This document shows, in pieces, positions 1 through 64,000 of a stretch of 64,000 bases of DNA. The notes beneath the pieces are model-generated. The model made no database searches and was not told where the DNA came from. It was given only the letters and a program-made list of their open reading frames with translations. How positions within the stretch are numbered: position 1 is the stretch's first letter; each line of letters starts with the position of its first letter. The DNA is from a virus. The stretch lies in the IMG/VR virus record IMGVR_UViG_3300049043_000070, positions 1 to 64,000 of that record. One strand, 5' to 3'. A program made the translations under genes and the position numbers.

Positions 1-96
1 TGGTGGACAACAGGCATCCCCAACAAGCAATGCGTTGTCTCCCGGACAAAGTGCTTCAAACACATTATTCAACTGGAAAGCTGCTAGGAGATAAAC

Positions 97-1516
97 ATGG
101 CAGAATTTCAATCAACAACCGACTTTCAACTTTCAAGTGTTATAATTTCTCCTTCTGATGGATCTAATGGGTATCAGATCAAGCAACTTGTTCAGGTGTT
201 TTCTTATATTGAAAGTGTGGATTATCCATGCGTAATGGGATCAATGATTGTTGTTGATAGTGGTGGTCTATTAAATAGATTGCCAATTCAGGGCGGAGAA
301 ATTGTAAGAATTAAGGTTAAAACAAACATAGATCCAGATGGATTCAGAATATACGATGCGTGTCTGGAAAATTGCTAACAGATACGTTAAAAACCAAGAT
401 CAAGCATACACATTAGGTGTGGTTTCTGAAGAAGCATTGAATGATGAATTTGCGAGAATTGTTCAACCATTGGAAGGAAAACCAGATGAAATCATCGCAA
501 AGATGCTCAAAGAAATTCTGAAAACATCAAAGGCATTTTATTCTGAACCATGTCTTTTCTCTACAAGATTGATTGCTTCTAGAAGAAGGGTTTTTGATGT
601 GGCATCAATGCTAATGGCAAAGAGTGTTCCTGCTATAAATCCAAAACCAAAGACTTCATCAAATAACTCAAACACATCAACTCAGCAACAAGAGCAGAAG
701 ATTTCTGGAAGCGCAGGTTATTTCTTCTGGGAAAATAGAAGAGGATTTAACTTCTTCTCAGTTGACACGTTATGTTCAGAGAAATCAACCGGTGCTTATG
801 ATGGGAAACCATGGGGACCATATGTTGAAAAAATTGTTAATCAATCTGATGGGGCAGATGATAGATTTACAATTTCAAGTATAACGTATGGATCTGAAAT
901 TGATTTAATTACTGGTTTAAGAATGGGAAGATATTCAACAAAGATGTGTTTCTTTAATCATTCCACTGGGCAATATGACGAATATGTTTACAACATGAAA
1001 GACGCATTTCAAGATATGAAGCATCTTGGAAGTCAAGAAGAACCATCTTTAATTAAGTTGGGCAGAAACAAAACGTTAGCAGATTATCCAACTGGTCTGA
1101 TGACATTTTTGTTGGATCACGAGACTTGGTATAACGAACAAACTCCAGCATCACCATATGATAAGGATGGGAGCAAAAATCCTTCACCATATTCTGATAG
1201 ACACTTGGAGTTTGCTGCTCAGTCAATTGTAAGATATGATACATTATCAAATCAAACAGCAACAGCAGTTATTCCTGGTAACTCAAAAATTTGTGCCGGA
1301 GATAAAGTAGACATCCGAATTATCAACAAATTGCCATCAGAAACTGCCAAGAAAGATCCATTTGATCCAGAGAACAGTGGTGTATATCTTGTCATGGAAG
1401 TAACGCATGAATACAATACTTTGATTGGATCAAACGGTAGATTTACAACAACACTTCGTCTTGCTAGGGATACTCACGGAATTAAGAACCGCGTATCGCA
1501 GCATGGCACTAAATAA
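97..1516 (+). CDS. Baseplate hub protein (T4 gp27-like, inferred), one frameshift near 345
   Basis: ORFs 97..378 and 338..1516 join into a ~470 aa protein. It lies directly upstream of cp12/gp5 and has a beta-rich C-terminus (GDKVDIRI...SGVYLVMEVTHEY...TTLRLARD) typical of hub proteins. Confidence 0.55.
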
Positions 1517-1536
1517 TGTGTTGGCAGGTAACCAAT

Positions 1537-1749
1537 ATGAATAGTATTGATCAACATATACAGAAAGATAAATCAATCCTTGATGATCCACAAATATCAT
1601 CACAATCACGTAGGCACATTGAGCAAGAGTTGGCAGCACTAGAAGCTTATAAAAAAAATCATCCAGATAGACATCAAGATCCAACTTCTTTGGATCTATA
1701 TTGTGATGCTCATCCTGATGCTCCAGAATGTAGAATTTATGATAACTGA
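1537..1749 (+). CDS. cp12: CP12 Calvin cycle inhibitor (auxiliary metabolic gene)
   Basis: C-terminal CP12 signature LDLYCDAHPDAPECRIYDN (CxxxPxxxxC). ATG at 1537 follows an AGGT RBS-like motif. Confidence 0.93.
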   Translation: MNSIDQHIQKDKSILDDPQISSQSRRHIEQELAALEAYKKNHPDRHQDPTSLDLYCDAHPDAPECRIYDN

Positions 1750-1754
1750 GTGAT

Positions 1755-4607
1755 ATGGATCAGGCATTAGCTCAAATATATCCAATCAATAGAATTGGAA
1801 GTGATGGTTTTAATTGGTGGGTAGGTCAAGTAGAAGGGACTGCTGCCGATGAACCAAATAACAAGGGAGGAACTCGCTATAAAGTAAGAATTGTAGGCGA
1901 GCATCCTCAAAGCAAAGAGCTGCTTGATACAAAAGATTTACCATGGGCAAATGTAATGATGCCCGTGACTGTTCCTTTCATGCCAGGAAATGAAGGCGGA
2001 GCAAATTCACAGTTAAAACCTGGATGCTGGGTTGTCGGATTTTACTTAGATCCGGAGAGACAAAAACCATTGATCATGGGATCTATTGGTCAAACTCCTG
2101 GTGCCACAACAATTGTTAAAAATGCTAGACCAGATGATTTACCATTTACAACTGCTATTCCGGCAACTGTAAATCCAGCGACGGATGGACAACCAGCTCC
2201 AGAAAATCCTCAGGGAGGACAATCTGAAGAAACAAATAAAAGTACTGGTGGAATGCCAGATGGGACTGTTGATAAAGATGGAAATCCAAGAGTACCAATC
2301 AGTACAAAAAAAGAAAGCGGAGCAAGCAGAGAGAACTGGTGTCAAACAGTAGCAGAAAAGTGTTCTAAAGAAGACATTAAAACAAAAGCAACAAGTATTC
2401 TTGTTGAATTATTCAACGAACTGAAAAATAATGGCGGAAATATAGGATCATACCTTATCAATAAATCAACCGGTGCTGTCTATAGCACTGTCAATATTGT
2501 TAGAAGATACATCAATAAATTTTTGAGAGTAATTAATCACTTTATTGCCAAAGTTAAAGGATTTATCATTGATAAACTAAAAGCAGCAGTTAATGATTTA
2601 ATCAAGGCATTAATTTATCCATCAGAAGAAGGCAATGTTTTAACACCAGTGACGCAGTGGTTTAATAATCTCCTGAAAGATCTTGGATGTAGAATGGCAG
2701 ATCTTGGCGATCGTTTGGCAGAGTGGTTAACAAACGTGTTGATGGACCTTGTTAATCAGATTTACCGTGTTGCTGCTTGTCAAATTGATACACTTGTCAA
2801 TGGTATTTTATCAAAGATGAATTCGTTGATGAATGAATTACTGGATGCTATTTTGGGACCATTACAAGAGATCCTACAAGCAATTGCCGGACCATTGGAC
2901 ATTATTGGTGGAGCAATTAGTTTTGTTCTAAATCTTCTTGGGATCTCTTGTTCTGGTCCAGATCAAACGTGCGCCAAATACAAAAGTGTTTGTGTTGATG
3001 GAAGTAAGAAAGAAGGAGAAAATGATCAAGACTTCTTAGATAACTTGTTATCAAGTATTGATAACCTATTCCCAGCAACTGGAGCAGACTATACTCGTTA
3101 TACATGTGCTGAAGCATACTCTGGTGGTCCTTTGGGATTGACTACAATTGGATTTACTGGTGGAATACCAATAATTGGTGGAACCGGATCTACAACTCAA
3201 GTACCAAAAATTAATTACACAATTGATGATATTGATGTTGAGGAAGGAGATGATGCCTCATTTACAGTAACAAGATCTGGATATACTGAAGGAGCTTCTT
3301 CTGTCACATATAAAACTTTAACAAAAGGAACAGCTACACCAAACATAGATTACTATTCCGATCAAGGAATTCTTGGTTTTGCTCCCAACGAAACACAAAA
3401 GAAAATTACAATTAAAACATTCTATAATGTTCAGTCCGAAGGAGATGAAGATTTCTTTGTTTCTCTTTCATTGAACACACCAACTCCATCTGGCGGTATA
3501 AAATCAAATTTCTCTAAAAATATTGGAAGGTGTCGTATTGTAGAGAGAAATATTTTAGAACCAGGAAATCCATATACTCCAAAAGATGTAAATCCAACTG
3601 GATCTTTGCCAGATGTATTTCCAACAGATGAAGTAGACATATTAAGTGATGGACCAGGAACAAAAGATCCTTCGCAATCTAATAGTGAATTAACACCAAC
3701 ATATAAAGTTACTTCTGATAGAAGCACAGTTAAGGAAGGAGAATTTGTTATCTATACAATTACTACGACAAATGTAAGAAATGGCACAATTGGTTATTAT
3801 ACTTTATCTGGTGATGGCATATCTTCAACAGATATTATTGGTGGAAAACTTACAGGAAGTTTTGTTGTAAATAACAGTCTTGCTTATGTAACAGTCGGAA
3901 TTGAGGAAGACAATACGCCAGAAGATGAAGAGACGTTAATATTTACAATTAATGGCACTGGTGCTGCCGTGAGTGTATTAATTCTTCCAAATGATGGAGA
4001 TGGAGCAAATCTTGATGATTTTGATACATCAATTGGTGATAGTCCAGAAACGGTCTTTACACAATTTACAGAACCTACAGTGAACCCAAACAAAATTATT
4101 ACTGATGATAATGGTGGGATTATTGATATACCAATTGATAATCCTGGTTCCCAGTGGGCAGAACCACCATATGTCTTTATTGGCGGAGAAGGATTTGGAG
4201 CCACTGCTACAGCACTCTTGGATCAGAATGGTTTCCTTACAGAAATTCGTGTTAAGTCAAGTGGATACGGTTATCGTAAAAACTTGGCGGAAGATAATGG
4301 TGTTCGTTGTATTATTGATACCTTTACTGTGATCCGACCAGGAATTGGGTATACAAAAACTCCTGATCTATATGTGAATGGAGAACTTGGAGTTGCTGAG
4401 GCAGTTATTGATGACAAAGGATTTGTGATTGGGGCAAGAATTTTAGATAGACAAAGAACGTTTAATGAATTTCCAGAAATCGTTGTTGTTGGCGGTGGTG
4501 GATATGGAGCAAAACTTCTTCCATCTCTTGCTTGCCTAGATACAGAAGCACTATCTACCATTGGTTCTACGAAGATTGGAACTGGACGTTACGTTGATTG
4601 CCCATGA
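1755..4607 (+). CDS. gp5-like baseplate hub/spike protein, N-terminal part (OB-fold plus Calx-beta domains)
   Basis: The N-terminus DGFNWWVGQVE...RYKVRIVGEH...LPWANVMMPVT...WVVGFYLD...QKPLIMGSI is the gp5 OB-fold. Two Calx-beta-like modules lie at ~3210-3475 and ~3700-3950. Confidence 0.85.
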   Translation: MDQALAQIYPINRIGSDGFNWWVGQVEGTAADEPNNKGGTRYKVRIVGEHPQSKELLDTKDLPWANVMMPVTVPFMPGNEGGANSQLKPGCWVVGFYLDPERQKPLIMGSIGQTPGATTIVKNARPDDLPFTTAIPATVNPATDGQPAPENPQGGQSEETNKSTGGMPDGTVDKDGNPRVPISTKKESGASRENWCQTVAEKCSKEDIKTKATSILVELFNELKNNGGNIGSYLINKSTGAVYSTVNIVRRYINKFLRVINHFIAKVKGFIIDKLKAAVNDLIKALIYPSEEGNVLTPVTQWFNNLLKDLGCRMADLGDRLAEWLTNVLMDLVNQIYRVAACQIDTLVNGILSKMNSLMNELLDAILGPLQEILQAIAGPLDIIGGAISFVLNLLGISCSGPDQTCAKYKSVCVDGSKKEGENDQDFLDNLLSSIDNLFPATGADYTRYTCAEAYSGGPLGLTTIGFTGGIPIIGGTGSTTQVPKINYTIDDIDVEEGDDASFTVTRSGYTEGASSVTYKTLTKGTATPNIDYYSDQGILGFAPNETQKKITIKTFYNVQSEGDEDFFVSLSLNTPTPSGGIKSNFSKNIGRCRIVERNILEPGNPYTPKDVNPTGSLPDVFPTDEVDILSDGPGTKDPSQSNSELTPTYKVTSDRSTVKEGEFVIYTITTTNVRNGTIGYYTLSGDGISSTDIIGGKLTGSFVVNNSLAYVTVGIEEDNTPEDEETLIFTINGTGAAVSVLILPNDGDGANLDDFDTSIGDSPETVFTQFTEPTVNPNKIITDDNGGIIDIPIDNPGSQWAEPPYVFIGGEGFGATATALLDQNGFLTEIRVKSSGYGYRKNLAEDNGVRCIIDTFTVIRPGIGYTKTPDLYVNGELGVAEAVIDDKGFVIGARILDRQRTFNEFPEIVVVGGGGYGAKLLPSLACLDTEALSTIGSTKIGTGRYVDCP

Positions 4608-5645
4608 CAAAATATTCTTATGCTGCCAGTAAGAGAGTATACGATACTTTATACAAAAATGGTCCAGCAAAACCAACTACACCAGATGAAACTCAGGAGT
4701 TAACCAAAAAACCAAGATACAACACTTGGTATAAAGGAGCTCTAACTAGATCTGAGATTTATGAAAGAATGTTTCCTGATGGGCAGACATGTGCTCTGCG
4801 TATTGATGGTCCCAGTGATGGATTTATCGCATTTGATAATACTGGAAGCATTAAGATTGTAACAGGAATACATGACCCAGAGATTGGTGCTGGTAGTGGT
4901 AAATTAGCAATCAGAACTTATGGTCAGCAACAACAACATCTTGAAAGAACTGATATTGAATACAATGCTGGAACTGATGGGGAAGGACAAGCATTAAACA
5001 TTATTGCTTATGGTGATGTAATTGAAAGTGCCACTGGAAGTGAAAGGCATATATACGCACAAAAAATTATTATATCCGCCGCAGAAGAACTTATTTTAGC
5101 AGGTCAAACAGTAAAAATTCAAGCTGAATAATGGTGCTGGCAGTATTGAATTATATGCTGGAAATGTAGAAAAAATTACAACAAATGATAAGGAAGTTGT
5201 AACAGGTCAAAAGATGACATTTGGAGCATCTGAAACTACTAACTTACAATTTGATCCTCGTGCTTCTGTCAATTGGGTATCTCCTGGGCATGTAAATTGG
5301 AAAATACTTGGAGATTATAAGCAATGGGTTGGTGGAGCATCTCAGCAGGTTGTTGCTGGCGGAAAACCAGTTCCTCCGTTGATCAAAGACAGATCAGAAA
5401 CATATCAAGTTAGCACTCTTCTTGGCGGTGTCAGATTTACTGCTGCTACAGAAGATATTACATTCACATCAAAAACTGGTGGATTTTATGGTTATGGTGT
5501 CGCTGGCATTGATCTGGTATCTACTACTGGAGATATCCTTATCAGCACTGGAGCAGGAAGCATTGATATTATTTCTGGAACTGATGTTAATATCACTGCC
5601 ACTGCTGATGTTTCAATCAGAGGTGCTCTTATTCTCCTAAACTAA
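4604..5645 (+). CDS. gp5 C-terminal beta-helix/spike part, frameshift near 5130
   Basis: ATGA overlap with the preceding stop. ORFs 4598..5131 and 5214..5645 join, and the end (DIISGTDVNITATADVSIRGALILLN) is typical of gp5/VgrG needle termini. Confidence 0.7.
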
Positions 5646-5674
5646 GATAAATCAGAAGATTGACGCCAAAGGGA

Positions 5675-5703
5675 TTGACAGAACCTCAGAAACCGAGTAG
5701 GAT
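5675..5703 (+). promoter_or_regulatory. Sigma70-type promoter
   Basis: TTGACA, 17 bp spacer, TAGGAT, upstream of the ATG at 5730. Confidence 0.6.
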
Positions 5704-5729
5704 AACTCTGTTCAAGGTTCAGAAAAGTA

Positions 5730-5921
5730 ATGGCTTTAGGTAAACAAGTTGAAACCAACCTACAGGAAGCATCTGCTTCTCTTCGTAATGCTCTGGCATA
5801 TGCTGCTAGACAAGAACGACCGATTGTATGTAAGCAAATCTCTAATCTGATTAGTGAGATAGAAGGTATCGGATCATTTGACACTATTATGGATAAACTG
5901 GAGGAATTGAAAAGTGAGTAA
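5730..5921 (+). CDS. Hypothetical protein (63 aa)
   Basis: Intact ORF behind a promoter, tiling the intergenic space. Confidence 0.65.
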   Translation: MALGKQVETNLQEASASLRNALAYAARQERPIVCKQISNLISEIEGIGSFDTIMDKLEELKSE

Positions 5922-6006
5922 TCCTAAAAAGCAATGGATTGATAAGAAGGGTCGTACCTGGGAATGGGAAGAAACGCCAGAGCTTCGTGCCTTCATCGCG
6001 CAGCAG

Positions 6007-6065
6007 AGTGCCAGAAAAGCAACTGTCACACTACCCTTGACAACTGCCCAGTAATCGGGTATTAT
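6007..6065 (+). promoter_or_regulatory. Palindrome-promoter cassette with canonical -35
   Basis: AGTGCCAGAA-N4-AACTGTCACA, TTGACA at 6037, TATTAT at 6060 (29 bp after the palindrome). It lies upstream of a small ORF and the tRNA array. Confidence 0.75.
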
Positions 6066-6226
6066 ATATACATACAGAACACGAGAGAACGATGAAAGTT
6101 CCGAACTGGCAGCACCACTCCAAAAAAGAGCAGAAGCGTTCTCTCAAGCCACAAGCATTGAGAGCGGCTGAAAAAGCGTAGGCAGGCATTAAAGGTCAAA
6201 CTATTGGTCAGTATATGACCCCATGT

Positions 6227-6297
6227 GGGGGTATAGCTTAATGGTAGAGCGGCCTGCTTATAACGGGTTGGTCTGGGTTCAATTCCCAGTATCCCTA
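6227..6297 (+). tRNA. tRNA-Ile(UAU)
   Basis: Cloverleaf: acceptor GGGGGTA/TATCCCT, D arm GCTT/GAGC, anticodon stem GCCTG/CGGGT with loop CT-TAT-AA, T arm CTGGG-TTCAATT-CCCAG. Confidence 0.88.
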
Positions 6298-6299
6298 TC

Positions 6300-6373
6300 G
6301 CTCCTTTAGCAATCTGGTGAATGCACCGAACTCATAATTCGGTGAAGGTGGGTTCGATCCCCTCGAAGGAGCA
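6300..6373 (+). tRNA. tRNA with CAU anticodon (Met or Ile2)
   Basis: Acceptor GCTCCTT/AAGGAGC, anticodon stem CCGAA/TTCGG, loop CT-CAT-AA, TTCGATC T loop. Confidence 0.88.
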
Positions 6374-6378
6374 CCTAT

Positions 6379-6451
6379 GCCCGTGTAGTCCAACGGCAGA
6401 GACAGGGGACTTAAAATCCCTCCAGTGTCGGTTCGAATCCGACTACGGGTA
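6379..6451 (+). tRNA. tRNA-Leu(UAA), short variable loop
   Basis: Acceptor GCCCGTG/TACGGGT, anticodon stem GGGGA/TCCCT, loop CT-TAA-AA, T arm GTCGG-TTCGAAT-CCGAC. Confidence 0.85.
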
Positions 6452-6491
6452 TTCTTGTTAAATAGTAACAAGAACTACTAGATCAAATGTA

Positions 6492-6773
6492 ATGGCAGTT
6501 TTCAGGTACACCATCACTCGTAAGCACGTCTTTGTTGACAACGAACCTGTGTTGATGTATTATATTGAAAACATTCCATTTGCGTTTGATATTTTAGAAG
6601 AAGACCAGAAACATGATAAATGGATCTTGTCTGAGGCGGCACTCAACCAAGAATATACTATGGAAGAGATCTTTAGATACTCTGATTACTTGATTGCTGA
6701 AGAGTGCCACCCTGTATTGTTTGAACTAGACTTAGTTAATCCAGAAGTTTTACCCGATGAACCAGTTTCTTGA
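6492..6773 (+). CDS. Hypothetical protein (93 aa)
   Basis: Intact acidic ORF overlapping the cpeT start. Confidence 0.7.
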   Translation: MAVFRYTITRKHVFVDNEPVLMYYIENIPFAFDILEEDQKHDKWILSEAALNQEYTMEEIFRYSDYLIAEECHPVLFELDLVNPEVLPDEPVS

Positions 6774-7275
6774 ATACTTGGAGGGAACCTTTGCCAACAA
6801 AAGGCAAGCACAATCTCATCCTACTCGTTATGCTCATATTCGGGTACAACATCGGAAAATTTCCGATTTTCGCTTCTATGGCGAACAAGCATACAACTAT
6901 CTTCTAAATAACCCATATCGTCAATTTGTCATTGATGTAGAGGTTGAGAAGGGGCAGTTTCGTCTCAAAAATTATGAAATCGCAGATCCGCAAAGATTTG
7001 CTGAGTGTAAAAACCTTGAGCTCATCACAGATGACATCTTGACGTATCGGGAAGGATGTGATATAATTATCACTCAAACTGGTCCAGAAATGTTCCAGGG
7101 TGGCACATCTACTTGTGAGTGTTGGGTTGATTGGCAAGGTGTAAAAACCTATGTTCAAAATGAACTCACACTCACAAAAGATGAATACCACGTTATTGAT
7201 CGTGGACTTCATGCCGAAACCCATGCTAAAGTGTGGGGATCTGATTGGGGAGCGTTCAAGTTTGTTAGAATGTAG
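6757..7275 (+). CDS. cpeT: CpeT/CpcT-family phycobiliprotein chromophore lyase
   Basis: Motifs LEGTFANKRQAQSHPTRYAHIRV, FYGEQAYNY...PYRQ and IDRG...VWGS..GAFKF match the T-type lyase family. Confidence 0.88.
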   Translation: MNQFLEYLEGTFANKRQAQSHPTRYAHIRVQHRKISDFRFYGEQAYNYLLNNPYRQFVIDVEVEKGQFRLKNYEIADPQRFAECKNLELITDDILTYREGCDIIITQTGPEMFQGGTSTCECWVDWQGVKTYVQNELTLTKDEYHVIDRGLHAETHAKVWGSDWGAFKFVRM

Positions 7276-7283
7276 ACCTTCAC

Positions 7284-7354
7284 GCCCTATAAGCATTGTG
7301 GTGATGCAGCAGTTTTGTAAACTGCAGAGAACAGTTCAATTCTGTTATGGGGCT
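7284..7354 (+). tRNA. tRNA-Thr(UGU)
   Basis: Acceptor GCCCTAT/ATGGGGC, anticodon stem GCAGT/ACTGC, loop TT-TGT-AA, T arm AACAG-TTCAATT-CTGTT. Confidence 0.88.
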
Positions 7355-7515
7355 TCGGTACTCGTCATGCAGATAGCATAGAAGGAGGCCGAGGGGAAAG
7401 TCAGCATAAGGCTTCCCGCCAACTTCTACTACGGGTATCTTCCGTAGGGTCGTATGGGGATGATTGGGCAGGGTCTTAAGGACTTTGCCTTCTGGGCGAA
7501 GTCCGATCATCCCCT
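7355..7515 (+). ncRNA. Multi-hairpin structured RNA between tRNAs (manA-RNA-like candidate)
   Basis: At least five helices are visible: TCGGT/GCCGA enclosing ATGC/GCAT, GGGA-AGTC/GGCT-TCCC, CTACGG/CCGTAG, and GGGGATGAT/ATCATCCCC enclosing GGACTTTGCC/GGCGAAGTCC. It is GC-rich with no plausible ORF. Confidence 0.65.
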
Positions 7516-7518
7516 CAT

Positions 7519-7590
7519 CGTGGGGAAGTGTAACGGTTGCACAGAAGTCTCATAAGCTTCAGGTAGATGGTTCAATTCCATCCCCCGCCT
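7519..7590 (+). tRNA. tRNA with CAU anticodon and a 1:72 mismatch (possible initiator-like Met)
   Basis: Acceptor CGTGGGG/CCCCGCC with C1:C72 unpaired, anticodon stem GAAGT/GCTTC, loop CT-CAT-AA, T arm GATGG-TTCAATT-CCATC. Confidence 0.8.
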
Positions 7591-7596
7591 CTATAT

Positions 7597-7671
7597 CCTC
7601 TGTTAGTCTATTGGTAAGGACGGGTGGACAACACACATGGAAACTAGGTTCAATTCCTAGACAGAGGACCA
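7597..7671 (+). ncRNA. tRNA-like element with aberrant anticodon arm and encoded CCA
   Basis: Perfect acceptor CCTCTGT/ACAGAGG plus A-CCA, D arm GTCT/GGAC and T arm CTAGG-TTCAATT-CCTAG. The anticodon arm GGGTGGACAACACACAT pairs poorly and has no U33. Confidence 0.7.
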
Positions 7672-7672
7672 C

Positions 7673-7745
7673 GGGGAATTAGCTCAGTTGGTAGAGCACC
7701 TGCTTTGCACGTAGGTGGTCAGGAGTTCGAGTCTCCTATTCTCCA
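7673..7745 (+). tRNA. tRNA-Ala(UGC)
   Basis: Acceptor GGGGAAT/ATTCTCC with G3:U70, anticodon stem CCTGC/GTAGG, loop TT-TGC-AC. Confidence 0.93.
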
Positions 7746-7764
7746 TGAGTTCTTATTACTCATT

Positions 7765-7920
7765 ATGTCCTTGATTTCAAAAGCAGACAGACAATTAGCA
7801 CTAGAAGCAATTGAGTTTTATCTTTTCAATAAACAACATGACTTTACTGAAGACAAAAGAATACAACTCAACGCTCTTGCCAACTGGATTCGATTGGAAA
7901 GTTTCAAACATGAAAATTAA
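7765..7920 (+). CDS. Hypothetical protein (51 aa)
   Basis: MSLISKADRQLALEAIEFYL..., overlapping the next ORF. Confidence 0.55.
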   Translation: MSLISKADRQLALEAIEFYLFNKQHDFTEDKRIQLNALANWIRLESFKHEN

Positions 7921-8080
7921 TCTGTGGTATTGTGCTATAATGAAGCAGTGGCGCTGGTCTCTTACCGATGATCACCGTCCAATCGTTCGCCAAGAAAGCG
8001 GACAACAACCACATCTACGTGATGCTATGAATGACATAGCAAATACTGTAGAATTTCTTATGGACACTAAACAACTATAA
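7910..8080 (+). CDS. Hypothetical protein (56 aa)
   Basis: MKINLWYCAIMKQWRWSLTDD..., tiling between the tRNAs. Confidence 0.6.
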   Translation: MKINLWYCAIMKQWRWSLTDDHRPIVRQESGQQPHLRDAMNDIANTVEFLMDTKQL

Positions 8081-8086
8081 TTTCAT

Positions 8087-8158
8087 TCCCTTATAGCTCA
8101 ATTGGCAGAGCACGGAGCTGTTAACTCTGGGGTTCCTGGTTCGAGTCCAGGTGGGGAG
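8087..8158 (+). tRNA. tRNA-Asn(GUU)
   Basis: D arm GCTC/GAGC, anticodon stem CGGAG/CTCTG, loop CT-GTT-AA, T arm CCTGG/CCAGG. The 3' acceptor G-run looks one G short (probable homopolymer error). Confidence 0.85.
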
Positions 8159-8287
8159 TTTTGGAGAAAAATATGTTAAATAAAATTCGTGGAGATGTAA
8201 CTTGGAGAGAACAGTTTAATTATATTTTCATTTGCCTTAGAGAAATTTCAAAAATTCTAATATTGCGGAACAACTACAATCCTGGCG

Positions 8288-8295
8288 TATAAATA
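8288..8295 (+). promoter_or_regulatory. T4-type late promoter
   Basis: TATAAATA 41 bp upstream of the giant fibre gene start. Confidence 0.8.
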
Positions 8296-8335
8296 AATCC
8301 AAGGGTAAATTATAATCTACGGGTCAGTATTAATC

Positions 8336-11300
8336 ATGCCATTAACACGTCTGGATAACCTTATCAGCCTCAAAAACTGGTAAGTATCTTTATGTTTCTC
8401 CTGATGATTTTAACGCGACAGATGCGTTATCCAACAGAGGCAATTCACCAATTACACCTTTCAAAAGTATCCAGCGTGCTTTCCTAGAAATCGCAAGATA
8501 TTCTTACCTTCCTGGTAAGGATAATGACCGTTTTGACCAGTTTAGCATCATGCTAATGCCTGGTATTCACTACATTGATAACCGCCCTGGTCTTGTAGAT
8601 ACCAACGGAATTAGTGTATTTGGTTTTGATCAAGCACTGAATGCTTGGACTGATAATAGTATCCTTGATATCTCCAATCCAAACAACGTACTTTATAAAT
8701 TTAATAACACGGAGGGTGGTGCGATCATCCCCCGTGGTTCTTCACTTGTTGGTTATGACCTTCGTAGAACAACGATCAGACCTCTCTACGTTCCTGATCC
8801 TGCTTCTGTAACTGTTCCTCGTTCTGCAATCTTTAATGTAACTGGTGGATGTTACTTCTGGCAGTTTACTATTAAAGATGGTCAGACAACTTCAGAATCA
8901 CCACTTTATAATTCTGCTGCTGGAACTGGTGAAGTTTATTATGATCCTAATGATTTTACCAAACTTACTGCTCCCAACTATTCTCACCACAAACTTACAG
9001 TATTTGAATATGCTGATACTGAAGAGTTAGGACTATTCTATAGAAAGATTGCTAAGGCATTCTCGGCATATCAACCAACTATTGATGATCCAGGTGAATT
9101 TGGTTTCAACATTCAAGAAAACAGAATTGTTGGACCTCTTTCTGATAGTCGTGTTATTGAAAGTTTGAAACTTGTTGATGCGACAACTGATCCAAGTATT
9201 CCTGCTTCTACAACCGAAGTTCAAGTAACAACTAAAGTTGATCACGGATACTTTGCTGGTCAGTTTGTCTCAATCTCAAACACCAACATTGATGATGTTC
9301 TTGAAGGATTTTTCCCAATTAAAGAAATTGATGAAAATGATCCTCGTAAGTTTACATATGAAGTTCCTTTCGTTGTTGGTGGAATTGGCAATAATATTGT
9401 ATCTGGACAAACAATCAGTGTAGATACAACTCCTGCTCTCGGACAAAACGCACAAACTCTTGCTGAGGTTGATAGCGTTGAATCTGCTTCTCCATACGTC
9501 TTCAACGTTTCAATTCGTTCAACTTGGGGTATTTGCGGTATCTGGGCAAATGGTCTAAAAGCCACTGGATTTAGATCCATGGTTATTGCTCAGTACACTG
9601 GTGTTTCTCTACAGAAAGACGATAGAGCATTCATTCGTTACGATGAGTATTCAAACACTTGGAACCAAGCATCACTCACTGACGCATTTGCTACTGTTCC
9701 TTATCACGCAAAGGGTGATAGTGACTGGAAAGATGAGTGGAGAAACTTCCACGTTCGTGCTTCTGAAGATGCTTTCATTCAGAACGTTTCTATCTTTGCT
9801 GTTGGTTTTGCTGATCACTTCCTGATGGAAAGTGGTGGTGACATGTCAATCACCAACTCTAACTCTAACTTTGGTAATACTTCTCTACATGCGATTGGTT
9901 TCAAAGGATTTGCTTTCAACCAAGACAAGGGTGGATACATTACTGACATTATTCCTCCAAAAAAAGCAGTAGAAGGATCTGAAAATATTCAAAAGATTGC
10001 TTATTATACTGTTGATATTCAGGGAACCATTCAAAACCCTAACAACTATACAAAACTATTCTTGGGTAGTGATGATATCATTATTCCTGCTGAGAGACCA
10101 GCTGCTACAATTGATGGATATAGGCTTGGTGCTAAATCAAACGATAAACTTTATGTAAAACTTGATCCAGCACCTGGAACTGGAGAAGTCTTCAATGTTG
10201 AATTAGAACCAACTGGTTTCTTAAAGTACATTGCTAAAGGATCTATTTTAAATCCGAGTGGAATTTCTATCAACAGTGTCTATGCCGATGCTGCTAACTT
10301 GATTGAAAGCAATCGCACAATGATCCAAGAAGAAGTTTTTGGATATATTCTTGAAAAGTATCCAAGACTTCAAAACATTCCTTACGTTAATCCTGGTCTA
10401 AATCCAGCGTGCTGGTCGTTACTTTGATGCTCGTAATCTAATTCTTAACAACCGTCAAGAGATTGTTGATACAGCATTCCAGCAGATGGTTGATACATTT
10501 GGTATTGGTAACATTCAAGGTGTTGCGAATGGTAAATGTAAGCGTGATATTGGATTTATTGTAGATGCTATCGCAGAAGACCTTAGAGACGGTGGAAATC
10601 TCAATACGATTGAAGCTACCAAATTCTACTTCAATGGCGATGGAACGCCACTACAGAACGGTCTGGTGGGAGAAGAGAACTATGCTGTCTTTGCTTTTAA
10701 TAGAGCAAGAGATCTTTGTAAGAAAGCAGTTGCTAACTTACTAACAGTAAAAGCAGACATTTATGATCCAGATCCAACCAGTATTCTAGCTCCTTATGGT
10801 GTGATTGCTGGTAGCACTGGTTCCGCTGCTCTCGGACTAAACAGCGAAGGCGTAACTGTTGATGCTTCCAACAAAGAAGATCCTGCTGGTCGTTACAAAG
10901 ATGCTCGCAATAGAATTATTGACAACAGAGAGTTTATTCTTGACGCAGCACTTGCTGAGATTGCTGTTTATCATCCAGATTTCTATATTCCTGGAGATAC
11001 TCAGAGCAACGCACAATCTCGTTTTGCTGATGCGTTCCGTCTCATTCGTCGTAATAGCAAGGAAATCACTGATAGAGCACTTGCTAAGATTGCTGTTGAT
11101 TACCCAGACTTCTATTTCCCTGGTGACGCACAAACCACAGCAGATTCGCGTTTCTATGATAGCTACCGTTTAATTCAGCAGAACAAGACAGAGATTGTCA
11201 ATACTGCTTGGACTAACATGGTCACTCAGTATCCTGGCGTTGCCTCTACTGAAACCAAGTGTAAAAGAGACCTTGGATACTTTGTTGATGCGATTTCACT

Positions 11301-14300
11301 TGACTTGTTCATTCGTGGTAACGAATATTCATACAGATTTGCTGCTGAGTATTTCTCAAATGCTACAACTCCAATCAGCAATGGTTTAGTTGGCGAAGTC
11401 ACTGAGAGTGTTTTTGCTTTCAATCAAGCAAGAACTTTAATGAAGTCTGCTGTTACAAACCAATTAACAGTAAAAGATCTTACTATTACTGCTGATCCTG
11501 CTACTGGTAGTAACACAAACGTAAACTCTTGTGCTAACGTTCGTTCTGCTATTGATACATTGAGCGGAATTGTTACTACAATTGTCAATGCTGGCAATCT
11601 CAATTCAATGCCACAGACGATCAACAAAGGATCTGCCCCTGCTGGGATGAAGAAGTGTGCTCGTGATATTGGATACTTCATTGATGCTATTTCCGTTGAC
11701 GTATTCACTGGTGGAAACAAGCATACTAGAACTTTCATTCAGCAATATTTTACAAATGCTACAACTCCAATCAGCAATGGTTTAGTTGGAGAAACTGCTC
11801 AGAGCAATACAGCATTCAATGAAGCCGCTGAGTTCATGCGTAGAGCAGTTACAAATCAACTCTACCATAAGGATCTTACCGTCACAGCAGATCCTGCGAC
11901 TGGCAATAATCAGAGTTCATCTTCATGTTCAAATGTCCAGTCAGCAATCACCACTCTTGCTGCCATCGCAACAACTGCTGTATCTGCTGGAAATCTAAAT
12001 TCACTTCCTGCTGAGAATGCCGGAACGTTCTTGACTGGAGAAACCAAGTGCCGTAGAGATATCGGTCACGTTGTTGATGCTGTTGCTCAGGATCTCTGGT
12101 TTGGTGGTAATGAATACACTATCGCAGCAACGAAGGAGTATTTCACTAACGCAACAACTCTACTTACAAATGGTGTTGCTGGTGAAACCGGACCTTCTAT
12201 CACAGCATTTAAGAGAGCAGCGGATTTAATGAACCGTGCTGTAAATAACCAGTATTATGATAGAGATCTAACACTTACGCTTGATAATACAGAGGATCCA
12301 GCATTTGTTGCTGATATTCATGCTGATGCTTATAATCTTGTTCTTGATAACAAGGAATTCATTGCGAAGGAAGCATATCTACGCATGAAGGCAGCATATC
12401 CTGCTTATACTCCACAAACTGGAAATACGGAGCAAGATTGTCTAGATGATGTTTATGATGTCTTAGAAGAAGTAATGTGGGATGTCAAGTTTGGTGGTAA
12501 CTCAAAGACTTATGATGCCGCAAATGTTTATGTAACCAACACTCTTAACGGACAACCAATTCAGACATTTATTGATGCTGAGCGTGATGAAGCTGCTAAA
12601 GTATTCACTGAAGTTAAGAACATCGCAATTCAAGTTCTCAGGAATGAAACAGTAACAGTTACATCTGGTAATACTTTCACACAGAAGAAAGATCTTACAA
12701 TTGTTAATGATTGGGATACTGAAGAACTACTTCCTAAGTGTGGTTCTGCTGTCGGCGCTGTTGATACTCTCATGGGTATCATTGTTCAAGCAATTGGTAA
12801 TGATGGTGGTGTAGGAAATCTAACCGGAATTACCAGAACTGCTCCAGCACAACCAACAACATATACTCTCGGCAATTGTTCCGACGTTTTAGCAACAATT
12901 GATACCTTGATTGGCATTATTTGTGACGCTCTTCAAGCTGGCAATCTTAATACTCTTCCACCTTTAACTAATGGTGAATGGGATTGTGCTAACGTCCGCT
13001 CATCAATTGAAAACCTATTTGATATTGTTACTGATGCTATCAGCACAGGATCTCTTGCTCAATTACCAATAGCAAACCCAGGTGACTTTATTGTTAATGC
13101 TACACAGTCTAAGTGCTATCGTGACGTATCTTACATTGTTGATGCGATTGTCAATGACCTCAGACTTGGTGGTAACATTAACAGCATTCAAGCAGGTGAA
13201 GCATATTATGTTGGAAACAATCTAACTTATATTGATGGAGAAAAACCAGAAACAATTGATGCTTGGAACTATGTTGGTCAGTTAGCAACAGCTGCCGATG
13301 CGTAATTTTGATGTTCTTGCTGTAAATTGCGTAACAACATCTGGATCGGCAATTGTGAATGTTGCTGATACTCGTGGCATCGTAATTGGAATGCGAGTTG
13401 TTGAGTATGCTAATACTCCAACTCCATATGTCAATGGATTGCTTCAATCAAATGCTGTTCCTATTTTACAGTAATATTCCGAAAGATACATTTGTTAAGA
13501 GAATTGTAAGTAATACTCAAATTGAATTGGGTGTTGCTAACGCAAGACTTACTACTGGCAATACAGTAAATTCTCTACAGAATAGTACCACAACCAGACT
13601 ATACTTTACATTTGAGAAAGGTCAGTGGGCAAATATTCAGACCAAGAACGGTTACGGTAGGACCAGAAGCATCTAATCCAGATGTTATTCAAGACACTCA
13701 GGCATATACACCTTCTTCTCCAACACAAAGAGAATGTGCTGGTGTTGCTAACGCAATTGAAACTCTGGTTGGAAACATTACCACGATCATCAACAGTGGT
13801 TTAGGAACTGTTGCTCGCCAAGAACAAACTGTAAATACGGCACTTCTTTCTTCAAGATCTACTGTATTTACAATTGATACAACTGGTTATGGTTCTACCA
13901 ATGCTCATAACTTTGAGACTGGAACACCAGTAAGACTTGTTCCACGTCCTCGCTTTGATGTGACGACTGGTAAGTATGTTGAAATTGATAAGCGTCTCAT
14001 CAGACTTCCAAAAGGATTTGAGACTAATAGAACATATTATGTCATTGCTCCTGGTAGAAGAACTCAACCAGAAGATTATAGTGGAACAACATTCTTTAAT
14101 GGAAGTGATCAGACAAAACTGATGCTCGCAACTTCTAAGGAGAATGCTGCTGCCGGTATTTACATCTATGCCGCTGAAACAGAAAGCATTGATCCTAATG
14201 TAGAAATTGATCTTTATCAGTTCATTCTTGATGACAAATATACACTACACAACTACAAGTGTAATCTAACTAACACTGTTAATGCTGGTATTGAAACTGA

Positions 14301-17300
14301 CGTATCACACATTTTTGACGTTCCATCTGCTTCTACAACACCACATAGAGTGTTCTTCAGAGTCTATTGAGGGTGGTCAGTTACCTCTTGTAGCATCAAC
14401 GTATTCTAACGATGCTACAGTCGCTGTTACAAATCCACAAAACGCGAATATAGGTAGAATTAATCCTCAGATTGAATTCTTTGCTCGTTATCAGAACGAC
14501 AAAGTATTCACCATTCACAAGACACATGCTGATGCGATCAACAATGTAAATCCAATTACATTTGCTTCTGGTCAAGTTGGTCTTATCTTTGACGTATTTG
14601 CTAACAAGCGTAGATCACCAATGAAGTTTGATCCAGCATTTACTGATGCTGTATCAACTACTGGTAAGTGGTATATTCAGTGTAAGGATCAAGTAACTTC
14701 TCAACCATTGTCGGTTCAAGAAAGAACATCTTCTGGAGATTACATCAATCAGATTATTCTGACAGACCAAGAACTACTGATATGTGGTATCAGCGTCTTG
14801 AAGATACGAGGAAGCTGATGATAGAACTTATAAGATCCGTTACGTCATTCCTAAGTATCTTGAGAACGCAAGAGATCCTATTAATGGATTTGTTCTTAAG
14901 ACAAGAACTGACGATACTCGTAAGTTAATTCCACAAAAAGTTCTTCTCAAGCCAGTCACTGGTTCAGTATATGGCGCTAGATTTGAGAACCCAGTTCAAG
15001 CTGGAGAATACATTGGTTATACGGCGGCACAATTTGCGTCAAACAATCTTAATACATCTACCGCATATGATCCATACAAAAAGGATTTAACAGGTCAAGG
15101 TATTGAGTATCGTGCTTTTGCTCGCTTTACCTCTGGTATTCAAGCAACTATTCAAGGTGGTCGTTATGTTCAAGACGCACTCAATCCAAACATTAAGTAT
15201 CTTGAACTTACTGTTTATGACCATGCTGTAGATGCTACAAATTTCCCTGGTCTAAGAAATGAAATCTTTACGACTGTTAAGATTACTGCTCCTCAGGGCG
15301 GTGAGTTTGTAACTAACAAGACACAGAGCATTACTGCTAACCAAGTAAGTTTCTCTGGATATTCTTCTGGTCTTGCTAACATTCATGCGTACTACAGTGT
15401 TGGTGGCGATCACTACCTCATCATCAAGAACATTCGTGGTGGTAAGTTAGAGTACAGTGAATATGATAATGTAAGATTTACTCAAGGTTCTGTCTTCGCA
15501 GATATGCTTGAAGATCAGGATATGGGCAAATCATTGCCACTCAAGACACTTATTCGTAAGGGATATCCTGAGTACTACTGGAGACAGAATGGTGCTAACG
15601 TTTATACAATCACTCCTGGCGATCGTATTCAGGACGATGCTGGTGTTGAATATTATGTTGAGAAAGTTGAAGATGCTGGTATCATTGAAGATACATTCTA
15701 TATTTTCGCTTCTGAGACACTACAGCGTCGTATTGCTGGGCAGCAAGATGGTATCTATTATCTTACAGCTCTTCGTGGTAATATTTCTCCATTCCCAACT
15801 GGTGCTGGTGTTATCAACAACTTCAAGAACTACAAGTTCTCGCAACCAGTTAGCAGACTATATCCTCTAAACTATAGAAATGATCCTCTCTGGTTCCAAA
15901 AGAATGGAACAACCAATGAAGAGAAAAATTACTATGCGGCATTGATTGACCCACCACAAGCATTCTCTGCTGCCGATAACTACACTCACGGTCTTGTTAC
16001 CGTTAACGACAATAAGAACTCTGTAACAAGAGAACTTGTTGAAGATATGATCACTCAGAGTGCTTTCATTGAAAATGAATACTCCGGAGCAAACGCAATT
16101 GAAGCACAGGATGGTAACGCAACTTCTGGTTCAGAAGATCGTCGTATTCCTATCTCTGGTAATAGCACCGTTCTTTCTGATCAGAGATACTATGTTGAAC
16201 TCCGTAGACCATCTATTGCTCGTGCTGGTAACCATACGTTTGAATATCTTGGTTTCGGTCCTGGTAACTATTCCACAGGTCTCCCAGCACGTCAGGAAGT
16301 CGTTCTAACTCCTGATGAAGACTTCTATGCTCAATCTAAGAAGCAAGATGCTGGTATCGTCTTCTACACTGGTATTAACTCTCAGGGTGATCTCTACATT
16401 GGTAATAGAAGAATTAATGCTATCACTGGTGAAGAAACATTCATTGATGCTGCTACACTTGTTGACGATGGCGATACAAATGATGTAATTGGCGGTCTTG
16501 TTACAACATTTGATACTCCAGTTACTTTCAACCAAAACATCACAATTGTTGGTGGAGATGGTTCGCTAGTAAGTTCTGTTGAAGCTCCTCTTGTGATTGC
16601 TGTACAAGATGAAGATCTTACACAGCAACGTGATGTACTTATCATTCGTTCAAATGTTTCTTCTGTTGATCCAGTAACACAGCTGCAACAAGACGAAGGA
16701 CTTGATAGAACAGCATTTAGACCTCCAACTAAGGGAGATGTTCGTATCAGCAAGAACAGAGTTCAGGTTGCTATTTTTGGATTTAATGCGAGAGGAAATG
16801 GTCAGGAATACATGTTCCAGACCCACACTTCTTCCGGAATTCCTTCAAATCTAACACCAAACCAAACTGCTCTAATTGCTCAAGGTGGAACTCGTATTTC
16901 AGCAGCACAGTTTGTAACTTATGGTGGTGTATTAGCACGTCCCGGTGATGTTCTTCTTAAGGGCACTGAAATTGGTAAGACTGGATCACTTGGCTGGATC
17001 TTAGCAAATTACTATCAACAAATTCCAAATTCTAGCATCTTTACGATTACATTTGATGGTAGCAACGTAGTTAAACTAACCTTCAAATCTGCTGGTACTG
17101 GTGTTAACATCAGTAACCAGGACATTGGAATTACTTCTGGTTCTCAAATCAGAGTTAATAACTTCTACTATGATCCAAGACTAAATCTAACCTGGGTTGT
17201 TTATTCACCACCTGGCGATGCTTTCTCGCCAACAAATAACTATGTTCACTTCCAGGTAATTGATCAAATTCCTCAAGCAGTAGAGAATTGGGCGGATATT

Positions 17301-20300
17301 ATTGCTGGTACTGCTGTTGGTTCCCCACAACCAAGCATTGAATTTTCAAATGCTACATGGAAAGAAGTTGGAGTTCTTGGCGCTGAAGCTATCAGAACAG
17401 AAACTGAGACAATCGGTAATTACAAATTAGGTATTAATACGATTGCCCGTGCCCCACATAGCGCACATACAAACGCATTTGTTGATCCTGCTACAACAGA
17501 TCCTCGTGCTAACTTGGATCTTGTTGGTAAGGCATATATCAGTGGTAAAACTCTTGCTACTACACCAAACAATTACCTATCAAATGCCAACCCAGTAAAC
17601 AGAACATTTAATGCTATTTCTGATGCTCTCGTGGTTGGTGGAGATAGTCTTGCTCCAACAAACTATAGCACCCTAAGAGTAGATACCAGAACAGTTGCTA
17701 TTACTGAAGCTGGTAGAGGAAATAACCTCGGTAGAGTTGGCATCAACACAGATGAAACTGTAGCAGACAAGCAACTCAATAGAGCATTAGTTGTTGTTGG
17801 TGATGCTCGTTTTACTGAGGATGTAAGGTTCCAGAGAGATATTGAAGTTCATGGTAACGGAACCACATCTGGATCTATTGCCGAAATTAGAACCAATATT
17901 GCTTTAGGAACATTCAATCTTTTAACTGACACTTCATTTACTGGAACTTTAAATCTTGGTAATAAAGTAGAAAATATCTACATTGGTGATTTCACAACAA
18001 ATGATCAGTTTATTCATGTTGGTGGAGATTCTCTACATAGTAATCTATTCCTTGGTGATACACCAGATGCTAGACCTTCTGATGGTGCTTTAACTATCAG
18101 TAAAGTAACGATTGGTGGAGCATATCTAAACAATGAATCGCAGTCATTCACCAGAATTAAGACAAAATCCTTTAAGGTTGATGGTGACTTCCAGTTGGGA
18201 GCAAGAAGAACAATCAATGATACTGTTCGTTTGTCAACCACTGCTGGAACTGTTAGTTTCTTCTCTGATTCTGGTTCAGCATCTACAATTGATTTTGCTC
18301 TTAATGCGTCTGAAATCAATATTGCTGGACAGGGTGGTACAACAACAATCAATAACCAACTTGAGGTTATTGCTTCTGCTAAGTTTAATGGAGACGTTCT
18401 GGTTTGTGGTGGAGTTGCTTCCTTCTTCATTTGTTGGAAGTAGAGGACAGTTCAGGATCAGCAATTGCTTCTCATCAAGATGGAATTATTAATGAGACAA
18501 CATTCAATAAGAATATTGATATCGTTAATGTCTTAGTCAAGAGCAATACTGATGAAGGATATAATGAGGTAGATACTGCTGGTGATGGAGCATGGGGAGA
18601 GCTACGTTCCAAGCACCAATTCTTAATATTGGCGGAACACCAGTTGTTGAACCACAAAGTCTACCAGCACTGACTGGAAATCTATATTATCTACCACTGC
18701 TTCGTGCTCCATTGAAGCAAAATGGAGAGCCATATTTTGTAGAAAATGATTATATCATTATCAACAGTTCTGTTTCTCCTTCTGGACACCCAGAAATCTT
18801 ACAGGTCGTTGAGTTAACAAGAGCAAATGTTGCTCCTTATTATATCAAAGTAAGACGCCAACCACTAGGAACATTTACTGCAGTTCTAAGCAACCATCCT
18901 GATAGAACACCAATTTATAAAGTTAATGTTCAGTTTGATTCTACTTGGACTGAGCAATCTCTTGATAATACTGGACCAACAGATAATGTTTATCTTGCTG
19001 AGTTTGGTGGCACTTTAACAAGTAATGACTATGTAATCATTGATAGAACTGATACAAACAGTGATGGTATTTTTGATCAAGGAGAAGTTATTAAGGTTGT
19101 CTCTCCTCTTGAACAACAAGTTCAGAAATTTAGAATTTCTAGCGATTGTTCTAGTGATCAAAATGATGTATTTGTTGTTAATTCTGTAACTGGTGAAGTT
19201 CAAATTGGCAACCCGAACGTTTCTGGATCTCAGTTAACTCTTAATTCAACACTTAAGTTGAATGGTGGTTGTGGAACATTAAGTAAGATACAGTTTACCG
19301 CAAGTGCTACTGCTGGATCTAATGTATTAAGTGGTATAACTGTAACCAGCGTTGGTAAAACAATTAATGATATTCAAATTGGAGATTATGTACACAATAT
19401 TACAAATCAGTCTCCACTTGAATTTGATAAAGATACTAAGATTGTTGGCATTAACTCTTCTACAAATGAACTATATTTGAATGTTCCTGCCCTTGGATCT
19501 TCTTCAGTTACAGCAACGTTTGAAGCTAGAAGAAATGAAAAACTTGAAGTTACAAATGGTCAAGGTATTACAACATTTGCGGTTGATAGTTGTACTGGAA
19601 CAACACATATTGGATCACAATATGGAAGAATTGATATTGAATATGCTTTCTCTGGAAATAATACTACAAATACAACAACTTCTTCTATTGTAACTGCTTT
19701 CAACAGTGGAAATATTACAAGAGCATATGGTTATTGGTATGATCCACAGATTGCTGCTGAAGGTGGTCCAGATACAACAATTAGAGCAACTGCTACTGGT
19801 TCATCTAACCAAGTTCAGGTTCCTGTTCAATCTCTTGGAGTTGGAACTGGAAGATTTTATATTGATGATCTGGTTTTCATTGGCACCTCAACTGCTGCTT
19901 CTACTGGTGTTGGTAGATTTGTTATTGGTAAAGTCGTACAAGTTATTACTGATGCCCTAAATCCAACAATTGTTGTTTCTGCTCCTGGTGATGGAATAGA
20001 CACCAGTGCTTCTTTCGTCCCTGGCGATAGTGTATTCGCAACAGGAAATGTAGTTAGAAGAGTTATCAAGCATCGTGAGTTTGCGAATATTATTGATGTT
20101 CAAATGAGAACCAGAGTTATTTCTGGAAGTTCTTCTCAATATTGCTCAATTATTCTTGATAAGGGTTATATTGTACAGCAAAAACTTGATTATCAAGGAT
20201 GGATTGCTCTTTCTAATAATTCTGGTGCTCAAATTTGGGCTTCTGTTGAAGGAAGACTTCAAGGCGTCGTTCATGAAACAAGCATGAACGAGCAAAGAAC

Positions 20301-21153
20301 AGATGGTGCTATTCCTTACAGATCAGGAAAACTTGAAGTTGCTAGCGATGTTAAGTTAATTGGCGGAAATCTTGAAATTTACGATTCTGTAAATCAGACA
20401 AGACTATTTGGATTTATAAATGATGATGGACATGCTGATCACCAAGGATTACTTGTTTGGGATGCTGGTGTTGTTGCTCGTGGAGACTTCTTCCTGTTCA
20501 GCGGTCAGGATCCAGAAAACGTAATTACTGATCCATATTCATACGTTCCTTCTTTCTCTGCTGACAATCTAGGAAATGTAACCGCAAGAAAAACTCTAAC
20601 GGTAACTGGTATTCCTGCCGCTGCTCCATCAACAACACTGAAACAGTTCTCTGTTGAAAATCTTGGTCAAAATGGAACTAGAGAATTTGCTATTAAGCAA
20701 GATAACTCAATTGATAGCTTTGGACTTGAAAACTTCTACACTTCAAGTGGAGCAAGACATACTAGATATATTTCTGCTTCATCTCCGGAGGAGGATCTAA
20801 CATTAATTCCAAATATTATGTACATGGTTAATGTACAAGCATCTCAAACTCTTGTACTTACGCTTCCAACATCTCCAGTTACTGGTGATATTGTGAGAAT
20901 TGTTGAAGTTGGTGGAAATCTTAACTTTAATACATCTCTTGTGTTAAGAACTGCTGAAAGTTCTGGAGTGCGTATTCAGGGTGATGCTACTGGAACATTA
21001 CTTGGAGGAAGATTAACACCATATCCTTCCGGTGAACTTGTTGTTCAGACTGCTAATGCTGCGTTTGGATTGATTTATCTTGGAGGAACTGATAGTAATG
21101 GACAAGTAGGTATTCCAACTGCCGTCCAAGGATGGTGGTTGATGGAGGTTTGA
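8336..21153 (+). CDS. Giant virion structural/tail fibre protein (~4,270 aa when joined), broken by several indels
   Basis: Starts MPLTRLDNLIS(S)KTGKYLYVSPDDFNATD. Consecutive long ORFs (8550, 10486, 13612, 14282, 15504, 18592) continue one another across frame changes. Contains repeated KCxRDxGxxVDA helical modules and ends GWWLMEV. Confidence 0.8.
11357..11789 (+). repeat. 37-bp exact direct repeat, period 396 bp (in frame, 132 aa)
   Basis: CAAATGCTACAACTCCAATCAGCAATGGTTTAGTTGG at 11357..11393 and 11753..11789. Confidence 0.95.
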
Positions 21154-21156
21154 TCA

Positions 21157-22412
21157 ATGGCAAGTTACGATAGGATACGAGCATCTAAGGCAGTTTCAAT
21201 TGGAACAATAATGCCATGGACAGGATCTTCATCAACTACTACGTTGACAGATTCTGGAATTCCAAAAGGTTGGATTGTGTGTAGAGGTCAAACTCTTAGA
21301 GCTATTGATTATCCACTTCTTGCCAGATTACTTGGCAATACCTATGGTCCATTTCCAGAACCGGGAGGTCCATTCATTGGAATATCTAATAATTATCCAT
21401 TATACGACGAAAATGATGTGTTCAATCTTCCAAATTTAAATAATATTTCACTTGTTGATTTGGAAGGATCTAGATTAGATCCAAGTGATTTGGTAAAAGT
21501 CGGAACTTATATTACAGAAAATGGTTCTGATGCTGCCCCATTAACAAATATTGTTTCTTATGTTGACGTTAATTTTTCAATTGAATCTGATTCACAATTA
21601 GCAGGAAAAATTACTGGAATTACAATACAAGATCCAGCATATTTTGATACTATAAGAACAATTCCTAGGAAACTTGGAGTTGATCACACACCATCACACT
21701 CTCATGCTCAACCTGCTGGAAGTCCTTATCCATCAACTTCTGTTGGTGGTGGATATGTTGCTCTATTTGAAGCTGGTAATTTTGATACACAAGATGCTGA
21801 ATTTCAAACTGTAAGTTCTAAACCTGTAAATCCCAATGAAACAACAGCAGATAGATTTAATCCTGGAGTTGCCGAAGTTACTTGGTATGATGAAGCTGGA
21901 TTTACTCTTCCAGTAATGGATTTCTTTTAGAGATTTTACTAGTGCTTCTCCTGTTGTTCCAGTAATTCCTGGTGCCGCTAGGGCAATTCCTGGATATGGA
22001 AATACCATTGATTATCAAGATCCAAATACATGTATTATTAATGTTCAACAACCGTGCTGTTACTGCCCCATTTCCTCCGGCTGGACTTTATCAGGGATTG
22101 AGAAATCACTATGCTTCTACTGATGTTCCGAGCGAACCAGCAGATAGACGAGGACAAAATGCGAGCAAACCGTATCCGGTAACTCTTAATCACAATGCTG
22201 ATACATGGAATTCTGAAGCACTGGCATCACATAATCATTTTACAGTTGACATATCTATGAACAGAGGTCAAATGCGTCTTCCTGGAACAATTCTCATAAA
22301 TAATATGACTACAGGAACCATTTCTCCAGTGAGTGTTGACAAAGCTTTAAGTATTCAAATCAACCCAAATACTCCTTCTCTTACCACTCTGGTTATAATG
22401 AGGGCATTCTAA
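21157..22412 (+). CDS. Tail collar domain protein 1 (short fibre/baseplate), frameshift near 21925
   Basis: Collar motif IGTIMPWTG...PKGWIVCRGQTLRAIDYPLLARLLGNTYG...FNLPNL. Ends TTLVIMRAF. Confidence 0.8.
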
Positions 22413-23722
22413 TGGCAGTATTTTATAACAGAGAAAAGTCTAAAGTAGGAACTTTGACGGGAACAATTATTAATTGGTCAAAACAATTACCTTCAAATGA
22501 TCCAGCAGATCCGGTAGTTGTAGATGATTTACCATCTGGATATTTGAGATGTGATGGAACCATTTATTCTGCTGAAGTTTTTCCACAGTTGGCAGAAATT
22601 CTTGGTACAGGATCTCAGTCAAGATATAGAAAGCCAAATGTTACTTTATTGCCAAATCAATTTCAAGTTCCTGATTTTGGATCTGAAAAGTTAAGGGCTT
22701 CTAGTGGCGCCAACCTTGGCGACTATATTGATTTGTATATTCAAGACGATAATGATGAAGAGATAACAAAATCTGGAGTTGGATTAGAAGTTCAAAGTAA
22801 TATTGGAACCACTTATGAAATTCAATATCAAGGAGATTTCTTTTTGCCAGCACAACAAATAGAAATTACAGGACAACCAGGATTTACAAGATCAACAGGC
22901 AATTATACAGAAAATTCTGATGTTCTTGCGAATGCATTTATGCCACATGCACGCTTTCACGATGGAACAAGAACTAGAGTTAGTGCGCCGTCTGGCAATG
23001 AATTTGCTCCATTTGGAAGAAATTCTTACACGAGAAAATCTACCCTTTGTGTTTTAAATTGGGCAAATAATACGAGACAAGATCTTTGCTATTATCAAGC
23101 AACTAGAAATTTTGCTGCGGCAGATGTCCTACCACCATATGAATCGAATGGATTTTGTGAAAGAGTTATTTATGGTGGTTGTGTTGCTGGTGGTTGTGGA
23201 TTTTTGGCATCTAGTGAGTGTTTAATTCCTACAGGATTTACATGCGGATTTCCAATGCATAGTGGAATGCAATACTGGTTGTCAGGGCGGTGGAGCAAGG
23301 AATTCCACAACATGTGGTAATATTTCCTATGCTGGGACATACGCCCAAAGATGTACCGATCTGTCTTGCAGGTTGCTTCTTTGGTGGATTGTTGCCCAAG
23401 ACTTTATCTGGATTTACACAATTAACACCAAATTATACTGATTTAAACGTTCCATTTGATGCCAACATTGACAGTAATAGAGAAACATATGCCGCAGTAA
23501 ACAATGTTATCAACCAAACAACTGCTTTTGGAAATGATGGTACTCACCGTCACTTCATTAACTTCCAATGCTCAACCACATACATATCTTGTGAACACAA
23601 GCCAACATTTATTCCGTGCTGCTCCTCTCGTTTCAACAATTTCTGTTGAAGTTAATACCGAAAATAAAGCAGATCAGTTTATTCAACCTTATATCGTTCA
23701 AGAGTTCCTAATAAAATATTAA
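22412..23722 (+). CDS. Tail collar domain protein 2, frameshifted
   Basis: TGTIINW...PSGYLRCDGTIYSAEVFPQLAEILG...FQVPDFGS. Ends QEFLIKY. Confidence 0.8.
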
Positions 23723-26700
23723 ATGACTGTCTCATATAGAAATAAACTATCCAATTATATGAGTGATGCCAATGGGAAACATGCTCCCATAGGATCTATT
23801 GTCACGTCTCTTGTTGACGTTAACTCTGATAATGGTGTAAGATCCCCAGAATATTCATATAAAGGGTATCTTTATTGCGATGGCAGAACTTTAAACATTA
23901 GAGATTATCCACAACTCTATGCCGCAGTTAGAAACACCTACGGAGGTAACACTCAAGTAACAAAAACTCAGTCTTCAAATCCTGGTGGAATTAGAAGAAG
24001 TTATTGGATTAATAATAAACTATTTTTCAATTTGTATTATGATCCTTCTGTTAATTCTACAGTGAAACTTCCATATCCATATGGAACAAATTTTAGAATA
24101 ACAACTGCTGGAACTGGTCGTGGTTCTTTTCCAAATGGAATATTTGTTAATAATACATTTTATCAACTAAAAGAACCAACAGAAAATGTTTCTGCTTTTC
24201 TTCCGTTGATGGAACTGTTTTTGCGTATGAAGTTGTATTTCCATCTGCTGTAAATCCAGCAACTTTAAATCAAGCGGGATCAACATTAAATTTTACTCAG
24301 GGCGGTGTAATTCATCCGAATATAATTTTCGCAAAACAATTCACACCAAGAGATTATCCTTATAATGTTGGAACGTTTAATTTACCAGATTACCGTGATA
24401 GAGTAATTGTTGGATATGGTTCTGTTGATGGATTGGGATCTCCAACTGTAGAAAATGCTCTAGTTAATACTGTTGGACAAAAGGGAGGCAAATGGTTTAT
24501 CAGCAAAAATAATTTGCTTGATGGTGGAGTATTCTTTTCGGTTGGAAATGTAAAAACAAGAGGATATTCAAATATTACTTCTGACATAACAAGTTTCCGA
24601 TGTGGAAATGTTCAGTATACTTTTGGACCACTGGATGACTATGTATTTGCGAGACCAGTTGAACATTTTCATTATATTCTTTCTTCTGAACCCAACGAAT
24701 CATTTCTTGTTGAATTTTCTGGTGTTCCTGCTGATCGATATGCCGTTGCTTATACAAAAACAAGAGCAAATATAATACCATTTGAACCAGCAGTTACTGG
24801 TGGAATTCCTTATGGACATGCTCATGGACTTGTCGGTTCGTCTTTAAATGATCCGAGACTTGCTAGTATAGGTAACACTTCTGGAATTGGAGCACGAGAT
24901 GTAAATGGAAATTATCTAGTAACATCTAGTCCTGCCATTTCTGTAACTTCAATTACATATGATGCTCCCAATAATGCTTGCGTTGTAACGACAGCAACCA
25001 ATCATGGATTTTCTGCTGGAAACTTTGTAACCATAACTGGTGCTACACCATCACAATATAGTGGATCATTCCAAGTTTTGTCATCTGGATTGTTAGCACA
25101 ATCTTTTAGATTTACACCAGCATCAGTTCCGACATCTTCACCACTTGGCGGTGTAATTATAGTTAGATTGGCAGCAGGAACATTTGATGAAGTACAGGTT
25201 ACTCCAAATCCAATCGCTTATGTTGTTGATGCGGCAACTGTCATTGGTGGCAAAGAACAATCATTTGATATTCCTGGAACTGGTGTTGTCTTCAGTTCTA
25301 GAAACTTAACTTCTCCCGGAACTATTAATACTAATCCCGTTCCTCCTGCTACTGGCGAAGTAAAAAGAGTTGAGATTAATTTGATTGGTCCTGGGGGTGG
25401 TGGAGCTTGACAGTAACACTGATGGTGGTACTGGTGGTTTTGCTTTTGCTACCTTTAACATTGATGGTACTGAATACACAATTTATGCTTATGGCGGCGG
25501 CGGAGGAAGATCTGGAAATTCTGGTGGGTCTGGTGGCACTGGCGGAACATTTTTGGTTCCTGCCGCATTAATTGCTTTGGGTGACACTGTAGTTGAATAT
25601 GCCGGTTCAAATGGAGCAAACGGTCAGAATGGCGGCGGAGCAGGAAGCTTACTTCTACTGCCACTGGTGGCGGTCTTGCTGGTGTTTCTGGAACTGGGGG
25701 AACTGGTAGATCTTCTTCTTTTACAACATCATCAAATGATCCAACTCAAACATATACTTCAAGCGGAACTTGGAATTTACCGAGCTGGGGCGCCTGGAGC
25801 AATATCAACTACGGTTACTGTAAGAGCATGTGGTGCTGGGGGTGGAAATGGCAACCCGAACGCCAACTCAGGTTGCGAAGGAACAGGAGCAATTGGAGGA
25901 AATGCTAATGATGGCGCTTTAATTACAGCAACTCTTACTCAACTTCCAAGTAGTTTGAGTTTTACTATTGGGCAACCAGGAGCACAAGGATTTAATAATG
26001 TAGATGGAAACATAAATGGAGCTGGACCTGAATCTGGTCCTTCTGCCGGGGGGTCTGGAGCATCATTTGGTGGTGGAGGAGGAACTGGATATTGGGGAAA
26101 TGGTGCTACCGGTGGCGGTGGTGGTGGATCTACTGGTGTATTTTTTAATGGGGCAAATGCTATTATTGGTGCCGGAGGTGGCGGCGGCGGCGGAGGTAGC
26201 GGTGGCGGATATAACGGCGCCGGAACAACTGATGGTTGTTATGCTGGGGGCAACGCCGGACAAGCAACTACTAATCTTGTTGCTATGTCATCCGCAATGG
26301 ACTTTAATAATGGTGGATCCGGTACTAGTGGTGGATGCTCTGCTGGCGGCGGCGGAGGTGGTGGTGGTGGATGTGGACCTACATCTGTAGCAAACGGTGG
26401 AATTGCTGGACAGGCTGGTGTTGGACATAATGGAAATGGCGGAGGCACTGGTGGAACAAGAGGAAATTCTGCTTATAGATCTGACTTTTGTAATGCCTCG
26501 TGGTCTCCTGGTGGCAGAGGTGGTGGTCTGGTGGATATGTTCAAATTGATGTTGCCAGAACATTTTTGAGTTATGGGCCAACTGGCGGTGGAGGTGGTCA
26601 GGGCGGATCTCTCAATTTTACAATTAAAGGAAGAAATATATCTGTTACTGCTGGTCTCCAAAATTCTGGTAATGGTGGTGGAACTGGGACCGCAGGTAAT

Positions 26701-27565
26701 AATGGATTTGTTGAAGTTAGATATATTGGACTAGAAGGTGGTGGAACTGAAACTGGTGAACCAACTGTTCCTTTTGCTAAATTTTATGATTGTAATTCTG
26801 CTGGCGTTCCACAAGGAGGACCCAGAAATGATCAAGCATGGCAATCATCATCGTTTGATGGAATGATACCTGTTAGTCCGGGTCTTGGAACCAACGCAAC
26901 AAATAAATTTTCAATGATAACTAGTGCTGGTTTACCAACTTATGGTGGATTGGCAAATAGATATTTGCCTTTTATTGGAGGACCGGGAAATCGAGAATAT
27001 ATCATTGGTCCACTTGATCTTACTGGTGTAAATAGAATTCGTTTTACTGCGATTAAGGGAACTAATTTCAACGGCGGCGCAACTCCAGAAGAAGATTTAA
27101 TTTTATATTGGAGAAATGCTGGCAGCAATACAGTTAATTTATTAAACACCGTGGTATCTTCTACTGTTACAAGTGGTTCTTGGCAAGAATATTCAATTAA
27201 TCTTGAACAAGGATCTGCTGCTCGTGGAGCATCAGTTGAATTAATTTTACGGCAAACCAGACCACAAAATCAGGATGATAACTCTGTTGTTACGGAAGAT
27301 AATTATGGCGTGTCTATGATTACATTTTTCTATGATACCAGAACAGAGTTGGTATTTACTCCGGGAAATGGATCTACTCTCGCTAATATTGCTTCCGTGA
27401 CCAGAAACATTTCTGCCATTCAATCTGGTATAGTAACTACAGATGGAACATTTGAAATGAGCTGCGTCTACGCCAGTTTCTACAACTGCTTTGGTTGTCC
27501 CAGAAAATGACATTCCATTGATTACTAGATATCATAGAGTAAAATATTTAATTAAAGCGATTTGA
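23723..27565 (+). CDS. Tail collar domain fibre protein 3 with glycine-rich segment, frameshifted
   Basis: IGSIVT...KGYLYCDGRTLNIRDYPQLYAAVRNTYG, FNLPDYR, poly-Gly tracts at ~25400-26750. Ends YHRVKYLIKAI. Confidence 0.78.
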
Positions 27566-27568
27566 ATT

Positions 27569-28181
27569 ATGTCAAATAATGAATATATTTTTCCGATCGA
27601 ACATATGGTTGGAGAATTTGACGACTTTATTGCGTTGTGGAAAAAATTTGTTCCTAAACAAATTTGTGAGGAAATTCTAGAAGAAAATTGATGAAGTCCT
27701 ACAAAATTCTGCTCAAAATTGTAATGTTGGCAAAGAACAATTTCCGTCAAGGAAAATGGGAAGGGATGATTTACAAATCATCTTAAATGACTATGATGTA
27801 AATCTTGCTAACACAATCAATGATTATCTTAAGTGCTGCTTGACCCATTATTGTCAAGAATATAGTCAGCTGATCGGTGTTAAATTAATGTCATATGCCA
27901 TCAAAGCTCAAAAAACACCCCCTGGAGGTGGATATCATGAATGGCATTATGAAAATGCTTCATATCAGACAAGTAATCGTGAATTGGTGTGGACAATTTA
28001 TTTGAATGATATGCCAGATGGAGAAGCAGAAACAGAATTTTTGTATCAAAGACGAAGGATTAAACCACAGCAGGGAATGGTTTGTGTATTTCCTGCCGGA
28101 TTAACTCATGTTCATAAAGGTAATACCGTTTTTACAACAGATAAATACATTCTGACTGGATGGGCGCACAAAGTTCAATGA
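27569..28181 (+). CDS. 2OG-Fe(II) oxygenase (prolyl 4-hydroxylase-like), frameshift near 27690
   Basis: YHEWHYEN...RELVWTIYLND...GEAETEFLYQ...PQQGMVCVFPAGLTHVHKG...KYILTGW, the cyanophage 2OG oxygenase pattern. Confidence 0.88.
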
Positions 28182-28968
28182 CAGAATATGCTTCTACTGC
28201 TTCTGTGGCATTATATGTAAATGCCGTAAACAGAACAATTCAACAAAATGGAGTAACCAAAGTTATTCAAGATGATTATTGGAATGAGAACATTATTCCC
28301 ATCTTGTATCCTATTTGGGATTCTGATAAAGACAAATTAGAGACTTTTGTATATTACAAAGATGATACTGCTTTTATGGCAAAAAACAAGTATCAGAGAA
28401 ATCAAAAAACCGGTGAATACAAATGGGTCTCATATGAATTTGATCTGACATCTTTTCCAAAATCTGAAATTACTGAATTATACGAAAAACTTCAAAAAAA
28501 TATATTGAATATAGAGACATTGAAGATTTTAATTTAGATAATGCCTTGAGAAAAATTTATCAAAGAGATAATATTATCAATTGGAATAAACTTGTAATGA
28601 TCCGAAAATTTCTTCTCATGGATAGTGATTGGACAGTTGGTAGAGACAGTCCACTTACAAAAGAACAGCAAGAATTGTGGATTTCTTATAGAGAAAAATT
28701 GAGAAATATCCCACAAGATCAAAAAGGAGTTCCATCTGCTGAAGTGGTGTTTCCAATTACACCAACAAAGTATGAAAAAATGGTTGAGGAAAATGAGACA
28801 TCAGAAGAATATCTTTCTGATTTGACAAATCATTTCTTCCATCTCAATCAAAGTGTATATACAAAATATTCTGATAGAATATTGTTATACCTGTCAATTG
28901 CTATTTCAACAGAAACAATTGACGAAAATTCCAGTTGTCAAGAGACAAGACAACACAATTACTCTTGA
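28178..28968 (+). CDS. Tail-fibre-associated/assembly chaperone-like protein, frameshift near 28500
   Basis: Contains LLMDSDWTVGRDSPLTKEQQELWISYREKLRNIPQ, resembling phage tail assembly chaperones. Confidence 0.55.
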
Positions 28969-29007
28969 TGACATTCTAGATAATATTGTGAGTGGAGGAT
29001 TAAATTA

Positions 29008-29412
29008 ATGCCATTAATATCATTACAACCAAAAAGCATTTACGAGATTTGTGCTCGTTTGGCAGCATTTGAAAATAAGTACATTTTAGTAATTGATAAT
29101 CATCATTTTCATGAATTGCCAGTTGAAAAACAAAAGGAAATTTATGAATATTATAAAGATCCAATTGATGAAGATTTCGCAAACTGGATTATTCCCGAAA
29201 CAGAAATAGATGCTATTTTTGAAGCAAAAGATATTTTTTATATTTTTGACACTGAACAACAAGCAGTAGATTGTTGTTTTGATTGGTTTCCAAGACCAGA
29301 AAATCTTCCAGATCCAGACTATAAAATTATCGCATACATCATTAAACCAGATGGAACCATTCCATATGTTAATGACAATGCTGCTCCCCCATTGACAGAA
29401 CCAGAGGAATGA
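29008..29412 (+). CDS. Hypothetical protein (134 aa)
   Basis: Intact acidic ORF with a GGA RBS. Confidence 0.7.
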   Translation: MPLISLQPKSIYEICARLAAFENKYILVIDNHHFHELPVEKQKEIYEYYKDPIDEDFANWIIPETEIDAIFEAKDIFYIFDTEQQAVDCCFDWFPRPENLPDPDYKIIAYIIKPDGTIPYVNDNAAPPLTEPEE

Positions 29413-29442
29413 TTTAGACTGCCGAAAGCAATCTAGAATTAA

Positions 29443-29692
29443 ATGAAAGTCCCTACACAATTTGAACTGACGCATCTACAAATGCAGGCGATGCTTCGTG
29501 ACAACAATATCCCAGAGACTGAGGCTGAAGTATATTGGCGAACGTGTCTATCCAGAAAACTTCCAAGCACATCCAGAGTATCATGGTATGATGATGCATT
29601 GGTATCTGATTGCTGGTGAGCATGAGGTGCCAGTCTGTGACATCGGATCTGTTGATTGCGTGGACGATGAGGAAACTGTCACAGGGGGTTGA
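29443..29692 (+). CDS. Hypothetical protein, frameshift near 29520
   Basis: MKVPTQFELTHLQMQAMLRDNNIPETE joins LKYIGERVYP...WYLIAGEHEVPVCDI. Confidence 0.6.
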
Positions 29693-29717
29693 CAGACCCA
29701 GAAATCTCTGTTATATT
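29660..29717 (+). promoter_or_regulatory. Palindrome-promoter cassette with canonical -35
   Basis: GTGGACGATG-N4-AACTGTCACA, TTGACA at 29689, TATATT at 29712. Confidence 0.7.
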
Positions 29718-29745
29718 GTAAAAGTACTGACTTACTCAGTTTATC

Positions 29746-30645
29746 ATGACAACTTATACAAACACAGATGTTTTAAACATCTTAGGATTTAATCCAAAAA
29801 GTGATATCACTAAATGTTTTATCATCCATCTCACACCAGCACAAGCACGACACATTCTTGATTATTATAATCGAGATAATCGTAAAATTTCTAGGTCACA
29901 GGTAAATAAAATTTATCGTAGTATTGAAAACGATAATTGGTTGTTTGATGGACAACCCATGACCTTTAATAAAGAAGGAAACCTGACAGAGTTTCAACAT
30001 CGTCTTTGTGCGATTGCGAAATGTCCCGAAGATCGTACTTTTGAAGTTGTTGTAGTTCTTGGTGTTGATACTGAATGTTTCACCAAAACTGCTACCAACA
30101 AAGCTCGTAAACCTATTGATGAGATCCAGCGTAAACACGATAAAGCACATAAAGATGAAGTTTCTATCCTTGGTGACATTCTAAAGCGTCAACGTCGCTG
30201 GCGTCTTTCTATGCAGAATGCCATTTCCAGTTATGAATACTGGTATGCGAATATTACTCGCTCGTTGAAACTTAGTGGTGATTATGAAAATGTGCTTGAC
30301 AAATTTTCTCTTCAACGTAAAACAGTTCGTGCATATATTTCTTTGTGTGATCGTTACGGTTTGACTGAAGAATGCCTTACATTTCTTGAACTGCTTGATG
30401 ATGAACTTGCAGAAGACAGCACAGAAACTTCTACTCTAACTTCTCAGTTTGTTGAGTTTTGGAATGATAATGCTGTGGATTTAAGTAATGAGAAGCGTAT
30501 GGACTTTTTGTTTGCTATGCTCTGTGTTGCTACTGATCGTATTATTATGCGTGAAGATGGTATGATTGAATTTGGTGTCAAACCCAGACAACTTGAACAC
30601 GAAGAGATGGAAAAGAAAGGAATTTATCGAAAGTTCCTTGCCTGA
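29746..30645 (+). CDS. ParB/Srx-like N-terminal domain protein
   Basis: YNRDNRKISRSQV...NWLFDGQPMTFNKEGNLTEFQHRLCAI resembles the ParB-like GQHRL motif region. Confidence 0.6.
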   Translation: MTTYTNTDVLNILGFNPKSDITKCFIIHLTPAQARHILDYYNRDNRKISRSQVNKIYRSIENDNWLFDGQPMTFNKEGNLTEFQHRLCAIAKCPEDRTFEVVVVLGVDTECFTKTATNKARKPIDEIQRKHDKAHKDEVSILGDILKRQRRWRLSMQNAISSYEYWYANITRSLKLSGDYENVLDKFSLQRKTVRAYISLCDRYGLTEECLTFLELLDDELAEDSTETSTLTSQFVEFWNDNAVDLSNEKRMDFLFAMLCVATDRIIMREDGMIEFGVKPRQLEHEEMEKKGIYRKFLA

Positions 30646-30701
30646 ACCAGTTTCTAAACTGTCACATGGGGTCTTCGGACCCCTTTCTCATGCCCTATAC
30701 T
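30643..30701 (+). promoter_or_regulatory. Palindrome-promoter cassette with embedded UUCG terminator hairpin
   Basis: TGAACCAGTT-N4-AACTGTCACA, hairpin GGGGTC-TTCG-GACCCC-TTT at 30668..30686, TATACT at 30696. Confidence 0.8.
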
Positions 30702-30723
30702 ATTCTCATCAACAGCGAACCGC

Positions 30724-31972
30724 ATGACCCTCACTCTTCGCCCCCACCAGCAGCGTATGCTCGATGCTATGCTGACTGCTGTCATGGGTCGCCTGACCTG
30801 CCCTACGGGCGGCGGCAAGTCCCTTGTGATGATCCTTGACTGTCTGCGTCGTCTTCAGGCAGCAGAGACGCCCCAGACCGTCGTAGTGTGCGCTCCTAGG
30901 ATCCTGCTGGCAGTCCAGTTGTATGAAGAGTTCTTTGCTGAACTCAACGGTAAGGTTGATGTTACTGTGCTTCATGTTCACAGCGGTGAGGTTGATTGCC
31001 ACCACACTACCAAAGTGCGTGAGATTGTCATTCATGATAGCATCTGTAAAGCCTGCCAATTCTCACCAACTGATCTTTACCACCTACAACTCTCTGCGTC
31101 GTATCAACGAAGCAGGTATTGATGTTGACCTGATCTATTACGATGAGGCACACAATTCTGTTCGTCGTGACTTCTACAAAGAAGTTGCTGCTGCTTCAGT
31201 CTGACTGCCAAGAACGCATACTATTTCACTGCCACTCCTAAGTATCGTGGTGGTCAGATCAGTATGAACAACACTACTGTGTACGGTAAGGAACTGATCA
31301 ACGTTCCTGCTCCTGAACTGGTTGCTAACGGTAGCATCATTCCTCCTACCATCAAGTCCCACGTCGTTGACATTGAGCGTAACAAGTCTCTGCTCGCCGC
31401 AGAGAATGACCGTGAGGTGTTGATTGATATTGTGTCCCAGCTTGATGAGGACAGCGCACAGAAGATCCTGGTTGCTGCTCCTAACACTCGTGTACTGTGG
31501 CGCCTGCTCTCTAACACTAATGTGATGGCAGAGTTTGGTGCTCGTGGTTACGATGTGCTGCACATCACCAGCAAGCATGGTGCTTACATCAACAAACAGA
31601 AGGTTGGTCGTCAAGAATTCTTTGACACTCTTGATGCCTGGGGTAAAGATCCCAGCCGTAAGTTCATCATGTTCCACTATAGCATCCTGTCTGAAGGCAT
31701 CAACGTTCCTGGTCTGACCCATTGTATCCTGCTGCGTAACCTGCCTGTCATTGAGATGGCGCAAACCATCGGTCGTGTCATCCGACTTGACAAACAGGAC
31801 GCTGCTGATATACAATCTGGCAAGATCCCTGCTGGTCAACTCAATCTGTATCGTAAATCTACTGGTTTTGTGACTGTTCCTGTGTTCAGCAACTACGGTC
31901 AGCAAACTGGAGAAGCGACTGCAGCGTGTGGTTGACAGCATCTTTGTCAAAGGTATTGCCCCTACTGAATGA
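30724..31972 (+). CDS. SF2 (DEAH/ResIII-like) helicase, frameshifted
   Basis: LRPHQ Q-motif, Walker A PTGGGKS, DEAH, motif III TATP, EGINVP, and motif VI QTIGRVIR. Confidence 0.88.
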
Positions 31973-32940
31973 TTGTGCTAAAATGAAACTCAACCCCAAC
32001 AATCCATACGAATTCACTATGACTACTGTAGAAGGACGCCCCAATATTGAACATGATTGGGAAGCAGAATATAGAAATCAGCGTAAAAATCGTCTGACTG
32101 ATGCTGTCCATGACTATCTGGATGATAACGACACATCTATCCTTGAATTCTACAACGATCTGCGAGATATTATCGTAGAGATGAACAACTATCATAAAAA
32201 GTTTGCTGATAAGGCCGAGGGTGCCCTGCTGCTCGTCCACGGCAAACCCAGCGTGGACAAATGTGATGATGACATCCCAGGCGATCCTTCCTACTGATAA
32301 ATATTCTGACGCACTCAAATTACCATGAATGAAGAAGAACTGAAACAAGTTATTGACAATCTGCTACAAATGCAGAGCAATAATGAGTATAATTTTCAAT
32401 TGCTACAAGCACGTATTGATATGCTACAGAAGCAATTAGATGATCTCAATGATGTTAGAGAAGTTTTTAGGCTTCCTAAACCAGAAAATCAAAATCGTGA
32501 AGCATTTGAACAAATCAATTGATGAAATTCAAGCAAGGTCAGTACATAATCTATCGTGGAACTACAGGATGGGTTGATTTTATTGATGATCAATACATCA
32601 CCATTTGTTTTCTTGACAAAGTAGATTTCACCAAGCATAATGGTAGGTATCAAGTATCGTTATTAGTTTTTCGTGAGAATTGGCATGAAGTATGCAGTTG
32701 TGTGGATGAAACAAAAGAAGAACAAGAAAGCAAAACAACAAGCTATTTTCTTCAATCTAGAGGATGCGATTATGTGGGAGCAGCATGTTAGCATGACTGA
32801 GCATGTGAAAACCGAGATCCATCCCGTATTTGAGAACAGTTGAATAAGTGTCACATCGCAAGTCCTATAAGGTCTCAGAAACCTTGACCCCACCTACGCT
32901 TTTCTCTACTATATACTAATAAGGCAATCCAAACAAACCA

Positions 32941-33640
32941 ATGACCAACTACGAAGTCCTTAAAAATCTCGCTACAGGTGTTTTAGATGATGTTAACCCA
33001 GGCAAGATCAGAATTTATCTAGATTCAAGCATATGGTTTAACGCAAGAAAATTACATGCCTTTAGTCAAGAAAAATCCTTTCTCTTCAATCATTTACGAA
33101 TCTCGACTTCGGAAATCAGACAGAAATTCTTGTTAATAAGATGGTTTCTCATCTGGGCATCAATCTCATCGAGGATGAAGTTATTGTTGTTGGCAAATAG
33201 AAGACAGGCAAGAAAGAAGGTCAAGAGTGGTAGAACTTAAGGTGATAAAAAAACGAATAAAGTTAAAGTTGGAAATAAAAATCTTGTCAAGTAGATCACT
33301 ATATTCGTATCAAGCGTAAAGATGGAGTTTGGAAGTTGTATTTGGAATCGAAATGGATCCTGTATTGCCACACGGAGGAAAAGGAGAATCTAATAGATAA
33401 AGTGTTAGCAGTTTGCGAAGACTCTTGGTGCTGATGAAGGAGTGTATTTTATTCCTGTATTGAAAACTATTCCTCCAGAACTTGCTGGCACAATGTCGCA
33501 GACATAAAAATTACTTGGAACTTCAAGATCTTCTCGATCTAGATTTCCAGATTGTCCGTTTACTGCTGATATGGTTTTTGAAGTGTATAAAGAGTTCGCT
33601 GAAGAATTTCTTGCTAAACTTGAAAAAGATGAAGTATGAA
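32941..33640 (+). pseudogene. Heavily frameshifted hypothetical gene
   Basis: ATG behind a TTGACC-17bp-TACTAT promoter (32884..32912). No long frame survives. Confidence 0.4.
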
Positions 33641-34525
33641 ACCTCTAAGTTAAGTATCAAGGTGGCAAATCTCGTGCAAGATTAAGATTATCTCAGCAGT
33701 TGATGCCCGAAAGAATACGATCGTATTGTGGAACCATTTTGTGGTGGCGCATGCCGCTTCTCTTTACTTCGAGAAACCAGCAGTGGTTTGTGAGTAGAAG
33801 ACTGGGAAGTCATTAACCTATACAAATCTGTTGCTGACAATCAAGGATTGCGTCGGAATTATGGTTTCCAAACTCATGAAATCAAACAGTATGATCATGA
33901 TAGGTTGGAGCAGAAAAGTATTATGCACCGTGCAGGGAGAATGATCAGACAAGGGGTTTGATCATGAGCGAGATGTTGAGTGGGCGAGAGCTCTTGCTTA
34001 TGTTGTTGTTCGTCAACTTTGTTTTAGTGGCATGGAGCGATATAATTCTAGTGGTGAATTTAATGTTCCATTTGGTCACTACAAAAATTTCTCCTGTGAC
34101 ATAGACTATGATAATTCTGGTCAGTATTGGAGTCTTTTACCAAATCCAAAATTATTCAGCGGTGATTTTGGAACTAGCACTCAATGAAGCAACTGAAAAT
34201 GACTTTGTACTCATTGATCCTCCTGATCTTGAACGTCTTGGGTATCATCAGTGGTGATGGAGGCGATGATGTCCACTCGTTGAGCCGTGAAAAGTTCTAA
34301 AGAATTCTTCATACAAATGGATGATTGTTCACTCTGACCATGAGTTCTATTCGTGAGCAATACAATGACTTCAACATATATGCGGAGGACTTTATACACT
34401 GTCAGCGATTTGGTTGGAGCAGGAAACCCATTCTAATGCCAAAGTTCAGCACCTCGTACATCACGAACTATCCAGTTGAGGAACTGGCACGCCCCACAGT
34501 GACGGACCACCTTGAGGATGTATGA
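33636..34525 (+). pseudogene. dam: Dam-type DNA adenine methyltransferase, many indels (decay or low-quality consensus)
   Basis: Pieces across frames: MKPL..KYQGGKSR, DRIVEPFCGG, RQLCFSGMERYNSSGEFNVPFGHYK, NDFVLIDPP. These are D12/Dam alpha-class motifs. Confidence 0.75.
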
Positions 34526-34526
34526 T
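34468..34526 (+). promoter_or_regulatory. Palindrome-promoter cassette
   Basis: CTATCCAGTT-N4-AACTGGCACG, 29 bp, TATGAT. Confidence 0.6.
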
Positions 34527-35249
34527 GACAAGGGGAATTGCGAGACACCCATGCAACTCGTCCAAGGCGCCATGCAGGTTGTCAACTACACTACCCCGCT
34601 GCTGGTATGACCGATAAGTTCGTTCAAGTTGCACCTCGTTTGATGGTGCTGATGATCGAGCGAGCGTCTGATCTCCAAGCGTGATACGGAGCGTCAGGCG
34701 GATCGAGCGTATCAATCAGTGTGGTCATCAAGTGGTGAAGCTCCACGCCCAACCCCGTATCAAGATGATGGTGTGCTGCTGATGCTTACTGTTCTACTCT
34801 CCACCGTTCTGACGCACACAAGATCCATATGTTGCTCCTGAAAACATCCGCCGCCATTGTGCTATTGCTGTTGGCATTCCTTATGCTTTCAGACAACTTT
34901 ACCGACCAAGAGTGGTGGCAGTTCGTAGGACGCGTCCGTGGTCATTTGAAGATGCTCCAACGTGTTTGAATTTCCGCACAAACCTCCGCAAGGTTATTCA
35001 TATGAGATCAGTGAGCACAAACGTAATGTGATTGCTATTTGGATTTGTAATCACGGCAAATTTAGCTGACACTGATGATAGTCCTGTTAAATCTATATGG
35101 GGATTTTATGATACCAAAAAAAGGTGTTATCATGCGCCTATTAACTCCACCAAGCATGGAGATAAGGTAGAGTTTGAGAAAACCACTCCATACTCTGCGA
35201 TGCTAATCAAAAAACCACTTCGCCCTTCCGTTCTTTCTTTCGTTTGATC

Positions 35250-35781
35250 ATGAAATCTTTTTGGCAAGAAGTTCTTCTTCTCCCATATCAATCAAACTCT
35301 CAAGATAATCCTCTTCATGAACAACAGGTTCGTGAATTGCTTGATAAGTACGGATATACTTATGTGTATCAACCGAATGGATCTCAGGCATCACCTGATT
35401 TTCGTGTAACACTTCCCAGTGGTCAGTATTGTGGACATTGAATGTAAATCTTCCAGACAAACTTTTCCGACCTACAATGGAGGTCTTCCTAAAAAAGGTG
35501 TAGTCTATATTTTTAGTGCCAAGAAGTACAATGAAACTACAATCTTCTTTGCTGATGACATTGTAACGGACAGAAAACGTGATCTTTATTCTCAACTGGT
35601 CGAAGATCTCAACGCCGTGTTGAAGACATATCAACTGGATGAAAAATGGCAGAATGATCCTCGTGGATTTGACTTTTACATCCGTAACATGTATACTCAA
35701 ACTGGTAAAGGTAAAAGAGATTATTTCAAACACCCAGATCGCCAACACTGTGAACAAAATGTACTCAATTTTGACTGGTAA
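35250..35781 (+). CDS. PD-(D/E)XK nuclease, putative type II restriction endonuclease, frameshift near 35425
   Basis: NGSQASPDFRV...IVDIECKSS catalytic-like motif. Overlaps the start of a DNA methyltransferase. Confidence 0.6.
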
Positions 35782-36626
35782 TTGCCAAGAAGTTCTCTCT
35801 ACCTATGATGAGAACTCATTTCATTCATGTATTACTGATCCTCCCTACGGTATGGGTATGGATCACTGGGATCATTCTGTGCCCAGTGTAGATATCTGGC
35901 GTGAAGTGTATCGTACACTGCGCCCTGGAGCGTTTTGTCTTGCTTTCTGCTCACCTGAGTTGTATCATCGGTTAGCAGTGAATGTTGAAGATGCTGGATT
36001 TCAAATCAAAGACCAGATTATGTGGATGACTACCACAAAAATGCCAAAGTTTAATCGTTTAAAACCAGCACATGAGCCAATTGTTGTGGCACAAAAACCA
36101 TATGAAGGTACTTTAAAAAGTAATCATGAAGAATTGGGGATGTGGTCTGATTGATACAGAGAATACCCGTGTGCCCTGGGAGAAAGAACCACCCAAAGGT
36201 TGGGTTGCTCAAGGTGCCAAGCGTCGTACATTTGGTCGTGATGGTAACACTACTGGTAGTGGTGCTGAGTATGGAACTGTAGATGCTAATCCAGCTGGTC
36301 GTTATCCTTCTAATATCATTGGTGAGGTAGAACCAGAACATCAAAAGTATTTTTATGCTCCGCGAGCAACGCGGAAAGAAAAAGGAGTAGATAATGATCA
36401 CCCCACAGTCAAACCACTCAGTTTGATGGAATACCTTATCAGGATCTATTCTCCAGTTAATTCTACTGTTTTGGATCCATTTTGTGGTAGTGGCAGCACT
36501 GGTGTTGCTGCTGTTCGGACTGGACGCCAATTTGTTGGTGTTGACCTGGAAACACATTATTGCCAGCTTGCCCAGGATCGTATAGCATCTGAGATGCGCC
36601 TGGAAGCGCCTGTAACCCCCCTCTAA
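35759..36626 (+). CDS. Beta-class N6-adenine/N4-cytosine DNA methyltransferase, frameshift near 36130
   Basis: GNCQEVL...ITDPPYG (motif IV) near the N-terminus. HPTVKPLSLMEYLI...VLDPFCGSGSTG (motif I) near the C-terminus. Confidence 0.92.
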
Positions 36627-36776
36627 CCCCTATGACCTACCCTTGCCCCTCTGTGGTCACCAACGTGACCCTGGACACCCAGCAGATCAAGTTTCTGATT
36701 GACCTGATGTGGGGACACGATGCCCGTGATGCCCGCAAGACAGCGAAGCACCATGGCGTTGATGACATCGCTGTGC

Positions 36777-36835
36777 AGTGCCAGTTGTGGAACTGTCTAC
36801 AGAGTGCCCTTGCTGAGCTGGATTGACCCTATAAT
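36777..36835 (+). promoter_or_regulatory. Palindrome-promoter cassette
   Basis: AGTGCCAGTT-N4-AACTGTCTAC, 29 bp, TATAAT. Confidence 0.8.
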
Positions 36836-37256
36836 TACAAGGTAATCAACGGAGCACCACCCCATGTGGGACGAAATCCAAGATATGCCTGCTGAGATCT
36901 TTGACATCTCTGACGAAGATCGTGATGAGAACGGCGAAGTTTTTGCCATGTCTGAAGAAGAGTATTTTGAATACTGGAACCCAGAATGTGTTGCTTACGC
37001 TAACTAATTATGAAAACTCAAACTTGGTTCTTTTTAGTCATCGCCATTCTGATGTGGAATGGTATGCTGATCAAACGAGATCAGCAGATGTTTGAGGCAT
37101 ACGACCGAGCGTGTGCTCAACTGCCTCAAGGTCACCCCGATTGTCGTTATTCACCTTATCACAAATAATCATGGAAGAAGTTTTGCTTGATCGTTACATT
37201 CTGGATCAACTGGACAAGTATGATCTAGACCTGTCTGAGCACGAATGGGATAGTGA

Positions 37257-37314
37257 TGTGCCAGTTGAACAACTGTCCCCAGAGGCGCTAGAGCTGCTCT
37301 GATTGCCCTATACT
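37257..37314 (+). promoter_or_regulatory. Palindrome-promoter cassette
   Basis: TGTGCCAGTT-N4-AACTGTCCCC, 28 bp, TATACT. Confidence 0.8.
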
Positions 37315-39431
37315 GATTACATCAGCGAAAGACACCACGCCATGACCACCACCTTCGCCCAGTTCGCTTCCGAGCAAACCGCCCGTAACACCATTCAACT
37401 CAACATCGTCAAGTATTGCTTGATGCTCTGTGATGCTCTCAAGCAGGTTGCTCCTGATGGTTACGGTTATGAACTGAATAGCTCTGGTCGTAAGTATCAC
37501 AAAATCTACATGTGTATCAACGGTCAGCGTGATAGCATCCACGCTTTTATTGACAAGACCAACGGTTATGTGTACAAACCTGCTAGCATCAAAGCTCCTG
37601 CCAAAGGTGTACGCTACAACCTGCTCGTTATGAGCGAGCGTGAGCAGATGCTTGAGAAGTGTGACTGGGCAGGCGGTTACCTTTACATGCGGTGATGCTT
37701 GACATTCCGCATCATCCCTGCTAAATTATCTACAGAGTTCGTCTTTACCATGCACTACATCGTTACTAACGGCAACGCATACGCTATTGATCACCCGCAA
37801 GATGCCATTTATGGTGCTCCTGTGCTTGAAGATGGTACTGTTGATTGGGATGGTTCATACGACATTGTGTGGGACTATCTTGGTGAAGAAGAGCGTGAGT
37901 ATGTAGCTCACCTTGCTTATCATCTTCAAGAGATTGCTAAACTGTCAGAAGAGCACACGGAGGTGTTTGTCAAATGAAGTACAATCCACTGGTTGAATAC
38001 ATCCAGACGTTGGTAGAACCATTCCCCAATCGTTATACGATGGGTGAATATAGTATCAGTGTGGCACCACGTCAAGACCTGACATATGAGGAGAATGCCA
38101 AATACTGGCGCGTATTCAGTAGATTTCCTGAATGAATTTGCTGCAGCACTTGCCAGATCGCTTCCTCGTGATGTAGAATTCAAGTCTTACGACCACCTCC
38201 AGAACAAACTTACACTTTTTAAGAAATGAACAATGAAGACTGCCTGCGTATCTCTGAATACCGTGATGATGTGTATGACTGGGCGTGTACCCGCTTTAAG
38301 CAATTGATTGCTGAGGGTGACAATGACCATGCGTTAGCACTTGCTGACGAGTTCTTTGAGTGGTTGGATCCAGAACAGCTAAGATAATGAGGTGACTTTG
38401 TTTTTTAATGAGGATGAACTTAGAGAACACTACGCAGAAATCAGTCAGTGGTCTTAGATCACTGATTATGAATTATATTAAGGCATATAACAACGATAAT
38501 CATTCTCTTGCTGAACAGTTACTTTTTCAAATAAAGACCATCCGAGAAAAAAATGAAAGTAACAATTGAACTTGGAGAAGATCTACAGGAAGAGTATTTG
38601 TCCTGGATTGCCGTCAAAGATAGTTTGAAGATTGACAAGACCATCAACTCCTTTCTATACTACACATATTATTATGGAACATTCAAGAACCCCAAAAATC
38701 CAGACGATGTGGAGGAGCAATGAGCGAAATTCCTAATTTTAAAAATGGTGACGATGAAAACTTCTTTTATGATATTTTTGATGAGAAACTAATCCAGTAC
38801 AAGTTCTTGCTGGATAAAGTTCGTGACACGATGTTTGCTGGAACTGGAAACGGATCTTACGCAAACGTTCCTGGATCATTTTTGGATGTTCTTCATCGGA
38901 TTACCAGAGATCTATTGTATGATACTTGTGACCGATTTGAAGAAGAAAAACCAGAATACAAAAAGAATGTCAGGTTAACATGCGAAATGACCTGATAACC
39001 AAAGATGAACTCAAACAGAATATCAAAGAAGCTTTGAAAGAAGTTTCACCTGAAAATTTATCGCTATTTACTCTCGGTTCATGACAATCTCTGTAATTGA
39101 AAACACTGATGGCACGTTCACAATCGACTGGGACGAAAACGACCCCAAAGAAAAAGTCCTCAACGACTGGACAGAAGAAGACTTCATCGAGTGTATCCGC
39201 TCGCACTGCGAAAAAATTATCGCAAAATCTGACGACCCTGACAACGAGCAAGTCGCCATCGAAGACGCCATCCAAGCGCACATCGACGCCCAAATTAGAA
39301 AAGACGAAGACCCAGAAAACGTCCCTCGTCTATTCTTCTGATCTGGAATTGTTTCCATACGTGGATACATTTCCATATCGTCTAGAAGATCAATCCGAAA
39401 AGAAAACCTGTTATTTCCAATGTGAAGAGCC

Positions 39432-39626
39432 ATGCTAGAAAGTACATCGAACGATACAAACCAGAATACAGATTATACTGTTACACTAGATGAAGATGAG
39501 AATGGTGATCTGTTTATGCCCATTCCAGCAGATTTCCTCACTGAACTTGGTTGGACTGAAGATGATTTGCTGGAATGGATTGTAGAAGGTGACCAAATTA
39601 TCCTCCGTAAGGTAGAAGAAGAGTAA
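39432..39626 (+). CDS. AbrB/MazE/SpoVT-like swapped-hairpin DNA-binding protein
   Basis: YTVTLDEDENGDLFMPIPADFLTELGWTEDDLLEWIVEGDQIILRKV fits the AbrB-fold pattern. Confidence 0.7.
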   Translation: MLESTSNDTNQNTDYTVTLDEDENGDLFMPIPADFLTELGWTEDDLLEWIVEGDQIILRKVEEE

Positions 39627-41485
39627 ATGTCATGGGCATGTTTGATTACTTCAGATCATCATATGATCTTGGACCACAACTCACAAATGTAGAGTGTCAG
39701 ACAAAAGATATTGAAGATGGTATTGGTGGTACGATGACACAATACTGGTTGGATCCTGCTGGTTACCTGTATTACATTGATTACTCACATACACTCGACT
39801 TGAAGATCTATGAACCAGGGGATCCAGAGTATAATGAAGAACGATCATGGTTGAACTTTGAATGGGTGCCAAATGGTACTCGTGGTAGGGTAAATATATT
39901 TCTGCTCACCAAATATGTTGAAGTCTACACATCAACATGGGGTGGTGCGTGGGAAGACTGGCCTCGTGCTAAAATACATTTCAAACATGGCAGGTTGATT
40001 GACTATGAGCTTTTCACTCGTAACACTAAAACACAGGAATGATTGGGGTAATGACTGGTACATCCAGATCATCAATACTGGCACACATTTCCCCAGACCA
40101 CTTAGGAAGAAATCACTACTACAGGTGTCATTATCATGGAACGATGATCACTGTTGGCCATATCTACAGATCAATTCTGGTGGTGGCACATTGTTTGGCA
40201 TGATGTTCTGGGTGTATAAGTTTGGATTTGACATTAGCATTTGGAGCAGAACTTGGACCTGGGAACATCTGAGAGATAAAGCAAATGAAACTGTTTGATT
40301 ACTACCACTACGAAGATTATGGGCACGAATGGTATTTCCAGTTGCTCTCAGTTTATCCACACTTCGCACTGATTAGATTGTGTCATTCAGTGGGATGAAT
40401 ACCCAGCAACAGAAGTATTCCCCATGCTACTGATTAGCTTTGGTAGTAGATCAGTCACAGGGTTCTCATTCCGCTGGAAGTGGTTTGAAATTCGCTGTGA
40501 TTTTCTCACATCAGAACCACGCAACTTCAACAAATACCATCGTAGAGACACATACCTATGACATTCAGCACACCGCTCAAAGGAACTAACAAGAAGAAAA
40601 CTACTCTGAACTGGTGGGAATACTGGATTGGTCATTGCTGGATGACAGGATGGCAGAGCATTAGCATGAACTTCCGCATGTGGGGAGATCTCATGACATC
40701 AAACTACCATCAGCTACGCTCTCATGCGTGAAGATGACCCAGAGGAAGAGTGTAAAGAATGGTTCTGGGTATCGTTGAATGAAGATGATGTTTACCCCAA
40801 AGAGTTTCTAGAGTATCTACTACAAATGTGCGAGGATATAGAGCTGGGCAAAGTAGAAACATATTCCATAGATGAAGTTATGGATAGACTAAAAAATGAA
40901 TTGGACATAGACGATGAAACAACTACCTGATAAGAAAGCACTGGATATTATGTGGACAGTGGCAACGAGTGGCAGTTTAGAAACTGGCACACGTCCCCAT
41001 TACGGTTTCGCTGATCTGTTGTATGATTACCTCACAGACAACCTCAAAAACACCTACGGAGTAGAACTCAACCATGACTTACGAAGTTAAAGTTCAATTC
41101 AAGTTTGATGCTACTTACACTTATAACTATAATTCCAGCTATGATGCTGATGATTTTATCCCAGAAGAGCATTATTTGATTACTGCTCCCGCTGCTGATC
41201 TGAATGCCAAACAGTATTTCAAACTGTTTGAGAAGTTCTTGCTGTGTGTGGGTATGTGCCCCAGTTCTATTCGCTCTGGTGCTATGTCGTTGGTATTCAA
41301 TGACTGGACTGGTGAAGAAGAGCAGCGTAAAGTGTGTAAAGAGTATGAGATCACGATGGATGAAGACCTTGATGAGAAATTCAAGGAATGGAAGATCCGT
41401 GATGAAGAGATTGCCCGTCTTTTGAATAGCAAGAAAGGTCCCATGGGGACTGTATTACAACAAGAAGAAGACCTGATCGGTCTGG

Positions 41486-41544
41486 AGTGACAGTTGGATA
41501 AGTGGCACAGGGGGTGCTGAGATGCCCTCCTGATGCCCTATACT
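41486..41544 (+). promoter_or_regulatory. Palindrome-promoter cassette
   Basis: AGTGACAGTT-N4-AAGTGGCACA, 29 bp, TATACT. Confidence 0.85.
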
Positions 41545-42375
41545 TATTTCATAAGCGAGACACCCCATGCTTCCTTCCTACAACGCTCTCCAGTTCAGTT
41601 CCAAAGAAGAGCACCTTGCTGCTCTCTATGATGCCTGCCTGCTCATCGTGAATACCTACAACGGTTCTGATGTGCTTGATGGTGTTGATATGGGACTCTA
41701 CACTCCGTTTCAATTCATGAAATCTGCCCGTAACGTTATCAACCAGATTGCTGAAGGTAACATCGTATGAGGAAAGTAATTGTAAAACCGAAGAGTAGCA
41801 AGGCGAAGAACCGTCTTGCTAACACCATGGATGGTAACCCTGTCTGTGTTGTAGAGCAAGATACTGGTGGTGAGTTGTTCCTTGCTGCTGAAAATCGCAA
41901 ATACTTCTTCTGGGTCAGCACACGGACTGGTAGCAATCGCTTCGGTGACAAAGCTGACAAAGATTGGGAAGTTATCACTGAAATCAACGCAATCCAATGA
42001 CTGACCAACATACTCTCAACGTCAAAATCGCTGACACTCTAGAGAAGATCCAACCTATCAATCCAGAACTATACGGTTTGTTGTATAGTAGATTGTATCC
42101 TCCTCATGGAGATATCAAACACTGGAACATGGAAACTCTCAATCTCTTGAATACTATACTGAAATGACCTTGATTGACACATTAGAATACTTCATAGATG
42201 ACACTAGAGCACGGCTATCTGATGTAGAATGGGAGATCCGTGAAGAAACAAACTTCATGGATGATGGACACATGGAGCGCATGGAAGATTTCTGTGAGCA
42301 GTATGATGAAATTCAAACACGGCTACAAGATCTAGAAAAGATCAAATCTATTATTCAAATCATGGAGATTGATGA

Positions 42376-42792
42376 ATGAACTACGAAACTAAACCTGATC
42401 ACACTGTTCGTAACGCTGGTATTATTGGCGTATCCTTTATTCTGACGCTGTTTATCATCAACGCTGTTGCTGGTCCGCTGTATAATGTGTGGGCACAATC
42501 GCTACAAGGTAAAGCAGAACTTCAGAAAGCAGAATACACACGTCAAGTTGCTGTGTTGGAAGCACAAGCAAAGAAAGATAGCGCACAACAGTTAGCTGAT
42601 GCTGAGGTTATCCGTGCTCAAGGTGTTGCGAAAGCAAACCAGATCATCGGTAACTCACTGAAAGATAACCGTGAGTATCTTCAGTACCTGTATATCACTG
42701 GACTGGAAGAAGGATCTAACAAAGGTAACGTGACGATCTATGTGCCTACCGAGGGTGGTATGCCTGTCCCGACTTTACAGATGAACAAGTGA
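42376..42792 (+). CDS. Membrane-anchored coiled-coil protein, SPFH/prohibitin C-terminal-like
   Basis: N-terminal TM helix, then AEVIRAQGVAKANQIIGNSL...YLQYLYI...TIYVPTE. Confidence 0.6.
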   Translation: MNYETKPDHTVRNAGIIGVSFILTLFIINAVAGPLYNVWAQSLQGKAELQKAEYTRQVAVLEAQAKKDSAQQLADAEVIRAQGVAKANQIIGNSLKDNREYLQYLYITGLEEGSNKGNVTIYVPTEGGMPVPTLQMNK

Positions 42793-42846
42793 CACTTTGA
42801 GAACTGGCACAGGGCACCTTCACGGGTGCCCTTTTTACTCTATAAT
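42788..42846 (+). promoter_or_regulatory. Palindrome-promoter cassette with terminator hairpin
   Basis: AGTGACACTT-N4-AACTGGCACA, hairpin GGGCACC/GGTGCCC plus TTTTT, TATAAT at 42841. Confidence 0.85.
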
Positions 42847-44074
42847 AACTACATCAACGAAACAACCATGTCTAACAACTCCACGACTGTCCGCTCTGGT
42901 ATGGGTTTCTCTGGATGGTCACTATTCTGTTTATTGGTCTGAAACTGACTGGTTTTATTAGCTGGTCCTGGTGGTGGGTTCTGTCTCCTCTGTGGATCAG
43001 TGCTCTGTTTGTTCTTTCTATTCTTGCTCTCATTCTTCTTCTCACCATTATTACTGAGTTCTGGAAATGAACTACCTATGCCTTGTTGATGGACTTTTAG
43101 AATACATGAGCACTTCTGAAAGTCACTTTGCTCACTATCAGTTAATGTATGCCGAAGAACACCGTGATGCTGATGTTCAGTATCTCACTCTGACTGATGA
43201 AGAGTATGATGAAATGTTCCCTTATGAGGAAGAAGAATGAAAGCTAAAACTCGTGTCATCTTAGAGATGGCGATTGAAGAAGGTGTGCGTCGTGGTTATT
43301 CTCGGGCACACAAACATGTTGAAAATCCTACTGAGGGTGCTATCATTGAATCCATTGAGGAGCATGTAATGTCTGCTATCTACGAATACTTTACCTTTGA
43401 TGAGGAAGATTACCAATGACTTACGACGAACTCTACGACCACATCGTAAACTATGTTGCGATGCCACATACTACTATCACAGAGCATGACAAACGCCGTG
43501 CTTGTCTTATTCTTGGAGCATTTGTTGAGTTTATCCTTGACTGTGCTGATCAAGGTATAGATCCTCGCACACTTGATCTGACTGATTATGCCGAGGGTAA
43601 AGTGAATGATTTAGTTGCTGAGATGGAGGAAATCAAATGAGGTTCCGTAACATAGAGTTCCGTTGGAGCAAATGTAACAACAAATATGAACTTGTCAAGT
43701 GGTTTCAACGAAATGGTTCTGTAGAAGAGAGTTGTTATGTGATTGCTTTCTTTGATAAAGACACAGAATGCTACAATATGAGAACCGTAGGGGATAGGTT
43801 CTTTGAGGATAAAGATGCATTTGTAGTTGCCAAGTATGGACTTGAGTTTCTAAATGCCATCTATTATATTGAGAAACAGGAAGAGGAACTGGAATGACTG
43901 ATATGAAAGAAAAAGCAAGAAAAGTATTCTCTCATTATTATTATGACCCACAACACGACCCTAACTTACATCTTGCTGCTACTCTCCGTGAGGTGATTAA
44001 CCAACTCCAACAAAGCCCTGGTGTGATTATGTGTTATGATTTATTGAAACTATGTGAGGAGATTGAGAACCTTG

Positions 44075-44134
44075 AATGACACTTAAAGAACTGGCACAGG
44101 GCATCTTCACAGGTGCCCTTTGATGCCCTATAAT
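44075..44134 (+). promoter_or_regulatory. Palindrome-promoter cassette with hairpin
   Basis: AATGACACTT-N4-AACTGGCACA, hairpin GGGCATC/GGTGCCC plus TTT, TATAAT at 44129. Confidence 0.85.
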
Positions 44135-45504
44135 ACTCTCATACACAACAGAAACCGATGGACTACGAAACTTACATCGACATCCACCAGTATTCCACTG
44201 ATGATAGATTTTATTACAAACTCAAAGTCACAGATGTAATGAATATGGATTACTACTATGAGGGTAGTGCCAAAACTCTTGATGATGTTATGGATTGTAT
44301 CAAACTTCATCTCAAACAACACCACATCTAAAATGACTACTCTCTTTGAAAAAACTATTCCTAAAATGTCTTGGGATACTCAATATCCCGAAGCACACGC
44401 AAAGGAATACTTTCCTTACAACAACTCTGAAGCAGAAGACATTATTTCTGCTATTTCAGAAGATAGTGGTGAAACCATCTGTGGTCGTTCGTTGATTATG
44501 CTTCTTCACCAAATGAATGAACGCATTTATGAACTTGAAAGTGAAATTCGTCAATTGAAAGGTGAATGAAATGACTAAAACAGAAAGAAAGGTAATGGAA
44601 GCATTTTGGAACTCTCATCAACAAGATAGATTTTATTGGCATCGTGATGGTGTTGCTGCTGCTCTCCGTGAAATGGCAAAACAACTTCAAAAATATGGTA
44701 CAATTGATGTGATTGAACTTGAACAACTGTGTAAGGAATTGGAGGTCTATGACTGAACGAGTAAAATTTGTATCAATCTCCCGCACAATTAGTGATGCTT
44801 CTGGTATTCATTACTTGGATGCGATTGATGAAAATGGGCAACACTGGACGGGACAAATGGAAACAGGTGTAGAAAAATGGATCACCTGGAAAGAAATGTG
44901 GAAGAAAAACACTCAACAACCTTATGACTTATGAATAACGATTGGAAACCATTTGGGATCAACGAAGGGCAAGGTTCCAATACAGTATCTTCATATTCCA
45001 CTTGGGATTATATGAGAATTGAACAACCAAAACGCATTTGTCGTTGTGATTTGTTTGGACAGGGACAAATGGTAATCAGTTTTTATGATGCTCAATCTAA
45101 CCTGTTCCCAATCGTTGGATTAGATTTTGGACACGAGTATTCTTCAATAGTAAATGGAACTTTGAAAATGAATAGAAAACTCTGGGATATTATACGGGAT
45201 GATTTGGGGTATAGTATTGACTGTACCGATGAGATTGTAGATGCCGTTGAGAAATGGTTGCCAAAACCACAATCTGCTGCTGGTTCTCAAAATGTTTATG
45301 TAGAGTGTACTGTTGAAGGTTTCAACGATTGTGTGCGTGAAATGAAGGGTATGTTACGATGACTGACGAACAAATTGAAATTCTACGATCACTAATCAAA
45401 GCAGAAGTAGAGCTGGGACTACAAAATGAAAATGGATATATGTGGGCATTTGAACAAGAGAAATCAAATGACCAGGCATGGGAAACATTCAAGGAGACAT
45501 TCAA

Positions 45505-45930
45505 ATGACTGAACCACTACACGCAAAAGTAACAGACGAAGACTTCCAAAAGATTGTTGAGGCATTTGATAATCCTCAACCATATCCAGAGGAAATGTTG
45601 GATGCTGCACGCACAGCAAACAAAGAACGTGAAAAGGAAGAATGGGAACGCAAAGTGAGAAGTGATCGTATTCTTCAACGATACAACACTTACCATAATC
45701 TTGAAACTTCTGGACTTCCTCACGGCACACCAATCACACCAGAACAGCAACAAATGATTGCGTTTCGTTCTATGATTGATGCCTTTAAGTGTGACCATCT
45801 CAATCAAGAATACACTCATATTGCGATTGATGATATTGAGGATTTGATTGAGGGACTTTATCAACAATCTATTGCTTTCTTGGACAGAGTTAAAAAACTT
45901 AAAAAATCAAGGTATAATACTAATGACTGA
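45505..45930 (+). CDS. Hypothetical protein with N-terminal DUF1778/TacA-antitoxin-like motif
   Basis: LHAKVTDEDFQKIVEAFDNPQPYPEEMLDAAR. Confidence 0.5.
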   Translation: MTEPLHAKVTDEDFQKIVEAFDNPQPYPEEMLDAARTANKEREKEEWERKVRSDRILQRYNTYHNLETSGLPHGTPITPEQQQMIAFRSMIDAFKCDHLNQEYTHIAIDDIEDLIEGLYQQSIAFLDRVKKLKKSRYNTND

Positions 45931-46402
45931 ACCATTTTATCGTTTCTTTGTTGTAGATTATTGTGCCACTGGTGAAGGTAGATCTATTTGGTTGAGAATT
46001 TGTCGTTACTATGAACCTTACGATGGTAGGGATCGTGAAAAAGAACGGTGGGAAAAGTTTGTTGGTCATGAATACTATCTTCAGTGTTCAGAAGAACCAA
46101 CAGAAGAAGAATTCTTCAAAAAATATGACAATCTCATTCCAGAACGTGTTAGAATGATGGTTGAGAAGCGTGACCAACCAATCTTTACCTGGGAAACACA
46201 TTACCATTTTAATTACTCATGAACGACAAAACACTCTACAATCCAGATGAATTTCTGCTGGATAATATCAAGAGCTATCACTATGAGGTGATGGATGAAG
46301 GGCATCATGTGTGGATGGCATTCTATCTTGAGAATGGTAACACAGGGCACTTGAATATTTTCCTGAATGCTGGTAGAATACAGACACGATATGAGGAATG
46401 GG

Positions 46403-46735
46403 ATGAAACGCTGGATTGAAGATTCACTCTGGGCAATCAGAAATTGTTTCTCATTTAGGTTTATACATTATGATGATAACATTGATCGGTTAGCATTCTT
46501 TGAAGAAATCAATTGTGGTTGGTATCAAATGTATATCTACCCCTATGATGATCTCTATGTACCAATCATATCAGAAGAAAGAAGATTACGGTTAGATCAG
46601 CATCCCATCACATTCTATGTGACACAAGAAGAATTTTATGATATGATGGATATGATTGAAAATCCACAACCAATCTCATCACAACTCAAACAACTGTTAG
46701 AAAGACAACCACCATGGGATACAAATCATGACTAG
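46403..46735 (+). CDS. Hypothetical protein with C-terminal DUF1778/TacA-antitoxin-like motif
   Basis: ITFYVTQEEFYDMMDMIENPQPISSQLKQLLERQPPWD. Confidence 0.55.
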   Translation: MKRWIEDSLWAIRNCFSFRFIHYDDNIDRLAFFEEINCGWYQMYIYPYDDLYVPIISEERRLRLDQHPITFYVTQEEFYDMMDMIENPQPISSQLKQLLERQPPWDTNHD

Positions 46736-47590
46736 AGCACAACAAACAAAAGAAGAATTACTCTACCCAACACCATCAATTAATCCAGATGCTGATCTAA
46801 GTTTTCCCAGAAATTGCTCAAACAAATAATCTCAACAATTTCTCTCATCATGTTAGCTATCTCGCCAATCTTGTTATTGGTGGTAAGATTAAACCAGATG
46901 AAGCATATAAAGAGATTAAGAAACTGTATAAAGCATTAAAGCATTCACATAAGTCACTTAATGGTTCATGGTTCTGATATGACACTTAGAGCACAACAAT
47001 TCATGGATGAAGTCTGGCATGAACGTAATACATGGGCAGATACAGAAACTAAACTTGTTGCCGCTATCATTCGTAAACTCCTTACCTCATGCTAAAACAT
47101 ACACAGCATCAACACTCAATAACCTAGAAGTGATTGATAAGAATGATCTCATTACTCTATCAGTAGAACTAGAAAAGTTATGATCACATTCTCACAAACA
47201 TGTCATCAACCATACGATAGACATAAGTACAAACTGTTTCTCACTAATGGTAAGGTAGAACAGTATGAACATTATGAAGATGTACAAGTACGATGGTTTC
47301 AAACACCAAAACAATTTCTTCTCACATTGAAGTGATAGATAGAAAGAAAAAGAAATGACTAATGATTGATGAGAATACACCTTACAAACTAGCAGAAATC
47401 ATACGAAATACATGGCCTCAGTTGTTTCGTCATAAGAAGGTTGTTAATGATAATCAACAAGATGTTACGCACTGCTCCGCACCAGTGATACCAAGGGTTC
47501 TCAATAATAAAGACCTTATTGATAATCATTAGTAAGAAATAGTTAAAAAAATATGGTATATGTGAGCGAATGAAGATATTAGAGAGATAT

Positions 47591-47650
47591 TGTGCGGTGG
47601 AGAGAGTTAAGGTGCGGTAGTGACTAGTAAGGTGCGGTGGAGATGTTGGC
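47591..47650. repeat. Three tandem 20-bp imperfect repeats
   Basis: TGTGCGGTGGAGAGAGTTAA / GGTGCGGTAGTGACTAGTAA / GGTGCGGTGGAGATGTTGGC. Confidence 0.85.
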
Positions 47651-47683
47651 TTAGCGTGCTTGCTACCGAAAGTCAACTGAGTG

Positions 47684-47742
47684 TGTGCCAGATCTCAAAG
47701 TGTCACATAGACCCTCAGAGACCCTCCCAGATGCCCTATACT
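47684..47742 (+). promoter_or_regulatory. Palindrome-promoter cassette
   Basis: TGTGCCAGAT-N4-AAGTGTCACA, 29 bp, TATACT. Confidence 0.85.
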
Positions 47743-47944
47743 ACCTAGGTAATCAAAAGACATCCCAGATGCTCACTAAGATCCAGACCATTGAGACTGA
47801 CCTCTCCCCTCAAGAGAAGATTGCCCTAGATGATCTGAAAGTTTGTGAGGCGTTCATGGAAGCACGTAAAGCAGGTGACAAGCAGACTGCCCTTCAGTAT
47901 GCTAAAGTGATGATGCTGAAAGCTTTCAACACTGGTTTCTGAAG

Positions 47945-47983
47945 TTTTCCACAACCTGTGGAAACTGTGGAAACTGTGGAAAA
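47945..47983. repeat. Cluster of four DnaA-box-like nonamers
   Basis: TTTTCCACA, then inverted TGTGGAAAC, TGTGGAAAC, TGTGGAAAA, followed by ~125 bp of A/T tracts. Confidence 0.7.
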
Positions 47984-48109
47984 CTCAAAATCTTAAAAAT
48001 CTCATTTTTTTGATTTTTTGAGTTTTTTAGAAATCTTAGAATTTAACTTTTTTAGTTTTTTAAGATTTTTCATTTTTTTACCAATTAAACTTTAAAGATT
48101 AACACACAC

Positions 48110-48358
48110 ATGACGAAATCATTTCAAAAGCTTAATAGTTCTGCTATTAATAGTGTAGAAGTAGATGAAAATGTAGTTAAAGTAGTGTATAATAGTAACT
48201 TAGATAAAGAATATACATTTAACTGTGAAAATGTAGAAGAATTTGTAGAGAATTTGAGTAAAGAACTTGTAGATATTGAACTAGACAACAATAAAGGATC
48301 TGTTGGTCGTTTTATTAACCAACAGATCAAATCTGGTGTTCTAGTTCAATCTAAATAA
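48110..48358 (+). CDS. KTSC-domain protein
   Basis: NSSAINSVEVD...VKVVYNS...EYTF...GSVGRFINQQI matches the KTSC pattern. Confidence 0.65.
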   Translation: MTKSFQKLNSSAINSVEVDENVVKVVYNSNLDKEYTFNCENVEEFVENLSKELVDIELDNNKGSVGRFINQQIKSGVLVQSK

Positions 48359-48539
48359 TCACACACAATTTGAGTAACTAAGACCAGAAACAATGACCAA
48401 ACAAAACTATCGCTACAACAACAACGATAAGTTTAAACAATTTGATGAAGATTTTGAAGACTATGGATACGATGTAAAGAATATTCGTAGGCAGACTAAA
48501 AAGAAAGTTACCAAATTTAAGCGTGAAGTAGATGAATGG

Positions 48540-48598
48540 TATGACAGTTATTGAAGTGGCACAGTAGTCTCCCAATTGCCCCTGATCTGACCCATACT
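48540..48598 (+). promoter_or_regulatory. Palindrome-promoter cassette
   Basis: TATGACAGTT-N4-AAGTGGCACA, 29 bp, CATACT. Confidence 0.8.
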
Positions 48599-48962
48599 AC
48601 CTAAGTCAACCGCAATTCAACCAATGCGAGTTATCGAACGCAAGATGAACGCTGCCATTCACGCTGGCAAAGATTTCAAACTTGATAACACTCAAGTGGT
48701 TTCGTACACTAACAGCTCTGATGTGTACCTGCATGGTAATCTGATTGCTCGTGTGGGTGAGACTTGGGTGGAGATCTTTGATGGTGGTTGGCAATCTAAC
48801 ACCACCAAATCTCGCCTGAATGCTATTCTGCGTGAGCATGGTTGCCCTGGTGATTGTGTCTTCCAGAAGAACTATACGTGGTTTGTGACTTTCACAGATT
48901 GTAAAAATCAGAAAGTTACTGTTCCTTTCTTTTCTGGTATGCGTTTGAATTAGTGAAATTTC

Positions 48963-49047
48963 AAAATATCGGAAATCTCAATATTTTCATTTTATTGGGA
49001 TTTCCGATATTTTTATAAATTATAAATTATAACTTATAACTTATAAT
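48963..49047. repeat. 20-bp inverted repeat followed by five TTATAAH heptamers
   Basis: AAAATATCGGAAATCTCAAT (48963) and ATTGGGATTTCCGATATTTT (48994) pair with one G-T. TTATAAA x2, TTATAAC x2 and TTATAAT span 49013..49047. Confidence 0.9.
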
Positions 49048-49252
49048 AGGTTATATGTTATAATATACTATTAACATATTAATACTCAAAGAGGTTTATT
49101 ATGACTATTCAAGAGATGTATCAAGAGATGAAAGAACAAACTCTAGAAGATATCTTGAATGGATATAGTGATCTAGATATCTACGATGATAACTATACTA
49201 TCGTAGATATTGATTATACTACTCAAGAATAATCAATATTGTCAAGCTATAT

Positions 49253-49311
49253 TGTGCCAGTTTCTGAACTGTCCACTATCACTTGAAACTGGCACAGTTT
49301 GCTGCCATACT
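49253..49311 (+). promoter_or_regulatory. Palindrome-promoter cassette (extra half-site in spacer)
   Basis: TGTGCCAGTT-N4-AACTGTCCAC, 29 bp containing AACTGGCACA, CATACT. Confidence 0.8.
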
Positions 49312-49526
49312 AACAACATCAACACAAATCCGATGAACCTGAAGATCACTCACATCGTCTTTGATTGTACCTGTGACGATGAAGATTGGACCGATTATGA
49401 TGCTATTGAAACTGCCGACATGTTGGCATCTCGTTATGTAGAAACTGTGTGGGCAGTTGATAACGAAGATGATCTCGTTGAGTTTGTATCATCTAAGTCG
49501 GGATGGTGTATCAATGAGATAGATTA

Positions 49527-49585
49527 TGTGCCAGTAAATGAAGTGGCACAGTATCCTACCAAATGACCCTTAGGGGTGCCATACT
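49527..49585 (+). promoter_or_regulatory. Palindrome-promoter cassette
   Basis: TGTGCCAGTA-N4-AAGTGGCACA, 29 bp, CATACT. Confidence 0.85.
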
Positions 49586-50341
49586 TAACAAGTCAACACA
49601 AAACACATGCCTGACACTTACAATTTCACTGGCGATGGTGTTACTTTCCTTGGTTTGGTTGGTGTTATCTCCACCGCCATTATCATCGTAACTGCCTTCA
49701 CTCGTTACTACAATTCTCCCCTTCGGAAATGAACACTCAACTTCTTTCTGTTCGTGAGCAAATCCAACAGGACATTCTCACTTACGCTTCATTCATTGAT
49801 GATGAGAAAATCTTTTTTAATGATGAAGTTTTAGTTGAACTTTGTGAGATTGTTGTCCGTAACTTTGAGAAACTGAACTGATTATGTACCGTACACTTTC
49901 TGAACTTCGTGATAGCATCAACAGTATGATTGATGCTCAAGGTGAAGATGCTGCCTGTGCTGCATTTGTATTCACTCAACACGATGTCTTTGAGTTCAAC
50001 GAAGACACTAACCAAGACGACTATTTCTCTACACTTTTCACTCAAGATGTGCTCGCTGATGTAGGTGGTTCCGACTACATTTACGAACAGGTTGGTGAGA
50101 TGATTGATGATGCGATTCGTCTCCGTAAAAAACTTCCCCTCTACGCTAACTGAACCATGAGCAACACTTTTGACCGTCAGGCACTCGTTGAAGCATACAT
50201 CGACCGCCTGCTTGATAACATGAGCACCAAAGATTTGCTGCAGATTGTTGGTGACCAGATGGAAGAAAACATCACCAGCTATACTGATGAGGAACTGATT
50301 TCTGAGGTTGAGTCTTACTATCCTGATTTGTTGGAGGATTG

Positions 50342-50527
50342 ATGATGACTGACCCAAACCAACTCAATCTCTACAAAATGTACGATCACCTAAATCAAAC
50401 TTGCAAAAAGTGTGGTGAAGGTTACTATAAAGAAACGAGCATTCATGATGATTGGGATGGTGTTCTTCATTGCTCTAAGTGTGCTCATGAAGTGAAACGA
50501 CACATAAAAGTTTGGGACACAAAGTAA
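50342..50527 (+). CDS. Small zinc-ribbon protein
   Basis: CKKC...HCSKC Cys pairs. Confidence 0.55.
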   Translation: MMTDPNQLNLYKMYDHLNQTCKKCGEGYYKETSIHDDWDGVLHCSKCAHEVKRHIKVWDTK

Positions 50528-50550
50528 CACAAACTGGGCGGCCGCTTCGC

Positions 50551-50609
50551 TGTGCCAGTTGGCAGACTGTCCACCAATCCCCCCAGACTGCCCCTGGGGG
50601 TGCCATACT
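50551..50609 (+). promoter_or_regulatory. Palindrome-promoter cassette
   Basis: TGTGCCAGTT-N4-GACTGTCCAC, 29 bp, CATACT. Confidence 0.8.
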
Positions 50610-50775
50610 AGTCTCATGAAAACAAACAACCCCTACGTCGCTCAGATCCTCGCTAAGGGTCGGGACTATGTGCCCACCCCTGCCCCTAAGGCAGAGTACC
50701 CCCGTACCATCCATGGTCGGGTCTTTGAGACTGAGGCAGACTATCAGGAAGCGATGGCAGACTTCCTAAACGGTC

Positions 50776-50834
50776 TGTGACACTTGCGGGGGTGTCCACT
50801 GATGCCCCCATCCTGCCCAAATCCATTCTATCAT
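50776..50834 (+). promoter_or_regulatory. Palindrome-promoter cassette
   Basis: TGTGACACTT-N4-GGGTGTCCAC, 29 bp, TATCAT. Confidence 0.75.
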
Positions 50835-50855
50835 TCTCTCAGTTCAAACAAACAA

Positions 50856-51284
50856 ATGTCTGTCACCTTGACCGCTAACTATAAAGAAGTGCTCTCTGCC
50901 GATGCTGTAGAGAAGGTGGATGAGTTGCTCGAAGAGAATTATGCTCTCGACGACATGTTGGAGTTCATTGATAACTACAACGAAAACGATTTTGTTGCCT
51001 ATTATGAAGAGTATGTGCGCTGTGGTGAAGCGATCGGTTATGATGCCGTTGATGCTTTGATCGGTGAGATGGGTTGCGTTTCTGACATCGAAGGGTGTGA
51101 TGAACGCTACCGTGGTTGTTACGAATCCACCGCTGATTTTGCTGAAGAGTTTTACAACGACATCAGCGATGTGCCCTCTGCTTTGGTGATTGATTGGGAG
51201 GCGACCTACGATAGTTCGCTGCGCTACGATTTCACCGCTTGTGAAGTGAAGTATCGTGTGGTCTACATCTTCAGCGACTACTGA
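50856..51284 (+). CDS. ArdA-like acidic antirestriction (DNA mimic) protein
   Basis: Very Asp/Glu-rich. The C-terminal YRGCYESTADFAEEF...VPSALVIDWEATY...LRYDF resembles the ArdA C-terminal domain. Confidence 0.7.
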   Translation: MSVTLTANYKEVLSADAVEKVDELLEENYALDDMLEFIDNYNENDFVAYYEEYVRCGEAIGYDAVDALIGEMGCVSDIEGCDERYRGCYESTADFAEEFYNDISDVPSALVIDWEATYDSSLRYDFTACEVKYRVVYIFSDY

Positions 51285-51359
51285 TCTTCACCCCACAAAG
51301 TATACCTAACTCACCATGACGCATTTTACCATGCCCACCCTGCCCGTGATCCGTCAGCG

Positions 51360-51418
51360 AGGGACACTTGCCGAACTGGTCTACCTGTGGGCGATGCAGC
51401 GCCTGGGGTCTGTAGGAT
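51360..51418 (+). promoter_or_regulatory. Palindrome-promoter cassette
   Basis: AGGGACACTT-N4-AACTGGTCTA, 29 bp, TAGGAT. Confidence 0.7.
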
Positions 51419-51613
51419 ACGATCAAACAAACAAACCACATGACCAAGACAGAAGCAACCGCCCTCGCCATCGCCATCGTTCACAGCAACTGCCCCAACG
51501 CTGCCAACGGGCATGTGCGGATGCTGCATCAGACCCCTGAGGGTGCTGAGATGCTGCGCCTGATTGTTCGTGATGATCTCTGCGGTGCTGCTGACATCAT
51601 CGCCAACGCCCTG

Positions 51614-51672
51614 TGGCACAATCTCTGAACTGTCCACCATCCCCCAGGATCTGACCCCAGACCCTGTAGGAT
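51614..51672 (+). promoter_or_regulatory. Palindrome-promoter cassette
   Basis: Right arm AACTGTCCAC, 29 bp, TAGGAT. Confidence 0.7.
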
Positions 51673-51852
51673 ACAAACAACAAAGCAAACACCCCATGTC
51701 GTTTCTCGCCAAATCAATTCTGGTCATGCTGATGGGCAGCGTGACCATCGTGGCAGGTGCCCACGTCATGGATGCCGCCCTTAAAGTTCGGGATAAGATC
51801 GACCATCGCAACGCCCTAACCTGCCAGCAGATCAACGAGATCACCCCTGGAG

Positions 51853-51911
51853 GGTGCCACATGGGCAAGTGACCACCAGCCCCCAGGATCTGACCCCAGA
51901 CCGTCTAGACT
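51853..51911 (+). promoter_or_regulatory. Palindrome-promoter cassette
   Basis: GGTGCCACAT-N4-AAGTGACCAC, 29 bp, TAGACT. Confidence 0.75.
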
Positions 51912-52129
51912 GATCACAACGAAACGAAACGACCCATGACCGTTCGAACCAACGTGCTTCCCCTTGACCTCTGCACCGTCACCCTGACTGAGGCGCAGTG
52001 GTCTACGATCCGAACCGCTTTGCTGTGTCTCGCTTGCGACTGCCGTGTTGCTGGCAAGTCTACCGACGCAGACTACTACCTGAACGCTTACAACAACCTG
52101 AAGGCAGCGATGGGGATGGACGCCTGAGG

Positions 52130-52175
52130 CACTGTCCACCAGCTGCCCCATCGGGCACTGCTGACCCCTTATACT
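52130..52175 (+). promoter_or_regulatory. Half-site promoter cassette
   Basis: CACTGTCCAC, 30 bp, TATACT. Confidence 0.65.
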
Positions 52176-52460
52176 GATCACATCAGCAAACGACACATGA
52201 CCAACACCCTCAGCACCTACAACGGTTGGGCAACCTACGAAACCTGGAATGCCGCCCTGTGGATTGGCAATGATCAATTCCTCTACAACACCGCTAAGGC
52301 ATGTGTAGAGTACTGCGGCGATGATGAGACCCCTTGGGATAAGTTCGTTCGCTGCATGACCGATGGCATCATCGGGCGCCACCTTGTTCAGACCCGTGAC
52401 GGTGTGCGTTGGAATTCCCCGCCATTGATGCAGATGAGATGAACGAGATGATGGCAGAGC

Positions 52461-52520
52461 TGTGACGATCGAAGGGGTGGCACAGTCTGCCCCCGATCTC
52501 CCATCCTGACCCTGTAGACT
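52461..52520 (+). promoter_or_regulatory. Palindrome-promoter cassette
   Basis: TGTGACGATC-N4-GGGTGGCACA, 30 bp, TAGACT. Confidence 0.7.
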
Positions 52521-52994
52521 AACAGCATGAACAAACAACCCCTCCAACAGCAAGGCGCCTTCCTGGTCAACGAGACCGCCGCCAACGACCCCATCATCCA
52601 GCAGGTGATGGCATCCTACATGGAGCGCCTCGCCCAAGAGGCAGCATACCGCGAGGATGTGCGCTCTGGCAAGGTCGCCCCTGTCCAGACTGGTAGCTGG
52701 CACATCAGCGACCGCCACTGAGGGGTCGCCCCTGTAGACTAACCACAGATCAAACGAACCCAACCCATGGCAATCTACTCTCAGTGCTCTGACCTCGAAA
52801 CCCGTGAGACCATGTGGGTCGCTCGCAAGACAGAGACCGCCCGACAGACCCGCTACGCTGGCATGATCTGCCCTGCTGAGGGTTGGTGGTGGGCAGGCGT
52901 TCATGCCGATGCCTTCCATGAGGAGGCAGTCTCCAAACTCCCCACCTTCGGGTGACCCCCCATCCTACCACACCCCCATTTCTCTACACTAACC

Positions 52995-53174
52995 GTGACA
53001 ACCAAACAACTACAGAAATTGGCAAAGGTGCATGGGTGGACATTACATAGAAACGGTGGCAAACATTACATCTATCGCCACGAAGATGCAAGCAAACAAA
53101 TCACAATCCCCTATCAAGTTAAGTCATTCGTAGGGCGCAACATCGCCAAGCAGTTAGTGACAGTGGGGCAGTGA
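52995..53174 (+). CDS. HicA-like mRNA interferase (59 aa, GTG start; absent from the ORF track)
   Basis: MTTKQLQKLAKVHGWTLHRNGGKHYIYRHEDASKQITIPYQVKSFVGRNIAKQLVTVGQ has the HicA GW..R.G.H.I..H...IT.P pattern. A TACACT -10-like element lies just upstream. Confidence 0.72.
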   Translation: MTTKQLQKLAKVHGWTLHRNGGKHYIYRHEDASKQITIPYQVKSFVGRNIAKQLVTVGQ

Positions 53175-53258
53175 AATTGCCCCCTTAAGTATAACGGGGC
53201 GGCCAGAGCGGGTCCCATACAGCACCTCCCCTAACCTACAAAAGTATCCAGACGACCG

Positions 53259-53265
53259 ATAAATA
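53259..53265 (+). promoter_or_regulatory. Late promoter-like ATAAATA
   Basis: ATAAATA at the boundary between the GC-rich early region and the AT-rich late genes. Confidence 0.55.
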
Positions 53266-53325
53266 TTGTTGAAAATGGTTTTTTGAAAACCTCAAAAAAT
53301 AAAAAATTTTCCCAGAAAAAAAATC

Positions 53326-53565
53326 ATGAAAAAACCCGACTTTGAAGACTTTGATAGTATTCTAAATAACTTTGATGCCTTCTGTGACGAGTTTGAAAGT
53401 CGTGCTGCAGAGGCATTCCTACGAGGAGATCAAAATGATGGAAGAGTTACAAAGGCAACAGCAGAAATTGGAACAAGCACTCCTAACGCTGTCAGAGAGA
53501 TTACAGAGCCTGGACCAGCGAATATCACAGTTGGAGAGACCTACATTGATGTATCGTCGTCCTGA
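53326..53565 (+). CDS. Hypothetical protein (79 aa)
   Basis: MKKPDFEDFDSILNNFDAFCDEFESRAAEAF..., first ORF after the late promoter. Confidence 0.6.
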   Translation: MKKPDFEDFDSILNNFDAFCDEFESRAAEAFLRGDQNDGRVTKATAEIGTSTPNAVREITEPGPANITVGETYIDVSSS

Positions 53566-53665
53566 GAGTAAGAATTACGAGAGTTTGTCTGATACATTAG
53601 ATTATCTACACAACAATGTAGCTGGTATTAAGAAAGATCTGATTAGAGTTGCACAGACGGTATAA
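53435..53665 (+). CDS. Coiled-coil hypothetical protein overlapping the previous ORF in another frame
   Basis: GGAG RBS before the ATG, heptad-rich MEELQRQQQKLEQALLTLSERLQSLDQRISQLE. The stop overlaps the next start. Confidence 0.65.
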   Translation: MMEELQRQQQKLEQALLTLSERLQSLDQRISQLERPTLMYRRPESKNYESLSDTLDYLHNNVAGIKKDLIRVAQTV

Positions 53666-54048
53666 TGCCAAATATTGTAGGACCAGATACAGTTGATACA
53701 TCAAGTACAGATGGCAATTGTTTGTATCCAGCAAAAGCATTAGGAGGATCGCCTTTTATATCTTCTAATGTAAGAATGGAAGGACAGCAAGTAAAGTTTT
53801 ATAATTCTACAAATTTACCTTCATCTGTGGAAGGTTTAAAAATTAATCCTGCTATTCCTATTCCATGTCAACCTGGAATACGAAGAATTGAACCAGTAAT
53901 TAACAATAGTGTGTTGATCAATGGTCAACTTTTCGCAGTTACTGGTGATGAAGCAGATTTAATTCTTGGAGCAACAACACCTAGGACCTTGACAGGACCG
54001 TTTAGTTATCCTACAATAAAGATTGGTACACGATTACAAAATTCATAA
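53665..54048 (+). CDS. Putative PAAR-like spike tip protein
   Basis: Cys/Pro-containing, with NNSVLINGQLFAVTGD resembling a PAAR-type repeat. Lies in the baseplate gene cluster before gp25. Confidence 0.45.
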   Translation: MPNIVGPDTVDTSSTDGNCLYPAKALGGSPFISSNVRMEGQQVKFYNSTNLPSSVEGLKINPAIPIPCQPGIRRIEPVINNSVLINGQLFAVTGDEADLILGATTPRTLTGPFSYPTIKIGTRLQNS

Positions 54049-54049
54049 T

Positions 54050-54194
54050 ATGTCAAAAGCAAAAGGTGGTTTAGTCAAGACTGGTTACGTTGAGGGAACA
54101 CCAAAGAAGACCCGTCAAGGCGTTCAAAGAACACGACCTAAGTGCTACTTCTAGGAATGGTCGCAGTAAGCGTTATCGCGGTCAAGGTAGATAA
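54050..54194 (+). CDS. Small basic protein, frameshifted
   Basis: MSKAKGGLVKTGYVEGTPKKTRQG...SRNGRSKRYRGQGR, Lys/Arg-rich. Confidence 0.55.
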
Positions 54195-54200
54195 TAAATA
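54193..54200 (+). promoter_or_regulatory. Late promoter-like AATAAATA
   Basis: Variant of TATAAATA 60 bp upstream of the ATG at 54260. Confidence 0.6.
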
Positions 54201-54214
54201 GTAGTAGAGATAGC

Positions 54215-54259
54215 AACCTCTCTAAAAGTTCTGGAAACAGTACTTTAGAGAGGTTTTTT
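54215..54259 (+). terminator. Long GAAA-tetraloop hairpin plus U-run abutting a start codon
   Basis: AACCTCTCTAAAAGT-T-CTG-GAAA-CAG-T-ACTTTAGAGAGGTT, then TTTT-ATG. Confidence 0.7.
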
Positions 54260-54460
54260 ATGGGATTACACCCAGTTGATAAAGGTAATGAATTTGTTGA
54301 AAATGGTATGACGCTGATTACTGAAACTGACAGCGACAAATATTTAAAACTTGTAAAGAAAAGAAAAGACGAGTTATATTCTATTCCAGAAGATCGCTAT
54401 AGCAAACCATGTGGTGGTTCTGGCGGGTTTGATGATTTTGTTGAACGTTGGCACGAGTGA
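54260..54460 (+). CDS. Hypothetical protein (66 aa)
   Basis: Intact ORF between two late promoter-like sites. Confidence 0.65.
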   Translation: MGLHPVDKGNEFVENGMTLITETDSDKYLKLVKKRKDELYSIPEDRYSKPCGGSGGFDDFVERWHE

Positions 54461-54467
54461 ATAAATA
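54460..54467 (+). promoter_or_regulatory. Late promoter-like AATAAATA
   Basis: 22 bp upstream of the gp25 start. Confidence 0.6.
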
Positions 54468-54488
54468 ATAGCAACTTGCTGTGTCTAA

Positions 54489-54881
54489 ATGCCCGAATTT
54501 CAGACGTTCAAAGATTTGAGCGTTACTTTTAAGAAGCATCCTGTCACTGATGATCTTGTCATTGTGAAGGATAAGGCTGCGATTACACAATCAATTATAA
54601 ATTTGCTTCTTACGAATAAGGGCGAGCGTATGTTTCAACCAGAATTAGGTTCTGGAATATATGCCACACTATTTGAACCATTGGATTATGGTACTGCCGG
54701 TATCATTAGATCTACTGTAATTGATGTTCTAGAACGTTATGAACCGAGAATTGTCGTTTCAAATGTTATTGTAATACCAGATTTTGATTCAAATGGATAT
54801 TCGGTTGAACTAACTTATGTAATTCGTGGTAGAGAAGACACACCAGTAGCAGTAGAATTCTTCTTAGAGCGTACACGATAA
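54489..54881 (+). CDS. Baseplate wedge subunit gp25
   Basis: AAITQSIINLLLTNKGERMFQPELGSGI..LFEPLD...VLERYEPRI is the GPW/gp25 signature. Confidence 0.93.
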   Translation: MPEFQTFKDLSVTFKKHPVTDDLVIVKDKAAITQSIINLLLTNKGERMFQPELGSGIYATLFEPLDYGTAGIIRSTVIDVLERYEPRIVVSNVIVIPDFDSNGYSVELTYVIRGREDTPVAVEFFLERTR

Positions 54882-56675
54882 TGCCATACACTCAACTTGC
54901 TAATCTAGATTTCACGGAAATTAAAACTGCTCTGAAGGATTATCTCAGGGGGCAGTCCGAATTCACTGATTATGATTTTGAGGGTTCGGCATTATCCAAC
55001 TTACTTGATGTGCTTGCCTATAATACCTACTACACGGCGTTTAATACCAACATGGTAGTCAATGAACTATTCATTGATTCTGCCACCTTGAGAGACAACG
55101 TAGTGGCGATTGCGAAGCAATTAGGTACAGACCAAAGAGTGCGACCTCACCGACAGCTTATATCTCATTTACTGTTACATATACCAATTCAACAACTGAT
55201 ACACAGTTAATTCTTAAGAAAGGAACTGGATTTGTTGCTTCTTATGATAATGTTCTTTATCAGTATGTTGTATTAGATGATGCGAAGGCACAAGTTTCAA
55301 ATGGTGTTGCTACTTTCTTGAACGTTCCCATTAAAGAAGGAACACAACTAGTTAACACATTTACTGTCAACACAGCAGTAGCATCACAAAAATTCATTCT
55401 TGATAACTCAAATATTGACACGAACACCATCCGAGTAAAAGTATTTCCTGCCGGTGGATCTTTCTCCGAACCTTATTTGGTATCAGATAATATTCTTGGT
55501 GTTGATGGAAATTCAAAAATATTTTTCTGAATGAAATTGAAGATGAACGATACGAGATTATCTTTGGTGATGGAGTGTTGGGAAAAAAATTAGAAAACAA
55601 TGCAGTTGTTGAAGCTTCTTATCTTGTTACATCTGGACCAGCATCAAATGGTGTAAGAACATTTGTATTTTCTGGTGTATTAGAAAATCAGGATGGAGCA
55701 ACTCCTGGTGGATTTACTGTTACAATCAATTCTACGGTTGCTGCAGCAGGCGGTGAAGAGATTGAAACCACGAAGAAGATCAAATACAATGCGCCGAAGT
55801 CATATGGCACACAGGACCGTGCTGTGACCTCTCAGGACTATACTGCGATCGTTCGTAACATCTATCCTGCCACAAGCGACATTATCATCTTTGGAGGCGA
55901 AGATCAGGTTCCTCCGCAATATGGTAAGGTGTTTATTGTACTCAAACCAACAGATGCAGCATATCTCACCTCCATCACGAAGCAAGAAATTGTATCACAG
56001 TTGAAAAGATATGTTGTTGCCTCTGTTGAACCAGTCTTGGTTGATCCATCAATTCTTTATGTTGAGCTTGATAGTAAGATTTACTACAACAGTCAAATCA
56101 CAGATCAGACACCAGCACAGATCAGAGACAAAGTAATTACATCGTTACAGAGTTACATTGAAACATCAGATACTGAAAAGTTTAATGGTAAGTTTCGGCA
56201 CAGTAAAGCAGTTGGTGTGATTGATGATGCTGATAAAAGCATCAATTCTAATTTAACTTCTGTAATTATGAGAAAGGATTTCTATCCTCAACTCAATTCA
56301 ACGTTCTATTACGAAGTGTGTTTCCAGAATTCTTTTGACGAAGACTGCGATAATCCAGTCCTGTCGTCAACTGGTTTTAGAGTGACCGAATACCCAAATT
56401 TTGATGTTTATGTTGAAGATAGGGGTGGTAAAATTATCCTATATAGACTAGACGCTATAACTGGTGAAAAGATTGTCCTGGATAGGGAAGTTGGTGATAT
56501 TGATTATGTGAAAGGTGAGTTAAAAATGTATGATTTAACTATCATCAAAGGAAGCTTCTTTGATAACAGAATTTCACTCAGAGTTAAACCTCTATCTAAT
56601 GATATCAAAGCGATAAGAGAGGTTTATCTAGATGTTGATATAGCAAATTCCACCTTCATTGCGTACAAAGAGTAA
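54881..56675 (+). CDS. Baseplate wedge subunit gp6, frameshifted
   Basis: LDFTEIKTALKDYLRGQSEFTDYDFEGSALSNLLDVLAYNTYYTAFN...SATLRDNVVAIAKQLG and later DRAVTSQDY...QYGKVFI. Confidence 0.92.
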
Positions 56676-56679
56676 GTAG

Positions 56680-59600
56680 ATGGCAGTCAAGACCAAAAGA
56701 ATTTCTACTCTTATTGAGTCACAACTTCCAGAGTTCATTTCAACAGAATATGAACTTTTTGGTAAGTTTGTTGAAAAGTATTATGAATCTCTAGAAGTTC
56801 AGGGTGGAGCACTTGATATCGTTAGTAATGTCCAAAAATACTTGGACATTGATTTTTATGAGAAGAATTTACTGAAGCAAAATGATATTTTAGCTTCAAG
56901 TATTTCTTCCACAGATACATCAATTTATCTGATTGATGCCAGTTCTTTTCCAGAGAAGAATGGATATGTAAGAATTGGCAGCGAGATTATCTTCTATGCT
57001 ACAAGAACAAACAATCAACTTCAAGGATGTTCCAGAGGTGTTAGTGGCAATACAACACTTGGAGATCTTTATGATCATTCAGATTTTCAAAGCACCGAAG
57101 CAGCATCTCATATTTCTGGTGAAATTGTTTATAATATCAGCAATCTTTTCCTGTATGCTTTTGTTAAAAACTTTGAATCGCAGTATCTAGGTTCTTTTCC
57201 GGAGAAGTATCTTAGGGGGAAGTTGATAAGAGAACTTTAATCAAAAATATTCAGAAGTTCTATAAAGCAAAGGGAACTGATAGTTCAATCAAGTTTATCT
57301 TTAATACGATCGTATCAAGAGATACTAATAACAAACCAGATGTATACAAACCAAGAGACTTTACTTACAAAGCATCTGAAGCAGATTGGATTAACATTTA
57401 TGCGCTAAAAGTAAAAGTTGTTTCTGGAAATCCAAAAACTCTCATTGGAAAGCAGATTGTACAACTTCCAACTGACGAATATGGTTATGCCTCTGCTGTA
57501 GTTGATAATGTTTTTGCCGATGGTACTTTTGATGATGAGCAAATTTGGAATATTGTTCTTGCTCCTGAAACTGTAAATGGTTCCTTCTCTGTTTCTACAA
57601 AAACCCGTTTAGAAAAAGATCTATTATCATCCAGTGGTTTAGGCAAAAGAATTGATGTATTTTCAACGATTGGATGGGATCTAACCGGCGAAGTATTAAT
57701 CAATGACGAGAAAATTTCGTTTGATGATAAAAATATCACACAATTCATCATTAGAGCAAGAGGACAAAATCCTGTATTACATCTAGCTGGTTCAACCGTT
57801 TATAAACCAGTTATCATAGAAGGTTCTGGTGTATCTTTATTAACGCTTGGTGTTGCTTATAACTTATCTCCGCAAGATGCTCATCCGTATGCTTCTGTTG
57901 GGGATCAGATACAGATTTCAGAACCAGGATTTCAAACTTCTGATCCAAAAATTGTAATCACCGGAACAAACCAGACAAGATGGATTGTTGGTGACGGAAA
58001 TCCAGTATTTACACCAACAAACACTTCAGTGTCTACTTCTCTAAATGAAGTATCTACTAATGTTTCTGCTATTTTTGAGGACGACCAATACTATTATATC
58101 ACGAGCTCCAGTTATCCATCATACAAAATTTTAGATGGTTCTACTGTAACTCGAAGAAGTAAAGGATCAAAAAATACTTCGTATTATAAGAAAAGAAGCA
58201 ACAAAGACGACAGAGGTTTACAAAACACCAAAGAGATGTTGGTATTCTATTAAATGGTGTCCCAATCTATGGATTTCGTGATGAAGAAAGTATTCGTTTT
58301 GGATTGCTTGAGAGCATTGCTGTAGATAGTCAAGGAACTGGTTATGTAAATCCTCCATTTGTTCTTTTAGATGATGTTCCAAATCAAGCAAGAGCAATCT
58401 TATCTGGGCAAGTAGTTGAAAGAATTATTGTTGATACAACTACAGTGTTTCCGAGAACTCCATGAAGTTACAATTACTTCAGGACGAGGAGCTGTTGTTC
58501 GTGCTGTAGTTACCAGAGGAAAAGTAACCAGTTTAATCATTGATAATCCAGGTGAATACTATTCATCCCCACCAATTGTCAGAATTAGAGATAACGCTGG
58601 AAGAGGAAGATTTGCTGATTATACCGCTATAGTAGATACGGATGGCAAGATAACAGGATTTGTGAAAAATGATGAAGGCAATTTTTACAATCAAGATACA
58701 GTAATTGTAGACATTATTCCAATTGGTCAAGGTGCGATTGGTGTTCCTTATCTAAAAGAGTGGAACAAGAATAGATTTAAAAAACTCTCAAACGTGCTAG
58801 ACACTGAATATGGTTACCTATTTGAAAACTATAATCAAGTATTAAAGTATGGATATGGTCATGTTGGTAATCCAAAAGCACTGAGAGTACTTCTTAATGA
58901 TAATTTAAATGGAGCTGGTACTGAACCAACAACAAAAGTACATTCTCCAATTATTGGATTTGCTCATGATGGAAATCCAATCTATGGTCCATTTGGCTAT
59001 CAGGATCCTTTAAATCCACAGTCATCTATTATTAGAATGACAACGAGTTATTCATTGAATAACAATAGACCAAAAGGACCATCAACTGTAACCTATCCAC
59101 TGGGAACTTTCACCAACGATTACCGATATGTTCATAAGAGTGGAACGCTTGATCAAAATAATGGAAGATTTTGTATAACTCCAGATTATCCAAATGGAAC
59201 ATACGCTTATTTCCTGACAATTGATGCCAATCAAGTACCACAGTTTCCATATTTTATTGGTGAGAATTTTTATTCATTGCCGGTTGATAGTAACTATAAC
59301 TCTGACATCAATCAGAATGATATTCCAAAGAAATCCAGAAGATTATTTTCTTCCGGAATGCCAAGAAATGGCGAAGGTGTAATTGCTCAGATTGCTGAGG
59401 TAAAGCCAGGAGTGGTTGATAGTGTTTCCATTGAAAATTCTTCTGATAACTTTTCTGTAAATTCAAAACTCTATTTTGATAATTCTAGAACAGAAGGTCA
59501 AGATGCCGAAGCAATCGTTTCTTCGGTAAATGGCAAAACAGTAAATTACCTACAGAGCAAAGAAACAAAGGTTGTACAACTAACTACAATTCAGAGTGCT

Positions 59601-62600
59601 TATTTGTTTGCTAATGATACATTAAGACAACCTGCTACCGGTTCTTATGGTGAAATTGTTGGTACTGTTTCCAATGACAATACTATTGTGTTAAAAAATG
59701 TTTCTGGTACTTTCAATACAACTGGAACATTTTCGGCAGACATTAAAACATTTTCAATCTTAATTGATCAGGATAGCAATTATACAAAAGGTGCGATTTT
59801 ATCTTTAACTGATGGTATTAATCCTCCAATTGCTACAGGTGAAGTTTTAGAAGGAACATCAAGACAGAATGTTGTAAAAATTAAAGTTTTAACTGGTACG
59901 TGGGCAGTTAATGACGATTATTTTATTCAATCAAACGATTTATTCAATACTTCTGGATCTAGAATTATTCGTCTTACATCGTTAAGCGATAATCTAGAAC
60001 CGTTTGTTGTAAATCAAAATGTTGCGTTGGTTGAAACTATTCAACCACATGGTTTAGGAATTGGTGATGAAGTTAGTATTGATATTCTTCCAAATGACGC
60101 AATAAAAACAAAAACCTATTACGTAAGAAAAAGACTTTATCAAAAAGTAAAGTTTTCATCTCCAGAGTACATATCAAATATCAATTACACTGGTGTAGGG
60201 AGATTTGAAATTCTAAATGGCGGAGCAGATTATACTCCAGGAACTTATAACAATATTTCACTCACTGGCGGATCTGGAACAGGAGCTACTGCTAGCATCA
60301 TTGTATCTGCTGCTGGAATTGTTTCCTCTGTTGTAATTCAGAATGGCGGATCTGGATACAAAAAAGCGGATTATCTAAGTGTAGATGATGAAGATCTAGT
60401 GAGGTCATTAGCATCTCTTGGAAATGCCAGATTAACAATTTATGTTGATCATGTCGGATTTGCTGCTGGATCTACGGCACTGTTTGTTGATAGTTCTATA
60501 GGTGCTTCTAACGGCAATCTACTTAAAATTGGCAACGAAATTGTACAGGTGTCATCAATTTCTGGCAACAGAATTAATGTAATTAGAGCAAGAGAAGGTA
60601 CACAAAATACAGACCATTATGATGGTCAAGAAGTTTCTCTATACAAACCAAGATACAACTTTGCCAACAATTATCAGATATCTTCTTCTAGTTTCTCTGG
60701 ATTTATTAAGTCATACGATCCAAATACACAAGAAGCTGATAATTGTTTTTTCTTATTCTACTGAAAAAGCAAATGCTGAAGATGTAAAGATTAGTACTAG
60801 TTTCTTTGATACCAGCACTCCCACTAAAATTGGTTTCTGTAGAAACTGCCGAAACTGTTGATTATAAATTTGAATTCTCTACAGATAACGTAAACTTTAC
60901 TCCAAATCCAAATATTGATATTCAGGAATACTATAGATACAAATTTGACACATCGCATTCTTCTTTAACTGGAACTTACTTTGATTTAAGTCCAAGTAAA
61001 AATTACAATATTGTAACAGAAGAAAAAACAACATCAACTATTTTACCTGGAAATTCTGGATCATTTACTGATGTTAAATTTGGATTTGGTCCAAGATTAT
61101 CTGTAAATACATACACGCAAAAACAACAAACACAGTTTGCTAATTTTTACTACTTTGATAAGAATGGCGTTGTAAATTCAGATGAAAAATATCTTAAAAT
61201 TATTTCCGATCCTTTACAAGGAACCAAAACGATTACTTATGTAACTTCAACTCGTTTTGTATATCAATTAAGTTCTGTTCCTTTGTGGGATGGATCTGGA
61301 TCTATAACTTATACAACAACTGGCCAATTTGCTATTGGTTCAATAAACTCGTTTGATGTCATAAATTCTGGTCTAAATTATAAGAAGTCACCAATTGTTG
61401 TTGGATGTGACCCATCTGCTCCTTTTAAGGCACAAGCAACTGTATTGTTTGATCAAATAACAAAAACAATAACAGATGTCAGAATAGATAACGAAGGATC
61501 AAATTATCACAACCCAAAGATTGTCATCACAAATGGAGATGGAATTAATGCTGAATTTAAAATTATTGTTAGGCAGGGAAGAATTTTTTCAATAACCGTA
61601 GAAAATCCGGGAAAAAACTATACGTTTGCTCCAGAAATTGAGATTGTTGAAGGAGATGTGGAAGCATACGTCAATAGCAATTCTATTGGTGTTCCTCAGA
61701 GTATTTCTATACTTAAGAACGGTGGATCATTCCATCTTGATAAAACAGTATCTTCTGACTTTACTTCAAAATATGTTTTTTCGCTTGTTAATTTTTCTGG
61801 TCAGTTTCAGAAAGGCGAGATTGTAATTCAAACAATTTCTGGTGTAGAAGTTGCTAGAGGCACAGTATCGGAATGGAGAGAAGGATCCAATCTACTGAAA
61901 GTAGAAAATATAACAGGAATTTTTAGAAAAGATTATACCGTAACATCAATTGATGGCAATTCAACTGGCACAATCAAATCCGTGTTTGTAACAGGATTAT
62001 TGCCAGATATTACAAGTTTTTATAATAACTTAGGATATTATAAATCTGATAAGGGAAAACTTGGTGTTTCTAATCAAAAGATTACAGATAGTAATTTCTA
62101 TCAGGATTATTCTTACGTTATCAAATCAAAAACTCCTATTGAACAGTGGAGAGAGTTGATTAAATCAACAACTCACCCAGCTGGATTTAAATTATTTGGT
62201 CAAGTTGATGTTGAAACAAATAGTTCAACATCAATGCCCCAACAAACGGCAAAGAATGGACATTTTTCAATTATTCAATTATGGGATCCAGAAAAAAATG
62301 TCGTCACGATTGAAAATACAAGAAGAATTGTAACACAAACTATACAAAAGTAGAGAACCAAAGAATACGTAGAGGTTTTGGTTCGGCATCTCCATCAGAG
62401 TTTAATTTTAGTGAATATCGTGCGTTTACTGTATCTCTTGCTCAACCATTTAATGGATATTATGATAGTGACGGTAGATTACAGGGAAGAACAGTATTCC
62501 AAATAAGAAATGATGCTGGAGTACCATTCACTCCGATCAGCGCCAAGAGTTTGATTATTACCTTAGATGGAATTCTCCAAGAACCAGAAGTAGCATATAC

Positions 62601-64000
62601 AGTACAAGGAGATACAATCGTATTTTCAAACCCACCACTTGGTCCAGGAACAGAAAGAACTGGTAATGATTTAAATGATCTTACTTCTTATAGAGGAGTG
62701 ACTTTCTATGGTAAATATTTTGCTTTTAAAAATAATCAATACAATACAAGATATCTAAGAAAAATTAGAAATATCTATCAAAGAAGTGGTAGGTGGTTAG
62801 ATGCTGCTAATCAGATCGAAAGAAATAGAACTTTCATTATTGAAGAGGCAATTGGATACGGAAAAGCAAAATACTCATCACTTGATTGGAGTTCTAAAAT
62901 TGATGATTATCAAGAAGACATTGGTTGTGTCTTAGATGCTTATCAGCATGACATAAGATTTGGTGGAAACATAAAAACCGTTGATTATGTTAATATTTTT
63001 AGAACCAATACTGAATATGATTATATCACTAAGAACAAGGCAAGCTCTTTAGATATCTTTAGATATGCTACTAATTTAGCAACTCTTGCGATAAGAAATT
63101 GGGATATCGTTGAAAGCAATGTTGTTTATAACTTAGGATCAGCAACAATTACAATTTCTGATACAAATAGAGTTGCCATTGGAATGTATGTCAGTTGTGG
63201 TAGGGCATTCCCAGCAAACACCAGAATAACCGCAATTACTAGCGCAACACAAATAACAGTATCAAATACCGCATTAGCATCTTCGGTATCTGATCAGATT
63301 ACATTCTATTTCAGTGGTATCAATAATGGAACGTTCTATGATGCTTCTAATTTAATTCAATCAAACAAAGCATATCTACAGGATGAAATTGGCGAATACA
63401 TTTATGATAATTATACTTTACCACCAACAGATAAGCAAAAGTGTAAAAGAGATCTCGGATATCTCATTGATGCTATCACTTATCACTTAAAGTTTGGTGG
63501 AAATAGAAAAGTTGTAGAATTTGCTAGATCTTATTATACAAATGCTGGATATCCATACGGAGAAGAATTAACTTACATTAACAGAACACCAGAAGAGACA
63601 GCAGCTGCTATTGATGCTTGGGAAAATCTTGGATCATTAATGATTGCTGCTATGAGAAATCAGTTAACTGCTGGTGCTTATACAACAATCTCTCCTGTAA
63701 TTGATAGCACCGTTCTCACCGATCCGATTTCTCCTATTTGTCAAGAGGTTGCTTCTAGTATCAATACAATGATTAACATTGTTAAAGAAATTATCGCAGA
63801 TGGCGCTGGAAGTGTAGAAATTACAGAAGTAAATCAAAACAAAACAGGATATTGGTCAAACACAGAAACATATTCAAACTACAATCTAATTGATGATCCA
63901 TTACTTCTTTCACAGGAATGTAATGATGTTTCCTCTTCACTCAATTCACTTTATCTGAATGTAAAAGATATTTTAGATAAAAAATCTGTAACAAGATCAC
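56680..64000 (+). CDS. Baseplate wedge initiator gp7-like giant protein, frameshifted, partial at window end
   Basis: ISTLIESQLPEFI, FYKAKGT..SIKF, YHYI/HSPIIGFAHDGNPIYGPFGY, DSNFYQDYSYVIKS...HPAGFKLFG. An unstarted open frame continues from ~62350 to the window end. Confidence 0.85.

Follow-up and report, generated by a model that had tools for sequence, protein, structure and literature searches.

The repeated 24-base palindrome described here is genuine and forms the upstream half of a promoter cassette in T4-like cyanobacterial viruses. It recurs through the window, by which is meant the whole 64,000-nucleotide stretch that was analysed; this is the first 64 kb of the 186-kb genome of a freshwater T4-like cyanophage (Kyanoviridae). 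With a probability of roughly 0.6, each copy, read by a dimer, makes up the upstream element of a modular ~100-bp promoter cassette that serves small early-region genes together with a few conserved ones.

Copies of the dyad in the phage genome

The dyad, TGTGmCAsTT-N4-AAsTGkCACA, is present in ~23 copies in the window and 4-8 elsewhere in the genome, with ~0 in shuffled sequence. The pattern proposed in the first-pass annotation gave 11 matches with at most 3 mismatches (0.03 expected), and a symmetrised weight matrix applied to the 186-kb genome gave 25 sites scoring 14 bits or more, against 0.2 in shuffles. Conservation extends to both half-sites, at 10.1 and 12.0 bits. All copies that the annotation had listed were confirmed at their given coordinates, including the one at 32832 that it had described as out of register, and two copies absent from its list, at 40968 and 52681, were added (Table 1). 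Beyond the window, the same genome carries dyads at 122045, 124758, 159990, and 177674.

Table 1. Dyad-bearing cassettes of the window, and one candidate reader gene. Spacing is counted from dyad end to -10.
Position	Strand	Dyad	Other elements	-10	Spacing (nt)	Score or basis	Downstream or encoded
6007..6065	+	strong, 6007-6030	TTGACA -35, 6037-6042	TATTAT, 6060-6065		24.0 bits	no ORF of at least 35 aa starting within 120 nt
29660..29717	+	mostly proximal arm (AACTGTCACA, intact); distal arm degenerate	TTGACA -35	TATATT			299-aa ORF 29746-30645, at start of small-gene region
30643..30701	+	strong	terminator-like hairpin GGGGTCTTCGGACCCC (-12.0 kcal), T-rich run	TATACT		24.8 bits	helicase-like ORF 30724
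32832..32855	+	good		none at 28-30 nt		16.8 bits	
34468..34526	+	strong		TATGAT	29	20.0 bits	
36777..36835	+	strong		TATAAT	29	weight matrix	
37257..37314	+	strong		TATACT	28	29.6 bits	DUF7717 gene 37342-37695
39432..39626	+						64-aa AbrB/MazE/SpoVT-domain ORF (Syn9 gp92; S-PM2p006 region)
40968..41027	+	near-perfect		TATGAT	30	28.7 bits	ORF 41074
41486..41544	+	strong; distal-arm TGA is upstream ORF stop	spacer hairpin	TATACT			
42788..42846	+	strong	spacer terminator GGGCACCTTCACGGGTGCCC (-15.4 kcal), TTTTT	TATAAT		29.1 bits	
44075..44134	+	strong	spacer hairpin	TATAAT	30		
47684..47742	+	strong		TATACT			
48540..48598	+	strong		CATACT			Kyano_Gp96 gene 48624-48953
49253..49311	+	strong; proximal arm variant GTCCAC		CATACT			
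49527..49585	+	strong		CATACT			
50551..50609	+	strong	GC-rich island, spacer hairpin	CATACT	29		
50776..50834	+	weaker		TATCAT		14.0 bits	
51360..51418	+	weaker		TAGGAT		17.4 bits	
51614..51672	+	mainly proximal arm		TAGGAT		8.2 bits	
51853..51911	+	weaker		TAGACT		14.1 bits	
52130..52175	+	proximal half-site only (CACTGTCCAC)		TATACT	30	read directly	
52461..52520	+	mostly proximal arm; degenerate centre		TAGACT	30	8.0 bits	
52681..52740	+	weak, extra; proximal arm CTGGCACA		TAGACT	30	8.8 bits	

Anatomy and spacing of the cassette

For most copies in this genome, 29 nt separate the dyad end from the -10 hexamer, and for the remainder 28 or 30 nt, the same spacing that had been claimed at the outset. 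All copies face the coding strand, the ATG follows 21-28 nt past the -10, and the dyad heads small early-region genes. The spacer is GC-rich, and its length is conserved while its sequence is not, which argues for a stereospecific contact and against simple duplication of one unit. About a third of the cassettes hold a terminator-like hairpin: strong hairpins were found in 29 of 95 spacers, several followed by T runs, and in this phage they often occupy the space of the -35. Within the window a TTGACA -35 was found solely at 6007 and 29660, exactly as annotated, and the copies at 159990 and 177674 likewise carry one; at all four the dyad lies directly 5' of a canonical TTGACA-N17 promoter, an arrangement also seen in S-SSM7 and in tandem arrays of IMG/VR.

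The first-pass annotation had also drawn attention to recurring C-terminal tails in the upstream ORFs. The upstream ORF does end within the dyad in five copies, where the TGA of a GTGACA arm is its stop codon (frame 3-5), and in GTGCCA copies the ORF continues in another frame. The conserved unit is thus the DNA and not a peptide, and the tails are a by-product.

Conservation across the Kyanoviridae

The suggestion that the motif may not be new was borne out, as the same cassette is present in Syn9, S-PM2, P-SSM2/4, P-HM1/2, and S-CRM01. The same dyad with the same spacing is found in 10 of 10 other full Kyanoviridae genomes (including Syn9, S-PM2, P-SSM4, P-HM2, S-SSM7, and S-CRM01). Among 163 sites in the 11 genomes, 61 lie at 29 nt, 12 at 30, and 7 at 28, where ~1.8 per bin are expected. 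In Syn9, dyads at the 29-nt distance fall within its 44-53 kb small-gene region. Orthologue starts are preceded by a dyad in 33 of 68 cases, compared with a background of 0.9%; the dyad is kept before the orthologue of the gene at 122127 in 9 of 10 phages and before that of the Kyano_Gp96 gene in 6 of 7. The S-PM2 orthologue of the DUF7717 gene retains it (16.9 bits), and it also precedes an S-WAM2 gene whose start is the same as that of the DUF7717 gene. Copy number varies widely among phages of the same host (25 in S-PM2 versus 7 in S-RIM8, both on WH7803).

Candidate readers of the dyad

One reading names the reader as the host GntR-type regulator PlmA (PMM1637 in Prochlorococcus MED4), with the dyad copying the CGRE1 element of yfr2 small-RNA promoters. 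It narrows the main explanation to one named reader, a host activator that is present at infection and borrowed by the phage, and in this specific form it is rather unlikely. CGRE1 is a palindromic upstream promoter element of 21-22 nt from the same host group, occurring in Prochlorococcus and marine Synechococcus and bound by PMM1637 in pull-down and EMSA, and PlmA homologues are present in all cyanobacteria (PMC6191309). The phage core GTG...CAC also measures 22 nt, and a dimeric winged-helix regulator already in place before infection would suit first-wave genes and host breadth. Position and internal layout differ, however: by its text description, CGRE1 starts at -55/-57 and has GTTG/GTTA flanks and a conserved GTG(N)CAC-like centre (PMC6191309), whereas the phage core begins ~52 nt upstream of the -10 (~-64) and has an unconserved centre. 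In five picocyanobacterial genomes (13.3 Mb) nothing rose above the reversed control for the full dyad, for the proximal arm followed by 26-33 nt and TANNNT, or for a CGRE1 query built from the text description, and Rfam, run without a Yfr2 positive control, detected no Yfr2 in any of the 28 host stretches that surround candidate matches.

Alternatively, the dyad could be the operator of a phage-made repressor that closes early promoters at the early-to-middle switch, the promoters themselves firing unaided on their -10. Promoters with only a -10 are common in marine picocyanobacteria, and the dyad may therefore tune transcription rather than make it possible. Such a design is specific to the phages, with no copy found in five host-type genomes, and a conserved early gene of DNA-binding type is available in the AbrB/SpoVT ORF (Table 1). 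A repressor is nevertheless improbable, since a site at -65 to -42 overlaps neither the -10 nor the start site, and a strict register of 29 +/- 1 nt across genera is predicted by contact between a protein and polymerase, not by simple occlusion. The AbrB-like ORF was itself not supported as the dyad reader, as its distribution among phages does not track the dyad: it was undetected in the dyad-bearing S-CRM01 (25 weight-matrix sites) and P-HM1 (8 pattern matches), marginal in P-HM2 and S-SSM7, and strong in S-RIM8, Syn19, and S-SM1, all of which have few sites. The early region yielded no HTH family and this phage no Ogr-type zinc-finger gene, and no homologue of its sole CX2C...CX2C ORF (50342-50527) turned up in ten related phages.

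Recombination modules and hairpins

A third reading takes the units chiefly as recombination modules like PeSL cassettes, with the dyad conserved merely as part of a terminator-promoter block that lets small genes shuffle. PeSLs are likewise repeated units of terminator stem-loop and early promoter that punctuate hyperplastic small-gene regions, and their location at insertion and deletion borders offers a precedent (Arbiol 2010; Comeau 2014, PMC4122927). The cassettes described here do punctuate such a region, the spacer hairpins fit a terminator-promoter block, and near-identical cassettes occur in distant phages (window 48540 and S-PM2 20654). PeSLs, though, have a near-consensus -35/-10, no upstream dyad, and a stem-loop before the promoter, and their description makes no mention of cyanophages (PMC4122927), whereas in the cassette the hairpin lies inside the promoter, between dyad and -10, and the -35 is usually missing. 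The dyad and spacing stay fixed while spacer sequence diverges, and orthologous core-region genes that lie outside hyperplastic regions still have the dyad in front of them; recombination, while compatible with promoter function, is thus very improbable as the chief explanation.

The weakest reading, a hairpin acting as terminator, processing site, or 3'-end stabiliser of the upstream transcript, would suit ten-nucleotide arms around a four-nucleotide loop at or just past the upstream stop codon, but it can be set aside with little hesitation given that the arms show no compensatory change and that genuine terminator hairpins sit separately, in the spacer. Pairing lies below the shuffled expectation (67.8% of cells paired versus 70.6%; 492 of 500 shuffles pair at least as well as the real dyads), and the two variable arm positions are mostly mismatched (5/20 pair in 12 of 37 sites, 8/17 in 15 of 37). 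Arms that vary independently point to a double-stranded site for a dimeric protein. Together with the spacing fixed across 11 genomes and the conservation of both half-sites, this upholds the original view that the dyad serves as the site of a dimeric factor at a set distance from the -10, and a two-part DNA-binding protein almost certainly reads it.

Relation to known promoters

The closest counterpart lies in the same virus family. The cassette is probably the early-gene element that Doron et al. 2016 (ISME J 10:1437) reportedly described in Syn9 as a novel control of early genes, distinct from a sigma-70 -35/-10 pair; a dyad at 29 nt from the -10 is found in Syn9 itself, and to our knowledge no reader protein was named there. 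Late promoters of P2 lack a -35 and have a dyad centred near -55, with Ogr acting through the alpha subunit of polymerase. Like the cassette, P2 Ogr and P4 delta late promoters have an upstream partial dyad with TGT...ACA ends, which is read by a small phage activator (PMC3931495), but the P2 dyad (TGT-N12-ACA) spans 18 bp instead of 24 and serves late genes, while the cyanophage dyad is placed before early-region genes. In T4 middle promoters (MotA/AsiA) and at class II CRP and NtcA sites, a factor bound at a set distance from the -10 substitutes for the absent -35, as is proposed here. The MotA box, unlike the dyad, is an asymmetric 9-mer at -30, and cyanophages are without motA and asiA (PMC2984593). 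The CRP (TGTGA-N6-TCACA) and NtcA (GTA-N8-TAC) dyads are centred at -41.5, unlike that of the cassette.

Proposed mechanism

If transcription starts ~7 nt past the -10, a dyad of 22-24 bp would lie at about -65 to -42. It would be followed by the GC-rich 29-nt spacer, often holding the terminator hairpin of the upstream unit and usually without a -35, and then by the -10 (TATAcT, often after CCC), an A/C-rich leader, and the ATG. Classical activators bind at -61.5 (class I) or -41.5 (class II), and the dyad centre near -53.5 is not one of these positions. A symmetric dimer on the double-stranded dyad would place one subunit on each arm, the two arm cores being separated by 11 bp along one helix face, just upstream of sigma region 4 and the alpha C-terminal domains. 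The original proposal of a dyad in place of the -35 holds only in part: most copies here are without one, but 7 of 16 cassettes in S-SSM7 pair the dyad with a TTGnnn/TTGACA -35, as does every unit of the tandem arrays in IMG/VR. Candidates for the reader are a host protein, a virion-carried protein, and an early phage protein, and the reader would presumably activate rather than repress. Ultimately, the dimer most likely aids the host RNA polymerase at promoters that have a good -10 and no -35, and the genes that these cassettes head may belong to the first wave of phage transcription.

The Dyad Cassette

The 24-bp palindrome TGTGmCAsTT-N4-AAsTGkCACA (hereafter the dyad) is repeated far beyond expectation, as the first-pass annotation had proposed. 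With up to three mismatches, the consensus given there has 11 matches where 0.03 are expected, and a whole-genome scan with a symmetrised weight matrix returns 25 sites scoring 14 bits or more, compared with 0.2 in shuffles. A copy is present at every coordinate for which one had been claimed, although those at 29660, 51614, 52130 and 52461 consist mostly of the promoter-proximal arm only. Two additional copies are found at 40968 (near-perfect) and 52681 (weak), and dyads with a -10 also occur outside the window at 122045, 124758, 159990 and 177674. The fixed spacing is likewise borne out, with 29 nt separating the end of the dyad from the best -10-like hexamer in the majority of copies and 28 or 30 nt in the others, and the ATG that opens the ORF follows 21–28 nt downstream of the -10.

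When 25 cassettes (dyad, spacer, -10, leader and ATG) are aligned on the -10 and transcription is assumed to start ~7 nt after it, the dyad occupies positions ~-65 to -42. The 29-nt spacer has a G+C content of 61%, compared with 38.6% for the genome, and features a C-run near -25 and often a TGCC(C) directly before the -10, while the region downstream of the -10 contains a recurrent ACATCAAC-like stretch followed by an A/C-rich leader. Seven cassettes of this genome have a strong hairpin at the start of the spacer (-10.6 to -19.4 kcal/mol), and in four of these (30643, 42788, 44075 and 122045) a T-rich run comes after it. It therefore appears that the terminator of the preceding unit occupies the place of the -35.

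The window also contains a GC-rich island of very small ORFs at 50000–53200 (~50% G+C, compared with 38% for the genome), in which each ORF has its own cassette, with a GTCCAC variant of the proximal arm and TAGGAT or TAGACT as variants of the -10. A 367-aa minus-strand ORF in this island (51816–52919) is probably an artefact of composition. Separately, one putative Pho box tabulated for S-PM2d begins CCTATACT (PMC10976474, Table 2), which is the CC plus TATACT -10 consensus of the dyad cassettes, and some of the Pho boxes predicted in S-PM2 may actually be cassette -10 regions.

The Source Virus and Its Early Region

The full record comprises 186,293 bp, of which the window is bases 1–64000. 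The nearest records are those of the Synechococcus myoviruses S-WAM2, S-PM2 and S-RIM32, which match over short stretches only, at 81–92% identity. A 155-residue piece of psbA has 99% protein identity to psbA of Cyanobium usitatum, and DNA of the phage is found mainly in lake-water metagenomes. Based on the myovirus matches, the Cyanobium-like psbA and the lake-water metagenomes, the source virus can be assigned to the freshwater T4-like cyanophages of the Kyanoviridae. About 70 small ORFs lie on the + strand between 29.7 and 53.2 kb, with large ORFs conserved throughout the family on both flanks.

The 299-aa gene in the table below is followed by split helicase pieces (30724–31935) and then by DNA methyltransferase pieces, and this splitting suggests frameshift errors in the assembly. 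Outside the window, psbA (171043–171916) is interrupted by two stops in frame, a TGA and a TAG, and is in pieces over several ORFs, probably also as a result of assembly errors; a dyad at 170789 (19.9 bits) lies ~200 nt upstream of this split gene.

Early-region genes of the window discussed in the text
Position	Product	Remarks
29746–30645	299-aa protein of unknown function, phrog_5931	First gene after the dyad and TTGACA promoter at 29660
39109–39438	109-aa very basic Ser/Thr/Lys-rich protein	Beside the AbrB/SpoVT ORF; both of DNA-binding character
39432–39626	64-aa AbrB/MazE/SpoVT-domain protein	PF04014, E = 3e-8; conserved in Syn9 (gp92), S-PM2 and S-WAM2

Conservation Across the Kyanoviridae

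The suspicion that the motif might not be new proved correct, as the dyad and its 29-nt spacing are found in Syn9, S-PM2, S-WAM2, P-SSM4, P-HM2, S-SSM7, S-CRM01 and others. With up to two mismatches, the pattern occurs 5–22 times per genome in Syn9, S-PM2, S-WAM2, P-SSM2, P-SSM4, P-HM1, P-HM2, P-RSM4, P-SSM7, S-SSM7, S-CRM01 and P-RSM1, while reversed-pattern controls in the same 12 phages give 0–3 matches. A weight-matrix scan of ten full genomes places all of them above shuffles, with a maximum of 25 sites (S-CRM01 and S-PM2) and a minimum of 4 (S-SM2). Among 163 sites, the distance from the dyad to a -10-like hexamer is 29 nt in 61, 30 nt in 12 and 28 nt in 7, where ~1.8 would be expected per bin; between phages, the length of the spacer is constant while its sequence differs. 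When genes behind a cassette in this genome are traced to their orthologues in other phages, a site scoring 12 bits or more precedes 33 of the 68 starts by 40–150 nt, compared with 0.9% of random windows. The dyad before the gene at 122127 is kept in nine of ten phages, and that before the Kyano_Gp96 gene in six of seven. Because the dyad is kept in phage genomes, at a fixed spacing and before orthologues, these comparisons indicate that the element is under selection across genera and hosts (Prochlorococcus and both marine and freshwater Synechococcus). Judged by its sequence, the predicted promoter cassette is real, strongly conserved and well-defined, and it is ordinary in the Kyanoviridae.

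An early-gene element was reportedly described for Syn9 by Doron et al. in 2016. Since the small-gene region of Syn9 itself carries the dyad cassette, the two are probably identical, and the cassette has probably been described already. No description of the dyad was found in the other cyanophage literature covered, with Doron 2016 and Mann 2005 being outside that coverage.

Relation to the -35 and Tandem Arrays

Within the window, a TTGACA at the -35 accompanies the copies at 6007 and 29660 only, in agreement with the first-pass annotation, and outside it also those at 159990 and 177674. The proposal that the dyad replaces the -35 holds in part: most cassettes have no -35, but S-SSM7 and one of two tandem arrays combine it with the dyad. 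In S-SSM7, a TTGnnn hexamer lies 16–18 nt before the -10 in 7 of 16 oriented cassettes. The tandem arrays, with a period of 57–58 bp, are found in two IMG/VR contigs. The first (L321, IMGVR_UViG_3300008113_001711) has nine dyads at 90–770, where the unit is dyad-N7-TTGACA-N17-TAGAT with the next dyad directly after, and the second (L328, IMGVR_UViG_3300031784_003461) has 14 dyads, its 57–58 bp period being taken from the dyad sites. Such arrays might act as very strong stacks of promoters or as decoys that titrate the reader, i.e., the protein proposed to bind the dyad. Because some S-SSM7 cassettes and the L321 units carry both elements, the dyad is best regarded as lying upstream of, and directly next to, the -35 position and as usable with or without a -35.

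Proposed Activation and Its Alternatives

It is proposed that a symmetric dimer on the dyad, at ~-53, would contact RNA polymerase and thereby activate initiation at promoters that have a good -10 and mostly lack a -35. We give a probability of roughly 0.6 to this reading.

A rather unlikely alternative is that the dyad copies CGRE1, the palindromic element of host yfr2 small-RNA promoters, and is read by PlmA, which binds CGRE1. As far as the available text of the source describes it, CGRE1 is a palindrome of 21–22 nt that starts at -55 to -57, is bordered by GTTG/GTTA and has a centre resembling GTG(N)CAC (PMC6191309). The phage core, GTGmCAsTT-N4-AAsTGkCAC, is of similar length (22 nt), but its start lies 52 nt ahead of the -10, at ~-64, and the N4 in its middle shows no conservation, and thus it differs from CGRE1 by that text description. 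No Yfr2 was found by Rfam in 28 host stretches near candidate matches, in a search that had no positive control for Yfr2. Five picocyanobacterial genomes obtained via psbA (RCC307, MIT S9451, Cyanobium usitatum and two others; 13.3 Mb) hold no copy of the phage design: the full dyad has 0–6 matches with up to two mismatches, compared with 4–11 in the control, and none with up to one, and matches to the proximal arm followed by 26–33 nt and TANNNT do not outnumber those of the control in any of them. The latter pattern occurs 14–15 times on the + strand of the 186-kb phage. With both the dyad and the half-site-plus--10 pattern at or below control, a host regulon was rejected for these genomes. 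The CGRE1 pattern, as far as it is described in the text of PMC6191309, returned only coding-region noise from the host genomes, and an N3-spaced dyad gave few matches. Among these, two Cyanobium genomes (L238 and L239) have a conserved intergenic 21-nt dyad with a 3-nt centre at 301–321 of each locus, GTGACAGTT(C/T)(G/C)GATCTGGCAC, which adjoins a conserved small hairpin, lacks a -10 at 29 nt and is without a match in Rfam.

The dyad could instead be a site of repression, which is improbable. Activation is favored because the register is strict across genera, the position abuts the -35 and the dyad co-occurs with canonical promoters.

A role as a recombination module, like that of the promoter-early stem-loop (PeSL) cassettes of T4-like phages, is conceivable as a secondary function and very improbable. 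As in PeSLs, a stem-loop or terminator is joined to a promoter and repeated in hyperplastic regions (PMC4122927), and 29 of the 95 spacers reach a folding energy of -8 kcal/mol or lower. However, PeSLs have a near-consensus sigma-70 -35 and -10 with N17, whereas in this genome a -35-like hexamer is found in 1 of 19 oriented cassettes. The cassette resembles P2 Ogr-dependent promoters in its proposed mechanism, but those have a TGT-N12-ACA dyad (PMC3931495) and the dyad here is TGTG-N16-CACA. The cassette thereby fails to show the defining features of both P2 Ogr promoters and PeSLs. It also differs in arm spacing and centre (~-53.5) from class II CRP, FNR and NtcA sites, which are TGTGA-N6-TCACA or GTA-N8-TAC centred at -41.5 (PMC3037559 and established knowledge).

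That the palindrome works as an RNA or DNA hairpin is very improbable, and this reading was rejected for lack of covariation. An alignment of 37 dyads drawn from four phages shows pairing at the ten proposed arm pairs in 67.8% of cells, less than the 70.6% that shuffled partners would give, and the variable positions 5/20 and 8/17 are self-complementary in only 12 and 15 of the 37 sites, respectively (alignment A2, of dyad sites). The arms thus vary independently, which fits two half-sites, one per subunit, as would be expected of the dimeric factor suggested earlier, and is not the pattern of a hairpin under selection. The invariant bases G4, C6 and A7 and T18, G19 and C21, together with TT/AA, form two cores that are 11 bp apart and so on the same helix face. 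The tendency of the arms to differ at the degenerate positions 5/20 and 8/17 looks like an avoidance of perfect palindromes or a preference for hetero half-sites, and it could be chance. A conserved C-terminal peptide was also rejected. The recurrent tails are only a side effect of the dyad, since it is crossed in different frames and the TGA of its GTGACA arm is the upstream stop in five copies.

Candidate Readers

The reader may, tentatively and at modest odds, be a dimeric activator specific to the Kyanoviridae, either virion-borne or expressed from those few cassettes that also have a -35, as opposed to a host regulator. Such a protein would dock at ~-53 and recruit cyanobacterial RNA polymerase to promoters in which the terminator of the preceding gene takes the place of a -35, an Ogr/Mor-like mechanism that a lytic T4-type phage would use for its first-wave genes.

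Among the phage-encoded candidates, the AbrB/SpoVT protein is conserved in numerous cyanomyoviruses, with 87 phage records matched by tblastn. It was rejected as the reader because its occurrence across phages does not parallel the number of dyads: the gene was not detected in S-CRM01 or P-HM1 and is only marginal in S-SSM7 and P-HM2, yet it is strong in S-RIM8, Syn19 and S-SM1, phages with few dyad sites. An Ogr-type activator (CX2CX22CX4C) was sought, with no Ogr_Delta match in Pfam, and the four-cysteine Zn-ribbon ORF at 50342–50527 was rejected for this role, having no homologue in ten related genomes. Neither a helix-turn-helix nor another classical DNA-binding family was detected by Pfam or PHROGs in 73 early-region ORFs and ~17 small core ORFs, and searches of a protein atlas and PDB sequences with DUF7717, which is conserved and predicted to be dyad-driven, were uninformative.

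Implications for Cyanophage Transcription

A large part of the picocyanobacteria in marine and fresh waters is killed by T4-like cyanophages, which to our knowledge lack Alt, Mod, MotA and AsiA, the T4 organisers of early and middle transcription. The directly testable question is which protein reads the dyad and whether host or phage supplies it, and the 24-mer with its defined register is a precise bait for a protein that would start or stop the infection programme. The cassette is a family-wide address label of putative first genes, and it offers a means of predicting early genes in contigs of uncultured cyanophages. If the reader is indeed an activator specific to the Kyanoviridae, its discovery would add a new protein family and account for the ability of these phages to manage without Alt, MotA and AsiA.

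Follow-up and report, generated by a model that had tools for sequence, protein, structure and literature searches.

A DUF1778-like tail without an RHH domain in a cyanomyovirus protein family, a candidate phage orphan antitoxin

DUF1778 antitoxins (TacA, AtaR and KacA; PF08681) carry an N-terminal RHH domain for DNA binding and dimerisation and a C-terminal strand-helix-PxxP-helix segment, and the GNAT toxins of this class, encoded downstream of them, are aminoacyl-tRNA acetyltransferases. Phages can themselves encode orphan antitoxins or antitoxin mimics, as is known from the Dmd protein of T4. In the accessible parts of the respective reports, further examples are orphan DarG-like enzymes in T4-like phages (PMC11825919), a mimic of the DarTG antitoxin in a Vibrio phage (PMC11481870), and TifA, which acts against ToxIN (PMC10853763). 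For KacA, the structural passages of PMC6698736 divide residues 52-86 into strand bB (52-56), helix aC (57-70), a PPAP linker (71-74) and helix aD (75-86), and describe this segment as wrapping KacT in a high-affinity contact. In our literature search, which covered some papers through excerpts, no paper was found showing that GNAT-DUF1778 pairs defend against phage, and none was found linking cyanophages with DUF1778. The paper on Synechococcus CB0101, the host of cyanophage S-SZBM1, reports seven toxin-antitoxin pairs, and the terms GNAT, DUF1778 and acetyltransferase are absent from its available text.

In this work, we have analysed a window of 64,000 nucleotides, which is the first 64 kb of the virus record IMGVR_UViG_3300049043_000070 (186,293 bp in total, judged 96% complete). 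The DNA kin of this phage are T4-like cyanomyoviruses of the Kyanoviridae (10 records matched, every one a cyanophage), with S-CREM1, S-PM2, S-SZBM1, S-RIM32 and S-SRM01 among the matched relatives. Since a 164-aa piece of the phage psbA shows 98-99% identity with Cyanobium and Synechococcus genomes, including those of Cyanobium usitatum and Synechococcus RCC307, the host is probably a picocyanobacterium. This psbA lies outside the window, at about 171043-171916 of the record, and is distributed over 3-4 reading frames that are separated by stops; the gene may be broken or contain an intron, or the assembly may be at fault.

The original prediction held that two proteins of the window share a grafted DUF1778 motif on otherwise unrelated bodies, with neither an RHH domain nor a GNAT partner. 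We have located both strings, in frame and on the + strand, in two ORFs, here called ORF A and ORF B, whose genes are about 1 kb apart. The bodies are indeed unrelated, as residues 45-140 of ORF A match phrog_32546 (E 1.3e-33) and ORF B has no match in PHROG. RHH domains are likewise missing from the Pfam scans, and searches with PF13508 and a host toxin alignment have found no GNAT gene in the 96%-complete phage genome. A DUF1778 origin of the motif is supported for ORF B and is not supported for ORF A. We suggest that ORF B may be a derivative of a DUF1778 antitoxin which has no RHH domain and would displace the host antitoxin on a GNAT toxin, with ORF A set apart; our confidence in this reading is a little above even.

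ORF B (46403..46735, + strand) encodes 110 aa from the ATG at 46403. The ORF lister places the start at 46367 (46367-46735, 122 aa), but the real start is probably ATG 46403 (MKRW...), because GAGGAA stands just upstream and some homologs begin with MKRW. The original prediction also described the protein as early; the promoter and terminator scan gave 19 sites against 19.6 in shuffled sequence, an outcome with no excess to back early expression. The product consists of a body (46403..46606, + strand; FRF..Y.DNIDRLAFFEE.N.GWYQMYIYPYDD) and a tail (46607..46720, + strand), the latter being made of an ITFYV strand, an TQEEFYDMMDMIE helix, an NPQP linker and an ISSQLKQLLERQPPWD helix. Across the family, the body is about 75 aa long, aromatic-rich and phage-specific, and the last 40 aa form the antitoxin-like tail. 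AlphaFold2 models the body with low confidence (block-mean pLDDT 50-77), the search of the ESM Atlas with the body has given no usable match, and weak matches to monellin (E 0.2-0.9) are probably noise.

A large protein collection contains 47 relatives of ORF B, of which 8 carry a precomputed PF08681 match; for one, the source gives the name DUF1778. Among cultured phages, homologs have been found only in S-PM2 (S-PM2p014) and S-SZBM1 (5 of 50,697 records), and gene 102 of S-SZBM1 is annotated as 'DUF1778 domain-containing protein'. Since the family is present in these two cultured phages, genetics is feasible. In metagenomes the family is common: 122 of 140 candidate IMG/VR stretches have been confirmed as relatives, and an exhaustive profile search has returned 87 clusters (50% identity) at E<=0.001.

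When searched as a whole against Pfam, ORF B shows no match at E<=10, neither to RHH nor to TacA. A six-frame search of the phage genome with PF08681 returns nothing at E<=10, and single-sequence searches of PDB and NCBIfam give no TacA link. The cut 42-aa tail matches PF08681 with 12.2 bits (E 0.18, profile positions 46-77 of 80), which is below the curated cut-off of 21 bits. Its homologs in S-SZBM1 and S-PM2 match the same profile with E 0.004 and E 0.05, respectively. The family alignment comprises ORF B and its 47 relatives, and 35 of these 48 sequences match PF08681 at E<=0.1, the best at 2.4e-7. The tail segments match the profile only towards its C-terminus, at positions 44-77 of 80. 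We have further compared the ORF B family by hhalign with an alignment of host antitoxins (15 of the 25 parsed), and have obtained a probability of 93.3% and E 2.6e-7, with ORF B residues 81-122 (122-aa form) paired with host antitoxin residues 53-92.

In addition, a tail-only profile, based on 30 of the 52 distinct phage tails, finds as its best match in PDB the DUF1778 chain 7f37_C (E 6.2e-7), aligned to the last residue of the chain. DUF1778 chains account for 10 of the 36 rows of this search, and the other nine, at E 0.009-0.3, include the AtaR C-terminus, TacA1, TacA2, the peptide of a TacA3 entry and KacA residues 52-80; the noise level of the search is indicated by unrelated chains that score E 0.003-0.03. 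Such unrelated chains, together with the shortness of the segment (about 40 aa) and the score of ORF B itself under the Pfam cut-off, speak for a chance or low-complexity match. Nevertheless, we regard this explanation as very improbable, given the match of 35 family members to PF08681, the E value of 7f37_C, and the fact that two divergent phage families align with the host antitoxins. The second of these families is a paralog of ORF B, termed B2, whose hhalign match to the host antitoxins (E 4.4e-7) is independent of the ORF B family; PF08681 is matched by 11 of 24 scanned B2 proteins.

The predicted order of elements in the tail, ITFYV / TQEEFYDMMDMIE / NPQP / ISSQLKQLLERQPPWD, fits the strand-helix-linker-helix unit of KacA. 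In the AlphaFold2 model, the tail (pLDDT 81-87) consists of a helix at residues 87-98, a loop and a helix at residues 105-111. Foldseek gives no significant match for the low-confidence ORF B model; its rows 1 and 3, both non-significant, are the AtaT-bound AtaR C-terminus (E 7.5) and TacA2 (E 9.2). A terminal R-x-x-P-W-[DE] motif is common to the phage tail and to host antitoxins encoded beside GNAT genes. The linker is different, being NPQP in ORF B and mostly PP at the matching place in the aligned host antitoxins. Overall, on the profile evidence, the C-terminal 40 aa of ORF B is a homolog of the DUF1778 segment that binds the toxin through its strand-helix-PxxP-helix unit.

ORF B differs from the DUF1778 antitoxins in the rest of its architecture. 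All of its matches are to the C-terminal part of the TacA model or of the templates, none of them reaching the RHH part, and among the 48 sequences of the family alignment a weak RHH_7 match appears in one (E 0.093). The place of the N-terminal RHH domain is taken by the unrelated aromatic-rich body, and the gene is phage-encoded and has no GNAT gene downstream. A GNAT toxin borne by the phage itself was considered and rejected, as the genome-wide searches named above came back empty. What we have found is a homolog of host antitoxins in a phage that has no cognate toxin, which is the definition of an orphan antitoxin, and ORF B is plausibly a candidate for one. It resembles the DarG-like enzymes, the DarTG mimic and TifA, as far as the accessible text of those reports describes them, in being related to, or mimicking, an antitoxin whose toxin gene is absent from the phage. 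Unlike them, its putative toxin belongs to the GNAT class, and the toxin-binding module alone appears to be kept, on a new scaffold.

We have examined how body and tail are combined in 80 IMG/VR loci, where the pairing was judged within the flanks. These loci contain 88 ORFs with the body, 28 of them with the tail and 60 without it. There are also 38 tail-bearing ORFs with no match to the body HMM, namely 36 B2 genes and two single cases, L163, where the frame of a full-length gene is broken and the ORF represents its tail half, and L184, where the sole tail match is a family-A protein. Counted per locus, 28 have only the full-length gene with body and tail, 14 have a body-only gene without a tail ORF (the stand-alone body gene encodes 69-109 aa), and 38 have a body-only gene with a nearby tail ORF, which in 36 is B2. 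By hhalign, B2 and the ORF B family share both body and tail (probability 99.2%, E 8.6e-20, 87 columns). The full-length form (28 loci) and the pair of body-only gene and B2 (36 loci) are mutually exclusive within the examined flanks, and this suggests a history of gene split or duplication. Among metagenomic protein clusters, proteins of 49-78 aa also occur that contain little beyond the tail and have varied short N-termini, though some of them may be truncated gene calls. For ORF B, the modularity claimed by the original prediction is therefore borne out, in that the body also exists as a protein of its own and the tail is joined to other N-termini.

The same data bear on a reading in which the tail, although genuinely homologous to DUF1778, has been repurposed, to hold another GNAT-fold, host or phage partner or to serve as a tether for the body, and does not neutralise a toxin. 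In the family alignment all invariant columns fall within the body, which is more conserved than the tail, and the body ORFs are often alone, as the 60 of 88 show. Moreover, PADLOC 2.0 has no model that matches the host GNAT-DUF1778 pair, so that such pairs are not among the known defence systems. Against repurposing, the whole strand-helix-linker-helix unit has been retained together with the R-x-x-P-W-[DE] end, and short proteins that are nearly tail only exist both in the metagenomic clusters and in host genomes. We consider repurposing unlikely, and continue with ORF B as a putative antitoxin derivative.

PF08681 is found above its cut-off in 92 of 301 genomes sampled from the family to which Cyanobium usitatum belongs, i.e., in about a third. 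When five named genomes were searched with PF08681, four proved to be without DUF1778, the one with the closest psbA match among them. We have parsed 25 of the 26 antitoxin loci L086-L111 (L102 was left out, having no match to the tail HMM), and in all 25 an ORF of 165-171 aa begins at the antitoxin stop; all four downstream ORFs that were tested are GNAT acetyltransferases. At E<=0.01, 38 of the 301 genomes are matched by the phage tail-only profile. The matched sites are nearly always antitoxin C-termini, and about five weak rows fall in long unrelated frames. That the host scans return antitoxin C-termini almost exclusively also speaks against a chance match. The canonical antitoxin subtype that scores highest with this profile has the C-terminus ...LFARQAPWDAQ.

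The three best host matches (E 3.5e-14 to 1e-8) are ORFs of 64-65 aa at loci L194-L196, from three picocyanobacterial genomes, which have no RHH domain and no match in Pfam. Each of them overlaps with the beginning of a GNAT gene of 202-205 aa (PF00583 above cut-off) and is preceded by a DUF6088/AbiEi-like gene, in DNA with a GC of 0.62-0.64. In BLASTP, one of them is identical to a phage B2 tail at 21 of 39 positions without gaps (E 9e-18), which again argues against chance. These host ORFs are like the phage proteins in that they lack the RHH domain and have nearly the same tail, ending in RKAPWD/E; they are unlike them in being cellular, in overlapping a GNAT gene, and in having, where the phage proteins have the body, a short N-terminus that looks unstructured. 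As judged from these comparisons, the phage tails have their closest cellular relatives in the tail-only ORFs without RHH domain that stand beside GNAT genes in the host family. The trio of DUF6088-like gene, tail-only ORF and GNAT gene looks like an undescribed variant of the GNAT toxin-antitoxin systems.

ORF A (45505..45930, + strand) encodes 141 aa from the ATG at 45505 and belongs to phrog_32546, a large family of cyanophage proteins whose N-termini are mosaic. The ORF lister gives it as 45478-45930; translation most likely begins at ATG 45505 (MTEPLHAKV...), because this codon overlaps the upstream stop as ATGA, GGAGA stands 8 nt upstream, and most homologs begin with MTEPL. Its motif (45517..45615, + strand), LHAKV-TDEDFQKIVEAFD-NPQP-YPEEMLDAART, resembles the ORF B tail. 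We have searched the 186-kb genome, as the full set of its 4035 stop-to-stop ORFs with a minimum length of 25 aa, with an HMM of 41 family-B tails. It scores ORF B with E 2e-19, ORF A with E 0.002 and the next ORF with 0.65, and finds no third copy of the tail; in this direction the likeness of the two proteins exceeds chance. The pattern written as a regular expression matches ORF A, ORF B and one unrelated ORF on the reverse strand.

Several observations would make ORF A a second bearer of the antitoxin module. By hhalign, family A and family B align with a probability of 88% (E 2.9e-6, 37 columns), ORF A is the sole other match of the tail HMM in the genome, the two genes are close neighbours, and for the cut 47-aa segment of ORF A the only Pfam match is PF08681 (E 0.041). 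Nonetheless, we lean slightly towards the explanation that this motif is a native helix, N-x-x-P-Y-P turn and helix, and that its likeness to DUF1778 has arisen by convergence or reflects a generic helix cap and stop. Among 48 family-A members that were chosen for carrying the motif, at most one matches PF08681 at E<=0.1, as this profile is missing from the Pfam families that at least two of them match, and the hhalign comparison with the host antitoxins gives a probability of 0.9% (E 0.062, 20 columns), so that the profile check, which supports DUF1778 kinship for the ORF B family, gives no such support to the ORF A family. The family-A motif HMM, searched against 1273 ORFs, fails to detect any host antitoxin (best E 6.8), and in this reverse direction it detects ORF B with E 0.55 only.

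The family has 525 matches, and of the 120 listed members 58 have the strand-helix motif; in the other 62 the strand-helix part is absent or swapped for another helix, with NQEPYPDEMFEEAERRE often retained. The members in S-WAM1 and S-RIM32 begin directly after the motif, at MTYPDEMFEEAERRE. In the AlphaFold2 model of ORF A (pLDDT 72), residues 38-75, after NPQPYP, form one 38-residue helix that is continuous with the body. P0235, an unrelated eukaryote-like repeat protein of 2694 aa, matches the tail profile with E 1.6e-6 through 12 summed 'LRSDDFKNIVAIVDNEPETKQVLNFL' repeats, and this shows that a similar short motif can arise independently. Since the links to DUF1778 are non-significant and the motif continues into the body helix, we have not counted ORF A as an antitoxin module; its motif is most likely native to its own helical family.

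The window contains other genes related to toxin-antitoxin systems, and those which the original prediction had listed as AbrB-like and HicA are real. The first is an ORF of 64 aa of the MazE/AbrB antitoxin type (39432-39623, + strand; PF04014 E 3.1e-8, above cut-off), which has no recognisable adjoining toxin and is another orphan antitoxin-like gene. The second is a HicA toxin-like ORF of 59 aa (52995-53171, + strand; PF07927 E 4.8e-8). Around the latter, a GC-rich island extends over about 50000-53300 (GC 0.49-0.51, compared with about 0.38 in the surroundings), in which the HicA-like ORF is the sole recognisable gene and the long reverse-strand ORFs look spurious; the island may be host-derived. 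Elsewhere, a protein of 939 aa (10486-13302, + strand) has a phycobilisome-protein-like stretch (PF00502 E 1.3e-11), and there are host-like genes for CP12 (1516-1746) and CpeT (6757-7272) and a cluster of seven tRNAs (6226-8160; Ile-TAT, Met-CAT, Leu-TAA, Thr-TGT, Leu-CAA, Ala-TGC and Asn-GTT). The spare Met and Ile tRNAs had been taken to fit with GNAT toxins, an argument that we have dropped because no result supports it.

For ORF B, we can propose how the putative antitoxin derivative would act. Its phage-specific body of about 75 aa would carry the segment that in bacterial antitoxins wraps the GNAT toxin. During infection of a picocyanobacterium, host gene expression would collapse and the labile host antitoxins would decay, and the ORF B protein could then replace the decayed antitoxin on the free GNAT toxin. 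A toxin bound in this way would be unable to acetylate aminoacyl-tRNAs, and translation would not be stopped before the phage finishes. We infer toxin binding, neutralisation, their timing and the restriction of phage by these pairs. A broader proposal would be that T4-like cyanophages widely carry a portable GNAT-toxin clamp of 40 residues, exchanged with host antitoxins and fixed to phage-specific bodies or to hardly any body at all, which disables a hitherto unrecognised GNAT-DUF1778 abortive-infection defence of picocyanobacteria, and that the host trio without RHH domain takes part in the same arms race; we put this forward as a tentative and rather doubtful extension.

If the proposed role of ORF B is true, the family would be a phage counter-measure against GNAT toxins that acetylate tRNA, of which no description has been found in the literature, as far as its text was accessible. 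It would also give indirect evidence that GNAT-DUF1778 pairs take part in the phage defence of abundant aquatic cyanobacteria. Moreover, it would demonstrate that a toxin-binding peptide from a type II antitoxin, once separated from the DNA-binding domain, can function as a transferable module.
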